Assembly (NCBI GenBank): GCA_965219345.1 | Contig: OZ244732.1 | Location: 384,001-448,000 of the forward strand | Length of the DNA: 64,000 bases | Reading direction: 5' to 3' | From: Nitrosopumilus sp. | GTDB taxonomy: Archaea; Thermoproteota; Nitrososphaeria; Nitrososphaerales; Nitrosopumilaceae | Part shown: piece by piece, positions 1-64,000 of the stretch | How positions within the stretch are numbered: position 1 is the first letter of the stretch | Layout of the letters: every line of letters starts with the position of its first letter | The notes under the pieces: model-generated | What the model saw: only the letters and a program-made list of their open reading frames with translations | The model's database searches: none | What the model was told of the DNA's origin: nothing | Program-made: the position numbers and the translations under genes

Positions 1-305
1 GCACGTTGAACATTTTCAATAAGAGAAATTATTGTTGCATCTGTATCATTTATGTCAGATCTTATGATTGCCGAAATTGTATTTAAGCCAATTTTTTTAC
101 TAGCAAGAAATCTTCTCTGTCCAGCAATCAAATCATATTTTCCATCTTTACTCTTTCTTACCATAATTGGATTTAGAAGTCCTTTTTCTCTAATACTATT
201 TGCTAAATCATCCAAACTCGTTTCTTCGGTTCCTGCTCCTAAATCTTTTCTAGTGTTAAATTCAGATATGTTAATTTCACTAAGACTCAACTCTTTGATA
301 TCCAT
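1..305 (-). CDS. ParB/Srx-like N-terminal domain protein (runs off window edge; not in ORF track)
   Basis: Manual translation from ATG at 305: MDIKELSLSEINISEFNTRKDL...LDDLANSIREKGLLNPIMVRK...YDLIAGQRRFLASKKIG...ISLIENVQR; ParB box motifs GLLNP, GxRR and EN. Confidence 0.85.
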   Translation of the reverse strand, partial: MDIKELSLSEINISEFNTRKDLGAGTEETSLDDLANSIREKGLLNPIMVRKSKDGKYDLIAGQRRFLASKKIGLNTISAIIRSDINDTDATIISLIENVQR

Positions 306-512
306 ACACGAAATTAAGCTATAGTGATTTAAAGTTAAATTATTTTTGATTTTTTATAATTTTATGCCTAATTATAGTCGGAGTGTCAATGTGATCTGAC
401 AAATCGTCCGCCCAGATTCAAAATTCTCATTAGGAGCATTGTTACTTTGGTTCAAATCTCTCTCAAAATGTAGAATTGTTTGGATTAGAACCAATTTTTC
501 TAAATTTAGATT

Positions 513-704
513 CTATTTATCAACAGGATGAGTTTCAATAGCACTCTTGAGTTGATCAAGTAGATGTATATCATCAAGATATTTTATAATCGCAGTTTTT
601 GCCAAGTCAGATTTACTAGAAAAAAGCCCCATTTCCACTGTATTTTTAACAACCTCAGAAATTCGTTTTGGGAGAGTAACTTTGATTATTTCCCCTTCAG
701 TCAT
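513..704 (-). CDS. Ribbon-helix-helix (CopG/Arc-like) DNA-binding protein
   Basis: 63 aa, IIKVTLPKRISEVVKNTVEMGLFSSKSDLAKTAIIKYL fits the RHH pattern (beta strand, helix, G-x-F-S-S-x-S-D, helix). Confidence 0.7.
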   Translation of the reverse strand: MTEGEIIKVTLPKRISEVVKNTVEMGLFSSKSDLAKTAIIKYLDDIHLLDQLKSAIETHPVDK

Positions 705-867
705 CTAACATTTATTTCCATAATGATTTAAATATGTACCCAATATAGGTCTAATATAGTCATATTAAGACCCTTATTAGGTACTGATAAATATTGTGAA
801 TGGTTACATAGTCAATTAACAACAAAATTGAGCTTTGAAATGAAAAAACAAAATTTGGAAGTTTGAT

Positions 868-1902
868 ATGATGTTTAATTTAACTAATAAGGTTCTCTGT
901 GGAGATTCATCAAAAATTCTTAAAAAAATTCCTGATAATCATGTAAATTTGATATATCTAGATCCACCCTTTTTTGCTGAACGTATATTCGAAGCTAAAG
1001 GAAAACACGGGAAAATTAATTCGTTTTCAGATATATGGGATCGTAATCTAGACTCTTATCTTGATTCAATGATTGAGGTTTTACAAGAATGTCACAGAAT
1101 TTTGAATGATACTGGTTCGTTATACCTTCATTGTGATTGGCATGCAGTACATTATCTAAAAGTAGAATTAGACAAAATATTTGGAAGAAAGAATTTCCAA
1201 AATGAAATTATTTGGAGGAGGCATAACGTACATAATAATTCTCGACATGGAACAAAGTCTTTTGGCCGTGTACATGACTCTATTCTGTTCTATTCCAAAT
1301 CAAAAAAATATACCTGGAATCCAATATACCAACCTTATTCAGAAAAATATGTGAAAAAAACATACAGACATGTAGAACCAGAAACTGGAAGATTATATGC
1401 ACTAGGAGATTTGTCAGGTCCGGGAGGTAGGTCAAAATCTAATCCTAGGTACAAGTTCATGGGATTTACCAAATATTGGAGATATTGTGAATCAAGCATG
1501 AAACGATTACAGAAAGAAAATAGAATTAGTCAAAGTAAACCAGGAAATGTACCTCTGTTGAAAAGATATCTAGATGAAATGCCTGGAATTATACTTCAAG
1601 ATGTATGGGACGATGTTCAAAGCGTCCAGGTTTCAAAGAAGGAACATGTAGGATATCCTACACAGAAACCTGAAAGATTACTAGAACGAATTATTCAAAT
1701 TTCAAGTAATGAAAATGATCTTGTTCTGGATGCATTTTTAGGCAGCGGAACTACAGCTATAGCAGCAAAAAATCTAGGGAGAAATTTCATAGGTATAGAT
1801 TCAAACAAACAGGCATGTAAAATTGCTAAAATGAGAATTAAAAAACGTAAACAAAATTCAAATGTAATATTGAAACCCATGATTTTACCTAAAAACAGAT
1901 GA
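868..1902 (+). CDS. Site-specific amino-DNA methyltransferase (N6A/N4C, beta class)
   Basis: Catalytic LIYLDPPF near the N terminus; YPTQKP and SAM-binding VLDAFLGSGTT near the C terminus. Confidence 0.92.
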   Translation: MMFNLTNKVLCGDSSKILKKIPDNHVNLIYLDPPFFAERIFEAKGKHGKINSFSDIWDRNLDSYLDSMIEVLQECHRILNDTGSLYLHCDWHAVHYLKVELDKIFGRKNFQNEIIWRRHNVHNNSRHGTKSFGRVHDSILFYSKSKKYTWNPIYQPYSEKYVKKTYRHVEPETGRLYALGDLSGPGGRSKSNPRYKFMGFTKYWRYCESSMKRLQKENRISQSKPGNVPLLKRYLDEMPGIILQDVWDDVQSVQVSKKEHVGYPTQKPERLLERIIQISSNENDLVLDAFLGSGTTAIAAKNLGRNFIGIDSNKQACKIAKMRIKKRKQNSNVILKPMILPKNR

Positions 1903-2811
1903 TAATTCTTTTTTTCTTTCATAGAATTCTTTAAAATCATCTTCAGTTTGTAATGCATCTAAATAACTAGCTGATTGTTCTAATTCATAATATTCAGATT
2001 CAGGTATCAATTTATGTTTGAGTTCAAAATCTTTTAGCAGACCTTTTAATTTTTCAAATAATTCTAAAAATTCTTTATTTTTTGATTTTGATTTTTTCTT
2101 AAATTCTTGTTTATTTGCTAGCGTATATCCGTATTCATAGTCAGATTTTTTTGAAATTACACATAATTGCATTGCAGCAGAAAGTTGTGATATCAAAGTT
2201 TCACCGAGTTCATCACGAAATTTTTTTCTTTTATCTACATCATCAAGTGAATTTGTGATTGATTCTACAGTATATTGTAAATCACGTATTGAATCACGTA
2301 TCTTTTCCCATTGAACATATTCTCTTCCTTTAATATCCACAATTATTTTGTGGAATTCTTCTGCACTTAATGCAAGAATTGAATCATTTGCTATTTGGTT
2401 TTCAAGTTTTTTTCTTTTTGCATCAGATAGTGTAGATGATGAATTTTTTGAATAAATTGAAACTAAATATCTTAGATCTCTTTTTCGGAATCGATTATTT
2501 TTACCATCTCTAAATCCTGCATACTTACAAATTTTTAAGAAATATTCCTTCTCTTGAAAACTAATTACCCAATCATAAGCGTAATCTGACCAGGATTTTT
2601 TCTTACCCAAAATTTTCCAGTCAAAATCTCTAACAATTTTCCTGTTTTGTTCACCTGAATTTTTAGTAATTCCTATGATTTCTTTAACTAATAATCCAAG
2701 TTCCCAAATCTTATGTACGTCTCTAAATTCTGTTATAGTTCCAACCACTGTTGTATTTGATTTAATATCTTCTAAAATAGAAGTTATCTTATCACTATCA
2801 GATTTTTTCAT
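1885..2811 (-). CDS. Hypothetical helical protein, translationally coupled to the GHKL ATPase
   Basis: 308 aa ORF; start overlaps the stop of 2808..4907 by 4 bp; no motif recognised with confidence. Confidence 0.7.
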   Translation of the reverse strand: MKKSDSDKITSILEDIKSNTTVVGTITEFRDVHKIWELGLLVKEIIGITKNSGEQNRKIVRDFDWKILGKKKSWSDYAYDWVISFQEKEYFLKICKYAGFRDGKNNRFRKRDLRYLVSIYSKNSSSTLSDAKRKKLENQIANDSILALSAEEFHKIIVDIKGREYVQWEKIRDSIRDLQYTVESITNSLDDVDKRKKFRDELGETLISQLSAAMQLCVISKKSDYEYGYTLANKQEFKKKSKSKNKEFLELFEKLKGLLKDFELKHKLIPESEYYELEQSASYLDALQTEDDFKEFYERKKELSSVFR

Positions 2812-4907
2812 TCTTCTTCTTTTTTATGTAAGAAAAATTTGTATTTTGCTTCCCAAAATATTCGATCTTTTTCATCAGGATCTAAATCTTTTGCACATTT
2901 TTGTATTACATGCCACAAATATGATTCTTGAATCAAATGTTCCTGTTTTATTGAATATACTTTTGTTTCATATTTTTTAGAAGATTTTCTATCTTCTTCA
3001 TAGTCCAAATAGATTTCATGTTGTTCATTAATCAAGACTTTGTAATTTGATTCATCCCATTTTGACATATTTCGATCAAATTTTCCTCTATAGGTATCAA
3101 GACCTGGACCAACAAATGATTTTTTTCTAATCCTTCCATCTTTACTTCCCAAATTTGGATTAACCAAAACTGTTTTTGTAGATCTTCCATCTTCAGATGG
3201 AAGAGTAACTTCTTTCCTTATCACTTTCTGAAATTCTTCATCTTCTGTACTTTCTTCATCTGTAGTTTTAGTAGTTGTATCCACTTTTTTCTTGTGTTTC
3301 TTCTTCTTATACAAAATGACTGTTTTAATTCCTTCTTTAGTTACTTTCCCTTCATTTTCTGTACCATCAATATTTGAGATTTTTTCGATATTTTCATCAC
3401 CTGCATCTGAACTTGAAAACATATCACCTAATTCTCCAGTATCAATTAAATCAAATTTAATATCGGACATTTGGTTTTTTAGAAATGATTGAACCTGTAA
3501 ACTAAGTTTATCATTTTCTTCTGATTTATCACTGGCTCTAAAAGCATCTTCATAATCTTTTACCTGAGGAGCTAGTTCTTTTTCAAGAATTATATCCATA
3601 TGAGCATAAAATTGTGTTAATTCCTCACCAGGTTTTGGAGACAATCTTAATGAATCTGGGTTAAGAAAGTTTGCAACTACGTAGCCAGTAACATATGGAC
3701 TTCTTAAAACCCGCTTATTCTCAAAATGTTCCATTTTATGGATGATGGAGTTTCCTAATGGTCTATTTCCAACTAAAAGAAATGGAGATTTGTAAGTATG
3801 ATAATAGTTAGGTGATGCTTGATACAGTTGTATTTGTAAAGTTCCAATCACTTCTTTTGTATAAGGATTTTTAATTTCACGATCAGGAATATCATACAAT
3901 TCTAATTCTTCCATAACTCCCTGTTCGTTTTTTGCTTCAAATTCACGTACAGGAATACATTGCAAATTTTTATTTATTTTTAAATTAATTTTTAATATTT
4001 CTTTTTCAAGTGGTACTCTAAAATGATGTTGTATTCTTTCAAAAATTTTGATTGGGTCTTTGATAAATTCTTTAAATTCCCCTTCTAACCAATTAGAAAA
4101 AATTGCAATGGTCCCATTCTCTGCATTTGAATATTTTTTAAATTTATCGTTTTTAATTGGTTCATAATTAGTTTGAATTGCAGTTTGAACTTTTTTTGAA
4201 TTTTGATTTAATTTTTTAAAAGTTTGTCTAGTCTTTCCTTCAAAAACTGTTTCCCATATGTCTTCTTTAGATAAAGAAAGTTTTAAACATCTTCCATCAA
4301 TTCTATGTTTTTTTGCAATCTCTAATTTTTCTTTAGAAGTAAGATGATTCCATTCAGATTTATTTACTTCTGATCTTAATGTAATGTAAGTCAAAGTGGT
4401 TGCAAATCCTCTAAACCCCTGTAATCCTCTTCCATACTGACCTATTTGGTGAGACTCTCCAGACTTTCGACTTTTTAGTGGATTCTTCATAACATGTACA
4501 GGATCAACCATCCCAGAACCATTATCTTTGATAATTAATTTTTCAAAATCCTTATCAATTATAACATCAATTTTTCCTGGATACTTTTTTAATTTTTTTA
4601 TTTTCATTAGATCTTCAATTGCATCAATTCCATTTTCTACATGTTCAGTTAACATTAAACCCGCACCACCATGAGCACGGAATGCATCACCAACACTATC
4701 TAACGCTGCTTTGACTTGACTAGGATCAGTTAATTGTACTTCAAAATTTCCTGAAAATTCATTTTTAATTGTTGAAGAAACAGATTGTATGTGTTGTGTT
4801 GTAGAACGATTTTTGCAATTAGGGCAAATCGGTCTACTAAATTCTGTAGGATTACATTTGAATTCTTTTTCACAAAAAATACAAAATGCATCTAATTTCT
4901 GACTCAT
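2808..4907 (-). CDS. GHKL (HSP90/MutL/MORC-type) ATPase with N-terminal Zn ribbon
   Basis: CIFC...CPNC at the N terminus; GHKL motifs LTEHVENGIDA, IIKDNGSGM, IGQYGRGLQG and NGT; charged C-terminal region. Confidence 0.82.
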   Translation of the reverse strand: MSQKLDAFCIFCEKEFKCNPTEFSRPICPNCKNRSTTQHIQSVSSTIKNEFSGNFEVQLTDPSQVKAALDSVGDAFRAHGGAGLMLTEHVENGIDAIEDLMKIKKLKKYPGKIDVIIDKDFEKLIIKDNGSGMVDPVHVMKNPLKSRKSGESHQIGQYGRGLQGFRGFATTLTYITLRSEVNKSEWNHLTSKEKLEIAKKHRIDGRCLKLSLSKEDIWETVFEGKTRQTFKKLNQNSKKVQTAIQTNYEPIKNDKFKKYSNAENGTIAIFSNWLEGEFKEFIKDPIKIFERIQHHFRVPLEKEILKINLKINKNLQCIPVREFEAKNEQGVMEELELYDIPDREIKNPYTKEVIGTLQIQLYQASPNYYHTYKSPFLLVGNRPLGNSIIHKMEHFENKRVLRSPYVTGYVVANFLNPDSLRLSPKPGEELTQFYAHMDIILEKELAPQVKDYEDAFRASDKSEENDKLSLQVQSFLKNQMSDIKFDLIDTGELGDMFSSSDAGDENIEKISNIDGTENEGKVTKEGIKTVILYKKKKHKKKVDTTTKTTDEESTEDEEFQKVIRKEVTLPSEDGRSTKTVLVNPNLGSKDGRIRKKSFVGPGLDTYRGKFDRNMSKWDESNYKVLINEQHEIYLDYEEDRKSSKKYETKVYSIKQEHLIQESYLWHVIQKCAKDLDPDEKDRIFWEAKYKFFLHKKEEE

Positions 4908-5259
4908 TTAGTTCCCTCCAAGCAACCATATTCACGTTCAACTTGATTAAAAATTGGATCTACAGACTCACATCTGATAGAAAATAGAGTATTCAATAGA
5001 ATTCCTCCATGTCTTCTTCTATTGGTTTTTTCATAGATTCAATTGCCTCATCTTTTACTTTGTGATAATCACATAAATCAACTTCAAATCTGTAAAATAA
5101 TCCATCAAGGCCCCCACTTAGTGATAGTAGAAATTCAGCAATTTGTTCAGGTGGTAATCTGAAAATAGTACTGATAATTTCTGATCCACTTTGATAGTCA
5201 TGTTCTAGTAAAGAATACATGAAATGTCTTGATATGTTTGGAATTAGATTACTAAACAT
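4908..5259 (-). pseudogene. Small first gene of the GHKL operon, probably frameshifted
   Basis: 88 aa ORF 4993..5259; adding one A in the A6 run near 5030 extends it (…KTNRRRHGGILLNTLFSIRCESVDPIFNQVEREYGCLEGTK*) to a TAA at 4908-4910 that abuts the GHKL ATG. Confidence 0.45.
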
Positions 5260-5376
5260 GTTTATCTTCCCAATATTCCTTTAAGCAATCTGAATTCCAG
5301 GAAAACACATCTAGTATTGAATGGCACACACGACACATAACTATAATAATATAAATAATTTAAGTGATGTCTTTTT

Positions 5377-6504
5377 ATGCGTCTCGTTCATCTATCTGAC
5401 ACACACTTAGGATATTCAGCCTACAACAAAACAGATTCTAGTGGAATCAACCAAAGAGAAGCAGATGTCTATTCAGCATTTAACGAGATAATCGAATACA
5501 TACTCAAAACTAAACCTGATTTGGTTATTCATTCAGGAGACCTTTTTGATAGCGTAAGGCCATCAAACAGGGCGATTCATGAGGCATTTAGACAACTTGT
5601 GAGACTCTCTCGTGCAGAAATTCCAACGGTTGTAATCTCTGGCAATCATTCAACACCAAGACAAAAAGCAACGGGTTCTATTTTTCGTCTTTTAGAATTT
5701 CTTGAATATATCTATCCAGTTTTTGAAGGCGAGTATAAAACATTAGAAATTGGAGATGCAAAAATTCATGCAATTCCTCACCCTTACAATGAAGAAATGT
5801 TTGAGAAAAACTTTAGCAAAAGTAAACTTAAGGCTGATAAGAAATTTCTCTATAACATTCTTGTTACTCATGCAACAGTAATTGGTGTTACGGGTTTTGC
5901 TGGTGCTGAATTTAAAGAATTATCAATACCGCCAAGTGTATTATCAAAAGAATTTGATTATATTGCTCTAGGACATCTTCACAAATTCATTAAAGTTTCA
6001 GATAACGCTTACTATTCAGGTTCACCAGAAAGATTAAGTTTTGGTGAAGCAAATTACAAAAAAGGTTTTCTTGACGTTACCCTCGATAATCTACAAGTAA
6101 AACACATCAAAACAAATGCTAGAGAAATGGTTGACATAAAACCAATTGATTGTTCTAATCTTGATGCAACACAAGTAATGAGAGAAGTTGAAAATTCAAT
6201 ACCTTCAGGTATATCTGGAAAAATAATACGTCTTATATTCCAAGACATACCACATCACGTTTACTCATCTCTTGATTTCAAAAAAATCGATGATATTACA
6301 TCCGAAGCATTACATTGTGATAAGCAGTTTAAAAAAAAATCTGCAATTGGAAATGTTGTAGAAGCAAGCAGTATTGGAGCATTGGGAGAGGAATTCATAT
6401 CTTTTGTCAAAAATCAACAGATTGCACCTAGTCTTCAAAAGAAATTACAAAAGAAAGGCCTAGAGTATTTGGAAGATGCCCTACAAATGGTGGAGGAAGA
6501 TTAG
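5377..6504 (+). CDS. mre11: Mre11/SbcD-family nuclease
   Basis: Metallophosphoesterase motifs HLSDTHLG, GDLFD, GNH, LGHLH and YSGSPERLSFGE. Confidence 0.92.
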   Translation: MRLVHLSDTHLGYSAYNKTDSSGINQREADVYSAFNEIIEYILKTKPDLVIHSGDLFDSVRPSNRAIHEAFRQLVRLSRAEIPTVVISGNHSTPRQKATGSIFRLLEFLEYIYPVFEGEYKTLEIGDAKIHAIPHPYNEEMFEKNFSKSKLKADKKFLYNILVTHATVIGVTGFAGAEFKELSIPPSVLSKEFDYIALGHLHKFIKVSDNAYYSGSPERLSFGEANYKKGFLDVTLDNLQVKHIKTNAREMVDIKPIDCSNLDATQVMREVENSIPSGISGKIIRLIFQDIPHHVYSSLDFKKIDDITSEALHCDKQFKKKSAIGNVVEASSIGALGEEFISFVKNQQIAPSLQKKLQKKGLEYLEDALQMVEED

Positions 6505-8928
6505 ATGATTATCCATTCTCTGAAACTGAAAAACTATAGAAAATACAAAGATGAATTTATAGAATTTCCAGAAGGTCTATTTGGAATTGTAGGAAATAAT
6601 GGTGCTGGAAAAACTTCACTAATAGAAGCACTAGCATGGGCAATTTATGGAACGAAGGGATCAAAAACGGAAAAAGAACTGATAAAGCGAGAAGAGGCCG
6701 ATCTTGACTCTGATTGTAGCGTAGAACTTGAATTTACACTGGGTTCTGATTCCTATCGTGTTTTGCGAGAACTTAGAGGGAGAAGACAAACTGCTTATTC
6801 AGCCCTTATCATGAACAACCAGCCCCAAGTAGAGGGAATAAATGCTGTAACACAGTATCTTTCTAATAAACTTGGAATGGACTATAATTCCTTCTTTACG
6901 TCCATTTTTACAAAACAAAAAGAACTTGATGCACTTTCTGACCTAACACCAGCAACAAGAAAGAAAAGAATACTAAAACTTCTTCGTATAGATAGTATCG
7001 ATGTTGCTATTAAGAAGTTGAGAGCAGACAAGAAAGATAGTGACAAGATAATAGAAGGAATAAAAGTAACTTTCCAAAACATTGATGGACTAAATTCTAA
7101 ACTAGATAATCTAAAGGAAGATAAGATAGTAAAAAGTAAAAATGTAAAGTTAGAAACGAATGCAGTAACACAAGCAAAAGATAAGAGAGTAAAAGTAAAG
7201 AAACTTAGAGAGTTACAGGAAAAAAAATACACACAATATCAATTACTCGATAAAAAACTAAAAGTTTATGAAAACACTAAATCATTGAAAACAAAAAACC
7301 TTAGAGAAAATGAAACTGAATTAAAAGAATTACTAGATGCAAAGATGGATGTAACAAAAATTTTACCAAGACTTAAACTATTAAAATTGATAAAAACAAA
7401 AAAAGAAAATCTTGATGCACTACGTGAAAAGTTCTTACAAAAATCTGTATTTGAAGATCAAATAGAAGAGATCGATAAAAGTATAAGTGAATTAAAGGAA
7501 GACAGGATCAAAGTATTAGATAAACTAAAAAAATCAAAAGGACTTGATGCACAACAAAAATCCATTGAAAATAAAATACAAACACATGATAAAGAATCAA
7601 AAGAACTTCTGAAAAAAGTAGAAAGAAAAAAAGAATCAGTAAGAGGATACAAAAATCAAAGAAAAGAACTGAAGGATGAATTTGGAAAAATCGAAAAGTT
7701 AGGCCCTCGAAGCAAGTGCCCTACATGTAAAAAAACAATAGGAGATGATTTACCTCAAATCATTAAACATTTTAAAAATGAAATTGAAAAGTTTAATGCT
7801 AAAATCAAGTCTGGGACTGCATTAATTGGTAAATTATCTGAGATTCATAATAAATCAATTGAATCATTAGAAGAGGCAAAACGGGAAAAGAGGACGTTGG
7901 ACAATCTGATAAAGCAAAAGGTAAAGAATCTTGAAGCAAAAACCAGCCTAGATAGGCAATTAAAGAATGAAGTCAGGCAAAAACAGAAAATTCAGGAGAA
8001 AATCATCAAAATTGGAAAGGTAAAGTATGACAAAAACGTGCATTCTAGAATCAAGAAACGATTAGATGAACTCATTGACCTAGACAAACAGCGTATTTCC
8101 CTCAAAGGTATGGTATCACGTATTCCTTCTGTAAAAAAGTCAATTAATTTATTGAAAACTGGTCTTTCAAAGATAGAAGCCAATATTGATGAAGTTTCAA
8201 AATCCATAAAGTCATTATCGTTTAATGAAGAACATTACCAAAAAACTAAGAAAGAGTATGACGATGCTAATAATAATTTTCACGAAAAAGAAAAAGATCT
8301 CATTAACGCAAATAACGAATTAACTACAAACTTGCAAGAAATTACTAACACTGTTAAACAGATTACAGAAGAGAAAAACAAAAGAAAGAAAATAAAGAAA
8401 GAAGAAGACAAAATTGAAGTTCTAAATATACTTGACAAGATATTTGGGGATTTCCGAATTGAATTAATTTCAAGAATAATTCCAATTCTTTCTGTTAGAT
8501 CTTCAGAACTCTTTAGAAAAATTACCGAAGGAAAATATCCAAGTATAACGCTTGATGAAGACTATGAAATTCTGATAGAAGATGAAGGCAAACGATTCCC
8601 ATTACATCGTTTTTCAGGTGGTGAAGAAGATCTTGCTAGTCTTTGTCTTAGAATAGCAATATCTCAAGTAATAAAGGAGAGAACGGGTTCGGAAGGAATT
8701 AACTTCATTGTACTTGACGAAATATTTGGAAGTCAAGATGAAACAAGAAAGAACAACATTCTCAAGGCATTAAATGATATCTCCTCACAGTTTAAACAAA
8801 TTATTGTAATAACTCATGTAGATAATGTGAAAGATATGTTGCCATATGCATTCAATGTAATTGAAACATCTGATAAGTCAAGTAAAATAATTTCTGAAGG
8901 AACTCTTAGTTTGTCTTTAACTGCATAA
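6505..8928 (+). CDS. rad50: Rad50/SbcC SMC-like ATPase
   Basis: Walker A GNNGAGKTS, central Zn hook CPTC in coiled coil, signature FSGGEE, Walker B/D-loop IVLDEIFGSQD, H-loop ITH; abuts mre11. Confidence 0.93.
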   Translation: MIIHSLKLKNYRKYKDEFIEFPEGLFGIVGNNGAGKTSLIEALAWAIYGTKGSKTEKELIKREEADLDSDCSVELEFTLGSDSYRVLRELRGRRQTAYSALIMNNQPQVEGINAVTQYLSNKLGMDYNSFFTSIFTKQKELDALSDLTPATRKKRILKLLRIDSIDVAIKKLRADKKDSDKIIEGIKVTFQNIDGLNSKLDNLKEDKIVKSKNVKLETNAVTQAKDKRVKVKKLRELQEKKYTQYQLLDKKLKVYENTKSLKTKNLRENETELKELLDAKMDVTKILPRLKLLKLIKTKKENLDALREKFLQKSVFEDQIEEIDKSISELKEDRIKVLDKLKKSKGLDAQQKSIENKIQTHDKESKELLKKVERKKESVRGYKNQRKELKDEFGKIEKLGPRSKCPTCKKTIGDDLPQIIKHFKNEIEKFNAKIKSGTALIGKLSEIHNKSIESLEEAKREKRTLDNLIKQKVKNLEAKTSLDRQLKNEVRQKQKIQEKIIKIGKVKYDKNVHSRIKKRLDELIDLDKQRISLKGMVSRIPSVKKSINLLKTGLSKIEANIDEVSKSIKSLSFNEEHYQKTKKEYDDANNNFHEKEKDLINANNELTTNLQEITNTVKQITEEKNKRKKIKKEEDKIEVLNILDKIFGDFRIELISRIIPILSVRSSELFRKITEGKYPSITLDEDYEILIEDEGKRFPLHRFSGGEEDLASLCLRIAISQVIKERTGSEGINFIVLDEIFGSQDETRKNNILKALNDISSQFKQIIVITHVDNVKDMLPYAFNVIETSDKSSKIISEGTLSLSLTA

Positions 8929-9910
8929 AAAATATAATATTTTGATCGAGTTATTATGTAATTACTTAGCAATTTAACTACTAGAAAATCATTAGTTATT
9001 ACATGTTTTATGAATTTAAAAATAAAAGATTAAGACAGGTAAGAATGGAATGGATCTACATACATTCGAAGTAGAAAATTTACTTTTAGATTCAAATTAT
9101 ACTTTTAAAGCATTAGAAACGGTTGCAGGAAATGAAAAACTTCAATTTCCAATACTCTCGAAAATTGGGATTAACTCATCAAGTGTATGATAGTAAGAAT
9201 GAACACCAAAAGATGTGTGCTCATCTATGTAATAGCCAATTCCCGCCTGATAATGATATGATTCATACAAGTGCAGGATTATCTGCACCAAGAGTTGTGC
9301 CAACTGAAATAACATTGATTACTCTAACTTGAAATTTTTAATAAGATAAAATTTAATATAATTTAGATTATTAATTGATGTAAATGCATTCATTTATTGT
9401 AATACTTGTGGATTTTCTGTAATTTTTAATTTGAATAAAGCAGATGCAATTATACATCAAATTCAAGTATTATTACATAACAAGAAATTAGATCTCGCAA
9501 AAAGAGATAACCACTCCAGTAAAATCTATGTGATACACAAGTGGCTTGCAGGTCAGTATCTAGATACGGTTTATGTGGAACAAAACTTTCTAGGTAAACG
9601 TAAAAAAATTGGATACTATGATATTTGATCTAGAAAGTTTAAGGTACAAAATTACAATATTAATGTGCAAATGATTCAAGCTTTAACTAGTATGAAATTA
9701 GATGATGATGAGATAAGAACACAAAGCATACTAGAGGAATTTGTCTAGTGTTTAGTTGATTTTTGATGTGAGGAAACTAGACATTTTTTGGCTGTGATAA
9801 TTTTAATTGATGTCACATAAATTCCTTTTATACAAGTTTAAAAAACATTAATTTTTTTATAATATTAATAAAGTATTGTTACTACTAGACAATTAGGGTA
9901 AAGAAAAACA

Positions 9911-10810
9911 TTGTCGCTAACAAGTTTATTATCCATTTTAGAAATAAAACAAAAATTCAATGAAACATTTCCTAAACCAAATGCAAAACTTTATGGTGAA
10001 ATTTTAGCTATACCTCAAACAAAAAATTATTCTTTGATAGGTACTGCATTTGATTATTTGGCTAGATTTTACATTAAATCTCAAAACCCTAATGCAGTAA
10101 CTAATAAATGGGTTGCAGAAACTGGACTAGAACGCCTAAAACTATACAGTGGTAAATATGTACATGAATTTGATTCAGATACAAATTCAATAAAACTAGA
10201 ACTAAATGATGAATACAAAATAGATGTTAATAGTTCTATGCACAAAGATTTAGAGTACTCTGAAAAAAACTTTGAGGAGGCTAAACTAAATTGTAAATCA
10301 TATCTTAAATCAGGCAAAATAACAAAATCACTAATCAAATCTAGTATACATTTAGCTCAATTGGATTTTGTGTATCGTTCTGGTCGTATCGTATTTTCAG
10401 ATGTTAATAATCAAGATATATTGGATTTAGAGAATCTTATCAAAGTATTCAAAGACAAAAAACTATTTTCAAGAAATTCTACAATTTACTTGAATCCAAC
10501 TTTTGGTGAGGCATCAAAGATTGTTGGAGGTGCAGACGCAGATTTAATCATAAATGATACACTAATTGATATAAAGACCACAAAATTTCTTAAATTTGAT
10601 CAAAAAATGTACAATCAAATTATTGGTTATTATCTTTTATCTAAAATTGGAAAAATAAATGATACAGCTGAAATAAAGATTAACAATATTGGAATTTATT
10701 TCTCTAGACATGGATTGTTATACACATTACCTGTTAGTGTGATAGAGCATCAAACCAATATCAAAAAGTTTCTTATCTGGTTTATGGAAATATCTCTAAA
10801 ATACAAATAA
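9911..10810 (+). CDS. PD-(D/E)XK nuclease-superfamily protein
   Basis: GADADLIINDTLIDIKTT (D…DIK) followed by QIIGYY (QxxxY), plus N-terminal IGTAFDY. Confidence 0.65.
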   Translation: MSLTSLLSILEIKQKFNETFPKPNAKLYGEILAIPQTKNYSLIGTAFDYLARFYIKSQNPNAVTNKWVAETGLERLKLYSGKYVHEFDSDTNSIKLELNDEYKIDVNSSMHKDLEYSEKNFEEAKLNCKSYLKSGKITKSLIKSSIHLAQLDFVYRSGRIVFSDVNNQDILDLENLIKVFKDKKLFSRNSTIYLNPTFGEASKIVGGADADLIINDTLIDIKTTKFLKFDQKMYNQIIGYYLLSKIGKINDTAEIKINNIGIYFSRHGLLYTLPVSVIEHQTNIKKFLIWFMEISLKYK

Positions 10811-10904
10811 AACTAATTTAAAATATAATTGGTATTTTACCATGTTAGTTTTCTATGCTTTTCATTATTGCAGTTACTTAGAATATGATTCCAATATACT
10901 AAAA

Positions 10905-11096
10905 TTACCAGAGCTTATCTGGTCTGTCTGGCAGTTGCTGAGTAACACAATTAATTATCTCAAACCAGAAAATATGGCCATCATCGTCCTTTATTGCCTT
11001 GACCACACTGTTATTATTAAAAAATGTCAGACGCACTAGTGATTTCAGTTCGTCTTGTATTTGATTTCTGATTAGCGATTCAGTAAACTTTATCAT
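10905..11096 (-). CDS. Small hypothetical protein
   Basis: 63 aa ATG ORF with protein-like composition; no motif. Confidence 0.35.
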   Translation of the reverse strand: MIKFTESLIRNQIQDELKSLVRLTFFNNNSVVKAIKDDDGHIFWFEIINCVTQQLPDRPDKLW

Positions 11097-11254
11097 TTTA
11101 TCTACATGATGTATAGTGTATTCATGAATTTATGTTATTTGTGTTTTTAGACAACACATAGCCATGTGTATTTTTGTAAAGAAAATTATTTAATCAAACA
11201 ATTACCAAAAATAAACAAAGTCTTTTTTACTATTCGTCATAATTTAATTACTAA

Positions 11255-12055
11255 TTGGCAAAAAGATACACTCCAAAAATATCCTATGTACTGCGAAATA
11301 TTCCTATAAAATACATCAAAGTCTGGAATAAAGCGCAAGCAAGAAAACTAGACAGAGATGGAATAACAGAACTGGCAAAATCAATCAAACATGACGGATT
11401 ACTAAATCCACCTCTAGTACAAAAGATTGTAAAAAACCAATATTATCTAATGTCAGGCCAGCGAAGACTGGCTGCAATGAAGAGACTACACGCAAAGACC
11501 ATTCCCGTTCATTGTATCACAAAGAAATCTCAAATGTCACTAGAGGAGGCCAAGGCCTCATCAGTTGTAGAGAATATCCACAGAAATGACATGAATCATA
11601 CAGATGTGGTAATTGCAGCTACAATACTAACTGAGAAGATGGGAAAAGTAGATGCTGCACGACATTTAGGCATTACACTTGCAACATTATACAAGTATCT
11701 TGGGTACATGGCAGTACCTGACTCTCTAAAGGAATTGGTTCCACAAATAATATCAAGAGATGATATTACAAAACTATACCTTGCCATGCCAAATATTTGT
11801 CGTGCCAAAAGTATATCCATAAAGATTCAACATTTGGATTCTCAGCTAAAAAAGCACTACATCTCTTTACTGGTACGATACCCCAAAATGTCTCACCCTA
11901 AACTGCTCAAGCTTGCCAAATCATCTATGATTCGTCAAAATGTATCTGTAAAACTATCAAAAGGTATGGCCAAAAAGTTAAAGCGATATGCAAAAATAAA
12001 TGATGTATCCATTAATGATATGGCAAAACAGATTTTGGAAAAATATTTGAAATAA
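11255..12055 (+). CDS. ParB/RepB/Spo0J-family protein
   Basis: LAKSIKHDGLLNPPLV, MSGQRRLAA, VENIHR, then an HTH (KVDAARHLGITLATLYKYL) and a possible C-terminal RHH. Confidence 0.85.
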   Translation: MAKRYTPKISYVLRNIPIKYIKVWNKAQARKLDRDGITELAKSIKHDGLLNPPLVQKIVKNQYYLMSGQRRLAAMKRLHAKTIPVHCITKKSQMSLEEAKASSVVENIHRNDMNHTDVVIAATILTEKMGKVDAARHLGITLATLYKYLGYMAVPDSLKELVPQIISRDDITKLYLAMPNICRAKSISIKIQHLDSQLKKHYISLLVRYPKMSHPKLLKLAKSSMIRQNVSVKLSKGMAKKLKRYAKINDVSINDMAKQILEKYLK

Positions 12056-12519
12056 GAATTGTATATTATTTTAAAGTGGAATTTTGTGATATGATTACAA
12101 AAAAACTAAAAGAGTAGAAGCAATTTATGAAAGAGAAAAATTTTACACTGTTTAATCTTTGAGTGTTTCTGATGATTTTCAAAGTATATTCATTTAAGGT
12201 GATCCCAGATAAAATGCCATTAACCATTATACTTGAGACAATGTTTACCAAGTTTCAAAATATGGTAGTTCTCTTAAGGAGAACTATCTGAATGGCTCAA
12301 TGCTCTAAGACCTCTTGGTGCTTATTATTGCCTCTCAAAAACCAATCACAACTATGGAATTATTGCAGAAGTTGGAGACTGGCATACGATTGATAAACTC
12401 AAAAAAAAGTTATGTGTAAATTCCTCCTAAGAAAATTTTAGAAATCATAGAATAAATTTTCATGGTATACATGCCAAGAGACACCAAGAAAAAATTTACC
12501 AGATATGAATAATATTTTT

Positions 12520-13047
12520 TTAATAACTCAAAAATCTATTTACGTATCGTTTTAACGTTCTATACCAATGAAGCTTTTCATGATATTTTGTGTCTGCAAA
12601 ACTCTGACCACTAGTGGAGGGAAGTAAATACACATTGGATTTGTTTATTTCTAAATTTTGTTTACCATATTGAAGTTCTATAGTATTATCGCCTACATAA
12701 TATCTAAAACCTGCTTTCCCAACAAAAGCAACCACTTTTGGTGAGTTTTCTCCAACAATACCATCAAGTCTTTTTCTTGAACCTCTTCCATCATCTTTTC
12801 TTAATTCTGATGTAGATCTTGTGGGACGTTTTACTACGTCAGTTAATCCGTAACCGTAATTTGTAATTTTGAAATCAAATTCGGTTCTCAATCTTTCGTT
12901 AGTTAATTTTGATTCATACAAAAGTCTCCAAAACATATTACTTGTTCCTGCAAAATAGTGACCTATTCTTGCAGATTTAATACCTGGATTTGTTCCAACA
13001 AATAGGACATCCATGTTTGGAAAAATATGATCTGGTAACGTTCTCAC
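12520..13047 (-). CDS. mug: Mismatch-specific uracil/thymine DNA glycosylase (Mug/TDG, UDG family 2)
   Basis: LFVGTNPG…GHYFAG…NMFWRLL…GLTDVVKRPT…LPSTSG. Confidence 0.88.
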   Translation of the reverse strand: MRTLPDHIFPNMDVLFVGTNPGIKSARIGHYFAGTSNMFWRLLYESKLTNERLRTEFDFKITNYGYGLTDVVKRPTRSTSELRKDDGRGSRKRLDGIVGENSPKVVAFVGKAGFRYYVGDNTIELQYGKQNLEINKSNVYLLPSTSGQSFADTKYHEKLHWYRTLKRYVNRFLSY

Positions 13048-13159
13048 AATAATTTATTTGATTCTTCTACAAAATATACGTACTGCAAGTTTAATTTTGT
13101 ATCTAATCTTGTTGGGAGTTATTAACAAAATTTTGTAAATTTTTATTTCATGAATTCTT

Positions 13160-13597
13160 ATGAAAAATGTGAAAGTTTACTTATCAACTCCCTTGATATA
13201 CAATAGAGATATTGAATATGCTAAAAAACTTGTTGGGATGTTAAAAGAAATAGATCTAGATATTGTTTCCAAATGGGTCATATGGCAAGATCCTAACCCT
13301 AATTTAGATTCTAAAGAAATCTATCGAAGAGATATTGGTGCCATCTCAACATGTGACATTATAATCGCAGATGTATCTAATCTTAGTATTGGTGTAGGTA
13401 TTGAGATTATGTATGCGCATACTTTAGGGAAAATAATATTTTGTATCCATTCTGGAAGAAAACTATCCAAAATGGTATTGGGAATGCCAGGAATTTCCAT
13501 CATTAATTACGCATCATTTGATGATCTAAAAGTAAAAATTTTGTCAAAAATCGATCAGATAATGAATCTTAGTCCAACCGAATCTTTAATTAAGTGA
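13160..13597 (+). CDS. Nucleoside 2-deoxyribosyltransferase-like protein (NDT/DNPH1-Rcl family)
   Basis: KVYLSTP…IYRRDIGAISTCDIIIADV…SIGVGIEIMYA…GK matches the NDT fold with its catalytic Glu. Confidence 0.75.
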   Translation: MKNVKVYLSTPLIYNRDIEYAKKLVGMLKEIDLDIVSKWVIWQDPNPNLDSKEIYRRDIGAISTCDIIIADVSNLSIGVGIEIMYAHTLGKIIFCIHSGRKLSKMVLGMPGISIINYASFDDLKVKILSKIDQIMNLSPTESLIK

Positions 13598-14097
13598 ATT
13601 TGGTTATGGCAGAAATAATGGCTGAAAATATGGAAAAACTAGCAGTACTTTTCTCTGGAATTGATAAACAAATCTCAATGACTGAATTTGATGACAAGCT
13701 TAAAGTTCAAAAAATTGCTTACTTAGCACAAGAATCTGGTATTGATTTGGGTTATGAATTTGATTGGTATCTTAGAGGTCCATATTGTAAACAAGTTTCG
13801 CAAGATGCCCATAACGTTATTGATCAGCAAGTTGAATCTACATCCGAACAAACAGGATTAAACAAAGAAAAAATTGCTAATTTTGCAAAAAAAATAGAAC
13901 CATATAAACACGATACTGAGTGGTTAGAAATTGCTGCATCATTATATTATCTACGAAAAGAACATTATCATGATAGAGAATTTGGTGAAATTGTAGGATA
14001 TCTATTTCAAGACCTTTCTTATGGATATAAAAATTTTAGTGAATCTTTAGTTCGCAAAGTACTAATTGACTTGGTAAAACTAAATCTAATCCAGTAG
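13594..14097 (+). CDS. SocA/Panacea (DUF4065)- or YwgA-like winged-helix protein
   Basis: LKVQKIAYLAQ…GYEFDWYLRGPY…WLEIAASLYYL (QK-x-x-Y … GPY signature). Confidence 0.6.
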   Translation: MNLVMAEIMAENMEKLAVLFSGIDKQISMTEFDDKLKVQKIAYLAQESGIDLGYEFDWYLRGPYCKQVSQDAHNVIDQQVESTSEQTGLNKEKIANFAKKIEPYKHDTEWLEIAASLYYLRKEHYHDREFGEIVGYLFQDLSYGYKNFSESLVRKVLIDLVKLNLIQ

Positions 14098-14251
14098 TCA
14101 TAATTTCATGATTATTTAGATAATTTGGTGATGATATTTGTGGGACAGACAATGGAGAGATGTGTTATCGGGCATAATCATCCATGGTGAAAAGGTAGCA
14201 AGAAAAGATGTTAAACGTAATATCAAAGAATTAGTCTCCTACAAATTTGAA

Positions 14252-14578
14252 TTACAAAATCCTCGCGATAGACACAAAAACATTCGTAGCATTCATGTTT
14301 ACTAAAATTTCGCGTAGTTGGTTTTCAGTACCATTGATCGTATTAATTAAAACATGTTGTGTTGGAATGAGTTGTTGTTTTGCCGATTGTCCGGCTTTAT
14401 CCGTTATCGTGTTGTATTCTGCTTGCATCTGCTGGATTTTTTCATAAAAACCGGTGTCAAACTTGTACAGATTATTTTCTATTGTTGCATGAGATTCATG
14501 TGTTGAGAAGAGAATTAGCGGAATTACAAAAAGGGTACAGATAATTAAAAAACTACATTCAGTATTTGTTATTTTCAA
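14252..14578 (-). pseudogene. N-terminal fragment of a secreted protein (possibly a protease propeptide)
   Basis: Signal-peptide-like start; ORF ends abruptly after 108 aa. Confidence 0.35.
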
Positions 14579-14780
14579 TTAAATATTTTTTTAAATAGTG
14601 TTTTATTAAATGATCATGACAGAATAATTCTGTTTCCTAATTATCGCTAGTCATACCTAAGTGGTTCTAAAGACGGATTAGATCGGGCAGGACAGAAAGA
14701 TGAACACAAACATTTTCAACAAAAAAACCATCATAGGCCTGAGTGTTTACACTAAACGCATGTTAGATCACTGGAATTAT

Positions 14781-15863
14781 TCAAGAGGCTAGAAAACCGC
14801 GCTTTTTCAACTCTTGGATGTGGGATTCTTTAACGCAGACAGGAATCAAGTCATTTTTTAGCATCAAAACCCTATCGCTTCTGCACTGCACCATGTCTGA
14901 AGACACACCATTTATCGTTTGCTGCAGTGGAGAAAGAATCTGCTGCACATGATCTGCAAAGTCGCATGTCACAGGAGGATGTGATTCTGGCTCGGCATAG
15001 CCAGTAGTTCCCGTTATTATCCCCATATATTTTGCATTGGGGGGAATATCTGCTTTAAAAACTTGGCAATGTTTGCTTTGACTTTCAACCATGAGAGTGT
15101 CTCGTTTGACATGTGGTGAAAAAACACTTATAAAAAAATAGTCATCACCATACCAGTCATTGATTTTTGGAAGATAGAAATATGGAACGTCTATGCTTAT
15201 CGTCGAGTTTGTATTTACATGATCAAAATGGACATAAAGAACGCTGTACCCATAACAGATTTTTTTCACGCTTGCGTTGACTGCCTCATGGTCTAATTTA
15301 ATGCCCTGCATACAATCAAACGGAGGATCATATGGTAGAGGATTAAGATTAGAACTGCCGGGTTTAATTTTTTTCCCAGTGCAGGCCAGTGGTTCTGAAC
15401 GGTCAATAGTCTCAAATATGTGAAAATATCCAAAATATGAAATTTTAGGGACAGGCTTGTTCCAACTGAATTTTATTGTCCTTGAATCTGCCGTCTGAGA
15501 GATCTGCACAGATGTTATATTTTGAGAATAGGGCGACTCGTCGGTAAAGCTATGAGTGTTACATGAAGGGTAATCAAATTGTCTGAGATCTAGCTTGTTC
15601 TTTGGAATTGTAATGGTAAGGCTTCCGGGTTCATCGACCTGAAGATCAATATCATACCACATGTGATATGCGTCTCCGCAAAGTCTTTCAAACTTGCCGG
15701 TTGTGATCGAGTGATCTATGGGCTCAATTTCTACATAGTTTACCAAGTCCAAATACCCATCGCATTCGGATTCTGAGGATGCAATTGGCACCATGCTAAA
15801 CAAAATGATTGCCAGCAATGCGAGAATCTCTTTCAAACACTCTCCGTTTTTTGATCCATGCAT
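14781..15863 (-). CDS. Cys-rich secreted protein with C-terminal thaumarchaeal SPxxQ…C…CV module (real start probably TTG near 15836)
   Basis: Hydrophobic signal ILALLAIILFSMVPIA; ends LSPLQQTINGVSSDMVQCRSDRVLMLKNDLIPVCVKESHIQELKKRGF. Confidence 0.7.
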   Translation of the reverse strand: MHGSKNGECLKEILALLAIILFSMVPIASSESECDGYLDLVNYVEIEPIDHSITTGKFERLCGDAYHMWYDIDLQVDEPGSLTITIPKNKLDLRQFDYPSCNTHSFTDESPYSQNITSVQISQTADSRTIKFSWNKPVPKISYFGYFHIFETIDRSEPLACTGKKIKPGSSNLNPLPYDPPFDCMQGIKLDHEAVNASVKKICYGYSVLYVHFDHVNTNSTISIDVPYFYLPKINDWYGDDYFFISVFSPHVKRDTLMVESQSKHCQVFKADIPPNAKYMGIITGTTGYAEPESHPPVTCDFADHVQQILSPLQQTINGVSSDMVQCRSDRVLMLKNDLIPVCVKESHIQELKKRGFLAS

Positions 15864-16015
15864 TGTATTTCAATGTGCGTGAGATCATAATAGTAGTCTG
15901 GCACTCCTTGCTTGTATTGCGCCATGGGCGTTAAGACGGTATCTGCAAATGCGGGAACGGTGATCAATAATCCAACTGACATGACTGTCAGTCCCAGCAA
16001 TACGGTATTTATCAT
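15833..16015 (-). pseudogene. Truncated secreted protein with a partial SPxxQ module
   Basis: Signal peptide …PAFAD then LTPMAQYKQGVP…IEIQC and an early stop. Confidence 0.45.
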
Positions 16016-16062
16016 TGGATTTTTTCAGGTGCTTGTGATAATTAAGCGCATGAGGCGTATAC

Positions 16063-16142
16063 TAGTTTGTTGCATAACTTGGATTCTAGGCACGAAATTT
16101 ACCCAACTTTTGACTGGATTAGGCATGTTATGCAACAAACTA
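16063..16142. mobile_element. 80-bp MITE, copy 1
   Basis: 16-bp terminal inverted repeats TAGTTTGTTGCATAAC…GTTATGCAACAAACTA; near-identical to 48046..48125; flanks GCGTATAC/GCACATAC (6/8). Confidence 0.85.
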
Positions 16143-16630
16143 GCACATACCTCACACTATCTTTGAGACCTTATCCATCATGGATTTCCTGCATTCTCCA
16201 TGTAAGCATGCACGTCATAAATCCAAACCATCTCTCCATCCATATCTTTCCTCCCTTGATCCGCTGCTTATCTTTCGTGATACCACGACATGCCGCGGGT
16301 CCCTCAGAGGTGTTGCTTGTAGGCTCGCAGGTTCATGGAGTTTTACGACAAGCGCAAAACAGCGTGTTCCAAAACGGCATGCCTAACCTCGCACTTGCAG
16401 TATAGAAGGCGATCCACTTTGAGGATCGTCTGGTCATTTAATGTACTCAAAGTGAGAACAATCCACGTAAACACGTGTGATTTGCAATTACTGCAAATGC
16501 GGATTTGTAGCCGGTCTGTCCTATCACCAGAATAATATTGATGTATCATAATAGCCTGCAATCACAGCATCAGCTTCTATTACAACAAAACTAACGAGAG
16601 CAACAATAACAAACAATGAAAGAATTATTT

Positions 16631-17758
16631 TCATCGATTAGAATACCTTTCAAATAATTCTGTAACAATGTTTTCATGTTCTTGCATGGTTAATGCATTT
16701 CCACCAGAAGCAATAAGAATATTTGGAGAATGATATGACACGCCATGTTTTGCAGGATCATTTCTTGCAGCATTTACATATTTCACATGCCCATTCCATT
16801 TATTTTCATAAATAATATCTGTTGTAGTACCGTCTCTTGTTATTACATTAATTTCACTTGATGTTTTCATGTAAATTGTTGATTCATTATCTGCAATTAT
16901 AACAGTGATTACATACATGTTGATATCAGTAAACTCTTTGTCGGTAATTTCTTCTGAAAATTCAAGAACTTTTGGAATGTATGTAAGTTTTATCTCTCCT
17001 TTGCCTTCAGAACCAGAATGATATTGATCCTCTGGTTGTGTAATGTCTACCCATTTCAAATAGTATCCTGGTGCAATCCATGTTGGAAGCCATTCTCTAT
17101 AATCAATGGTTGCACCATTATCATCATCACCCGACTCTGAAAAGCTATATGTTGACAGAGGTTGTGGAATGATATGATCAAGAGTCTGTCTGCCCACAAG
17201 ATCATCTTCATTCATTGAATAGTGATTTGGTGCAAAGAAAACACTCATTGGTGCAGGAGCAGGTTGTCTGAGATGAAGGTTCTGATCAAACCCATACAAT
17301 TCCCCCTCAAATGATTCATCACTGACTAGTCCAAACTGTAAAGAATTTAGATAATTATCACGTTCTTGCTGTGAATTTGTTTTAATTGCATTTTGAATGT
17401 TTGGTTCAGAGATGGTACTATTATGATTCTTCAAGATATGTAATTCCACATCATCATCTACAACAATCATTGATTTATCATCATTTGTTGTGATTTGCTG
17501 TGAGGATGCTGATTCTTTTTGTGCAAATTCTGTTGCAATTATGCTCCAACCTGTTTTCTGTGCGGTTGTTTCTTTTACACATGCAGGAGAATCATTGGTG
17601 CGAAGCACAAGTACCCTATTCTCTCTACAAATAACATCTTCATGCAAAACTCCTGATTCTAGCTGTTTTTTTGGGGAGATATATTCAGAGTACGATGGAA
17701 TAATTAATGGAGCAATACCAATTAATAATAACACAAGTATGAATACAATCTTTCTCAT
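16631..17758 (-). CDS. Secreted protein with N-terminal thaumarchaeal SPxxQ…C…ACV module
   Basis: Signal peptide then YISPKKQLESGVLHEDVICRENRVLVLRTNDSPACVKETTAQKTGW. Confidence 0.75.
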   Translation of the reverse strand: MRKIVFILVLLLIGIAPLIIPSYSEYISPKKQLESGVLHEDVICRENRVLVLRTNDSPACVKETTAQKTGWSIIATEFAQKESASSQQITTNDDKSMIVVDDDVELHILKNHNSTISEPNIQNAIKTNSQQERDNYLNSLQFGLVSDESFEGELYGFDQNLHLRQPAPAPMSVFFAPNHYSMNEDDLVGRQTLDHIIPQPLSTYSFSESGDDDNGATIDYREWLPTWIAPGYYLKWVDITQPEDQYHSGSEGKGEIKLTYIPKVLEFSEEITDKEFTDINMYVITVIIADNESTIYMKTSSEINVITRDGTTTDIIYENKWNGHVKYVNAARNDPAKHGVSYHSPNILIASGGNALTMQEHENIVTELFERYSNR

Positions 17759-17849
17759 ATGCGATCAGAGATTTTCATATACTAAAAATATGGCGATCAA
17801 TGGTTCTGTGTAATCTTCGGGACTTGAGAAATATGGATCTTCTAAGGAT

Positions 17850-18476
17850 TCATTCAGTAGCCTTGTTTAGTGAGGCATTTTGTATGATCATCTTCCATTT
17901 GTTCTTACCGTCCACTTCAATTAGTGAGGCTTGAGCTGGTGTCTTGCCTTTCAAAGCTCCATGTTTTTTTGTGAAATTGTAATACACTTTCATGCCTTCA
18001 ATTACTGGCGTGTCTATTCTTTTGAGACCCCTAAAGGCTTTCTCTCGGTCTCTGATCTCTCCGTTTAAACGCTCCATCTTGTTGTTGTTCACATCTTTTT
18101 GGATGTGAATATGTCTGATGTGATTTGTCTTTTTTCCAAATATTTTCTTTGATGATTTCATGTATGCTGGTAGACCGTCAGTAACAAAATTTCTAGGTGA
18201 TTTTCCAGCCTGTCTTTTTGTGAATTCTAAGAGGCTGTCTGCATTGTGATGAAACTTGTTATCTGCAACATCAGAAGCTAGCCAAAATCTAGAATCATCA
18301 TCCATACCAGCAAACAGATAACATTGTTTGCCATTTACTTTAATCCATACCTCATCTGCCCTGAACATTAGACCTTTAGTTCTTGGAACTATGCCATTGA
18401 GATAGATCGAGGTCATTTCAGAGCACTTTGATACCCAGTTGTATATGGTTTTAAAAGATACATCAATTCCCATCAT
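17850..18476 (-). pseudogene. IS6-family DDE transposase, N-terminally truncated
   Basis: TIYNWV…RADEVWIKVNGKQCYL…VTDGLPAY…NNKMERLNGEIRDR (IS240/IS6 DDE pattern). Confidence 0.88.
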
Positions 18477-18482
18477 CTCATA

Positions 18483-18725
18483 ATGGTTGACAGATTTACG
18501 GAAAGATACAATGCTCTCTTTTCTCCTCTACATCCAGTTATACAAGGCAACATAAACAATATGATTGCTCATTTTAGACAAATCAATTTAGAAGTACAAG
18601 AATTAGGCGGTGGTTTTCTAACAGACAATGTAATGCAAATAGCTGTAGACGATAACATTGTGTTTCAAGCTGTTTTAGGAACTAAAAATATTACATTTGA
18701 TCTTTATGATGTAAGACAAATCTAA
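18483..18725 (+). CDS. Hypothetical passenger ORF inside the IS6 ends
   Basis: 80 aa ORF ending 23 bp before the internal IS6 IR; 5' end overlaps the transposase remnant. Confidence 0.35.
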   Translation: MVDRFTERYNALFSPLHPVIQGNINNMIAHFRQINLEVQELGGGFLTDNVMQIAVDDNIVFQAVLGTKNITFDLYDVRQI

Positions 18726-18830
18726 AAATTGATCAAAAAAATCATTTTTCCATATTTCTCAAGTCCCGAAGATTACACAGAACCACCCTCCGATATAGTT
18801 ATTTACCCCCCCCCCCCCCGTATACAGTCA

Positions 18831-20216
18831 GTGACACTAAAGAAGAGGGACGGCATTGTTGCGGCGATCCTGATGGCTGCAGCGATAACAGTGGTAGCAG
18901 CAGTAGCAGCAGTAGCAGCAGTAGCAGCAGTAGCAGTGACTGCAGGCCATGCGTATGGCCAGTCAGTCAATGATGCTGACGTGGAGATTCTTCCAACACT
19001 GAGATACGATGTCGGATATGGTACGATTGCCCATGATCTGTCCCTGGTAACAGAACGAGTTAACTTTATTCCTATACTTCATAATGCTATTGGTTACAAT
19101 GTCACTGGAAATCCCTGGATTGCCGTATTTCCCGACCCCCTGACCACTGAAGAGGGCGGCAGCCTTGTGGCATCCGGAGATCCCATAAAACCGTACGATT
19201 ACAGTGATGGCAATAGTCCCGAACTTGCCATAACCTGTAATACGGATAATTTTGGCCACGACCCCACAATGCTTGCCGAATTTGACTACATCCCCGGTGC
19301 CACATATACGGGCATCGATACGTTTGACATTGTCATAAAAGAGTTCACCTATACCGGTAATGCCGGGAATGCGACCTGTACTACTACTGGGGCAACCAAG
19401 ACCATACCCGTGGAGATTACGGTAGGTGAAAAGCCATCCGTAACGTTCAGGGATGACTTTACAAAGTTCTCCAACAGTTCCGGCGTAGTCGTGCTTGACC
19501 GTGATGATGACCTGATTGGTTTGCAACCTCCCGGTGATGGCTTCTTCGTCTTCCCGGTTCCATTTCCCTCCTTTGATCCCCCTGTAAGTAATGCAATAGT
19601 TGGACTTGACCTTCCTGAGACGACAGATGACGGATCAGCCATAACCCTCGACGAGGATACTGGAGACCATATCATCAGAGGCGTGTTTACTAATGACACC
19701 TTTGCATACAATGCGACTGCCAGTCTGCCTTACGGTACCGTTGCTGCAAACGGCACTATCGTAGGGTCCCTAAACGAGATTGCATCAAAAACAATTGACG
19801 TCACGCTGGATGCCTCTGGCGCTACTGATGTTCCTATATGCTCAGTCAGGGTATCCGCTGATCTAGACTTTGGCAGTCTGGCATATGGCGATATTTCGGA
19901 TAAAAAGAGAATTGCAACCAAGAATACTGGCACTACTTATGCTACTATGTTAATATCTGGCACTGACTGGCTGGACAGTCATGGTACCCCAATCATGGAT
20001 GTGGGGCAGACAAGGTACACTGATGACCCGGACATTGCATACGCGAATATACTATCAATATCTGAAACAGACAGAGGGTTTACCGCTTTTATCGGTCCTG
20101 ACAGGGAAAATGTCAACTGGCTGCAAGTTCAAATTGGTGGCGACATCAGTCCAGACTTTACAGGTCAGATTACACAGACTGTGACTATATCTGTGTTCTG
20201 TTTTGAGACTGCATAA
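18831..20216 (+). CDS. Acidic beta-rich secreted/surface protein (cargo of the IS6 unit)
   Basis: Probable GTG start at 18831 (VTLKKRDGIVAAILMAAAITVVAAVAAV…AYG signal); visibly higher GC than the flanks; Thr/Asp/Gly-rich. Confidence 0.7.
   Translation: MTLKKRDGIVAAILMAAAITVVAAVAAVAAVAAVAVTAGHAYGQSVNDADVEILPTLRYDVGYGTIAHDLSLVTERVNFIPILHNAIGYNVTGNPWIAVFPDPLTTEEGGSLVASGDPIKPYDYSDGNSPELAITCNTDNFGHDPTMLAEFDYIPGATYTGIDTFDIVIKEFTYTGNAGNATCTTTGATKTIPVEITVGEKPSVTFRDDFTKFSNSSGVVVLDRDDDLIGLQPPGDGFFVFPVPFPSFDPPVSNAIVGLDLPETTDDGSAITLDEDTGDHIIRGVFTNDTFAYNATASLPYGTVAANGTIVGSLNEIASKTIDVTLDASGATDVPICSVRVSADLDFGSLAYGDISDKKRIATKNTGTTYATMLISGTDWLDSHGTPIMDVGQTRYTDDPDIAYANILSISETDRGFTAFIGPDRENVNWLQVQIGGDISPDFTGQITQTVTISVFCFETA
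18894..18935 (+). repeat. 9-bp tandem repeat (GTAGCAGCA)x4.7 in the signal peptide
   Basis: Directly visible; encodes VAAVAAVAAVAAVA. Confidence 0.9.
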
Positions 20217-20275
20217 TGAAAGGAGTATCCCAATGTGTACAGATTACACAGACTGTGACTATATCTGTGTTCTGT
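20166..20275. repeat. 36-bp direct repeat around a 38-bp unique insert
   Basis: CAGATTACACAGACTGTGACTATATCTGTGTTCTGT at 20166..20201 and 20240..20275. Confidence 0.92.
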
Positions 20276-20878
20276 CCCTAGCCTTTCTTATTTATTTTGT
20301 AAAAATCCGTCATTGTGAATTAAAAGGGATGCCGGCTGCGTAGCCATTGTCTCTGGCATCATTATGCATCGGCCTTCGCTACTGCTGCTGTTGCTGCTGC
20401 TGCCACACGGTACAGTGGTGATTTTCCATTGGATGAAGGCCGCAGCGGGGATTCCCGGCATCAAAGACTATTGGCATGGATCTGCTGACTTGCAATGCTT
20501 GTGACTCTATCCCACTTGAAGAAGCTAGCTATGTTGCCTTCACCAAGTGGGAATGTATCTTCTAAACAGATGACGGCTTTGGACAAGGATGAATGGAGAA
20601 ACCAGTCCTGACTTGTCCCCCTCGACAACCTGACAGAACCAAATTCCGAAAGGTCTAGATCATAGTATGAGAACTTGCAAGAAGGTTGAATGTCAGACCG
20701 AGTCCCCGTTGCGCTTTTATGTCTCACTAAACAAGGCTACAGAATAACACCCGAAGGTTACACAGAACCCGATCAATTATCTATTAAATCTACATTGGTT
20801 CTGATGCAAAATAGCGATCTGATCACCAAAATATGCCAGAACCGATTATATTGTAGATAAAATGACAAAGAATCACTA

Positions 20879-21175
20879 ATGGGATTCATTGACTTGTTCC
20901 GCAAAAAGAAAAAACTAGAATCAACACCTGAACCAGCTAAGGAAGAACCAGCTAAGGAAGAACCAGCTAAGGAAGAACCAGCTAAGGAAGAACCAGCTAA
21001 GGAAGAACCAGCTAAGGAAGAACCAGCTAAGGAAGAACCAGCTAAGGAAGAACCAGCTAAGGAAGAACCAGCTAAGGAAGAACCAGCTAAGGAAGAACCA
21101 GCTAAGGAAGAACCAGCTAAGGAAGAACCAGCTAAGGAAGAACCAGCTAAGGAAGAACCAGCTAAGGAAGAATAA
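20879..21175 (+). CDS. Low-complexity (EPAKE)16 repeat protein
   Basis: MGFIDLFRKKKK leader followed by 16 perfect pentapeptides. Confidence 0.6.
   Translation: MGFIDLFRKKKKLESTPEPAKEEPAKEEPAKEEPAKEEPAKEEPAKEEPAKEEPAKEEPAKEEPAKEEPAKEEPAKEEPAKEEPAKEEPAKEEPAKEE
20930..21169 (+). repeat. Perfect 15-bp tandem repeat GAACCAGCTAAGGAA x16
   Basis: Directly visible; no spacers. Confidence 0.97.
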
Positions 21176-21306
21176 AACCAATAAATTAAACTATCTTTTT
21201 GTTTATCTGTGACAGTGCACCAAAACCGAATAAACAGTTTAAGACATTTTTGATCTCTAAATTGTGAATATAATCATCTAAAAATCAATGTTAAATAATA
21301 TGAGCC

Positions 21307-22190
21307 AACTTATCCCAATACACTCCAATACGTCATAATTGATGCCAAGCAAACAAATGCAAGATAGTTCTCTGAACGTCTTTCATATCTGATTCTGGTT
21401 CCGTGAAATCCATTTTTCAACCGCGCAAGGAATCTCTCTGCAACAGATCCTGTCTTGCCGTAATTGCTGTAACTGTTATTTTGTAAAATAAATTCGGAAT
21501 TACTCTTGCAGGGAATGCAACGTGTGATGCTGCTGTTTCTCGGATAATTCCCGATGCATCCTGCACCATATCCCCTGTCCGCATAAACTGAAACAATCTG
21601 ATTCGTCATGGAATTATCTGTAAAATCTGAAATTGGTTCTGTGACATCCACAAATTTTGCACTATCATGTTCATTTGCAGGACTAATTACAGCTGATTTG
21701 GCAAACTGTTTTGTTCCGCTACAACATGAATCTTTGTGCCCGTAATCCTTTTGAACCCGTCATATCCGGTCACATCCCCCCCCCCCTCTCCCTTTTTTTG
21801 GCAGAAACTAATGGGGAGTCAGCTGATATTTTTTGTAGATTGAGTTCGTTTGATTTATGAGCGGTTCTGATTATACATGACAGAGCCTTTTTCCAGATTC
21901 CCTTTTGCTGCCAAGAGTTTGATCTTCTGCTTGTCGTTGATCTAAAACCATATTTTTTTGGCATTTGGTTCCATCTGCATCGGTTATTGCAACAAACAAA
22001 ATTCCACTGATGATTTTTCTGTCATTACTTCCTGGACGGCCCGCAGGGATGGTTTTGGAACATGCTGTTTCATCACATCCCACTGCTTGTCAGTTAGTTC
22101 TTGAAACTGCATAAAATGGAATCAATTTTGTTTCGAATGGATCTAACTGATCCTTAAAAACTCACTAAATGATCAGTTTTGGGACAAGTT
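21307..22190 (-). mobile_element. Degenerate IS5-family element (IS427-like two-ORF type)
   Basis: Fragments GRP…NDRKIISGILFV, MPKKYG…WQQKGIW, VYADRGY…ERFLARLK…IRYER; ends AACTTATCCCAA / TTGGGACAAGTT (11/12 IR). Confidence 0.8.
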
Positions 22191-22599
22191 AATAGTTTCA
22201 GCATCTGCTAATCTATTTGATAAAGAAACAAGTTCGGGTGGCAGTGCAGAAGATGGCTATGATGGTAAAGCAATAGATGAAGAAACATTGGCATTACTTG
22301 GTTTTGATGACTGGCAAAAAGCGTTTAACAAAATAGGAGAATTTCCATGTACACATGAATTTTGTCGTAATCGTATAAAGACTATGGACAAATCAGAATA
22401 TACTCAATGGCAATGGTATATTGATTTACGTAAACATAATGTTTTAGCGTTAACAGATTGGATGAAAATGATTAGGGAATCAGTACAAAATGAGATGGCA
22501 GATTTATCTGTGAACAGAATAAGAAATTCTCCGTATGCTATACTTAATGAATTACTAGTTAAAAATTATGAAGATCCTACAGAAAATTTTGGACAATAA
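22191..22599 (+). pseudogene. C-terminal remnant of a protein cut by the IS5 element
   Basis: Reading frame of 22288..22599 appears open back to the IS end; no proper start. Confidence 0.4.
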
Positions 22600-22602
22600 A
22601 TA

Positions 22603-23056
22603 ATGACAAATAAGACATACGAAGTAGTTGACGGATATTATTCTTGGGAGCAAATAATTGCAACAGCACTAGAACATCCAGCTCATACGGATATTCTTGT
22701 TGAGTTTGATATGGTTCCAAAGATTCCATCTAATTTTAAAAAAATACATGCAGATAATGATGGGCAAAAAGATAACTATGGAATTAGTTTATCAGATAAA
22801 CGATGTATTCACATCAAAGTTTATGATAATTATTACAAAGTTCATTGGGACAAACGAAGCTCGTTAACAGATCCTTTGAGACAAACGAAGCTCGTTAACA
22901 GATCCTTTGGGACATCTGTATCATGATGCACCACACTGGTTTGTATTACTTGCTGTTGGTACGGTAGTAGGTCTTGGTGTAGGTACGTATTATGGATACA
23001 AAAAACTCAAAAAAATAAAATCAGAGTCTGAAGAATTACAAGAAACATATCTGTGA
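22603..23056 (+). pseudogene. Small archaeal membrane-anchored protein frameshifted by a 31-bp tandem duplication
   Basis: Removing one copy of 22849..22879 gives …[55 protein letters not shown]…ETYL* with a C-terminal TM helix. Confidence 0.7.
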
Positions 23057-23177
23057 TAACAAACTGAAACCATGTCCCGATCCTTGACACTAAGATTGAA
23101 CAGTGTAAAACCCAAGATAATAATATGAACAATTACTTTGTTACACTTAACAAGTATCTAAAATAACAGGCAAAATA

Positions 23178-23254
23178 TGGCGGGTCTAGAGGGATTCGGA
23201 CCCTCGACAACCGGATTAAGAGTCCGGTGCGCTACCTGGCTGCGCCATAGACCC
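23178..23254 (-). tRNA. tRNA-Lys(CTT), CCA encoded
   Basis: GGGTCTA…CCGGA CT CTT AA TCCGG…GAGGG TCCGAAT CCCTC TAGACCC G CCA; acceptor, anticodon and T stems pair. Confidence 0.95.
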
Positions 23255-23313
23255 ATCAAAATAAATTAGCCCAGAGTTGTTATTAATCTTAAGATTGTAA
23301 AATAAAGGAAAAT

Positions 23314-23916
23314 CTAGTTTTGTGCTTTTGCTTCAATTTCATTATACTTTTCAAGAATTGCTGTTAGTACAGTTGAAACTGGAACATCATTCATCTTTTT
23401 CTTTTCGACAAGGATCTTTTGGTATGCATCTAGTGTGATGTATACAGGAATTGAACCATTTCCTTCAAGTAGACCTCTGACGTTGTAAAGAGCAGTCTCC
23501 ATGCCTTTCTCAGCAGATTTTGCAAATTTTGCCTTATCCAAAATTGCTCCTAGTGGACCAAATGGCATCGCATAATCTACTGACATGGTTATTCTAGTGA
23601 GATTATCACCTAATGCTTTGAATTCATTGGTAATTTGCCATTTTTTAAAAGGACCTTCAATTTGTTTTGCAGAGATTCTTTCGTTTTTAATAAATTCAGT
23701 TGTTTCACAATCCCATTCTAGACGTTTACCGCCAAAGTCACCAATAATTCTAAAAGTTGTACCCACACCCATTCCTTCTTTGATATCCATAGGAACAACT
23801 GTCATGCCCACTACATCAGTTTTAATCTGGTCAGAGATGTGTTCAGGTCTTGCAAAATAGGTAAAAACATTCTCTACTGGTGTTTTGATATCAATAGACT
23901 TTGTAACTAAGGTCAC
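23314..23916 (-). CDS. SRPBCC (polyketide cyclase/START-like) protein
   Basis: VTKSIDIKTPVENVFTY…GVGTTF…QIEGPFKKW…TRITMSVDY. Confidence 0.8.
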   Translation of the reverse strand: MTLVTKSIDIKTPVENVFTYFARPEHISDQIKTDVVGMTVVPMDIKEGMGVGTTFRIIGDFGGKRLEWDCETTEFIKNERISAKQIEGPFKKWQITNEFKALGDNLTRITMSVDYAMPFGPLGAILDKAKFAKSAEKGMETALYNVRGLLEGNGSIPVYITLDAYQKILVEKKKMNDVPVSTVLTAILEKYNEIEAKAQN

Positions 23917-24012
23917 GACTAAATTTCTCGTCGTTTAGGATTTAAAGGTTTTGAAGATTTTCGTAAAGAAATTGATTTACAATATATTTATCCATTTTCT
24001 ATGACAATCTAA

Positions 24013-24534
24013 ATGTCTAAAAGGCGATCAGTTTTTTTGATCTTTGTTTTACTATCATCTGTCTCAATATTTGATTATGCTTATGCTCATTCAATGTTTA
24101 ATTCTGCTGAGAAATTTGAAGTAGGATATAGAGTACAAGTAGCTACAGCACCAGAGTTTCCGCAAATTGGAGAACCTTCTCAATTCAGAGTAAAAGTAAC
24201 TGAAGGGTTTGACTATGAAGAAGTAGATAGATTTACAATGGGAGTACGAATTTTCTTTAATGATCAACAAGTAGATACAATACCTGTAACACACATAGAA
24301 GGATCTCATTGGGATTTTGATTATGTATGGAAAACTCAAGGAAATCATATTGTATTGATTGATTTGTACAATATTGGAGAAAATCAAGGAATTGTAACTT
24401 ATACATTTAACATGGGAACACAAAATCCGTTTGGATACATCTTCTTTACTGCAATAACTGCAGGTGCTATGGGTCTAGTAATAGTTGTTGGAATTGTTTA
24501 CTTGCCAAAAAAATTTAAAAGATTTAGATTTTAG
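24013..24534 (+). CDS. Exported protein with C-terminal membrane anchor
   Basis: Signal peptide ending AYAH; C-terminal TM helix followed by basic tail. Confidence 0.7.
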   Translation: MSKRRSVFLIFVLLSSVSIFDYAYAHSMFNSAEKFEVGYRVQVATAPEFPQIGEPSQFRVKVTEGFDYEEVDRFTMGVRIFFNDQQVDTIPVTHIEGSHWDFDYVWKTQGNHIVLIDLYNIGENQGIVTYTFNMGTQNPFGYIFFTAITAGAMGLVIVVGIVYLPKKFKRFRF

Positions 24535-24967
24535 ACTCCATGGGAATTCTAGAGATTCTAAATGCAAATAATGTAGTTAACAACACCATTGCAAATAACA
24601 ATATTCCAATTCCCAAATGAACTGCAACTAAAACCGCATGTAGTTTCAGATCAATTACCAAGGCACCAAGAGTGATTTGAGTAATAACAAATACAGTTGC
24701 AAGTGAGCTTGTTACTTTGATCTTCAAGTCAGCATTCTTGTTAATTAGACAGGCAACCATAGTTGCAATTACTAATGCTCCAGTAGTTGCTGCAACTAGC
24801 CTATGAGTCCATTCAATTAGATATTCCTCAGCAGGTAACACCCCACTTGGGCATAATGGCCACTCAGGACAAGTCAGACCAAGTCCAGCTGCGGAGATAT
24901 ATCCTCCAATAAACATTAGAGAATACAAAACAATCATTGTTACTAATGCAAGATACTGGATTGCCAA
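24524..24967 (-). CDS. ctaA: Heme A synthase (CtaA/COX15-like, short type)
   Basis: GLTCPEWPLC…EWTHRL…VHL; downstream of the cox genes. Confidence 0.85.
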   Translation of the reverse strand: MAIQYLALVTMIVLYSLMFIGGYISAAGLGLTCPEWPLCPSGVLPAEEYLIEWTHRLVAATTGALVIATMVACLINKNADLKIKVTSSLATVFVITQITLGALVIDLKLHAVLVAVHLGIGILLFAMVLLTTLFAFRISRIPMESKI

Positions 24968-24969
24968 AA

Positions 24970-25572
24970 CTATTCCACAATAAAGCTACCCTGCATGCCT
25001 TGTAATGCATGTCCTGGAATAGTACAGATGTAGTAATAAGCTCCCGGGGCACCAGCAGTGAAAGTAGTACTATCGCCTTCACCTGGCTTCAGAGGATTGG
25101 ACATGGTAGCAATTGCAGAGTCCCAAATTACACTGTTAAAGTCTTCAGGGTTTGAAACAACTCCAAATGAATGAAATGATTTACCCATGTTATTGGTAGT
25201 AATGGTGACATCATCACCAGAATTAACTCGGATTTCTGGATTATGACCATCCTCACCGGGTAATGCATTAAATGCCAAAGTCCTAAAGTCATCAGACTCT
25301 ACAAAGTCCAAAGTAAATTCATGAGATACGCCTGTTGGAGCTGCCGCTGTTCCTGAAGACCCAGCTGGTGCAGCATGATCGTCTTCTCCTGCCATCATTG
25401 CAACAACTGGAGCAGGTTCTGAAATCCAATAGTCCCACATTGCAAAGAATATCACTCCGCCAACAATACAAATACCCAACATTATGGCCAGCATCTTTCC
25501 AGTTCTGGATGCAGAAGTTCTGTATACTGGATGTGCTGGTTCGTTTGCTGGGTGTTCTGTTTCGTTACTCAT
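24970..25572 (-). CDS. Membrane-anchored blue (type 1) copper protein
   Basis: HSF…YYYICTIPGHALQGM copper ligands; N-terminal TM helix. Confidence 0.9.
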   Translation of the reverse strand: MSNETEHPANEPAHPVYRTSASRTGKMLAIMLGICIVGGVIFFAMWDYWISEPAPVVAMMAGEDDHAAPAGSSGTAAAPTGVSHEFTLDFVESDDFRTLAFNALPGEDGHNPEIRVNSGDDVTITTNNMGKSFHSFGVVSNPEDFNSVIWDSAIATMSNPLKPGEGDSTTFTAGAPGAYYYICTIPGHALQGMQGSFIVE

Positions 25573-25581
25573 TTTTTTATC

Positions 25582-27108
25582 CTAATGATGTGGGTTCTTC
25601 GACTCGAACGGATAGTAGTACTTTCCACCTAGACCGAATGGGTCCTCGGTATTTGCAAGTTTTCCTTTTGCTGAACTGTAAATCATGTTGTACAGGAATA
25701 TTGCCATACTGACGCCAATAATCATTGCACCAACAGATGCAATCTGATTCATGGCAATCCATTCTGGGATTGGCGGATAATCGTAAATTCTCCTTGGCAT
25801 GCCATACAAACCAAGTACGTGTTGTGTAAAGAATACCAATATTGTGCCTACAAATGACAGGAAAAAGTGTACCTTACCCATAGTTTCATTGTACATTCTG
25901 CCCGTGACATATGGGAACATGTAGTAGAGATAACCAATTGAACCAAATGCAATAGTACCCATTACAAAGAGGTGGAAGTGACCGACTACCCAGTATGAAT
26001 CATGTGTTGAAAAGTCTAATGGCATTGCGCTGTTAACTACACCACCTGCACCCGCAGCGAAGAACAATGCGATTCCTCCAACTGCCCACATCATTGGTGT
26101 TGAGAATTTAATTCTGCCATTCCACATTGTTGCAATAAAGTTGAATACGTGCATGGCAGATGCTGGAACAGCTGCAAGAGTTCCTACCATAAAGACCGTT
26201 TTTTCGGTAAATGACATTCCTGTTGCAAACATGTGATGTGCCCATGATGAGAAAGATACTAGCGATAACATTACAAACGCAAAGACTCCAGAGTTGTAGC
26301 TGAAGATTGGCTTTCTTGAGAATCTTGGAATGATTTCATACATCATGCCAATAGCTGGAATTACCAAGACGTATACCTCTGGATGGAATGTAAACCAGAA
26401 CAAGTGTGAATATGCGATTGGATCACCGCCCATTGCAGGATTAAAAAATCCACTAACACCTAGTCTGTCAGTTAGAAGCATCAAGAGTGCTGCTGCAAAT
26501 GTTGGAATTGCAACAATGATAATCAAAGATGTTGCCAAAAATGACCAAGCTAAAAGTGGAACTTGGCCAATTGACATGTCTGGATGCTTACATTTGAGAA
26601 TTGTAACTACAAAGTTGACGGCACCAAGTACTGATGAAACACCCAAAATCTTTAGTCCAAATATCCACATGTCAGCTGCTGGACCTGGAGCACTAATGAT
26701 AGAGTATGGCGGTTGTGCGTACCAGGTAAAGTCTGCAAAGCCTAACCAGACCAGCGCAGCAGCAGGCGGAATCATCCAAAACGCAATTGCGTTAAGTTTT
26801 GGATATGCCATATCCTTGTATCTAACCATTATTGGAACAAAGTAATTACCAACTGCAGATGCAAAAGGAATGATAAACAAGAAGATCAGTGTTGTGCCAT
26901 GAACAGTAAAGATTCTGTTAAAGGTCATAGAATCAGCAATGATTTGTGTGCCAGGCAAGAACAACTCAGCTCTGATAGCAAGTGCTAATGTGCCACCTAA
27001 GAACAAGAATGCTAGCGAGGAGATAAGATAGAGTAAACCAATATCAGTGTGATGTGTCGAGAACATGATTTGCCAGATTGGACGTGGCTTTTGTAATTCT
27101 AGGACCAT
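25582..27108 (-). CDS. coxA: Heme-copper terminal oxidase subunit I
   Basis: FTVHG, WFTFHPEVY, WAHHMF, GHFH, GMPRR. Confidence 0.97.
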   Translation of the reverse strand: MVLELQKPRPIWQIMFSTHHTDIGLLYLISSLAFLFLGGTLALAIRAELFLPGTQIIADSMTFNRIFTVHGTTLIFLFIIPFASAVGNYFVPIMVRYKDMAYPKLNAIAFWMIPPAAALVWLGFADFTWYAQPPYSIISAPGPAADMWIFGLKILGVSSVLGAVNFVVTILKCKHPDMSIGQVPLLAWSFLATSLIIIVAIPTFAAALLMLLTDRLGVSGFFNPAMGGDPIAYSHLFWFTFHPEVYVLVIPAIGMMYEIIPRFSRKPIFSYNSGVFAFVMLSLVSFSSWAHHMFATGMSFTEKTVFMVGTLAAVPASAMHVFNFIATMWNGRIKFSTPMMWAVGGIALFFAAGAGGVVNSAMPLDFSTHDSYWVVGHFHLFVMGTIAFGSIGYLYYMFPYVTGRMYNETMGKVHFFLSFVGTILVFFTQHVLGLYGMPRRIYDYPPIPEWIAMNQIASVGAMIIGVSMAIFLYNMIYSSAKGKLANTEDPFGLGGKYYYPFESKNPHH

Positions 27109-27157
27109 TAGTTAATCTCCTCATTTTGAATGCTAGGAAGTTGTGATAATAATGTTA

Positions 27158-27589
27158 TCAAGCTGACGGTTCCTCCACATATAGTGTTCCGCGCATGTTA
27201 TAATGAATCAGTCCACAGTATTCTCTGCATTGGATATCATGTTCTCCCACTGCATCTGGAGCAAACCATACAACATTGACTCTTCCTGGAATTGCGTCAA
27301 GTAAAACAACATAATCATGAATATTAAAAGAGTGGATTACGTCTTTTGACATAATCTCAAACTTGTATGCCTTTCCGACTTCAACATGTAGTTCGCCGAT
27401 TTCTTTGGTTCCATCTTCATGTTCAAAAGTCCAGAACCATTGTTGTCCAGTTACTTTGATTACTTCAGCACCTTCAGGAACGTGTTCCACAAGTCTCTCT
27501 GCTTCCCATGCTTCTGCTCCAACCCATGCCATTAATGCAATTACAACAGCAACGTAAATCCATTCAGGATAATTAGAGTGTCCACTCAT
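27158..27589 (-). CDS. coxB: Heme-copper oxidase subunit II (CuA domain)
   Basis: GQQWFW…DVIHSF…CREYCGLIHYNM. Confidence 0.95.
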   Translation of the reverse strand: MSGHSNYPEWIYVAVVIALMAWVGAEAWEAERLVEHVPEGAEVIKVTGQQWFWTFEHEDGTKEIGELHVEVGKAYKFEIMSKDVIHSFNIHDYVVLLDAIPGRVNVVWFAPDAVGEHDIQCREYCGLIHYNMRGTLYVEEPSA

Positions 27590-27591
27590 TC

Positions 27592-27852
27592 CTACCAGTC
27601 AGTTCCCTCATATGCAGTTGGTTTTGCTTTTGGGTGAGATTCTCTAAATCTCCAGACTAACCAGATCATTGTTCCTGCGACTACTGCACCAACTGTGAAC
27701 GCAACAGTCATCATTCTAAAGAACAAGTTCCAGATAATTACTCTGCGATCAAGATATTCCCCAGGTTCGTCACCCGCAGCAAATGCCAAGTCTACTGCCG
27801 GAATTATAACTAAAACTGCCAATACTAAGAGTAATTTGACCATCCCTTTCAT
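27592..27852 (-). CDS. Small membrane protein of the cox operon (subunit II TM-like)
   Basis: Two hydrophobic segments, …LVWRFRE; first gene of the cox run. Confidence 0.7.
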   Translation of the reverse strand: MKGMVKLLLVLAVLVIIPAVDLAFAAGDEPGEYLDRRVIIWNLFFRMMTVAFTVGAVVAGTMIWLVWRFRESHPKAKPTAYEGTDW

Positions 27853-27908
27853 TAGCGATTGACTGACGAAACCTATTTTTTCTATTTAAGGGTTTTCAAG
27901 ATTACAAA

Positions 27909-28532
27909 CTACCAACCATGATCGAAACGTGATGGATCCATTACATTAATTCCTGAAAGTGAATATTTTCTATCCTTTTCTCGAAAGATGTTAAGGGAGG
28001 CATTTGCTATTATTAGTTCATAGAGATTGGTAGGAGATAGATCAACAATAGTTGAAAGCATTGCTTTGATTGGGTCCATGTGAGTTACAAGCAATACGTT
28101 CTCATCAGGATGTTTTTCAATAATGTGATCAGTAATCCCTAGAATTCGTTTTTTAACATCGGGAAAAGTTTCTACTCCATTGTGAGCAATCTCAAGTTCG
28201 CCATTATAGAATTTCATAAAGACATTACCGTGACTTTGAAAAATCTCATCATATGGCATTCCAGTAAATTTTCCCATATCAAGTTCATTAAGACGATCAT
28301 CAACCGTAACATCAAGTGAGTTATGTTTTCCAGCAATTTCTGCAGTATGCTTTGCTCTTTCTATTGGGCTTGAATAAATTGCAGAGACATTCATGCGTTC
28401 AAGTAATGTAGCAGTATGTTCAGCTTGTTTTATTCCAGTATCGGTTAATGGGACACCTTCAGTTCTGCCGGCTAAAATTCTTTCAGTGTTATTTTTTGCC
28501 TGACCATGTCTAAGGAAAATCAATTGTCCCAA
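27909..28532 (-). CDS. Histidine phosphatase (phosphoglycerate mutase family)
   Basis: LRHGQ, YSSPIERA, VTH. Confidence 0.9.
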   Translation of the reverse strand: MGQLIFLRHGQAKNNTERILAGRTEGVPLTDTGIKQAEHTATLLERMNVSAIYSSPIERAKHTAEIAGKHNSLDVTVDDRLNELDMGKFTGMPYDEIFQSHGNVFMKFYNGELEIAHNGVETFPDVKKRILGITDHIIEKHPDENVLLVTHMDPIKAMLSTIVDLSPTNLYELIIANASLNIFREKDRKYSLSGINVMDPSRFDHGW

Positions 28533-28583
28533 TTTGATCGAACTTCAAATAGAGATAATAATAACATTATCAGATAGATAATT

Positions 28584-29255
28584 ATGAAAGTAGGAATTAT
28601 TGGTGGAACTGGCGGAATGGGTAAAGGTTTTGCTCTAAGATGGTCACAAAACCACGATGTAATTGTTGGTTCCAGAGATGCTTCAAGAGCATCTAATTCG
28701 GCAGTAGAATACACCAGTCTTGCAAAGGAGGCATTTGGGGAAATAAAGGGAACAATTTCTGGGAGTGATAATCTTTCAGTTGCAAAAGAGAGTGATGTTT
28801 TGATTTTATCAATCCCATATGATAATATTGATTCAACATGTTCTGGAATATTACCTGAGATCAAAGATAGTTGTGTTGTTGTGTCTCCAATTGTTCCAAT
28901 GACAAAAACAGATGTTGGATTTGAATGTGTGGCAATTAAGGAAAATAAACCATTTTCATATGAACTAGTATCAAACCACATGAAGGACAAATCAAAACTT
29001 GTTTCAGCATTTCATGTGATTTCTGAAAAAAAGTTAGTCAATCCTACATTGGAACTTGATTATGACATCTTTGTATGTGGAGATGATGATGCATCAGTTC
29101 AGGTGGTTAATGGATTGATTAGTGAGATTAAAGGACTAAGACCAGTTTACTTGGGTCCGGTAGAACTATCTTATTTTGCAGAAATGTCTACGCCACTTCT
29201 CCTGAATGCAATGATAAAAAACAAGATAAAAAATCCCGGCATTAAGATTGTCTAA
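28584..29255 (+). CDS. npdG: NADPH-dependent F420 reductase
   Basis: KVGIIGGTGGMGKGFALRW…VGSRD…VSAFH…VCGDD. Confidence 0.88.
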   Translation: MKVGIIGGTGGMGKGFALRWSQNHDVIVGSRDASRASNSAVEYTSLAKEAFGEIKGTISGSDNLSVAKESDVLILSIPYDNIDSTCSGILPEIKDSCVVVSPIVPMTKTDVGFECVAIKENKPFSYELVSNHMKDKSKLVSAFHVISEKKLVNPTLELDYDIFVCGDDDASVQVVNGLISEIKGLRPVYLGPVELSYFAEMSTPLLLNAMIKNKIKNPGIKIV

Positions 29256-29275
29256 TTCTGTTTTTTTCATTAATC

Positions 29276-29509
29276 ATGAGTAACGAATACTATAGACGAG
29301 GCAGAAATTGGTTTACAGCAATTGGTACGCTTTTTTCCGTAATGGCAGGAATAGTTCTAATCAGGCAGCTATTCATCTGGGGACCGGAATTTGTTGAAGA
29401 TTTTTTGCTTAATGGAGAAATAACAAATGAAAAAGTTTCAATGGCAATGTTAGGCTTTGGGGTTTTTATGATAGCATTAGGATTTAGAAAACATGAACAA
29501 AAGGGATGA
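29276..29509 (+). CDS. Small two-TM membrane protein
   Basis: Two hydrophobic helices; co-oriented between npdG and the PNPOx-like gene. Confidence 0.7.
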   Translation: MSNEYYRRGRNWFTAIGTLFSVMAGIVLIRQLFIWGPEFVEDFLLNGEITNEKVSMAMLGFGVFMIALGFRKHEQKG

Positions 29510-29894
29510 ATTTCTAAAATCACAAAAAGTATTACGGCTTGCAACAATTGGCAAAAATAAAACCCCACATATTGCTCCTGTTTGGTATCTGTATAGTGGA
29601 AAAAATATCTACATAGGAACAAACACGAGTACAAATAAGGCAAAAAATGCAAAAAGTAACAAACGCGTTGCCTTTTGTGTTGATGCAGGGGTTAATGCAC
29701 CGAACATTTACGGAGTGATGGGACAAGGCAGTGCCAATTTAATTTTAGAAAACAACAAAGTAAAAACAATTGCAAAAAAAATTCTTTTAAGATACTTTAA
29801 GACACTTGAAAACAAATCTGCGAAAGAATTACTAGAGGATACCGACTGTATTATAGAAATAATTCCTGAAAAATTTTCAGTTTGGAGTTACTGA
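29493..29894 (+). CDS. Pyridoxamine 5'-phosphate oxidase-like (possibly F420-binding) protein
   Basis: LRLATIGKNKTPHIAPVWY…KAKNAKSNKRVAFCVD. Confidence 0.85.
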   Translation: MNKRDEFLKSQKVLRLATIGKNKTPHIAPVWYLYSGKNIYIGTNTSTNKAKNAKSNKRVAFCVDAGVNAPNIYGVMGQGSANLILENNKVKTIAKKILLRYFKTLENKSAKELLEDTDCIIEIIPEKFSVWSY

Positions 29895-31063
29895 CTAACA
29901 AAATCTTCAATTTTGTTCATTGCAGAATCCAATATCTCAAGACTAGGAAGATAGACAAGTCTGAAATGTCCGCTTCCGTATTGTTTGCCAAATCCAGAAC
30001 CGTGAACTGTCAATACACCTTTTGTTTCTAGAAGTTTTGTAACAAATTCTTTATCTGTACCAAATCTGTCATCTTCAATCTTTGGAAATGCATAAAATGC
30101 ACCTTGCGGGTTGGAACAAGAAATTCCGGGCATTTCATTTAGACGTTTTACGACCAAGTCTCTACGTTTTTTGATTTCAGAAACAAAGCTGTTGATGTAA
30201 TCTTGAGGACCGCGAAGTGATTCCAAAGCTGCATGTTGTACCGGATGACTCGTTGCAATCCTAACTCTTGCCAATTTTGGAAGATGTTCTCTGATTGCTT
30301 CAAGTTGTGGTGATCGGTTAAACGCAATGTATCCAATTCTCCAGCCAGACATGAGATGAACTTTTGAGAATCCATTTAGAACAATTACAGGTGAATCTCC
30401 AGCAACTTTACCAATTCCCACAAACTTTTCATCAAAAATAATTTGATCATAAATTTCATCGCATATTATGTAGAGATTATGTTGGTTTGCAATGTCTACT
30501 AATTCTTTGAGTGAATTTTCATCAAACACCACACCAGTAGGGTTGTTTGGACTAATCAAACAGATTGCAACTGTCTTTGAAGTGATTTTGGATTTAATGT
30601 CATCAATACCAGGTGTAGAATTATTCAAGTCTACTGCAAATTCTACAGGAGTTCCACCATGCAGTCTTACATATGATGCATATGGTGGATAATATGGTCC
30701 TGGTAAAAGTACCTCATCACCATCTTCTACAATTGAGGAGATCACCATATCAAGTCCTTCAGAGACACCATTAGTAACTAGAATTTCTTCAGCTGAAATT
30801 GATAGTCCTTTAGCATTTTCTTTTTTAGCAATCTCTTCTCTCAATTCCAAAAGACCTTCTGATGGAGAGTAATAGTTTTCTCCTTTGTTAATTGCATCAA
30901 TCAAAGCTTGTTTTACATTATCAGGCGGTTGAAAACCAAACTGTACAGGATCACCAATGTTGAGATAATCAACTTGCATTCCTTTTTGTTCCACTTTTTT
31001 TGCAGCCAAAACGATATCTCTAATCGCATATTCAACACCAGTTACTTTTTTTGACACTTTCAA
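29888..31063 (-). CDS. PLP-dependent aminotransferase class I/II
   Basis: LNIGDP, SPNNPTG, DEIY, FSKVHLMSGWRIG; start moved to TTG 31063 because the longer call overlaps a tRNA. Confidence 0.92.
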   Translation of the reverse strand: MKVSKKVTGVEYAIRDIVLAAKKVEQKGMQVDYLNIGDPVQFGFQPPDNVKQALIDAINKGENYYSPSEGLLELREEIAKKENAKGLSISAEEILVTNGVSEGLDMVISSIVEDGDEVLLPGPYYPPYASYVRLHGGTPVEFAVDLNNSTPGIDDIKSKITSKTVAICLISPNNPTGVVFDENSLKELVDIANQHNLYIICDEIYDQIIFDEKFVGIGKVAGDSPVIVLNGFSKVHLMSGWRIGYIAFNRSPQLEAIREHLPKLARVRIATSHPVQHAALESLRGPQDYINSFVSEIKKRRDLVVKRLNEMPGISCSNPQGAFYAFPKIEDDRFGTDKEFVTKLLETKGVLTVHGSGFGKQYGSGHFRLVYLPSLEILDSAMNKIEDFVSQ

Positions 31064-31107
31064 AGTATCTAGACAGATATTTAGACCTGTTAAAATCTTA
31101 CTTCTTT

Positions 31108-31182
31108 GGACTCGTTGCACAGTCTGGATAGTGCGAGCGGCTTCGGACCGCTAGGTCGAGGGATCGAAGCCCTCCGAGTCCT
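31108..31182 (+). tRNA. tRNA-Arg(TCG)
   Basis: GGACTCG…AGCGG CT TCG GA CCGCT…GAGGG ATCGAAG CCCTC CGAGTCC; all stems pair. Confidence 0.92.
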
Positions 31183-31224
31183 TTAGATTATCTTATTAGG
31201 TAAATAATTTGTCACTATGATGAA

Positions 31225-31716
31225 GTGAAAATATCACCATTCAAATTGGGATTAGGATTGGTGATTATGGGAATTATTTGGATTTCATTTATTTTTGTTG
31301 AAACTGAAAAAACATATGATGTAATTTTGCTAAAACAATCTGATTCTTTTGAATTAATGTCAGAATTTACAGGCGTAGATATTGGATTTTACAAAGTCTA
31401 CATGCCTGAGTTTACAGGAGAAGGGGTATTTGTCCAAATACTAGATACTAAAGATAATGTAATTCAGGAAGAACGGATTCAGACAAAAATGTCAGTAGGA
31501 TATTTTGATTTTAACGAAGATGGCACACATACTGTAAAAGTTACAAATATTTCAAAAAATCAAATCAATTTACAAGTGGAATTTGGTAATACAAATTCTC
31601 AACAAATGATTCCAGCAGGAGTTTTGGTATTAGCAGGTGCTGTGATTATTATTGTAATGTCATATCTAAAAATTAAAAATTACAATATAGAACAACCTGA
31701 TGAGAATATCTCATAG
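31225..31716 (+). CDS. Membrane protein (N- and C-terminal TM, beta-rich middle)
   Basis: Hydropathy pattern of the translation. Confidence 0.7.
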   Translation: MKISPFKLGLGLVIMGIIWISFIFVETEKTYDVILLKQSDSFELMSEFTGVDIGFYKVYMPEFTGEGVFVQILDTKDNVIQEERIQTKMSVGYFDFNEDGTHTVKVTNISKNQINLQVEFGNTNSQQMIPAGVLVLAGAVIIIVMSYLKIKNYNIEQPDENIS

Positions 31717-32273
31717 ACTGGAATACACTGAATGGTATGTCCAAAAACTAGAATCAAGTTGAAGATAAGCCAGGTTGTAAAAAACAAGAATGCCACAATT
31801 GAGAATGGAAGAAATACTTTGAGTCTTGTGTGTTCCCTATTTTTTAATATCAAAACACCCCCTAATGATGCAAGAACAAGTCCGAATTCAAGTGGCTGAT
31901 GGGACCAAGATATCAATCCATCAATTCCAAAGAGATCATGAGATAAGGAATCTCCAAAGCCTGAAATTAATTGGATTACCGAACCAGCTATAACAAGTTG
32001 AATTCCAATCTTAAGGGATCCCCGAACTGATTTTCTGAATAAAAGAACACAGCCCAGGATAGCAGCACAACTAGTCATAGATACACCTGTGTATACTATA
32101 ATATGCTGAATGCTCCAGAAAAATTCTGGTTCTTGTTGAAGATGAGAGATAGCATCCCAAAATCCTGCTGAAACAATTACAACAGGACCAATTACTGCTA
32201 AAATTGAAACAATGGATACAAGAGTAGTAGGTTTTGCAAGTGTGGAATCTGAAATTCTTTGAATTAGTTTCAT
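31680..32273 (-). CDS. Multi-pass membrane protein with conserved His motifs
   Basis: WDAISH…FFWSIQH…DSLSHDLFGID…SWSH. Confidence 0.75.
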   Translation of the reverse strand: MKLIQRISDSTLAKPTTLVSIVSILAVIGPVVIVSAGFWDAISHLQQEPEFFWSIQHIIVYTGVSMTSCAAILGCVLLFRKSVRGSLKIGIQLVIAGSVIQLISGFGDSLSHDLFGIDGLISWSHQPLEFGLVLASLGGVLILKNREHTRLKVFLPFSIVAFLFFTTWLIFNLILVFGHTIQCIPVYEIFSSGCSIL

Positions 32274-32389
32274 TTTGTTTCTAGTGATTAACTAAAGTAT
32301 GAAACATTGAAAGGGTTCAATTAGGAAAATTGAACTTTATGGGTAATTTAATCAATTAACTATATTAGAACAGACTAACTAGAAAAATT

Positions 32390-32629
32390 ATGAGCCCTGG
32401 TATTGGTTTGATGAAAAGAAGACTGGAAAAGGAAAAAGAAGCAATTGTACTTGCGATTTCTGGAATTGTGAAAAAATATGATGTAAAACCAGACAATATC
32501 AAGACATTAGAAACAAAGTATCATGATGATGCAGGAGATTGGTATGTTGCACTAGGATGGGAAGAGAAAAAAGCTATTGTCAAAATGGATTCAGTGTTAG
32601 GAACAATTACTGAAATTAAAGAAATCTAA
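32390..32629 (+). CDS. Small hypothetical protein
   Basis: 79 aa ATG ORF with typical codon use. Confidence 0.7.
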   Translation: MSPGIGLMKRRLEKEKEAIVLAISGIVKKYDVKPDNIKTLETKYHDDAGDWYVALGWEEKKAIVKMDSVLGTITEIKEI

Positions 32630-32657
32630 GTACTAATTCCTTTTTTAATCAAATTAA

Positions 32658-33499
32658 TCACTTAGCTTTTGCTAAAAACTTTTCAGGTGAAACCAATGGT
32701 GAGAAATGTTTAGCTGATTCTGGAGTAATTTGGCTTTTGAAGAACCAGTAATTTGTTAAAGCGTATCGTTTACCTTCTTTAAGAGGAGAGCCTCTATGAA
32801 TTGCTGAGCATTCTTTTAGAATTAATGTTCCAGGTTTTCCCGTAAATGTTTGTAACTGGTCTGGACTTTCTTGTATGATTCTATCAATCTGTTCATCAGT
32901 AAATCGTGTCTGAAATGGAGATAATGAACCTATTTTGATATCATTTAATTTTTGTTTAAGTTTATGAGATTTGGAGATCATTTGATAAGCACCATTTTTT
33001 CAGTAACATCGTTTAGGTATAGAATTGCTTTACATTGTCTGTTAACGCTGTCTCTATGCCATCCACCTCCAGATCCTAACTTTTGGCTTTTTTCATTAAA
33101 TTCAATTTTATTGGCAAGGGTAAATCCACAAGCTGTTTCAATGCAGTTATAATTATTTGCAAAATCATTCAAAAATTTATTCTCATGAAATTGTTTTATA
33201 TTTTCAGAGAGTTATTCAGCTCCAGATATTCGAAAATCAGTTCTTTCTGTAACAACATCCTTATGATTAACAAAGATAGATTCAATATCGGCAATACATT
33301 TGTCACAAAATTCTTTTGAAACAAAATTGGGAATAACATAAAAACCATTTTTGTAAATTTCATAAATGATTTTTTTCTCATTTTCAGAAGTTTTAGAAAA
33401 TGATTGATGATGCCTAAAACCGAAATTAATATCATTTACAAATTGTGCTACAGATGCATTTTTCTTTACTAATCGCTTAGCTTCTTGAATTAGAGACAT
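32658..33499 (-). pseudogene. 2OG-Fe(II)/PhyH-like dioxygenase split over three frames
   Basis: KNGFYVIPNF (33212..33499), GGGWHRDS…ILYLNDV (32978..33172), GKPGTLI…IHRGSP…RYALTNY (32658..32981). Confidence 0.8.
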
Positions 33500-33645
33500 A
33501 TTCTGATTAACATAATATGGCGATATTATTAATTTTTGTTAGTTGTTAATGTTCAATCTCTTAAACAACTTTTAGATAGGGAATTACCATGGAAAAATTT
33601 TCAATAACAGAGAAATTTAATTATCAGCAGTTATTTTGAGTTAAG

Positions 33646-34293
33646 ATGACCAAAGCAATAGTTTTTGGCGGTTCAAGAGGTATTGGAAAAGCTATCTCAG
33701 AATCACTCAAAGCAATAGATATTGATGTTTTTGCTACCTCAAAAATAAATATTGATACTTCAAACTTAAAAAGTGTTAGAGAATTTGTTAAAGAAAATAA
33801 TCAAACTGATATTTTAATTCTTAATACGGGCGGACCTGTTCCAAAACAATTTGCAGATATCACTGAAGAAGATTGGAAGTTATATCACAATCAATTATTT
33901 TTAGGATTTTGCATCATACTGCAAAATATCAAAATAAATGATGGTGGATACATCTTTTTGATAAGCTCAAATGTGATCAAAGAGCCAAATTCAAAATTGA
34001 TTATATCTTCAGTATATCGTGCAGCATTTAGTGAAGTTTTCAAAGTACTAAGCAAAGAATACGCTCAAAAAAATATCAGCTGTATCAACATTGCACCAGG
34101 CCCTATCAACACAGATAGAACTCAGGAGTTAATAGAAAATGTAAAAGAATTTGAAAAAACACTTCCAATGAAAAGATTAGGAGAGCCAGAAGAGATTGGA
34201 AATTTTGTAAAAGCAATAATTGAAAATAAAATAAAGTACCTATCAGGTGTTACAATAAACTTTGATGGTGCAAATTCTAACTATATTTTTTAA
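33646..34293 (+). CDS. SDR-family oxidoreductase
   Basis: FGGSRGIGKA…NTGGP…NIAPGPINTDR…INFDG. Confidence 0.88.
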   Translation: MTKAIVFGGSRGIGKAISESLKAIDIDVFATSKINIDTSNLKSVREFVKENNQTDILILNTGGPVPKQFADITEEDWKLYHNQLFLGFCIILQNIKINDGGYIFLISSNVIKEPNSKLIISSVYRAAFSEVFKVLSKEYAQKNISCINIAPGPINTDRTQELIENVKEFEKTLPMKRLGEPEEIGNFVKAIIENKIKYLSGVTINFDGANSNYIF

Positions 34294-34295
34294 GA

Positions 34296-34934
34296 TTATT
34301 TTTTAAATTCAACATTTGGTGTGTCTGGTTGACCTGCGATAGCAATTAATCCACCATCACGTAGTTGTTGTAATAATTGCATAACTTCTTTTTCTACCTG
34401 ATTTCTTTGTAGGCCAGTTTGTTGTGCAAATACTTCAACCAAATCAGTTACCTTACGTTCTCCATTACAAGACTTCCAAAAGTCTACGATTGCTTGATTT
34501 ACCATAAAGCCTTGTTCATGTTCGTTTGCTAATACCATAGAGCCATCTTCTTGTTTTACTAATTTTCCAACACCCTGAGGCAATGCAGTTTCATAGTTAA
34601 TTGGTGCAGGTGTATTCAGTCCAGCCCCCATATTTTTGATTTTCATTTTTGCCTCTTCAGACATTTTATCCATTGACCATGGAGGTTCCCATACAATGTC
34701 TACTTTGACATTATTTACTCCTGGAACTTTTTTTACATATCTTGTTGCATCTTGAACTAGAGTTTCATGAAGTGGACAACCTTGTGTGGTCATTGTCATT
34801 TTAATATTAACATCGTTGTTTTCTGCAACATCTATTCCATAGATTAATCCCATCTCTACAATGTTTAGTGGAACTTCAGGATCCATGCATTGCTTGAGTG
34901 ATTCCTCAATTGCTTGTGCAGAAACTGTACTCAT
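34296..34934 (-). CDS. DUF59/SufT-like Fe-S assembly domain fused to a PqqD-like domain
   Basis: DPEVPLNIVEMGLIY…TTQGCP…WEPPW; C-terminal FWKSCNGERKVTDLV…LQQLRDGGLI. Confidence 0.85.
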   Translation of the reverse strand: MSTVSAQAIEESLKQCMDPEVPLNIVEMGLIYGIDVAENNDVNIKMTMTTQGCPLHETLVQDATRYVKKVPGVNNVKVDIVWEPPWSMDKMSEEAKMKIKNMGAGLNTPAPINYETALPQGVGKLVKQEDGSMVLANEHEQGFMVNQAIVDFWKSCNGERKVTDLVEVFAQQTGLQRNQVEKEVMQLLQQLRDGGLIAIAGQPDTPNVEFKK

Positions 34935-35029
34935 ATTGTAAATTGCAGTTTAAAAAACAATAAAAACTTTCTACTAATTAGCTTCAATTAACATTGGATT
35001 TTTATCAAATATCTACATTTATGTTTTAA

Positions 35030-35350
35030 ATGGGCCTGTTAGATTAAGCTTTTTAGATTTTAAGTTACCCTCTAAATAACACCTCACCATATCATTATCA
35101 AATAAATTATAGATTAATCATAAATGTTCAGGTTTAAGATCACTATTCAGGAAATTCTTTCCTGTTCCTTTTTGTTTGTGAGGAACCCATTGTCCTCCTT
35201 TTTCTAAAATGTCAAGAAGATTCATAACTTCGTTTGTAGAAGTGATTACTGTTTTACATGCCACATCATGTATTCCATCATTTGGATCTAAGGCAGGTAC
35301 TCGTTGATGAATCATATCACCAGCGTCCGGTTCTGAAATTCGTAAATGAA
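35030..35350 (-). pseudogene. Formyltransferase-like remnant
   Basis: FHLRISEPDAGDMIHQ resembles the H…D-x-G-D-I-I-x-Q formyltransferase motif; no start and an internal stop. Confidence 0.45.
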
Positions 35351-35353
35351 AAG

Positions 35354-36829
35354 CTAGAATCTGAAATAAATAAAGTCTTCAGATTTTCCATCAAAAGAGA
35401 AAACTATTGAAAATAAAATGATAGTTATCACAAGGAACCAATATCTCAATGTAAATTTACTAATCTTTTCTATCATATTTGGAGATTTAAATGAGATTAC
35501 ATGAATAGTTATAAACAGGATCATTAATCCTACCGGAAGTTTGTATTCCATAATGAAAGGGATAATTTCATTTGTTTGGAAATCTATGAAAACAAATTTA
35601 CCCATAGAGTAAAAAGCATCATCAAAATCTTTGACACGAAATGGAATCCACGCCAGAAAAACAAAATACTGCATTACTAATATTGATGTGATTTTTCCTA
35701 ATCTTGTTTTGAAAAAAGATAAGGTTTGTAACTGTGGAAATTTGCCTGATATTACTTTATGAACAGATAGGTATACGCCGTGCATTAATCCCCAAATAAC
35801 AAAATTCCATGAAGCCCCATGCCACAGCCCCCCCCCCAAGGACATTACAATTGCTAAATTAAAGAAAGTCCTAACGGATGATTTTCGATTTCCGCCTAAT
35901 GGGATGTAAAGATAATCTCTAAGCCAAGATGATAAAGAAATATGCCATCTTTTCCAAAAATCAGAAGGAGAAGTTGCAAAATACGGTTTGTTGAAGTTTT
36001 TTGGGAGTTTAAACCCAAGTATCAGTGCCGCGCCAATAGCAATATCAGAATATCCCGAAAAATCACCATAAATTTGAATTCCAAATCCAATAGTAGCCAT
36101 AATAATTGAAAAAGAATCAAGACCAACAGGGTTTGAGAAAATTTCATTTACCATAGGGGCTATATTATCTGCAAAAAACATTTTTTTGAGAAATCCAAAT
36201 GTCATCATAGTAAGTCCTAACTTAAGATTTGAATTTTTAATGATTACTTGACGAAGGCGTTCTGTTGAAATTTTAGTTTCTAATTTTTCTCTAAGTTGCG
36301 GAAGAAAATCTTTTGCCCTTACAATAGGACCTGCAATTAATTGGGGGAAAAATGATACAAACAATGCAAATTCCCAAAAAGATTTACTTGGAGATAATTG
36401 CCCTCTATACACATCTACAGTATAACTAATTGTTTGGAATGTATAGAAGGAAATTCCTATTGGTAAAAGTAAATTAAGGTATGGAATGTTTGTAGTCAAG
36501 TCAAAGTAATTTCCAAATATGTTAAATTGCAGTATTGCAAAATCGGCATATTTAAAAAATCCTAATAATCCTAAATTTCCAACCAAGCTAACAACCAACA
36601 ACCATTTTTTTCTTTGAAGATTTTTTGATTTCCAAATACTTTTAGCAATATTATAATCTAATAAAGTTGAGGCTATCAATAAAATAATAAGATAATTGCT
36701 TGAAAAATAGAAGAAGAAATAGCTTGAAAATAAAAGAAAAAGGTACTGGAATTTTCTTTGTTTAATTATAATTATTGCAAAAACAACAATTACAAAAAAT
36801 ATTATGAATTCAGTAGAAGTAAAAATCAT
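35354..36829 (-). CDS. MBOAT O-acyltransferase (AlgI/DltB-like)
   Basis: LPIGISFYTFQ, FFPQLIAGPI, DFSGYSDIA, FWKRWHISLS, GLWHGA. Confidence 0.93.
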   Translation of the reverse strand: MIFTSTEFIIFFVIVVFAIIIIKQRKFQYLFLLFSSYFFFYFSSNYLIILLIASTLLDYNIAKSIWKSKNLQRKKWLLVVSLVGNLGLLGFFKYADFAILQFNIFGNYFDLTTNIPYLNLLLPIGISFYTFQTISYTVDVYRGQLSPSKSFWEFALFVSFFPQLIAGPIVRAKDFLPQLREKLETKISTERLRQVIIKNSNLKLGLTMMTFGFLKKMFFADNIAPMVNEIFSNPVGLDSFSIIMATIGFGIQIYGDFSGYSDIAIGAALILGFKLPKNFNKPYFATSPSDFWKRWHISLSSWLRDYLYIPLGGNRKSSVRTFFNLAIVMSLGGGLWHGASWNFVIWGLMHGVYLSVHKVISGKFPQLQTLSFFKTRLGKITSILVMQYFVFLAWIPFRVKDFDDAFYSMGKFVFIDFQTNEIIPFIMEYKLPVGLMILFITIHVISFKSPNMIEKISKFTLRYWFLVITIILFSIVFSFDGKSEDFIYFRF

Positions 36830-37768
36830 CTATAGTTCAGATTCCAAAATAATCATTTTTAAAATATCATCATAGTAAATATTGGATTTTTCATGAATAG
36901 CTAAATGTAAAAAATCTTGCCAGGCATTTAATTCATCATATTTAGCAGAAAAATTATATATTTTAATATCGTATTTTTCAGACATATAATTTAGTATTGA
37001 GTAAAAATTATGTTTGTCATTATCTGGAAAATTTTCATAATAATTTTTATGAACAGGAAGAATGTAAATAACAACCTCAATTTCATTATCTTTTAAAGAA
37101 GATATAATTTGTTCAAAAGACTCTCTTTGAAAACTATATTCGTCAATTCTTTGGATAGGTGATAGGTTCTTTGTTAACGCATTAATTTCGTCTTTAGATG
37201 CTAAAACAAAATTATTTTTTCCGGGTTTATAAAAAGGGGTTTTTTCCAGTGAAATGTTAATTTTATTATCAACAAGTCCAGTAGAATTAAAAATATTTAG
37301 AAGAGCTCGTTTTGTAGTTACTTTGGGGTTTATCCAGTTTAATTCATTGTCAATTCTTAAAAAAATTTCATTTGTAAATTTTTTTACATCAGGTAAAAAA
37401 TTTGTTGAATCACTGTGTGTATTAAAATCTCTTAATGAAATTCCATAAAAAACAATTTCAGGATTTAATAAAATAATTGAATCAATAGTCTTTTTTCGTT
37501 CAAATGGAGAATCACCAGGCATTGCCAAATTATACAGTACTAGATTTTTTGAGTTTCCGGATATATTGTTATTAATATAGGTCATGTTAATTGAACCTAC
37601 TTGACTTGATCCAATCAAAAATGCAGTTGGGTGATCAAATTTGTGATTAAAGAATGGATCATCATTAGATACATTATTTGGATCTGGATATAGATTATGT
37701 ATAACAAGTAATGTTGATAATACTAAAACAAATGAAATTAGAATTGCAAAACCAATTGAAGAATTCAT
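36830..37768 (-). CDS. SGNH/DltD-like partner of the MBOAT
   Basis: N-terminal TM; IGSSQ, YNLAMPG, QDFLHL (DxxH); abuts the MBOAT gene. Confidence 0.7.
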   Translation of the reverse strand: MNSSIGFAILISFVLVLSTLLVIHNLYPDPNNVSNDDPFFNHKFDHPTAFLIGSSQVGSINMTYINNNISGNSKNLVLYNLAMPGDSPFERKKTIDSIILLNPEIVFYGISLRDFNTHSDSTNFLPDVKKFTNEIFLRIDNELNWINPKVTTKRALLNIFNSTGLVDNKINISLEKTPFYKPGKNNFVLASKDEINALTKNLSPIQRIDEYSFQRESFEQIISSLKDNEIEVVIYILPVHKNYYENFPDNDKHNFYSILNYMSEKYDIKIYNFSAKYDELNAWQDFLHLAIHEKSNIYYDDILKMIILESEL

Positions 37769-37816
37769 CGTGTTGAATAATTTTTGATTAGTTCCTAAAT
37801 TAATATTTAGTCAAGG

Positions 37817-37892
37817 ATGGCAAGTGGGTTAGTGGATAAAGTTGTAGTTGGTGCTGACAGGATAGTAAGAACTGGCCATGTCTTTAACAAAA
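37817..37892 (+). repeat. 76-bp inverted copy of an internal mtnA segment
   Basis: 73/76 identical to the reverse complement of 39574..39649. Confidence 0.9.
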
Positions 37893-37940
37893 GTTGTTCA
37901 CTTTGGATTTTTATTCAGGATTGATTTTCAGAAAAATTTT

Positions 37941-39281
37941 TCATTCATGGAAAAATGATAATGAGTAGCATAATCCACGTTCATAAATATTTGGTTCTCG
38001 TTCAAACTGTAGGTGAGAACCGATTTCTGCGTTATTCCAATGAGCAAATTTTGGTCCTAGCATGATCTTTTTAATAATTTTTTATCTGTTGAAATTTTTA
38101 CATGTTTGTTTTTTTGCTCTATTTCTTTTGGGAAAACAACCTGATAGCTATTACCATTACATGTAATAATGCAAGTGGTTTCTTCTGATATGGGCATTAT
38201 AACTACCGTATCTGAATGAAATCCTATTTGCCTTCGTTTATACTCAAACCTTTCAAAAGATTTAGAGATCAATGAAATCAATTCATCATCTGATGGTTCA
38301 TCGTCATCATGATAATCGTGTTTTCTTTTAGATAAGACATCTTTTACGTATTGATTTTTTTTATCTATGTTAATTCTAGTATATGGTTTTGATAACAGCT
38401 TTTTTGTGATGTTAAAACTTTCTTTAGAATTAATTATAATACATTTTTGTTCTGATGAGTTATGTTTAGGGGATTTGTTAAAATATTCAAAAGCTTCTTC
38501 GAGTTCAGGTAGCCCCCTAGAATCATTCAGTCTGTATAATGGTCCAGCAAGTGTATATCTTCCGGCAAATGGCATAAAAAATTCTGGCTTTAAAAAATTT
38601 ACATACATCTCTGTCTGAGACAAAAATTGTGTTTTCTTTTCTTCGGCAGCTTTTTTTCTCTCCTCTTTGGACATTTCAAAACACTGTGGGTAAGGACCAG
38701 CTCCTCCATATCCGACTAATAATAAGTCTATTTTGTTAAACTGATTTTTAATTTTTGAAATTGAAAACTTGGATAATTCAAATGGGCAATCGTTGGTATT
38801 CACTACAGCTTCTTTTCCATTATCTATGACAGCCATTGTATCCAGACTTGTAGCTCCAAATTTTGTTTCAATTGGAGCACAACCAATAAACTTTGAGCAT
38901 AACTCAGGATTACAATAATCTGATGCAAGGATTGTTATGTATAATCCATTTTTTAGATGTGTTTGTCTATCATTATTAATTTCTAAAACTCTAAAACCTA
39001 AACTTTCAATATTTTTTTTGAGAAATTTTTCTGGAAAGTTAAAAATGATTACTGGAATTTGTTTATTTAATCTAGCTAGCGTTTTTTTACTAAAATGATC
39101 TGGATGAATATGTGTTATATAGATATAATCCATATCGTCAAAATCTTCAGAATTAAACTCAAATGGTGGATATAAAGCCCATGAGCCAAAATACTCTCCA
39201 TCTACAAGCCAGGGATCACATAAAATTTTGATGCCATTATGTTCAATGGTCACTTGCTGATTGTAGATACGTTATTTTCAT
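37941..39281 (-). pseudogene. Metallo-beta-lactamase-fold protein (CMP-Neu5Ac hydroxylase/UlaG-like), frameshifted near both ends
   Basis: MKITYLQSAS / TIEHNGIKILCDPWL…ITHIHPDH…PFAG… / GPKFAHWNNAEIGSHL…FFHE*. Confidence 0.75.
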
Positions 39282-39283
39282 GA

Positions 39284-40324
39284 TTATACAAATAATTTTT
39301 TAATCGATGCTTCAAATGGAGACTGAGCTACACCTTTTTCAGTGATTATTCCTGAAATTAATTCTGGTGGAGTCATGTCAAATGCTGGATTTATCACATT
39401 AATGTCATCAGGAGCGGTCTTTTTGTCACCAATTCCAGTAACTTCACTTCCTTTTCGCATCTCAATAATTACATCCTCAGCCTTTGTTTCCATATCAATT
39501 GTAGATAACGGTGCTGCAACATAAAATGGGATCCCATGTTGTTTTGCCATAGTTGCAACTTGATAGGTTCCAATTTTGTTAAAGACATGACCAGTTCTTA
39601 CTATCCTGTCAGCACCAACTACAACTTTATTCACTAACCCATTTGCCATGGTGTAACCTACGGCAGTATCTGGAATCAGACTAACATCAAAGCCATCATG
39701 TTTTAATTCAAATGCAGTTAGTCTTGAACCTTGTTGAATTGGTCTTGTTTCAGTGGCAATCACTTTGACATTTTTTCCACTATCCCTTGTTGCTCTAATT
39801 ACACCTAGTGCTGTTCCATATGCTACAGTAGCTAAAGCACCGGCATTACAATGAGTCATTATAGTATCATTATCATCAAAAAGAGGAGCGCCATTCTTTC
39901 CCATAGTTTTGTTAATTTCAATATCTTCATCTGCCATTTTTTTAGCTGTAGAAATTACTAGTTCCCTTATTTGTTCTACCGAGTCTCCAGATTTTGCAAC
40001 ATTCATTATTTTTTCTAATCCCCAACCCAGGTTTACGGCAGTAGGTCTGGTAGCAAAAAGAATCTTTCCTGCTTCTTCCAAGTCAGATATTAAATCATCT
40101 TTTGTTGTTGCCTTGCTTTGTAAAACCGCTAATGCCAATCCAAACGCACCAGAAACTCCAATTGCAGGTGCACCTCTAACAATTAGCGTTTTAATTGCAT
40201 TTGCAACTTGGTTAAAATCATCATATTCTACAAATATTAGTTCATTAGGTAATTTGGTTTGTTCAATCATTACAACTTTGTTGTCTTTCCATTCTACTGT
40301 TTTTAATGATGAAATACTATCCAT
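39284..40324 (-). CDS. mtnA: S-methyl-5-thioribose-1-phosphate isomerase
   Basis: VRGAPAIG, TRPTAVNL, THCNAGALAT, ETRP, GADRI, NKIGTY, NPAFD. Confidence 0.95.
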   Translation of the reverse strand: MDSISSLKTVEWKDNKVVMIEQTKLPNELIFVEYDDFNQVANAIKTLIVRGAPAIGVSGAFGLALAVLQSKATTKDDLISDLEEAGKILFATRPTAVNLGWGLEKIMNVAKSGDSVEQIRELVISTAKKMADEDIEINKTMGKNGAPLFDDNDTIMTHCNAGALATVAYGTALGVIRATRDSGKNVKVIATETRPIQQGSRLTAFELKHDGFDVSLIPDTAVGYTMANGLVNKVVVGADRIVRTGHVFNKIGTYQVATMAKQHGIPFYVAAPLSTIDMETKAEDVIIEMRKGSEVTGIGDKKTAPDDINVINPAFDMTPPELISGIITEKGVAQSPFEASIKKLFV

Positions 40325-40403
40325 GAAAAATATGCTAAAACTTCGATATTTAATGGTAATTAGACAATGACATAATATTTCGAATATATCTCAAATCAAT
40401 ATA

Positions 40404-40538
40404 ATGAGGATTTTCATTATCGGTGGAGGTGGATTTATTGGAAGTCATTTAGTAAAATTTTTGCTTACAAAAAAATTCGATATTACAGTTTTTGATGATT
40501 TATCAAATTCTTCTGAAAACAAAATTAAATCAATGTAA
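40404..40538 (+). pseudogene. N-terminal stub of an NAD-dependent epimerase cut at the island edge
   Basis: MRIFIIGGGGFIGSHLVKFLL…VFDDLSNS then stop where GC content jumps. Confidence 0.8.
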
Positions 40539-40568
40539 ACCGGTATAAGCCCTTATCCCACATGAAAT

Positions 40569-41471
40569 TCAGCAAGCTAGAAGGTTCTGCAGACCCTCTT
40601 CCATGACTATGTTTGGCTTCCAGCCCAACATCCTGCCGGCTTTGGATATGTCTGCCACACTCATCTTGACATCACCAGGTCGGGGTTCTTGGTATTCTGG
40701 TTCTAGTGACTTGCCAGAAATCTTGATCATTAAGCGCGCAAGATCTGTAATTGATATTGACCTGCCGCTGCCTATGTTGAAGAATCCCTCTTTGACCTTG
40801 CTTGTCATTGCTGCAAGATTTGCACGTACAACATCATGCACAAATACAAAATCCTTGATTTGCGAACCGTCTCCATAGATTATCGGCGGCTTTTCTTCCT
40901 TGATTCGATCCAAGAATCTAGGTATGACCCCGGAATATGCCTGCTTGCGTCCCAATCCCACCACGTTAAAATATCGTAAACTAACTATGCGTGCACCTCT
41001 CTTGGTATACCTCTCGGCTGCAAGTTCCGCCTCAAACTTGGTCATGCCGTACGGATTGAGTGGCTTTCGTGGAACGTCTTCTTGGATTGGAATGCCCTGC
41101 CCATTTCCATATACAGTAGAACTGCTGGCGTAAACTATTCTGATGCCATGCTCCAGACCAATCCTAAAGACGTTCGCCGTACCGGCAACGTTCACCTGCC
41201 TGTATTCGTCCTCGTTCTCGTACGAGCCCGGAATGTAGGCCAAGGCGGCTTGGTGGAATATTCCATCCGCATCACAAAGAACTTCATTTAGCCTATCATA
41301 CTCGCGAATGTCCATTCTGATAAAGTCTATCTTGTCATGAACCCCCTCAAGGTTGGGCACACTGCCCCTAGACAGATTGTCTACCACCGTCACGCTGTGT
41401 CCATCTAAGACTAGGCGTTTGACAATGTGGCTCCCGACGAATCCGGCACCTCCGGTTACGGCAAAATTCAT
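40569..41471 (-). CDS. NAD-dependent nucleotide-sugar epimerase/dehydratase
   Basis: TGGAGFVGS, HQAA, YGMTK (YxxxK), LRYFNV. Confidence 0.9.
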   Translation of the reverse strand: MNFAVTGGAGFVGSHIVKRLVLDGHSVTVVDNLSRGSVPNLEGVHDKIDFIRMDIREYDRLNEVLCDADGIFHQAALAYIPGSYENEDEYRQVNVAGTANVFRIGLEHGIRIVYASSSTVYGNGQGIPIQEDVPRKPLNPYGMTKFEAELAAERYTKRGARIVSLRYFNVVGLGRKQAYSGVIPRFLDRIKEEKPPIIYGDGSQIKDFVFVHDVVRANLAAMTSKVKEGFFNIGSGRSISITDLARLMIKISGKSLEPEYQEPRPGDVKMSVADISKAGRMLGWKPNIVMEEGLQNLLAC

Positions 41472-41727
41472 GAATTCGTTGTCTGGAGAACCTATTTAAC
41501 TCTAAGTCAGCAAACACCGGGCCAAGGCTTCGTGCTTTGCATTCTAGCCACATGCCAAACCTGATCTTTTACTGCTTGGATTGTCGTGTTTTAACGATTC
41601 AGCGTTCGCATTCCAAGGCTCATTGTCTCCTTCACATTCTGTGGCTGGAAACTTGGATTTGGCAGCGGGACTCTAAATTTTCGGTCACTTGCAAACTATT
41701 GATGCATCTTCGAACTCTCACACATGG

Positions 41728-43029
41728 TCAACTACCAAGGCCTACAGCCCTAAAGTTCATCTCTCGAAACTCTTTTGCGTCCAGGACCCTTCTGGCATCT
41801 ATGATGTTGCCAGATTTCATACGTCTTAGGAAATCCTGCGGCCTTATCCTTATACACATCCCAATCCGTCAAGATTATGCAACAGTCAGAACCCTCAAGG
41901 CATTCTACAGCGGACACAGAGTATGAGATTTTTGTGCCAAATACTCGTTTAAAATTCTTCAGTGCCATTGGGTCATGAACCCTGATTCTTAGTCCATGCT
42001 CCAACAGCTTCCCTACCACTCTCACCGACACAGCCTCTCTTATGTCGTCAGTGTCCTTCTTGAATGCTAGACCTAGAACCGCAACAGTATTGCCTTCTGC
42101 TAGAGTGCCCTGTTCCTTCACCATCCTATTATATTCATGAATTGCTTGTCATTTACATCCTTTACCGCCTGGAAGAGTTCTGGCATTTTTCCGATCTCCT
42201 GCGAGATGGTGATCATGCCAGTCAGATCCTTTGGCAGGCAGCTACCTCCAAATCCCGGTCCGGCCTGCAAGAACAGCGGGCCTATGCGCGGATCCTTTCC
42301 AATTGCATGCGCTATGGTGTTTACGTCGGAGCCTCGAATGCCCTGGCAGAGGCTGTCTATGGAATTGATGAAGCTGATCTTTGTCGCGAGAAATGCATTT
42401 AACATCGATGGGACGGCATATGAACGCGGCGTAAAAAGTTGATGAAGCTGATCTTTGTCGCGAGAAATGCATTGTTTGCATACTTTATCAGCTCCGCAGT
42501 GGGAATGCTGGTGTGCATGATTTCTGGGAGCGTCTCATGAAACTTCCTATAGTACCTCTCTAAGATCAGCGAACTCTGTCTCCTGTTGGAGCCTATCACG
42601 ATCAAATGCGGTTTTAGAAGGTCGGCTATGGCAAATCCCTCCCTCAGGAATTCGGGGTTTACAACCACGTCCATTCTTCCGTCCCCAATCATGTCTTTGA
42701 AGACTGGCAGGATGAGATTTTCCGTAGTCATCGGTGGAACAGTGCTCTTTACTACCAGCAAATGGGGCGTCTTCCTGTACTTCAAGGACATGGCAATCCG
42801 CTCGACGGCATTTTTGACATGTGACAGGTCAACCTCGTTGCTGTTGCTCTTTAGCGGTGTCCCGACGGTAAGAAACGTGATCTCGGAATTCTGCAAAGCG
42901 TAGTCAAAATCGGTCGTAAAATGGATCTTTTTTCTTTTCATCGAATCCTTCAACATCGCCACGGCCGGCCCCGGCAACTAGGTCGGTGGATTTTATATCC
43001 AAAAGGATAGTTACAATTCTACCTCTCAT
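41728..43029 (-). pseudogene. UDP-glucose 6-dehydrogenase family pseudogene
   Basis: VGTP, KSTVPP, NPEFLREG, ELIKYANNAFLATKISFIN, GPGFGGSCLPKD, LGLAFKKDTDDIRE spread over several frames; N-terminal deletion and a 74-bp duplication-plus-insert. Confidence 0.9.
42365..42473. repeat. 35-bp direct repeat around a 39-bp unique insert
   Basis: TTGATGAAGCTGATCTTTGTCGCGAGAAATGCATT at 42365..42399 and 42439..42473. Confidence 0.92.
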
Positions 43030-43954
43030 GCGTATCCATCCCGTCCGAATTGGTCCCTAACCCGTCAAGCGAGTCTCTGATGCACTCCACGTAGCTCTCA
43101 GGAGTTCCTACGTCTATCCTCCTCTCTCCCGTTTCCAACTCCACTGCAACACACTTGCCGTTTGCAACTAGTGACTTTATTGCATCAGTAAGCTGGATCT
43201 CCTCATTCCTGTCGGGTTTGGTTCTTTTCAACTCGTCAAATATCGAAGGTTTGAAGATGTATGTGGCAATGACTGCCAAGTTAGTCTTGGGCCGCCTTGG
43301 TTTCTCCTCCAAGTGCTCCACCCTGAAAAGCCCATCTCCGATACTCTTTCCCTCGATGACTCCATATCGTTCTGGTTTCTCTACCCTGTCTACGAGAAGT
43401 ACAAGATCTGCTCCGTTTGAGAAGAACGCATCTTCCAGCCTCCGCATGTGGCTGTTCCCGGGTGACAGGATTACATCGTCTCCTGCCTGAAGCAAAAAGT
43501 TGTCCTTTTCTGCAAAGATCTTCGCCTTCAGAACCGCATCACCAAATCCACGTGGCTATGACTGTTGCACGTACATGATATGACTGGAGCGTATCTTTTT
43601 GTAAAAGTCTTGCAAGTCGATATTTGTCGAGTACTTGACAGAGTTGTCTATCAGAAAATAATCCTCAATGGATCTCTTGCCACGGCCGACGACGAAACAG
43701 AACTTGCGGCAGCCGTGGTCGTACAAGGACTCGTACACTACCTCAAGAATCGGTTTGAGGATGAGACGGCCATCCTTCGTTTTTGCGCAATATGGCAGCA
43801 GCATCTCTTTTGGAGTTTCCTTACTAAATGGCAAGAGTCTGCTCCCACTTCCTGCCGCGGTAATTACCGCCTTTCCTATCTTTCCCACTATTCTTGGTTT
43901 ATTGTCCCCTTTAACATATTTTGTCTTTATGCTGTGGGTTGTTATTTTGTACAA
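43019..43954 (-). pseudogene. GalU-like sugar-1-phosphate nucleotidyltransferase with in-frame TAG
   Basis: KAVITAAGSGSRLLPFSKETPKEML…QQS*PRGFGDAV…GDD…EEKP…EIQLTDAI; both halves are in the same frame. Confidence 0.85.
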
Positions 43955-44077
43955 AAAGTAATTTACTACGTACCCACGGAGACAAAACGACTGAGAAATG
44001 GCACCAATCTCTGAACTTGTGTTTGGCTCGCGTCAAATTGACAGAACTTGTCAAACAAATGCATTATATAAAAGACA

Positions 44078-44980
44078 ATGAGATTCCGCATTACGGGTAT
44101 GCATCCAAACATGATTAAATGGAGTGCCTTTATGATGGCACGCAATGAAGAGGGAATGGTAACGGATGCCGTCTCCTGTCTACGAAACCAAACAGTACCC
44201 CCGACTCGCATCCATGTACTCAATGACGGTTCTACTGATTCCACTGGTCGGATATTGGAGAATATGAATGACGTGACAGTCACGTGTGCTCCGCCGCATC
44301 CACCTCAACATTCAGATCTTCTCTACATATTACGTAGACATAAACTCATGCGTGAAGCTGCCAAAGGCATGGATTACGTGCTGTGCATGGATGCCGATAC
44401 AGAAATTCCGTCTGATTACGTGGAACGGATCATAGAGAGAATGAGACTGGATAATGTCGTCGTAGCATGTGGCATGGATGCTGCAGCACCCAAAACTTCC
44501 CCAATTGAGCCAGGAATGGTAATTGACGTAAAATGGCTCAACACCCATCCCAAGTTACCTCCATACGCACTGTCGTTTCTTACAGCTGAATCGGTAATAG
44601 ACGGACATCCGTCCATAGTATACACTACTACGCCACTACGATACAAAAGAAAGTTTGGAGTCAATTACAAGCCAAACGTATGGAGGCTTCGAGGCGTACA
44701 AATCAGTATGCACGGGTTGGCATTTTGGTGGGTGGTATTGTTTACTTTATATCGTTGGAGATGGTCCAATTTTTGGGGGTATGTTTTGTACAAGGGCGAC
44801 AAGCTGTCAAAACAACATAGTCAATATACAAATAGGATTTTTATGGCCCGTGCCAAGAGAAAAATTGGGTTAAGTCAACAAGCACTATTGACAACGGAAG
44901 TTGGACTGTTCATACTCCCTAAAGACTACGCCAAAAACCATTCACTTCCTCCTATAGCGACATGCAAAAGCTCGCGTTAG
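44078..44980 (+). CDS. Glycosyltransferase family 2
   Basis: ARNEE…NDGSTDST…MDADT. Confidence 0.85.
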   Translation: MRFRITGMHPNMIKWSAFMMARNEEGMVTDAVSCLRNQTVPPTRIHVLNDGSTDSTGRILENMNDVTVTCAPPHPPQHSDLLYILRRHKLMREAAKGMDYVLCMDADTEIPSDYVERIIERMRLDNVVVACGMDAAAPKTSPIEPGMVIDVKWLNTHPKLPPYALSFLTAESVIDGHPSIVYTTTPLRYKRKFGVNYKPNVWRLRGVQISMHGLAFWWVVLFTLYRWRWSNFWGYVLYKGDKLSKQHSQYTNRIFMARAKRKIGLSQQALLTTEVGLFILPKDYAKNHSLPPIATCKSSR

Positions 44981-45015
44981 GTTAATCGAAAAATTTGTAG
45001 ATTAGATCCCAACTC

Positions 45016-45200
45016 ATGGCTGCATGGACGCCATAAAGTGGGAAGAACTTGAAAAGACGTGCAAAAAGATTCACAGGATCGGGCTATAATGGTTGCCGTC
45101 CGCATGGTACGCGTGCTTCATGTCAGTAGATGCGACTGCAAGCCTTCAGGTACGCTGTCCCACGTGAGTCCGTGATTGGCTGTGCCATTAGAACTCATGC
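45016..45200 (+). mobile_element. IS630-like transposase N-terminal (HTH) remnant
   Basis: Broken frames reading AIMVAVRMVRVL…QVRCPT*VRDWL; family assignment is from memory of such HTH regions. Confidence 0.4.
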
Positions 45201-45361
45201 GTATTCCCCCAATATCTGCCGGAGCCGGCCGCTGCGGCAATAAGATTTTGCAGGCTTGAAGAAAAAATCAATTTCAGTGAAATGGATCTGAAGCATGCTG
45301 CGGTATTTTTTGCACCGATGGAGCGAGTGCGTGCGCAGCACTGCAGCGCGGCTGTGCGCCC

Positions 45362-45467
45362 CGAACAATGCCTATTTTACGGTAGCCATTGAGCTGGGTC
45401 GGGTTTTGGTTTTGTTAACATCCACGACATCAAACGAACAATGCCTATTTTACGGTAGCCATTGAGC
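45362..45467. repeat. 33-bp direct repeat around a 40-bp unique insert
   Basis: CGAACAATGCCTATTTTACGGTAGCCATTGAGC at 45362..45394 and 45435..45467. Confidence 0.92.
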
Positions 45468-46694
45468 GGGCCCGTTCCCAGTCGACTGACGTCTTCCACT
45501 CTCCCGGAGGGAGGGCCTCCTTGCGCACGTGGTCCCACAGCAGGTGCAGGTTTACAAGCCCAGTTATCACGTTAAACTACCTGTTGAACCGGGCCGCCGT
45601 CCCGTCGTAGGAGTCTGCGATGCGGTCGTAGCGCTTGAGCCTTCCTATGGAATGCTCTACCAGCACCCGCTCCGAGTTGATCCTGCTGTTGTGCTCCCTC
45701 TGCTCCCGCGTCAGGGGGGATTTTTTCGTCCTCTTGTACGGGATCATCGGGGCGGTGCCCAGAAGGTGGTCCGTGATTCCTTGGAGGCCGCGGTCGCAGA
45801 AGATGCGGTTTCGTTTCCCCTCCGGCCTGTCGGCGTCATGCATCGCCTCCTCCCACTTTCCAAACGGCATGGGGCACTCCTTGAGCAGCGTGATGTCGCC
45901 GACAGACCCCACCGTGCTCTCAGATATCCCGATTATCACCCCGTCCCTGTTGGTGTACACGTTGATGTTATTGGTAAACCTCTTCTTCTTGCCTGAATAC
46001 TTTATGCGCCTGAGCGTCTTCTCGGAGGGGCGCTACACGGGACAGTGCGTGCCGTCAAGGAAGATGTCTCCCCCGCCCTGCCCGGGGACTCCTCTTGAAC
46101 TCTTCCTGGGTCGCGGCGCCGGCTATCTCCTCGGATATCTTGGCGGCCGTCGGGAGCGTCTCTGCCAGCATCCTGTCCATCACCCGCAGGTACCGGGACA
46201 CGATGGTTTGGTCTATCCCGAAGAACGCGGCGAGCACCCCCTGCGGGGTTGTCCTTCTTGTGGACGAGCGCCATGAGCAGCGCGTGCCTCAGGTACAGCT
46301 TGCATCTGTTGTCCGGGTCTGAGGCCCTGCACTCGTCGTCGCGGAACAGCGGCATCTGGCCGGAATCCCTCAGGAACCTTTCTGCTCGCTCCAGCATGTA
46401 CCGGAACTTGGGGCCGTCTGCCAGCGTGGCCTGGCGGAGCTTGTCCCCGCCGCGGATTATGTCGTCAAGGATCTCCAGCCGGTGTAGCGCGGACCACTTG
46501 CCGGCTTCCCAGCTGCCGTCCCTGCTCTTCCACAGACTGCGCTCAAGATCCAGTTCCCTATCCTTCTGCTCCAGCGCTCTGCCTTTCTGCTGCAGCTTTT
46601 TCTCTTTCTCCTTCAGAATCTTTTTCAGATTCTTGTTTTCTTGCTGCAGCGTGTAAATCATCTGATCAGGCGAGTCAGGCATTTGATGTAGCAC
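45440..46694 (-). mobile_element. Frameshifted IS5-like (DDE_Tnp_4 type) transposase
   Basis: LAAFFGIDQTIVSRY (HTH), DGT, FCDRGLQG, PYKR…LTREQREHN…SERVLVEHSIGRLK; high GC. Confidence 0.8.
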
Positions 46695-46744
46695 GCGATC
46701 GTGTCCGATCTAAATCTATCGATCAGATAGGCGAATTACGCATA

Positions 46745-46920
46745 TCTTCTATTACCCTCCTTGCGCTTGCAGTAGGAGACCAGGATGTCTCTGGCCTTGC
46801 CGGGGGAAGATCTTTTGATCATGCGGCAAAGAGCCCTCCTGCTCGTGCCGGGAAGAAACCTACCTCCCTTTGGAAGCCCTGCTTCATTGCGAACCGGCGC
46901 GCGTGAAGGTGTCATGCGGA
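46745..46920 (-). mobile_element. Probable transposase N-terminal remnant
   Basis: GRFLPGTSRRALCRMIKRSSPGKARDILVSYCKRKEG, GC-rich, cut by the neighbouring IS. Confidence 0.35.
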
Positions 46921-47077
46921 CGCGGGAGGTGTGCTCGGATCAAAACCTTTCGGCTAATGGACACGGGCATCTAAAAATTCAGATGGTAAATTAGCGAAAC
47001 ATTTTGGCCTCTACTACGCATAATCTCTTTTGACTATCGTCTTCTGAACGCTTTGATCGGAGCAGATAAGATTACAA

Positions 47078-47937
47078 TTACTGTGGAGGATGGTATATTC
47101 GGTTCTTGCCGTGCTCATCAAACATTCTATGTCGCTTCTGACGCTTGAATCGGCGACTGCATAAGTACGTTTCCTTCATCATCGTCCAGTACATCCGTCC
47201 CATGTCTTCTGGAACTTCTCTTCTTGCTTGAAATACTCCCTTGCAGTAATTGTATCCGTACCTAAACCCACATTTTCTTGCCACACTCACTGACTGATAA
47301 GCCGCAAAATGCAACGGCATACCCATCAGTCTGCACAATCTTCCCTGCTGATAGGCTCGGTTAATAGTACGGTTAGCTCCAAATGGTCGTGTAACTGTCA
47401 CGACACAATCATCGTCAAGGCACACAAGAATGTTCTTGCCTGTAGTTAGCGCTTTGATAGAAAGGTAAATACTCTCCCATTTTGTCTCCATGCCGTTGCT
47501 CTTGAGCCAATCATGCTTGATCATCCTAAAACCATCCCAGGGTGTGCGAACAAAATGACCGTTTACGGTTCCGCTTCCAATACTTGCGTTGTTCTCTTCT
47601 GAACGCCTCATTACTATTTCACAGTATCTTGGCGGTATCACAGTATCGGCATCGCCCATGTATATCCAGTCAACTGGATCGTAGCGGATATACGCAAGAC
47701 CCACATTTCTTACTTGACCTAGTGTATTTGAGAAAACCTCCCTTCCTTGTTATGATGCGGAATGCGCTTAACAAAAACTGGCATTTTATCTAATATTTCA
47801 GGTGTTGAATCGGTTGAGCCATCATCAACCACCACTATTCTGTATGGCCTTATGGACTGGTTCAGGATTGATTCTATCGTCTTTCTGATGTGCTTCTCTT
47901 CGTTTCTGGCTATTATGACCGCACTATATTTTGGCAT
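47078..47937 (-). pseudogene. Glycosyltransferase family 2, frameshifted near 47725
   Basis: MPKYSAVIIARNEE…DDGSTDST / …YMGDADT. Confidence 0.8.
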
Positions 47938-47952
47938 TCTCCCCCCCCCCAC

Positions 47953-48045
47953 AAACCTTTCTCATGATGTGGATAACCCGGGATTTGCAACTTTGCAAGA
48001 TTTGAAGCAGTTCTACCAAAACCTTTCTCATGATGTGGATAACCC
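47953..48045. repeat. 27-28-bp direct repeat around a 38-39-bp unique insert; second copy hit by the MITE
   Basis: AAACCTTTCTCATGATGTGGATAACCC at 47953..47979 and 48019..48045. Confidence 0.9.
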
Positions 48046-48125
48046 TAGTTTGTTGCATAACTTGGATTCTAGGCACGAAATTTATCCAACTTTTGACTGG
48101 ATTAGGCGTGTTATGCAACAAACTA
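48046..48125. mobile_element. 80-bp MITE, copy 2, with 8-bp TSD
   Basis: Same 16-bp TIRs as 16063..16142; GATAACCC on both sides (48038..48045 and 48126..48133). Confidence 0.9.
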
Positions 48126-48170
48126 GATAACCCGCAAAGTTGTTAATATATCCTATCACAAGTGTAGTAG

Positions 48171-48524
48171 ATGGAACAGTTGCTCCAAGATCTGGATTTT
48201 ATCCCCACCCACTTTAGGAACAATTCATATCTTGCTAGAGGCGTTTATGCTGATCAGGTGGAACGCTGGCTTAGATACTATGACAGGGATCAATTTCTGT
48301 TTTTGACCTCTGAAGATTTTGCTAAAAACCCACAGCAAACTCTGAATCGATTTTTTGATTTTGTGGGTGCTCGCCCATTCCAGGTAAAAAATCTAACGAA
48401 TCGCAACATTGGAACTTACGAAAAGATGAATAAGGATACGCGTCAATTCCTTGTCGATTATTTTAAACCACATAACAGGAGATTGCGTAAGCTGATCCAG
48501 TGTGATTTTAATTGGGATGTATGA
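48171..48524 (+). pseudogene. Sulfotransferase C-terminal fragment
   Basis: YLARGVYADQVERW…FKPHNRRL…FNWD parallels the C terminus of 50922..51818; lacks the PAPS-binding N terminus. Confidence 0.75.
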
Positions 48525-49417
48525 TGTCTGACAATTCCTACACATCCTCACACAGCTCCGCACAATCCTCAAGGATTGTGAACTGGAACGCTTTCTTGAT
48601 GGCCCACAACGAAGAGCGTTACATATCTGCTACCGTTCAGTCCCTTTTATCGCAGTCTATCCCGCCAAAAAAAATATTCATAGTTGATGACGGATCAACA
48701 GATAACACATCAGAGATACTTGATTCCATGATGATGCAAGATGCAACAATCCAAACAGACACATTACCAGCCCATAAATCTGATCTGTCATCTCTGGATT
48801 TTTGGGCAAAACGCACTCACCTTATGATGGACGCATCACAGCAAGAAGCTCCTGATTATGTCATATCTCTTGATGCTGATACAGTCTTGTCTCCCAAATA
48901 CGCAGAATCGATAACTGCCCGTATGCGTCAAGATGATGTGATGGTGGCAGCCGGGGACGATCCTGCAGAACCCCGTTTCTTACCCGGAGAATCTGGACTG
49001 GTGATTAATTGTGCATGGCTTCGTTCTGTACCTGCAATATCACTCCCAGCTAAAATCATAGTTGCATACTCGGTACTGGATGGTCACCGTTCAATAGTGT
49101 ATCGTACAACTGAACAGGCACAGCGCCAAAGACCGACAGGGTTTATCTACAACCCTGCCTCTTATTACAACAGAGGAATGATACTAAAATGGCAGGGATA
49201 CCCTTGGTATTTTGCATTGTACAAGACGCTCCGAATCAAGCAGATGTCACTATTTCAAGGCTATCTGTCATACAAAAAAGAACAGTTACCATATCGCATC
49301 CAACAATGGTTTTGGAAGCTCCAGCAGGAGAGCTTTAAACAACTATTACACATAAAACCAAATATGTTCCAACCAACTAACATTGGAACATACATACTGC
49401 CAGACAGACGGTTTTAA
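48512..49417 (+). CDS. Glycosyltransferase family 2
   Basis: AHNEE…DDGSTDNT…LDADT; similar layout to 44078..44980. Confidence 0.85.
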   Translation: MGCMMSDNSYTSSHSSAQSSRIVNWNAFLMAHNEERYISATVQSLLSQSIPPKKIFIVDDGSTDNTSEILDSMMMQDATIQTDTLPAHKSDLSSLDFWAKRTHLMMDASQQEAPDYVISLDADTVLSPKYAESITARMRQDDVMVAAGDDPAEPRFLPGESGLVINCAWLRSVPAISLPAKIIVAYSVLDGHRSIVYRTTEQAQRQRPTGFIYNPASYYNRGMILKWQGYPWYFALYKTLRIKQMSLFQGYLSYKKEQLPYRIQQWFWKLQQESFKQLLHIKPNMFQPTNIGTYILPDRRF

Positions 49418-49607
49418 ACCATCAGTTCAGACATTAGAGCATATGCACAATCCCACATAATTTTTAATTTGGGCAGAACACCTGAATTAAGTCCTAATTC
49501 ATACCTGATATAATGATAGCAATTTTCAAATTTTTACAATGAAATCAAAAGAAGATGTAATTTTTGATAGTAATAGAAAATAGATTATTTAACTACCACT
49601 TCAACTA

Positions 49608-50857
49608 ATGCATATGATCTCAGAAATTTTTTTACATGTTGGGCTCCATAAAACTGCAACTTCAAGCATCCAAGATACATTATTTTTAAGAAAAAATTCA
49701 GAGTTTTTAGAAGACAATGACTATCTTTATCCAAAATATTTGTCTGCAGATCACTCCTTACTCTACAGCAATTTTTGTGACCATCCAGAAAAATGGCGTA
49801 CGAATATAATACGTGGGTATGATAATGAGGAAGTTAAAAAATAAATGAACAATATTTGCACAATATTGAAAAAGACATTAAAGAAACCATACGATCTAAA
49901 CTAATTATTTCTGCCGAAAATATTTCATTTTTGACAGTGGATAATTTATTAAATTTACGAAATTATTTTTTATCAATATGTGGCAAACAAGTTAAATTTA
50001 ATATTATAATATTTGTTAGAAATCCAATTTCATTAGTAACAAGTAATATTCAACAAAAGGTCAAAAGTATCTACACTGAACAAGTAGCATTAAAAATTAT
50101 GATGAAAAAAAGTCTCAGTTTGTTTCAGGTAAAAATCCAAAAGTTTACCAAAGTATTTGGAAGCCAATATGTAAAAGTCTACAGTTTTGAAGAAGCAATT
50201 AAACATGAATTTGGCCCTGTTGGTTATTTCTTAGCTTTACTAAATATAGATAATAATGAAATTAGTAGATTTCACTATAAAAGATCTAATGAAGGATTAT
50301 CAATGTTTTCAGTAAAATTTCTGTCATACGTAAATATGAAAATGCCTCGAATAATAGATGGAAAACTACAGAAAAATAGAGCTCATGGTGATATTGGACA
50401 ATTTATTGATTATATGGGAGGGGGTCATAAATATGACATTTCTTATACTGATAAGATGACAATAATTGAAAATAGTCGTCATGATGTTGACTGGCTAAGA
50501 AAAAATTATGGAATAGACTATTCATCTCCAAGCTTTAGCAAAAATCAAAATAACATTGAGATTACAGAAAAAACTATTCATGATTTAAAAAATACATTTC
50601 AAAATATGTCACGTCCTTTCAGACTTTTATTGATAGAATTTTTACAACTATATGCGGATTCTGTAGATGATGAAAAAAACAAAATATCTATTTTGAATCT
50701 AATTCATGATCTGAAAAAATATAGAATTAACTGGAAAATAATTCATAAAACAGATTTTGAAAAAACAGGTTTAAAAATAATATCAAAAATTCTACCAAGA
50801 TCTACAACAAATAAAATAGTTGCTTTTTATGTGAATAAGATTAGTGGAGCCAGATAA
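49608..50857 (+). pseudogene. Sulfotransferase-like P-loop protein, frameshifted in an A run near 49840
   Basis: FLHVGLHKTATSSIQ / IISAENIS…FVRNP…SNEGLS. Confidence 0.7.
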
Positions 50858-50921
50858 TCAAGGAAGCAAGGGCAAAAAATGCCTTGATTAGGATTTAATT
50901 TATTTTGATTATAGATTATAT

Positions 50922-51818
50922 TTAATCCCAATTAAAATCACGGTTGAGGAATTTTGAAAGCTGTTTGTTATAGGGCTTAAAAAATTCAGTTAATTCATTT
51001 CGAGTATTTTCTTTCATAGGTTCATAATAACCTACATTTTTTCGTGATTTTGGATTATTTATGTAATCAATGATTTCTTGATTAGGTTTTGAAATTCCAA
51101 GAAAATTACACACTTTTTCATATTCGGAAACAGGGTTTTTAGAGAAATCACCACTATTAATAATTAACAAATTTTCATTTGGAAATATTTCATACCATCT
51201 ATTAACATCTTCAATATATTTTCCAAATCGAATATAAGGATAATAAAAAGCATGATAAAGTGAAGATTCTCTCAAAGACAGTTGTTGTTTAAATTGTTCA
51301 ATTCTTTTTGATTCTTCTTTAATGGCTTCTTCAAATGTAAGATTTTCTTGTTTTTTTCTTACTCTCATTTGATAATGAGAATATGCTCTATCAACAGGAT
51401 TACGTAGAATGATAATGATTTTGATATTAGGTAAAAGATGATGTATTGTTTGAGCACACCTAGGTACAGAAAAATATGTTGGGGAATTATCAAAAGTTTT
51501 GAATTGTTTATCCTTCCCCCCCCCCCATTTCCAATTACCCATATGACCCTTATACCAAAATTTAGAATGAAATGGTTGAAAATCAAAATATTTTACTTCT
51601 TTTAGTTTAGGAGGATTAATTTCAGGATGCATTTTAAGATAATGAAATAATGTTGAAGTACCACATTTCATTTGTCCAACAACCATAAAATCAGGGAATT
51701 TTTTTAGCAACCCTGGAATTGCGCGGTAAAAAGATTTGTATTCAAATGGATTAAGTTTTGGATGAGACAAGAGAAAATGTCTTATTTGAGTTCGAGTCTT
51801 ACTTCTTTCCTTGAACAT
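50922..51818 (-). CDS. PAPS-dependent sulfotransferase
   Basis: PDFMVVGQMKCGTSTL (5'-PSB) and LRNPVDRAYSHY (3'-PB). Confidence 0.9.
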   Translation of the reverse strand: MFKERSKTRTQIRHFLLSHPKLNPFEYKSFYRAIPGLLKKFPDFMVVGQMKCGTSTLFHYLKMHPEINPPKLKEVKYFDFQPFHSKFWYKGHMGNWKWGGGKDKQFKTFDNSPTYFSVPRCAQTIHHLLPNIKIIIILRNPVDRAYSHYQMRVRKKQENLTFEEAIKEESKRIEQFKQQLSLRESSLYHAFYYPYIRFGKYIEDVNRWYEIFPNENLLIINSGDFSKNPVSEYEKVCNFLGISKPNQEIIDYINNPKSRKNVGYYEPMKENTRNELTEFFKPYNKQLSKFLNRDFNWD

Positions 51819-51853
51819 TTTCCAACATCCAATTATATTTAGTATTATAATAA

Positions 51854-53338
51854 CTAAGTTTTCAATTCCTTGATAATTTTAGAAATTAAAAGCCTTGTTT
51901 TTTTATCTATCATGTAAATTATTCCCACATAAACCACAGCACAAATAATCATTTGAAGAAGTAATCTTGGGAAGAAATCATATATGCTTATTTCATATTG
52001 AATAATAAAATCAGAAGTTAGAAAATAAACAATTACAAATGCCAATGTAGATAGACTATATTTGGAAATTTCAATAATAGGAAAAGAAAATTTGACTTGT
52101 TTTCGTACCTGAATCGACCAAAAGATTACAAATGGAATTTCTGTAATAATAGCAGTAATTCCCCACCACATAACAAATTCTTTTTCATTACTGAAAGCAA
52201 ATAGGATTAATCCACTAATTAGTATAACAAGATAAGAGACATTCTTAATCATTCGAATTGTAGAGATTGTAAAAAGATTACTTTTGATTAGATCTCCAAG
52301 TTTGAAATTTTCATTGGTGTCAACACTTTCAATTCCTTTAAGAGTTATTTGAAAAATGGAGTTTGGAATTGTCAGAAAGGCATGAATTGAAAAAACAACA
52401 ACTAAGAGATATCCATCTTGGTAAAGGGGATTTAAAGCAAAAAGTGCAGGTTTGGCGAAAATAACACTTGATGCAAATAGAGGAATTGCCATAAACATTG
52501 TTAAGGCAAAATTCTCTTTAATATAATCAGATTTGCCTCCACCTAAAAGTTTTGGATAAAGGCCCTGATTAATAAGATTGGAATTTCTAATAACTTTAGA
52601 AATAACTAAGGCAACATGATAATACGCCAATCCAATTACTGAATTAGTAAGTAAAAGAAATACTACAACATCTATTTTTCTAATGTATTGTGGAAGAATT
52701 TCATATCCTACTATCCAAGAATGTTTTAACCAATTTTTTAGAACATCGAAACTAAATTGATTTTTAAGTTTAGGTCTAGCAAAATATAATTGAACTGCTA
52801 TCATGATGAAATTTGCAAATAATACTGTTAGAATTACTCCTTGAACATTTAGATCTGCCAAAATAACAAAAACAAGTGCAATTGGAGTTTTGACTAATTC
52901 ATAAATTATATTTCCATAACTGGTGACTTGAGGTCTATGTGCAGAGTTGATTCCTTTGAGAGTCTTACTTAGATAAAAAGTAGGCAATAATAGTACTCCT
53001 AACATTAAGATGGATTTATCAACGCTACTAGTTTCAGAAATTAAAGATACATAGATAATGTAAACTGGAATAAGCCCTATTGAAAAAATCATACTGGAAC
53101 TAATTGAAGTTTTTCCAACTTCTTTTTTTCTTGCAATTTGTCTTATGGACCAGTACGAAACCAGGGCTTCTGAGATCAGAAAATATGATAAAATGCTACC
53201 AATTAATGTCCAGATTCCCAATTCTTCGGGAGCAAGTCGTCTTGTAATGATAATTACAAAAAACATACCAGTAAGAACACTTGCTAAACCTACACAAGCA
53301 GCAATAAAACCAGAATAAGTAACACGGATATTGCTCAT
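51854..53338 (-). CDS. Wzx/MATE-like oligosaccharide flippase
   Basis: Multi-pass membrane protein; IITRRLAPEELGIW start; glycan-cluster context. Confidence 0.75.
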   Translation of the reverse strand: MSNIRVTYSGFIAACVGLASVLTGMFFVIIITRRLAPEELGIWTLIGSILSYFLISEALVSYWSIRQIARKKEVGKTSISSSMIFSIGLIPVYIIYVSLISETSSVDKSILMLGVLLLPTFYLSKTLKGINSAHRPQVTSYGNIIYELVKTPIALVFVILADLNVQGVILTVLFANFIMIAVQLYFARPKLKNQFSFDVLKNWLKHSWIVGYEILPQYIRKIDVVVFLLLTNSVIGLAYYHVALVISKVIRNSNLINQGLYPKLLGGGKSDYIKENFALTMFMAIPLFASSVIFAKPALFALNPLYQDGYLLVVVFSIHAFLTIPNSIFQITLKGIESVDTNENFKLGDLIKSNLFTISTIRMIKNVSYLVILISGLILFAFSNEKEFVMWWGITAIITEIPFVIFWSIQVRKQVKFSFPIIEISKYSLSTLAFVIVYFLTSDFIIQYEISIYDFFPRLLLQMIICAVVYVGIIYMIDKKTRLLISKIIKELKT

Positions 53339-53417
53339 TTAGATTAATTTTATTTAATCCCTATAAAAATACCGTAAATCTACATGAGCTACGTGATTTA
53401 ACAGATAGTAAAAGGGA

Positions 53418-54767
53418 TCAGCCTCCAAATGATTTTAGAATAGTTTTTGAGTTTTTTTCAGAAATGATCTTACCTTGACAATCATAAATGAAAGATACAG
53501 ATGAGTTTTGATATATTTCATTTAATCTAAATTCAGTTTTAGAATGATGCTGAACAATACAAACACAGCCAAATTTATTGATTAAATTATCATCTAAAGA
53601 AGGAAGTATATCAAATACTTGATTTTTCATATGATTTTCAACAATATATTTTTCCATTAAATCAGATTTAAAATAAGGATCGTAAACTGAGCATTCAAAG
53701 TTTTTATTCAAAAATTTATCTAAAATTTTAAAGCTTGGTGAATCACGCATATCTTCAATATCAGGTTTATAGGCTAATCCACAGATTAAGATTTTTTTTT
53801 GAAGATGATGTTCCTCCAAGATTTGGCTTATTGTCTGAACTATATATTCAGGAATAAATGCATTGATCTTTAATGCATTTTTAATAGTATTAAATTCTGA
53901 ACCAAATTTTTTTGAAGATTCTAAAAGAAATCTTGGATCTTTAGGGATACAGTGACCCCCTGCACCAGCTCCAGTATAAAATGGCATGAAACCAAAGGGT
54001 TTTGTTGCAGCAGCATCCATAACTTCAGAAACGCTAATTCCTAGATGGTCACATAATATTGCCAATTCATTCACAAGGGAGATATTCACAAGCCTAAATG
54101 TATTTTCAAAAGACTTTACAGTTTCTGCAATTTTTGATGCAGTTACACGAATAAGGTTTGAATTATTTACATAATGATAAATTTGTTTGGAAATTTTGAA
54201 AGTTAAATCATCTGAGCTGTAAACAATTCTAGGTATATTTTCTAAATTCCATTTTTTGTTTTGTGGGTCTATACGTTCAGGACAAAATGACAATCCAAAA
54301 TCAACTCCTACCTTAAACCCCTTTTCCTCAATAATTTTTTTAACATTATCGGTAGTTCCAATTTCAACACTGCTTTCAATAATTATGACATCGCCTTTTT
54401 TTGCTGTTTTAAGAAATTCGTTTACTGCGGAATTAACATATACATCAGATTTCACATCGTCAGATGGAATCGGGGTAGACACACAAATCATTCCAATTTT
54501 AGGAGAATTTGAAATTTCAGAACTTGGGGAAAATGACAAATGATTATTATTTTTACATAGGAGGAAAGATTGTTGTAAATTAATTTCAGATTCATAAAGT
54601 TCATTATTTTTTAGGCAATTAATTCTAGTTTCATCAATATCAATTCCATGTACAAAAAAATCACTAGATGCCAATCTTACTGATAATGGGAATCCAACAT
54701 ACCCAAGTCCAAAAATTTCAATATTGACTTTTTTGGAAGACATTTGTTCTAAAGTTCTTTCAATCAT
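53418..54767 (-). CDS. UDP-HexNAc 6-dehydrogenase (WbpA/WecC-like)
   Basis: GLGYVGFPL, PERIDP, ENTFRLVNISLVNEL, GGHCIPKDP, GLAYKPDIEDMRDSP. Confidence 0.9.
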   Translation of the reverse strand: MIERTLEQMSSKKVNIEIFGLGYVGFPLSVRLASSDFFVHGIDIDETRINCLKNNELYESEINLQQSFLLCKNNNHLSFSPSSEISNSPKIGMICVSTPIPSDDVKSDVYVNSAVNEFLKTAKKGDVIIIESSVEIGTTDNVKKIIEEKGFKVGVDFGLSFCPERIDPQNKKWNLENIPRIVYSSDDLTFKISKQIYHYVNNSNLIRVTASKIAETVKSFENTFRLVNISLVNELAILCDHLGISVSEVMDAAATKPFGFMPFYTGAGAGGHCIPKDPRFLLESSKKFGSEFNTIKNALKINAFIPEYIVQTISQILEEHHLQKKILICGLAYKPDIEDMRDSPSFKILDKFLNKNFECSVYDPYFKSDLMEKYIVENHMKNQVFDILPSLDDNLINKFGCVCIVQHHSKTEFRLNEIYQNSSVSFIYDCQGKIISEKNSKTILKSFGG

Positions 54768-54845
54768 TTTTTCAGCTTATGTTCAAAATTTAGATTTGCG
54801 GTATATTAGATATGCGGATGATGGATTTACTGGAAACTAATCAAA

Positions 54846-55712
54846 CTACCTGGATCTAAGTGTCTGGAAAAATCGTTTCACATAATTTACGCTAAATTTA
54901 TTTTTTGATTGAGTTTTACGGACAAATTCACGTAATTCTTTTTCATATAGTTGGTCATAATTTGATACATATCCTTTAAGCATAAAAAATGCAGATTTAG
55001 GTCTTTTTCTTGCAAAAAGCAATATTTTGATCACAGTATACGAAAATGTATATCCTAAAGCCTTTAGAGCTAAACCATAGTAATAATATTTTTTTGGATC
55101 AAACTTTGTTCCAGATTTTCTTTGTGTATCTATAAGAAGATCAGAATAGCTATTGGTGACATAACCAAAACTGTTTGCTTTAAGCACCAAATATCCTTCC
55201 CATCCATAATTTACCGGGTACAACATTCCAATTTTTTTCCAAAAATTCCAATCTACAATTCTACCCCCCCCCCTAGGTTCAATTGAAAATTCATTTTTAA
55301 TCACACCGGATGAAATGACACTAGAATCCTTTTGCATTCTTTGTACAATTTTTAAAGCATAATCAGCTGGAAAAATAAGATCACCGCCAGTTAACCATAC
55401 AAATTCGCATTTATTATCAGTATGAAGTTTTAACAGGCCCTGATTGACAGTTTTTGCCAATTCTTTTCTAGCTAAATGACTTTCTTCCCTAACAGGATTA
55501 TCAATTAATTCTATATTTGGAAAGGTTGATAAGATTTCTCCAGTGTTGTCAGTTGAGCCATCATTGATTACAATTATTCGATATGGCCGTAATTTTTGAT
55601 TAATAATAGAATCTAATGTTTTTTTAATTACTTTTTCTTCATTTCTAGCATTTAATACCACGGCAATTTTGGAATTGAATATATTTTTCATTTCAAGTGG
55701 ACTAGAAAACAT
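54846..55712 (-). CDS. Glycosyltransferase family 2
   Basis: ARNEE…NDGSTDNT…YPVNYGWE. Confidence 0.85.
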   Translation of the reverse strand: MFSSPLEMKNIFNSKIAVVLNARNEEKVIKKTLDSIINQKLRPYRIIVINDGSTDNTGEILSTFPNIELIDNPVREESHLARKELAKTVNQGLLKLHTDNKCEFVWLTGGDLIFPADYALKIVQRMQKDSSVISSGVIKNEFSIEPRGGGRIVDWNFWKKIGMLYPVNYGWEGYLVLKANSFGYVTNSYSDLLIDTQRKSGTKFDPKKYYYYGLALKALGYTFSYTVIKILLFARKRPKSAFFMLKGYVSNYDQLYEKELREFVRKTQSKNKFSVNYVKRFFQTLRSR

Positions 55713-55792
55713 TCCATGATAATCTTTTCCAATGTTTGAAAATAGGTAAAACTATACACGTTATTTTAAAGAATACTCATACAACTCTTAAC

Positions 55793-56984
55793 TGTGGGAT
55801 CCTGAAAGTAGTATACCCCCTATCTGACATCGTATTCCTCTCCCGTTTGTTCGTCAATAACTGTTTGTCCTGGGGATGGCATCTTTCTGGTGAATGCCCG
55901 CGCCGGTGTCTCTAGGTTGTCCAGATCAAGTGACATGTGTGGCCGGTCGTGGTTGAACCATTCCACAAACCGCTCCACGGGATCCGTCTTTGGTTTCGTG
56001 TTGAACGGTCCGCCCACACGGTCCGTCTCGGATCCTGCTGAACGCACCGTTCTGTAGGCCGACTCCTCCTCGAAGAGGTGCAGTTTGCGCTGGAGTTCAC
56101 CGTGAACCCTCTCGAGCTTGCCGTTTGTCTGCGGGTGTCTTACACGCGCCAGGATCTGCCTGATGCCCAGCGACACCAGCTCCCGCTCAAATTCGGAGGC
56201 GCCTTTCTTCTTGTACTGCCCCTCGTTGGCGTAGAACTGGCTGCCGCGGTCAGTCAGAATGGACGCGGGTTTGCCGTGCGCCTCCATTGCTGCCCTGAGA
56301 ACCTCGATTGCGTGCCTGGAGGTGGCCTGATCAAAGACGCCGTATCCGACAATAAACCTGGAGGCGTCATCCAGATAGGCGATAAACCACCTTCCGTCAT
56401 CCAGCTGCTTGTAGTCTGTGTGCCACATCGAGTTGGAGTAGGTGCGCTCAAAGCGGATCCACTTGCGCCTCTTGCTCTTCTTGGGCTGCCTTGCCGACAG
56501 GTTGTTGTCCCTCATTATGCCGTGTACGGCATTGTGAGGGATATGTATTCCCTCTTCCTCCTCGATCAGTCGCTCCGTGCGGACGGCCCCCTGGCGGTGC
56601 CTGCAGTGTGCAGAGAGGACCGCAGTGTTCCCTGCGACCCGGAAGACCATTCTCGGGCCTGCCCATGCTAGCCGGGTAGACTATCCTGTCAGGTTCCACA
56701 CCCTTGTACCTGGCCCACAGTTTCTTTACCCAGATCTCGGAGATGCCCATGGTATCTGCAATCTGTCTGTTGGTCGTTTTGCCGGCCTTCTTCTGCAGGA
56801 TTATCCACTTTACCTTTGACTCGTCAAGTTTTCTCATGACCCTGATGCGGCGCCTTCCGATATGTCTCCACCTCTGTGTGCGCTTTAGGAACCCACGCAC
56901 CATCATCTCAATTCTGCGTCTTGCTTCAGTCAGTATGCGTCCCTCCTATTTTGAGGGGGTATACTACTTTCTGGACTATACACA
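55793..56984 (-). mobile_element. IS481-family element, transposase frameshifted near 56625, 13-bp TSD
   Basis: TGT…ACA ends sharing GAAAGTAGTATACCCCC; WHTDYK, DDASR, TDRGSQF, PQTNGKLER; TACAACTCTTAAC at 55780..55792 and 56985..56997. Confidence 0.9.
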
Positions 56985-57155
56985 TACAACTCTTAACCAA
57001 GAATCAATTAAGGCTAATTCTCAGGATTGGTGATTTTTTGCATGTTTAATGGATTATTACCCGTTCTTACTACAATTTCAGGAGAAACAGAGAGAGAGCC
57101 TGGGGGGTTTTTGTACAGCCAATATGGAATTAGATTTTACTAAAAAGGCACAAAC

Positions 57156-59309
57156 TTATTCATTTTTTTCAGATATTAATGGAATATAATCGTCATTTAT
57201 TTCATAAACAAAAACCCCAATTACTGGTCCAACTTTTTGTTCTGTAAAGGATGGTGATGCATGAACTAACTGTAATGGACCATCACCGTCAACGGGATAT
57301 TTTATATCATCTGTGTATACTGGCAGAAATCCTCGTGCGTATGTTGCCGATTGCTGATTATTATTGGGATTTACATAAAATTCCAAAGAAAATGGGAACA
57401 TTTTTCCCAACAGTGTTTCATTCCAGAAATAGTCGGTTCCGCTAACCCCGTCAGAAAACAGATATTTGGAAAGATCTTCGCCGGCAATTCTCATAAACCA
57501 CTGTTTCTTTGAGTCGTCACCGCCTCCATTTAGCACATAAAGCGTTCTTTCATCTTGAGTGTTTAATTTCTGGGCAGCCAAAAAGACTAGAACGTAATCA
57601 CTATCCATTTTCTGAAGCATTTCCCAAGCATCATCAGGTGAGCTGAGGAAGATCTGAGCTATCTTTTGAATTCGTTTTTTATCCATTGTTGCATTATCTG
57701 CAAGTGTCGTTCTTTCTGACATTGTAGTTATCCAGTATCCATAATCCCACCATGCGGCAATCACAGAATCTGGAGGAGTGTTTAGTTTTATCCATTCCAG
57801 GGTTTCCAACCAATCATTTGTTACAGCGGCATATTTGGCTCCACCATTCAAAATTGTTGCGGGATAATCTAGACTCGAAACCCAATTTACATTGGCAGGT
57901 ATTTGTAAAGGCAATACAATCAGAATTAAAATAACTCCAACAAAGGAAGCTTTAATGATATTGTCTCGAACAGACGGGATTGGTTTTTTGTAATGTATGA
58001 CCTCTCTTGTTATAACTGACAAGCCTATAGAAGACAGAAGTATTAATGAAATCGAGGCAAAAACCTCCAATCTTACAAATGTAGAGCTAACATACACTCC
58101 CATCATCCCCAAAATTAATGAGAAGGCCAACATGTCTTTTGGTAAATAATCCAATGACTTGGATTTTATTTTACTAAAAATTATCCAAATACCCAAACCT
58201 GCAAAAATCATTAAAACCGAATGAAATAGAAATGATTGCTCAGTGGTTGTAGTTGCATGTTCCGATACAGAGTCTACCAGGGGATCGACTGTAGTTAGAA
58301 ACGGGTTTAAGGCATTTGAATAACGAAAGCTTGGCGACTTTAAGAGATTGGATTCCAGACCAATGACTATCAAGAACGATCCCAAAATAATTACAGCCAA
58401 TAAGAGAATCAGACAATTTCTAATTTTATTTTCAGGTTTACTGACTTTTTGAATTAAAGCACAGGCTGCCAAAAAAACAGTGGGACCAATCAGTGCAATC
58501 CCACCCAAGCCAAACACAAAGGAAGGTCCAGGCCTCTCAAACATCATTGTAGTTAATAAAAATGAAAATACAAAAACAGGAATGCACCAAATTAAAAATC
58601 CAAGGTCTTTTCTAAGAAATGGAAGAACAAAAATAAAAATTCCTATAGGAATTACCAGGAATTGAATTCCTCCCCATGACGCTAAACCAAAACTTAAGAA
58701 AATTCCTCCTGCAGCGACTTTAATAACTGCAATTTTTTTGTTTTTAGATTTAATTCCACTCAGAAAGAAATACAGTCCCAATAGTCCATAAAACAATCCC
58801 ATTGGCTCAGATTTGAACCACCCCAGTGATCCTCTTATCATGATTGGAAGGGATACTGAATAAAACAGTGCTGCAAACAAGCCGGCAGTTGTTCCCCCAA
58901 AAATTCTAACTAGTGCAAATACAATTACAACTGTTAATGAACCAATTACTACAGGAAATAAAATTGTAAAGTCGTATAAAGAGGAATTCCCCCCAAAAAT
59001 TTGATAGGTTGCTGCAGCCGTCAGATGCAACATTGTTTGCGATTGTGCAGAAACATTTCTTCCATTTGGATACCAACTCATATCATCATGCCATTGATAA
59101 TATTCTGAAATACCGTTCTCTACAATAAACTCAGTTGCTCTAAAATTGAAAAATGGATCAAACTCATTTAATTCAAATCCATAATCAGCTCCTTGAGAGC
59201 GTATCATGAAAGTTATTGAAAATGACAGAATCAACACGCCAATTACCAACAGATGGTTTAACCTGAAATCAAAATTACCTATTTGGAATAATTGGGATTT
59301 GGCATTCAT
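57156..59309 (-). CDS. aglB: Oligosaccharyltransferase AglB (STT3)
   Basis: EFDPFF, SVSEH, WWDYGY, DNAT. Confidence 0.95.
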   Translation of the reverse strand: MNAKSQLFQIGNFDFRLNHLLVIGVLILSFSITFMIRSQGADYGFELNEFDPFFNFRATEFIVENGISEYYQWHDDMSWYPNGRNVSAQSQTMLHLTAAATYQIFGGNSSLYDFTILFPVVIGSLTVVIVFALVRIFGGTTAGLFAALFYSVSLPIMIRGSLGWFKSEPMGLFYGLLGLYFFLSGIKSKNKKIAVIKVAAGGIFLSFGLASWGGIQFLVIPIGIFIFVLPFLRKDLGFLIWCIPVFVFSFLLTTMMFERPGPSFVFGLGGIALIGPTVFLAACALIQKVSKPENKIRNCLILLLAVIILGSFLIVIGLESNLLKSPSFRYSNALNPFLTTVDPLVDSVSEHATTTTEQSFLFHSVLMIFAGLGIWIIFSKIKSKSLDYLPKDMLAFSLILGMMGVYVSSTFVRLEVFASISLILLSSIGLSVITREVIHYKKPIPSVRDNIIKASFVGVILILIVLPLQIPANVNWVSSLDYPATILNGGAKYAAVTNDWLETLEWIKLNTPPDSVIAAWWDYGYWITTMSERTTLADNATMDKKRIQKIAQIFLSSPDDAWEMLQKMDSDYVLVFLAAQKLNTQDERTLYVLNGGGDDSKKQWFMRIAGEDLSKYLFSDGVSGTDYFWNETLLGKMFPFSLEFYVNPNNNQQSATYARGFLPVYTDDIKYPVDGDGPLQLVHASPSFTEQKVGPVIGVFVYEINDDYIPLISEKNE

Positions 59310-59376
59310 CAGTTTGATGCTAATTTGAATGGTTATTACTCTTTTGAAAAAACAGTCTTAATTTTAAAACTAGATT

Positions 59377-61056
59377 TTACACTGTAGCTTGAGCTGCGTC
59401 ATGGAACATCTGACTTTTTGCACAGCCAGCAGCGAGTTCATCTCCTGCACCACGTCTCATAAGACCACGATAAAGGCCGTCTTCCAGTTTGACGCCTTCT
59501 CTTTCTTCCCATTCTTCTACAGTAATGGAGAATTTCTTTTGGATTCTGTCTCTATACCATTCAGGAATTACATTAAATGCACAGAATGGGACTATTCTAA
59601 GATCTGGAGTCACGTAGTGAATATCACATCTTTGTAGTCTTTCCAAGTCCTCGTTGTATTTGTCTTGAAAGTGCATCATGCCAAGGAATAATCCCTTGAC
59701 GTGCCATGAACCTACTGCATCAAATGATCTCTTCATGAGTATGTTGCCAAACATCTTTGCCAAGTCTAATCCTGCTGGCTGTTTCTTGGAATCAACAAAT
59801 CCTTTGAGTTTTCTTACAACTTCAAGCATTGTAAAGTACTTGTTCTTACCGGAACGAATCTCTTCCGCTTTATCCTCAAATAGTTCCAACATTCCTTGAA
59901 TATCACAGAATTTTGTCAATGGGACAAACTTCTTTGTATCCGCATCTTCAAAGACGTATGTTCCTGCACCACAGGCAAAGTGAATTGATAGTTCGTATTT
60001 TGGCTTGCTTGAGAATGCTTCAATTACATTTGTTAGTGGCATACAACTTGGAACTGGGAACCAATCGTCAACGGTTACCTCACCGTTTGTTTGCTCTTCA
60101 ATTCTTTGAACACAGTCAGGAACTGTAATTCTGTATTTTTCACGTTCAGTTTTGCCCATTCTTCCAGTAAGTGATACCGGTTGGAAGTTTACTGCATGAA
60201 CTACGTCCATGTTCTTTTGTGCATATCTGATAATTCCGCCTAATTCGTGGTCATTGATTGATTTGATTACTGTTGGAACAAATACTACAGAAGTACCTGT
60301 CTTTCTGCAACTGTCAAGCGCATATGGTATCTCCCAGTGGTTCTTTGGGTTTGTCCTTGCAGTTACGCCGTCAAAGGAAAGATACAGGTTGTTACATCCA
60401 GCAAGTCTTACTTCTCTTGCGGATTCTGGATCCATTGCATGTCGGATACCGTTGGTATTCATTTGGATATGATCAACACCTTCCTCTTTCATTATTTTAA
60501 TAACATCAGCAATATCTTCCCTAAGCATTGGTTCACCACCAGTAATTTGCATAGAGTTTCCTGGAATTGGTCTTTCAGCTCTTAGAGTTTTCATCATTGC
60601 TCTGATTTGAGTATGATCTGGCTCATACATGTAAGCGCCTTCAAGACCTTTCTTTACATAAAAGAAGCAATACCAACATGTTAAATCACATCTGTTAGTT
60701 ACAATCATGTTTGCAAGTCCGCTGTGAGATAAGTGGTTTGAACATAATCCACAATTGTTTGGACAGGAACATCTGTCAATCATTACGTTTGGGGAATGAG
60801 CACCTTTTCCATCTACCCAATATGTACTGAATTTCTTGTACATTTCATAAGAACCAAAGTATAATTCCTCACATTCGCCGTGAGTTGGACAGACTTTAGT
60901 CATGAAGACTTTACTGTCTCTCTCAAAAACCTCTGCATCCAGAATCATATTACAATCCGGACAGATACTTTGTGTGAATCTGATAGTAGATTTTTTGCCT
61001 AAATTTTTAGTCGATTGATTAGATATCTGAATTAGGGCCATGCCTACATCAGGCAT
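59377..61056 (-). CDS. tes: Tetraether lipid synthase (radical SAM, MJ0619 family)
   Basis: N-terminal CPDC…CPTHG, CPNNCGLC, CDLTCWYC, HFACG, RCDIHY…PFC. Confidence 0.88.
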   Translation of the reverse strand: MPDVGMALIQISNQSTKNLGKKSTIRFTQSICPDCNMILDAEVFERDSKVFMTKVCPTHGECEELYFGSYEMYKKFSTYWVDGKGAHSPNVMIDRCSCPNNCGLCSNHLSHSGLANMIVTNRCDLTCWYCFFYVKKGLEGAYMYEPDHTQIRAMMKTLRAERPIPGNSMQITGGEPMLREDIADVIKIMKEEGVDHIQMNTNGIRHAMDPESAREVRLAGCNNLYLSFDGVTARTNPKNHWEIPYALDSCRKTGTSVVFVPTVIKSINDHELGGIIRYAQKNMDVVHAVNFQPVSLTGRMGKTEREKYRITVPDCVQRIEEQTNGEVTVDDWFPVPSCMPLTNVIEAFSSKPKYELSIHFACGAGTYVFEDADTKKFVPLTKFCDIQGMLELFEDKAEEIRSGKNKYFTMLEVVRKLKGFVDSKKQPAGLDLAKMFGNILMKRSFDAVGSWHVKGLFLGMMHFQDKYNEDLERLQRCDIHYVTPDLRIVPFCAFNVIPEWYRDRIQKKFSITVEEWEEREGVKLEDGLYRGLMRRGAGDELAAGCAKSQMFHDAAQATV

Positions 61057-61157
61057 TTTTCCGAATTAGTATTTAACGCATTTCATACTTGCCCCCGTGT
61101 GGAATTTAGGAGGCAGGCATATGTGGTTTAAATACGAAAGCTGATCGACTAGATCGC

Positions 61158-61925
61158 ATGAGCATATCTGATAAAACAAAAAAGGCCTTGGAAAAAATTG
61201 GCCTTACAAGTTATGAGATTAGAACATTCTCTGCCCTGCTCAAAGCAGGGGAACAAACGGCATCAGATCTTAGTCAAAAGTCAGGTGTGCCATATTCAAA
61301 AATTTACGAAGTATTAGGAACTCTGGAAGAAAAAAGTTGGATAGGTTCGGATGATTCAAGACCAACAAAATATTTTGCAAAATCACCATCAACAGGACTA
61401 GAAACTACAAAACAAAAAATAGAAAATGAATTTTTACAGAATCAAAGTGTAATTCTGAATGAATTAGTTCCATTGTATGAGAAAAGTGGAACAAGCGAAA
61501 AACCAGACATTTGGGTACTTTCAGGTTCAACTAACATTGCCGCCAAAATTTTAGAGATGGTAGAACCTTGTAGAAATGAAATAATGATTGCATTGCCTGA
61601 AGCTGGAGAAGAGCTAGTCAGACAAGCATTACCAAAATTAAGATCACTTCATGATAAAGGAGTGGACATAACAATACTTACTTCAGATAAAATGGATAAA
61701 GAATCTATCCGTGCAATCAAAAGGGTTGCAACCGTAAAAATCAAGAAAGGTTTGTTTGGAGGGGGCATAATATCTGACAAAAAATATGTTGTAATTTTGT
61801 TAGGTCCAGAAATAGCGGGTGAAAGCTCTTCAGATATTATTGCAATTTGGGCAGATCATGCAGGATTAGCTGGATTTGCACGTCAATACTTTGAATATTT
61901 ATTAAAAGATTCAAAGAAGGTATGA
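61158..61925 (+). CDS. TrmB-family transcriptional regulator
   Basis: GLTSYE…SGVPYSKIYEVLGTLEEK. Confidence 0.9.
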   Translation: MSISDKTKKALEKIGLTSYEIRTFSALLKAGEQTASDLSQKSGVPYSKIYEVLGTLEEKSWIGSDDSRPTKYFAKSPSTGLETTKQKIENEFLQNQSVILNELVPLYEKSGTSEKPDIWVLSGSTNIAAKILEMVEPCRNEIMIALPEAGEELVRQALPKLRSLHDKGVDITILTSDKMDKESIRAIKRVATVKIKKGLFGGGIISDKKYVVILLGPEIAGESSSDIIAIWADHAGLAGFARQYFEYLLKDSKKV

Positions 61926-61926
61926 T

Positions 61927-62376
61927 ATGGATACAATAGATGATGAAACTCTATTTGTAGGAACTGCAGAAGCAGAGCATATAGAGATGTATCTAAAGGC
62001 TATTTGGCATCTTAAAGAAAGAGGAGAAGATGTCAAAATTAGTTCTATTGCAAGAATGCTCAATGTCAGACAGCCAAGCGTAGTTCAAATGCTCAAGAAA
62101 TTAAATACCAAAAATTTGGTTAACTACAACAAGGCAGGGGTAAAACTCACAGAAGATGGTCAAACAATTGGTGCTAGTATGATGAGAAATAGCAGATTGT
62201 TAGAAGTTCTCATGGAAAGTGCACTAAAAGTGGAAATTGATGAGGAAATGGTATGCGGTATCGAACATCATATGAACAAGCAATTTACAGATGCTCTTTG
62301 TACAATGCTAAAGCATCCAAGAAAATGTCCACATAATCACGATATTCCAATAGGCGAATGTTGTAAATCAAATTAA
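61927..62376 (+). CDS. DtxR/MntR-family metal-dependent regulator
   Basis: EMYLKAIW…PSVVQMLKKL…RLLE…CGIEHH…CPHNHDIP. Confidence 0.9.
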   Translation: MDTIDDETLFVGTAEAEHIEMYLKAIWHLKERGEDVKISSIARMLNVRQPSVVQMLKKLNTKNLVNYNKAGVKLTEDGQTIGASMMRNSRLLEVLMESALKVEIDEEMVCGIEHHMNKQFTDALCTMLKHPRKCPHNHDIPIGECCKSN

Positions 62377-62425
62377 GTAAAATAACATCCTAAAAGATAT
62401 ATCATCTGAAAAATTACGTTTAAGC

Positions 62426-62590
62426 ATGGCATGTTTTTGTGGATGCGAAACATATGAAAAAAACGATGACGGGTTCAAGATAGCATGTGTAAAATGTGGA
62501 CACGGACCTCAAAATCATGATGAAGAGTTTAGAGATGCTGCAAGAAAGAATGAATCACAAAGCCAAAAACGTGATGTGGACTTTGGATAA
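62426..62590 (+). CDS. Small Cys/His-rich (Zn-binding) protein, not in ORF track
   Basis: MACFCGCETYEKNDDGFKIACVKCGHGPQNHDEE…DFG* (54 aa). Confidence 0.6.
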   Translation: MACFCGCETYEKNDDGFKIACVKCGHGPQNHDEEFRDAARKNESQSQKRDVDFG

Positions 62591-62595
62591 AAAAA

Positions 62596-63015
62596 CTATT
62601 CACCAATTATTTTAACTAAAACTCTTTTTGATCTTTTTCCATCAAATTCTCCATAGAAAATTTGTTCCCATGGACCAAAATCTAATTCACCATTAGTGAT
62701 GGCAACTACCACTTCACGCCCCATTACTTGTCGTTTTAGATGAGCATCTGCATTGTCCTCACCAGTTCTGTTGTGATCATACTGATCAATTGGTTCATGC
62801 GGTGCCAGGCCTTCTAACCATTTTTCATAATCCTTGTGCAAACCACTTTCATTGTCATTAATGAAAACACTAGCAGTAATGTGCATTGCATTTACAAGGC
62901 AAAGTCCTTCTTGGATTTTGCTTTTTGTAACTAGCTTTCTAATGTCAGAAGTAATATTGACAAATGCCCTTCGTGTTTTAACACGAAATGTAAGATAATC
63001 AGTCAGAGATTTCAT
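62596..63015 (-). CDS. yjbQ: YjbQ/UPF0047 family protein
   Basis: [33 protein letters not shown]. Confidence 0.9.
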
Positions 63016-63051
63016 ATTTGTTCAGAGTAAATCATCCATTAAAATCCTAAG

Positions 63052-63111
63052 GCAGGCTCAGAACTCAAGATCCTCATCATCACTCAAAGGGATAGGTTCA
63101 TCACCGCCCGC
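63052..63111 (-). ncRNA. Box C/D guide sRNA
   Basis: GCGGGC-G-GTGATGA(C)-ACCTATCCCT-TTGA(D')-GTGA-TGATGA(C')-GGATCTTGAGTT-CTGA(D)-GCCTGC; terminal stem GCGGGC/GCCUGC. Confidence 0.8.
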
Positions 63112-63186
63112 AAGTAATATTTCAGGCAGATTCCTATTGAGTCTTTCAAGAAGCTTGATAAATGGCTAATAGATCAATCATTCAAA

Positions 63187-63603
63187 ATGGTTGCAATTAA
63201 TACACCAGCTTCAGTGGAAAGTTTTCGAAGATTTATCTTTTCAAGTACATGCAAATCTTATGCACCAAGAAGTTATTTGGAAGATTTTGAGGTATTTCCT
63301 GAAAGAGAGGATAATTTGGGAGCAGTTTACGTAGAAGCAGCTGATAAAGTAACTTTGAAAAAAATTAGAGACATTACTTTTGTAAATGCAAGAGATATTC
63401 TTGGAATTATTTATAATTCAAAAAGTGGAAACACATCCCTGAAATGGCGTCAGATTAGAAGAAACAATGGAAAAGTTTCAGGAGAAGCTTCTTCAAATTC
63501 TCTTACAAATCTAGCAGAATCAGGTGTACTTACTTTAGATTGGGTTGAAAACTATCTGAAGAAAAAATCTGAGGAAGTAGAGACTAACGAAGCTACAAGA
63601 TAA
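63187..63603 (+). CDS. Hypothetical protein
   Basis: 138 aa ATG ORF with core-like codon use. Confidence 0.75.
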   Translation: MVAINTPASVESFRRFIFSSTCKSYAPRSYLEDFEVFPEREDNLGAVYVEAADKVTLKKIRDITFVNARDILGIIYNSKSGNTSLKWRQIRRNNGKVSGEASSNSLTNLAESGVLTLDWVENYLKKKSEEVETNEATR

Positions 63604-63635
63604 ACTCTTTTCTTTTTGTATATTAGGACAATATC

Positions 63636-64000
63636 ATGATTACAAAGATTATTGATGAAAATTCAATTTCTGTCATGCCAGAAGATTCCGATGATCTTTT
63701 GAATCTACGTCGTATAATTAAAGAAGATGACAAAGTAATTGGAGATACAACAAGAGTTCAAAAACAAGACAAAGATTATTCAAGACCCGACAAAGGAGAA
63801 AGAATTAAAGTTAGAATTGCATTAACAGTAGGAAAAATTTCACTTGATGATGTCTTAGATAGATTAAGAATTGGTGGAACTATTTCTGAATCAAGTAATG
63901 AATCAGTACCACATGGCTCACACCATTCGTTTATTCTAAAAATTAACGATGGAATAACAATTTCAAAGAAAAAATGGTTACCGGTTGAAAAAAATCTTCT
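63636..64000 (+). CDS. pelA: mRNA surveillance protein Pelota (runs off window edge; not in ORF track)
   Basis: MITKIIDENSISVMPEDSDDLLNLRRII…GDTTR…DRLRIGGTI…GSHHS. Confidence 0.85.
   Translation, partial: MITKIIDENSISVMPEDSDDLLNLRRIIKEDDKVIGDTTRVQKQDKDYSRPDKGERIKVRIALTVGKISLDDVLDRLRIGGTISESSNESVPHGSHHSFILKINDGITISKKKWLPVEKNL

What the first reader, a model, noticed from the sequence alone, without database searches (positions are those of the whole stretch)
20166..48133. Dispersed 'duplicated target + ~39-bp foreign insert' scars resembling ectopic CRISPR spacer acquisition
Seen: four unrelated loci share one geometry, a perfect direct duplication of resident sequence (36, 35, 33 and 28 bp) around a unique insert of nearly constant size (38, 39, 40 and 38 bp). 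The repeats differ from each other. Three are clearly pre-existing coding sequence (surface-protein C terminus, ugd-like gene, transposase end). The inserts have no TIRs, do not resemble each other and had no match I could see in the window. Known: Cas1-Cas2 inserts a fixed-length prespacer and duplicates a repeat-length target, and off-target integration has been shown experimentally in E. coli. Inference: an integrase with a length ruler (Cas1-Cas2(-Cas4), a casposase or something undescribed) is inserting spacer-sized DNA across this chromosome, acting as a natural mutagen and possibly seeding new arrays. No cas gene lies in this window, so the enzyme is unidentified.
Basis: partly seen in the sequence, partly recalled or inferred. 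Interest (0 to 1): 0.88.

Follow-up and report, generated by a model that had tools for sequence, protein, structure and literature searches.

The report
Off-target CRISPR spacer scars genome-wide
An archaeon of the Nitrosopumilus group carries about forty scars where a CRISPR spacer-inserting enzyme put spacer-sized DNA into ordinary genes instead of the CRISPR array, a natural record of an error known mainly from laboratory experiments.

Summary
All four loci have the A-X-A geometry at the stated coordinates. They belong to a genome-wide set of 39 loci, 37 of them independent. Isolated direct repeats peak sharply at a period of 70-76 bp, with a minor peak at 64-68 bp.

The genome is a 1.87 Mb Nitrosopumilus-group archaeon. 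It has a complete type I-G CRISPR-Cas system 1.2 Mb from the window: a Cas4/Cas1 fusion, Cas2, and a 164-repeat array with a 36-nt repeat and 35-40-nt spacers, giving a period of 71-76 bp. This matches the main class of scars, which have a modal 36-bp duplication.

- Seven scars have intact, empty-site paralogs in the same genome.
- Eight inserts copy distant chromosomal sites, two of them beside orc1/cdc6. None of the 163 array spacers matches the chromosome.
- In the genus, sampled genomes with the fusion have scars (7, 5 and 2 per 400 kb). Sampled genomes without Cas1 have 1, 0 and 0.
- The minor class, which includes window locus 4, fits a decayed type I-B system with a 30-nt repeat.

The mechanism is already known from E. 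coli and from in vitro work. What is new is its scale in natural genomes.

The parts
20166..20201 (.). Locus 1, first copy of the 36-bp duplicated target. It encodes the last codons of a 495-aa surface-type ORF (18729-20216, + strand).
   Evidence: An empty-site paralog at C1:332797-333324 has a single copy of this target.
20202..20239 (.). Locus 1, 38-bp insert of unknown source. It supplies a new stop codon, so that the residue before the stop changes from P to F.
   Evidence: No exact match in viral contigs. No match in the 150 other genus genomes at up to 3 mismatches.
20240..20275 (.). Locus 1, second copy of the 36-bp target, followed by the original CCC TAG end of the gene.
42365..42399 (.). 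Locus 2, first copy of the 35-bp duplicated target, inside a UDP-glucose/GDP-mannose dehydrogenase gene on the minus strand.
   Evidence: The ORFs 42399-42977(-) and 42118-42405(-) match overlapping parts of the PF00984 profile (positions 2-27 and 11-93), as expected for a duplicated target.
42400..42438 (.). Locus 2, 39-bp insert of unknown source. It splits the dehydrogenase gene.
   Evidence: No exact match in viral contigs. A contig of run X9, from another study, covers 42373-42557 with no differences.
42439..42473 (.). Locus 2, second copy of the 35-bp target.
45362..45397 (.). Locus 3, first copy of the 36-bp target (one mismatch to the second copy, at 45395).
45398..45434 (.). Locus 3, 37-bp insert. 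It is an exact reverse-complement copy of C1:1084474-1084510, so it derives from the host chromosome.
45435..45470 (.). Locus 3, second copy of the 36-bp target.
   Evidence: Contigs of runs X4 and X6 join 45364 to 45438 and skip 73 bp, which is an empty form.
47953..47979 (.). Locus 4, first copy of the 27-bp target. This is the minor class (period 66).
47980..48018 (.). Locus 4, 39-bp insert of unknown source.
   Evidence: no match elsewhere in the genome.
48019..48045 (.). Locus 4, second copy of the 27-bp target.

Best explanation
The loci are scars of off-target (non-CRISPR) spacer integration by the organism's own CRISPR adaptation machinery.

The type I-G Cas4/Cas1 fusion with Cas2 captures prespacers of 35-40 bp. 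It normally joins their two 3' ends to the two 5' ends of the first 36-bp repeat, and gap repair then duplicates that repeat. Here the same reaction has repeatedly struck ordinary chromosomal DNA. The 36-bp stagger set by the integrase becomes a 36-bp target duplication around one spacer-sized insert.

Three of the four window loci, and 29 independent loci genome-wide, are of this kind. A second class of 8 loci, including window locus 4, has duplications of about 27-32 bp at a period of 64-68 bp. It is best explained by a type I-B adaptation module with a 30-nt repeat that has since decayed.

The scars are not expected to work as CRISPR units, because their 'repeats' are arbitrary sequences. 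They act as insertion mutations, and they survive mainly in dispensable, GC-rich DNA.

Shown here: the geometry, the match to the resident array, the insertion nature (empty sites), distant chromosomal sources for 8 inserts, and co-occurrence with the fusion gene among relatives. Inferred: which enzyme did it, when it happened, and that the scars have no function.
For: 1. Geometry and number. There are 39 loci, 37 of them independent. The class A period is 70-76 bp (mode 73). Duplication lengths are 36 bp in 11, 37 in 8, 38 in 4 and 32-35 in 6. The background is about 0.24 isolated repeats per period.

2. Match to the resident array. The array has 164 repeats of 36 nt, 163 of them identical. 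Spacer lengths are 36 nt (37 spacers), 37 (35), 38 (34), 39 (23), 40 (13) and 35 (8). Thus 150 of 163 units have a period of 71-76 bp. The ectopic and native periods do not differ significantly (Mann-Whitney p = 0.15, native periods limited to 76 or less).

3. The enzymes are present and look intact. The Cas4g/Cas1g ORF is 561 aa and scores 754 bits against a cut-off of 560. Cas2 is 95 aa. Cas3g, Csx17, Csb1 and Csb2 lie on the other side of the array.

4. Insertion is shown by empty sites. Seven loci have paralogs in the same genome in which the alignment stops at the end of copy 1 and resumes at the start of copy 2, with a single target copy. One multi-copy element provides four such paralogs at 97-99% identity. 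A contig that skips exactly 73 bp at window locus 3 exists in runs X4 and X6.

5. The inserts behave like unselected spacers. Eight of 37 copy distant chromosomal sites: 6 are perfect over their full length, 1 is 97% and 1 is 94%. None of the 163 array spacers does (Fisher p = 7e-7). Two sources lie within about 600 bp upstream of orc1/cdc6, about 22 kb from the GC-skew maximum. One lies about 5 kb upstream of the array.

6. The pattern recurs in relatives. In the first 400 kb of each genome, the fusion-positive genus members G000, G051 and G087 have 7, 5 and 2 isolated repeats at period 70-76. The genus members without a Cas1 match, G002, G072 and G059, have 1, 0 and 0. Non-native-target scars also lie in the flanks of cas4/1 in other records: L018 has 1, L031 has 4, L044 has 1, and L054 has 1 inside cas4/1 itself.

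7. Target ends. In 11 of 15 loci with an exact 36-bp duplication, at least one strand of the duplicated segment starts with G (about 35% expected; binomial p = 0.003). The published in vitro off-target sites of P. furiosus Cas1-Cas2 show a similar preference for G at the integration site (PMC6698737, passages read).

8. The minor class. A relative's array (L060) has a 30-nt repeat and a period of 65-69 bp. G000 keeps a 77-aa Cas1b fragment, with a solitary degenerate copy of that repeat directly beside it.
Against: No enzymology was done, so the enzyme is assigned from dimensions and co-occurrence alone.

- The targets resemble the native repeat only weakly: mean best identity is 12.7 of 36, against 11.75 +/- 0.41 for random 36-mers. 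They are no more palindromic than random sequence. What guides site choice is therefore unknown.
- The TTN PAM reported for the Geobacter I-G system is not clearly enriched. Only 3 of 8 identified sources have TTN on either side.
- One Cas1-negative genome (G002) has one isolated repeat at period 72.
- Two bacterial hosts of the same fusion have few scars: 1 clean scar and 0 per 400 kb. A high density is therefore not a general property of the enzyme family.
- For the minor class the proposed enzyme no longer exists in this genome. Duplication lengths there (27-32 bp, and one of 36) are less uniform.
- For 29 of the 37 independent inserts no source was found.
- The public runs are kept as contigs that break at repeats of 31 nt or more, so they could not bridge most scars.
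Confidence: 0.9

Rival explanations
1. The integrations are real Cas1-type events, but many happened in other organisms. They would have arrived here ready-made inside horizontally acquired GC-rich islands, since related I-G modules occur in co-listed Chloroflexota MAGs.
For: Of the 39 scars, 54% lie in 5-kb windows with GC of 0.40 or more, which make up 14% of the genome, and the scars are clustered. The 45.0-47.1 kb part of the window has 5-15 times the flanking contig depth in runs X4 and X6, so similar DNA is present in more abundant organisms. Cas4/1 relatives at 50-57% identity occur in Caldilineaceae and Dehalococcoidia records.
Against: All eight inserts with a known source copy this chromosome. 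These include the AT-rich orc1/cdc6 upstream region, and the insert of window locus 3, which sits in the GC-rich island. The dimensions match this genome's own array. Several targets are multi-copy elements or paralogous surface-protein genes of this genome, with empty copies alongside. The two bacterial hosts sampled have few scars.
Confidence: 0.1
2. An unknown small mobile element or another integrase (a casposase, or an undescribed transposase) makes a 36-bp target duplication, independently of the CRISPR system.
For: Site choice shows little resemblance to the CRISPR repeat. No PAM signal was found.
Against: The inserts share no sequence with each other, so there is no element. The only Cas1-family matches in the genome are the Cas4/1 fusion and the 77-aa Cas1b fragment. 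Both the duplication length and the insert-length distribution coincide with the resident array. Scars track presence of the fusion among the genus members sampled.
Confidence: 0.03
3. The loci arose by replication slippage, template switching or partial tandem duplication of resident DNA.
For: Direct repeats can promote such events. One locus (C1:1432749) is A-X-A-X-A with the same insert twice, which is a unit duplication.
Against: Empty-site paralogs show that the insert X is absent from the original sequence. Identified sources lie hundreds of kb away and in either orientation. Slippage predicts no fixed 36-bp and 35-40-bp dimensions.
Confidence: 0.02
4. The loci are assembly or sequencing artefacts.
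For: The genome appears to be a metagenome-type assembly, and raw reads were not available. Only contigs could be laid.
Against: - A contig from another study covers the insert and second copy of window locus 2 without any difference.
- Ten of the 29 independent class A scars have 1-2 mismatches between their two copies.
- Two scars have been copied along with the repeated elements they sit in.
- The same pattern occurs in independent assemblies of other species.
- The dimensions track each genome's CRISPR array, not any read length.
Confidence: 0.01

Closest known systems
Non-canonical (off-target) spacer integration giving 'neo-CRISPR' units in E. coli over-producing Cas1-Cas2 (Nivala, Shipman and Church 2018, Nat Microbiol). 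The paper is not held in the library; I know it here only through citing texts (bioRxiv 10.1101/148544; PMC7054753).
   Same: A spacer-sized insert is flanked by a duplication of non-CRISPR target DNA of repeat length, made by the adaptation module and scattered over the chromosome.
   Different: The cases here are natural, not over-expressed. The host is archaeal, with a type I-G Cas4/Cas1 fusion (36-bp duplication), not type I-E (28 bp by my recollection). There are 37 fixed events in one 1.87 Mb genome, with recurrence in related species. According to that paper gave only 'circumstantial evidence' for two other species. I could not check what those cases were.
In vitro off-target integration by Pyrococcus furiosus Cas1-Cas2 (PMC6698737; abstract and passages read).
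   Same: Full-site integration occurs at non-CRISPR sites whose two attack points are one repeat length apart. There is a preference for G at the integration site and little other sequence requirement.
   Different: That work used plasmids in a test tube, with a 30-bp spacing. Here the products are fixed in genomes, with a 36-bp spacing, plus a second class near 30 bp.
Type I-G (formerly I-U) adaptation by the Geobacter sulfurreducens Cas4/1 fusion (PMC6547450; passages read).
   Same: There is a fused Cas4/Cas1 with Cas2. The predominant spacer length is 36 bp. The repeat ends in AGC, as the native repeat does here.
   Different: That study reports TTN PAM selection and a plasmid preference in E. 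coli, and the text does not contain the word 'off-target'. Here 8 of 37 ectopic inserts derive from the host chromosome, and TTN is not clearly enriched (3 of 8).
Ectopic spacer acquisition inside CRISPR arrays of Streptococcus (PMC7999890 and PMC7316486; seen only as listing and abstract).
   Same: Integration occurs away from the leader-proximal repeat.
   Different: Those events use genuine internal repeats of the array. Here the targets are unrelated chromosomal sequences.

Membership tests
Off-target Cas1-Cas2 spacer integration | Target duplication equal to the length of the resident CRISPR repeat | tested here: met
   The native repeat is 36 nt. Class A duplications are 36 bp in 11 loci, 37 in 8, 38 in 4 and 32-35 in 6. 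Lengths above 36 can arise from chance identity at a boundary, and shorter ones from mismatches.
Off-target Cas1-Cas2 spacer integration | Insert length distribution equal to that of the resident spacers | tested here: met
   Ectopic periods are 70-76 bp (mode 73). Native periods are 71-76 bp for 150 of 163 units. Mann-Whitney p = 0.15.
Off-target Cas1-Cas2 spacer integration | An adaptation module (Cas1 and Cas2) in the same genome | tested here: met
   The Cas4g/Cas1g ORF is 561 aa and scores 754 bits (cut-off 560). Cas2 is present. For the minor class only a 77-aa Cas1b fragment remains.
Off-target Cas1-Cas2 spacer integration | Inserts are unrelated to each other and are copied from DNA elsewhere (protospacers) | tested here: met
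   No insert resembles another, apart from two scars copied later. Eight of 37 have distant chromosomal sources. The other 29 have no source found.
Off-target Cas1-Cas2 spacer integration | The unoccupied target exists as a single copy | tested here: met
   Seven loci have exact empty-site paralogs. One empty form is present in public contigs.
Off-target Cas1-Cas2 spacer integration | Targets resemble the leader-repeat junction or the repeat | tested here: inconclusive
   Overall identity to the repeat is barely above random (12.7 against 11.75 +/- 0.41). There is no excess of palindromes. A 5' G is present in 11 of 15 exact loci.
Off-target Cas1-Cas2 spacer integration | A PAM next to the protospacers | tested here: inconclusive
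   TTN lies on either side in 3 of 8 sources. The system's own PAM is not known.
Off-target Cas1-Cas2 spacer integration | The reaction is catalysed by the Cas1-Cas2 complex | not testable with these tools
   This needs an integration assay.
Genuine (mini or orphan) CRISPR array | Repeats shared between units or with the genome's CRISPR repeat, and two or more different spacers | tested here: not met
   Each locus has its own 'repeat'. No copy of the native repeat exists outside the array at up to 8 substitutions. The only three-copy locus carries the same insert twice.
Transposon or MITE with target-site duplication | A conserved insert with terminal inverted repeats | tested here: not met
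   The inserts share no sequence.
Casposon | A casposase gene inside a kb-sized element with terminal inverted repeats and a short target duplication | tested here: not met
   The inserts are 32-41 bp. The only Cas1-family matches are the fusion and the Cas1b fragment. The usual 14-15 bp casposon duplication is recalled from memory and was not checked.
Type I-G CRISPR-Cas system (the proposed source of the enzyme) | Cas4/Cas1 fusion, Cas2, Cas3g, Cas8g/Csx17, Cas7g/Csb1 and Csb2 next to an array | tested here: met
   All six match the NCBIfam I-G models above their cut-offs. The array is described.

The most novel reading that the evidence does not exclude
In Nitrosopumilus-group archaea the type I-G Cas4/1-Cas2 module may work as a chromosome-wide integrase with little dependence on a leader. 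Its error rate would then be high enough to shape the genome.

- It inactivates genes, preferentially in acquired GC-rich DNA. In one bacterial MAG it has hit the cas4/1 gene itself.
- Because the scars are not used for interference, they form an unselected archive of what the adaptation machinery actually captures. About a fifth is self DNA, with the replication-origin region and the neighbourhood of the CRISPR locus among the sources.
- Scar units can amplify (A-X-A-X-A), so they could occasionally seed arrays with new repeat sequences.
Probability: 0.35. Interest if true: 0.85.

Novelty: new member of a known kind. Interest (0 to 1): 0.72.

Why it matters
Off-target spacer integration has been shown with over-produced E. 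coli Cas1-Cas2 and in test-tube reactions. How often it happens in nature, and what it costs, is largely unknown. The citing text I read speaks only of circumstantial evidence in two species.

Here a single wild genome carries 37 independent, fixed events. Related species that have the same enzyme carry more. This has three consequences.

1. CRISPR adaptation can be measured as a natural insertional mutagen. Examples are a split sugar dehydrogenase gene, a 25-codon in-frame addition to a 3375-aa ORF, and a disrupted cas4/1 gene in another MAG.
2. The scars escape the autoimmunity filter that purges self-targeting spacers from real arrays. They therefore record raw prespacer capture: 8 of 37 are self-derived against 0 of 163 in the array. 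This bears directly on the long-standing question of how well adaptation tells self from non-self.
3. Natural off-target sites give a sequence-independent read-out of the integrase's ruler, 36 bp for I-G and about 30 bp for the lost I-B. The same read-out can betray CRISPR systems that a lineage has lost.

The same simple scan could be run over all public genomes.

Tried and rejected
- **Palindromic targets.** I asked whether the targets are palindromic like the native repeat, which has a 7-bp stem. They are not. The mean best stem is 3.9 bp, against 4.06 +/- 0.20 for random 36-mers.
- **Repeat-like targets.** Resemblance to the native repeat is only marginal.
- **PAM and orientation.** I tried to infer a PAM and a common orientation from the eight identified sources. 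TTN occurs on either side in 3 of 8, and boundary ambiguities of 1-2 nt remain. This is inconclusive. The native spacers show an end bias (last base A in 77 of 163) that I could not interpret.
- **Source of non-self inserts.** The inserts of window loci 1 and 2 have no exact match in viral contigs. The insert of locus 1 is absent from the 150 other genus genomes at up to 3 mismatches. No ectopic or native spacer matches the 41.6-kb second contig.
- **Public runs.** All four runs are kept as contigs that break at repeats of 31 nt or more, so most scars cannot be bridged. Parts without cover are not used as evidence.
- **Bacterial hosts of the same fusion.** There was 1 clean scar in 400 kb of G165 and none at period 70-76 in 400 kb of G163. 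The idea that every host of this enzyme family is densely scarred is therefore rejected.
- **Cis-enrichment.** Scars did not look strongly enriched around the cas locus. There are roughly 7-9 non-native scars in about 600 kb of cas flanks. That is similar to the genome-wide density in G000. The flank length is my estimate, not a computed figure.
- **Rows dropped before counting.** From the 43 candidates I removed five by eye as internal protein or tandem repeats: C1:605066, 1030900, 1161738, 1706949 and 1779671. I added C1:1432749. C1:1824847 (36-bp duplication, period 68) is counted in the minor class by its period, but by its duplication length it may belong to the main class.
- **Not used.** Structure prediction, fold search, complex prediction, the search for homologous proteins, the search of protein representatives. 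Supplementary files of papers were not consulted. The supplement of PMC6547450 on Geobacter spacer lengths might refine the comparison.

Full report
**Observation.** The repeat finder on the whole window returned seven direct-repeat families within 150 bp.

| Locus | Copy 1 | Copy 2 | Duplication | Insert |
|---|---|---|---|---|
| 1 | 20166-20201 | 20240-20275 | 36 bp, identical | 38 bp |
| 2 | 42365-42399 | 42439-42473 | 35 bp, identical | 39 bp |
| 3 | 45362-45397 | 45435-45470 | 36 bp, one mismatch | 37 bp |
| 4 | 47953-47979 | 48019-48045 | 27 bp | 39 bp |

**Is it more than chance?** The window is G000:C1:384001-448000, in a genome with a 1,871,224-bp contig C1 and a 41,585-bp contig C2, at 36% GC.

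- An exact-match scan for isolated direct repeats of 18 nt or more gave 21 hits with a period of 70-74 bp, 6 at 65-69 and 2 at 75-79. Almost every other 5-bp bin from 15 to 200 held 0-3.
- A mismatch-tolerant scan (at least 27 of 30 matching, every period from 31 to 160) gave 64 isolated hits. Of these, 28 were at 70-76, 8 at 64-68, and 28 were spread over the other 117 periods, many at protein-repeat multiples.
- I refined the boundaries, filtered to 43 candidates, dropped five internal protein or tandem repeats by eye, and added one A-X-A-X-A locus. This leaves 39 loci.
- Two of the 39 are later copies of a scar inside a repeated element (C1:243305 copies 37490; 1826944 copies 1483340 in reverse complement). 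That leaves 37 independent events: 29 of a main class and 8 of a minor class.

**The resident CRISPR system.**

- A Cas1 search of the genome found two places.
- One is a 561-aa ORF that matches the NCBIfam Cas4g/Cas1g fusion model over its whole length (754 bits, cut-off 560). A 95-aa Cas2 follows it.
- An array starts 178 bp downstream, with 164 copies of a 36-nt repeat, 163 of them identical. Its 163 spacers measure 36 nt (37 spacers), 37 (35), 38 (34), 39 (23), 40 (13), 35 (8), and longer in 13.
- Cas3g, Csx17/Cas8g, Csb1/Cas7g and Csb2 lie on the far side of the array, on the opposite strand. This is a complete type I-G system at about C1:1.64 Mb, 1.2 Mb from the window.
- The organism is an archaeon, judged from the archaeal ribosomal proteins upstream.

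**Match of dimensions.**

- Main-class scars have periods of 73 (9 loci), 74 (6), 72 (5), 71 (4), 75 (3), 70 (1) and 76 (1). Their duplications are 36 bp (11), 37 (8), 38 (4) and 32-35 (6).
- In the array, 150 of 163 units have periods of 71-76 bp.
- The two period distributions do not differ significantly (Mann-Whitney p = 0.15, native periods limited to 76 or less).
- Duplications of 37-38 bp are expected when the base next to the target happens to equal the end of the insert. Two cases could be resolved in this way from their sources.

**Insertion, not slippage.**

- Seven loci have paralogs elsewhere in the genome in which the alignment ends at the last base of copy 1 and resumes at the first base of copy 2, with one copy of the target. 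These are E243305 (2 paralogs), E404166 (window locus 1), E919312, E1335276 (4 paralogs at 97-99% identity), E1448839, E1503080 (3 paralogs) and, at lower identity, E333438.
- The C-terminal site of window locus 1 was hit independently in a paralogous gene (C1:1448839), with a different insert and a 31-bp duplication.
- In public contigs, runs X4 and X6 contain a form that joins 45364 to 45438, skipping exactly 73 bp at window locus 3.
- Run X9, from another study, has a contig covering 42373-42557 (insert and second copy of locus 2) without any difference.
- These runs are contigs that break at repeats, so they cannot say more than this.

**Where the inserts come from.**

- BLAST of the 39 inserts against the genome found full-length perfect sources for six: those at C1:88227, 123645, 429362 (window locus 3), 915773, 919312 and 1519410. 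Near-perfect sources were found for two more: 1638625 at 97% and 1432749 at 94%. All lie far from the scars and in either orientation. One further partial match lies in a repeated gene family.
- None of the 163 array spacers has a comparable match; the best are three 22-nt hits with two mismatches. The contrast of 8 of 37 against 0 of 163 gives Fisher p = 7e-7.
- This is what one expects if array spacers that target the chromosome are purged by autoimmunity, while scars, which make no guide RNA, are not.
- Two sources lie in and just beyond the 486-bp AT-rich region upstream of an Orc1/Cdc6 gene, next to the DNA polymerase small subunit. This is about 22 kb from the maximum of cumulative GC skew, so it is probably the replication origin.
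- One source lies about 5 kb upstream of the CRISPR array.
- From memory, origin, terminus and CRISPR-proximal hot spots of self-spacer capture are known from E. coli and Pyrococcus. I did not check those papers.

**Relatives.**

- In a draw of 81 genus genomes, the fusion passes its cut-off in 7.
- I fetched the first 400 kb of several genomes and applied the same scan.

| Genome | Cas status | Isolated repeats at period 70-76 per 400 kb |
|---|---|---|
| G000 | fusion-positive | 7 |
| G051 | fusion-positive | 5 |
| G087 | fusion-positive | 2 |
| G002 | no Cas1 match | 1 |
| G072 | no Cas1 match | 0 |
| G059 | no Cas1 match | 0 |

- All hits in the positives have non-native targets. This is a small and phylogenetically non-independent sample.
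- Scars with non-native targets also occur in the 10-kb flanks of cas4/1 in other records: L018 (1), L031 (4), L044 (1, a Dehalococcoidia record) and L054 (1, a Caldilineaceae record). In L054 the 73-bp scar lies inside cas4/1 and splits it into ORFs of 452 and 224 aa.
- Against a general rule, 400 kb of two bacterial hosts gave only one clean scar (G165) and none (G163).

**The minor class.**

- Eight loci, including window locus 4, have periods of 64-68 bp and duplications of 27-32 bp, with one of 36.
- A relative's second array (L060) has a 30-nt repeat and a period of 65-69 bp.
- G000 retains a 77-aa fragment that matches type I-B Cas1. Directly beside it is one solitary copy of that 30-nt repeat, with 4 substitutions.
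- I therefore read the minor class as scars of a lost I-B system, with a confidence of about 0.65.

**Site choice and consequences.**

- The targets are not palindromic and are barely repeat-like.
- In 11 of 15 loci with an exact 36-bp duplication, one strand begins with G (p = 0.003). This echoes the G preference reported for P. furiosus off-target sites.
- Scars are enriched in GC-rich 5-kb windows (54% against 14% of the genome; none of 5000 random draws reached the observed mean). They are also clustered: 13 gaps under 10 kb against 7.1 expected, p = 0.009. This could reflect tolerance of insertions in dispensable DNA, or a target preference. I cannot separate the two.
- Window locus 1 only changes the final residue of a 495-aa ORF.
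- Window locus 2 splits a UDP-glucose/GDP-mannose dehydrogenase gene.
- A 75-bp scar sits in frame in a 3375-aa ORF. Removing the scar in silico lengthens the open frame at several other loci, for example from 439 and 257 to 666 codons at C1:1519410.
- Nineteen of the 29 main-class scars have identical copies, and ten have 1-2 mismatches. The process has therefore run for some time.

**Comparison with what is known.**

- Off-target integration by Cas1-Cas2 is documented for over-producing E. coli. I know this only through citing texts, because the paper itself is not held. It is also documented in vitro for P. furiosus.
- The Geobacter I-G fusion gives 36-bp spacers and a repeat ending in AGC, as here.
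- My three literature searches turned up no description of dense natural off-target scars, nor of this phenomenon in Nitrosopumilus or in type I-G. This covers only the held library and those search terms.
- I therefore class the finding as a new, natural and unusually rich member of a known kind.

**Verdict.** The finding is real. Confidence is 0.9 for Cas4/1-Cas2 off-target integration as the origin of the main class. Interest is 0.72.

Noticed in passing
G000:C1:575060-575660 (outside the window): There is a 486-bp, 69% AT region upstream of an Orc1/Cdc6 gene, next to the DNA polymerase small subunit. It contains repeated GTTAACA-type motifs and lies about 22 kb from the cumulative GC-skew maximum (597,585; minimum at 1,554,947). 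It is probably the replication origin. Two ectopic inserts were copied from here.
   Followed up: partly
L054:10963-11071 (Caldilineaceae record): A 36-bp duplication with a 37-bp insert lies inside the cas4/1 fusion gene itself and splits it into ORFs of 452 and 224 aa. The adaptation gene appears to have been inactivated by the kind of event it catalyses.
   Followed up: partly
G000:C1:1123013-1123277 (outside the window): This is a decayed second CRISPR locus. It has a 77-aa fragment matching type I-B Cas1, directly followed by one solitary 30-nt repeat with 4 substitutions from the repeat of a relative's array (L060).
   Followed up: yes
G000:C1:1432749-1432926 (outside the window): This is an A-X-A-X-A locus: three copies of one target and the same 41-nt insert twice, at a period of 73. 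A scar unit has apparently been duplicated by recombination between its copies.
   Followed up: partly
window 45010-47115: Contig depth in runs X4 and X6 is 5-15 times that of the flanking window, with many single-base differences. Similar DNA is therefore present in more abundant organisms of the same samples, which may indicate recent horizontal transfer. The whole 40-48 kb stretch has 42-51% GC against a genome mean of 36%. It holds fragmentary sugar-metabolism and glycosyltransferase ORFs.
   Followed up: no
G000:C1:1641728-1653821 (native array): The native spacers have a composition bias at the end next to the following repeat. The last base is A in 77 of 163, and positions -4 and -3 are C in 64 and 55. 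I have no explanation; it may be a trace of prespacer trimming or of a PAM.
   Followed up: no
G000:C1:1503080-1573481 (outside the window): Six scars lie within 70 kb around the cumulative GC-skew minimum (1,554,947), which is the probable replication terminus. The local GC is 42-50%.
   Followed up: no
window 20870-21229, 18879-18932 and 22845-22906: These are other repeats unrelated to the finding. There is a 15-bp unit repeated about 20 times, a 9-bp serine-type coding repeat inside the surface-protein ORF, and a 31-bp tandem duplication.
   Followed up: no
window 47941-47950: A run of ten C lies three bases upstream of the first target copy of locus 4.
   Followed up: no
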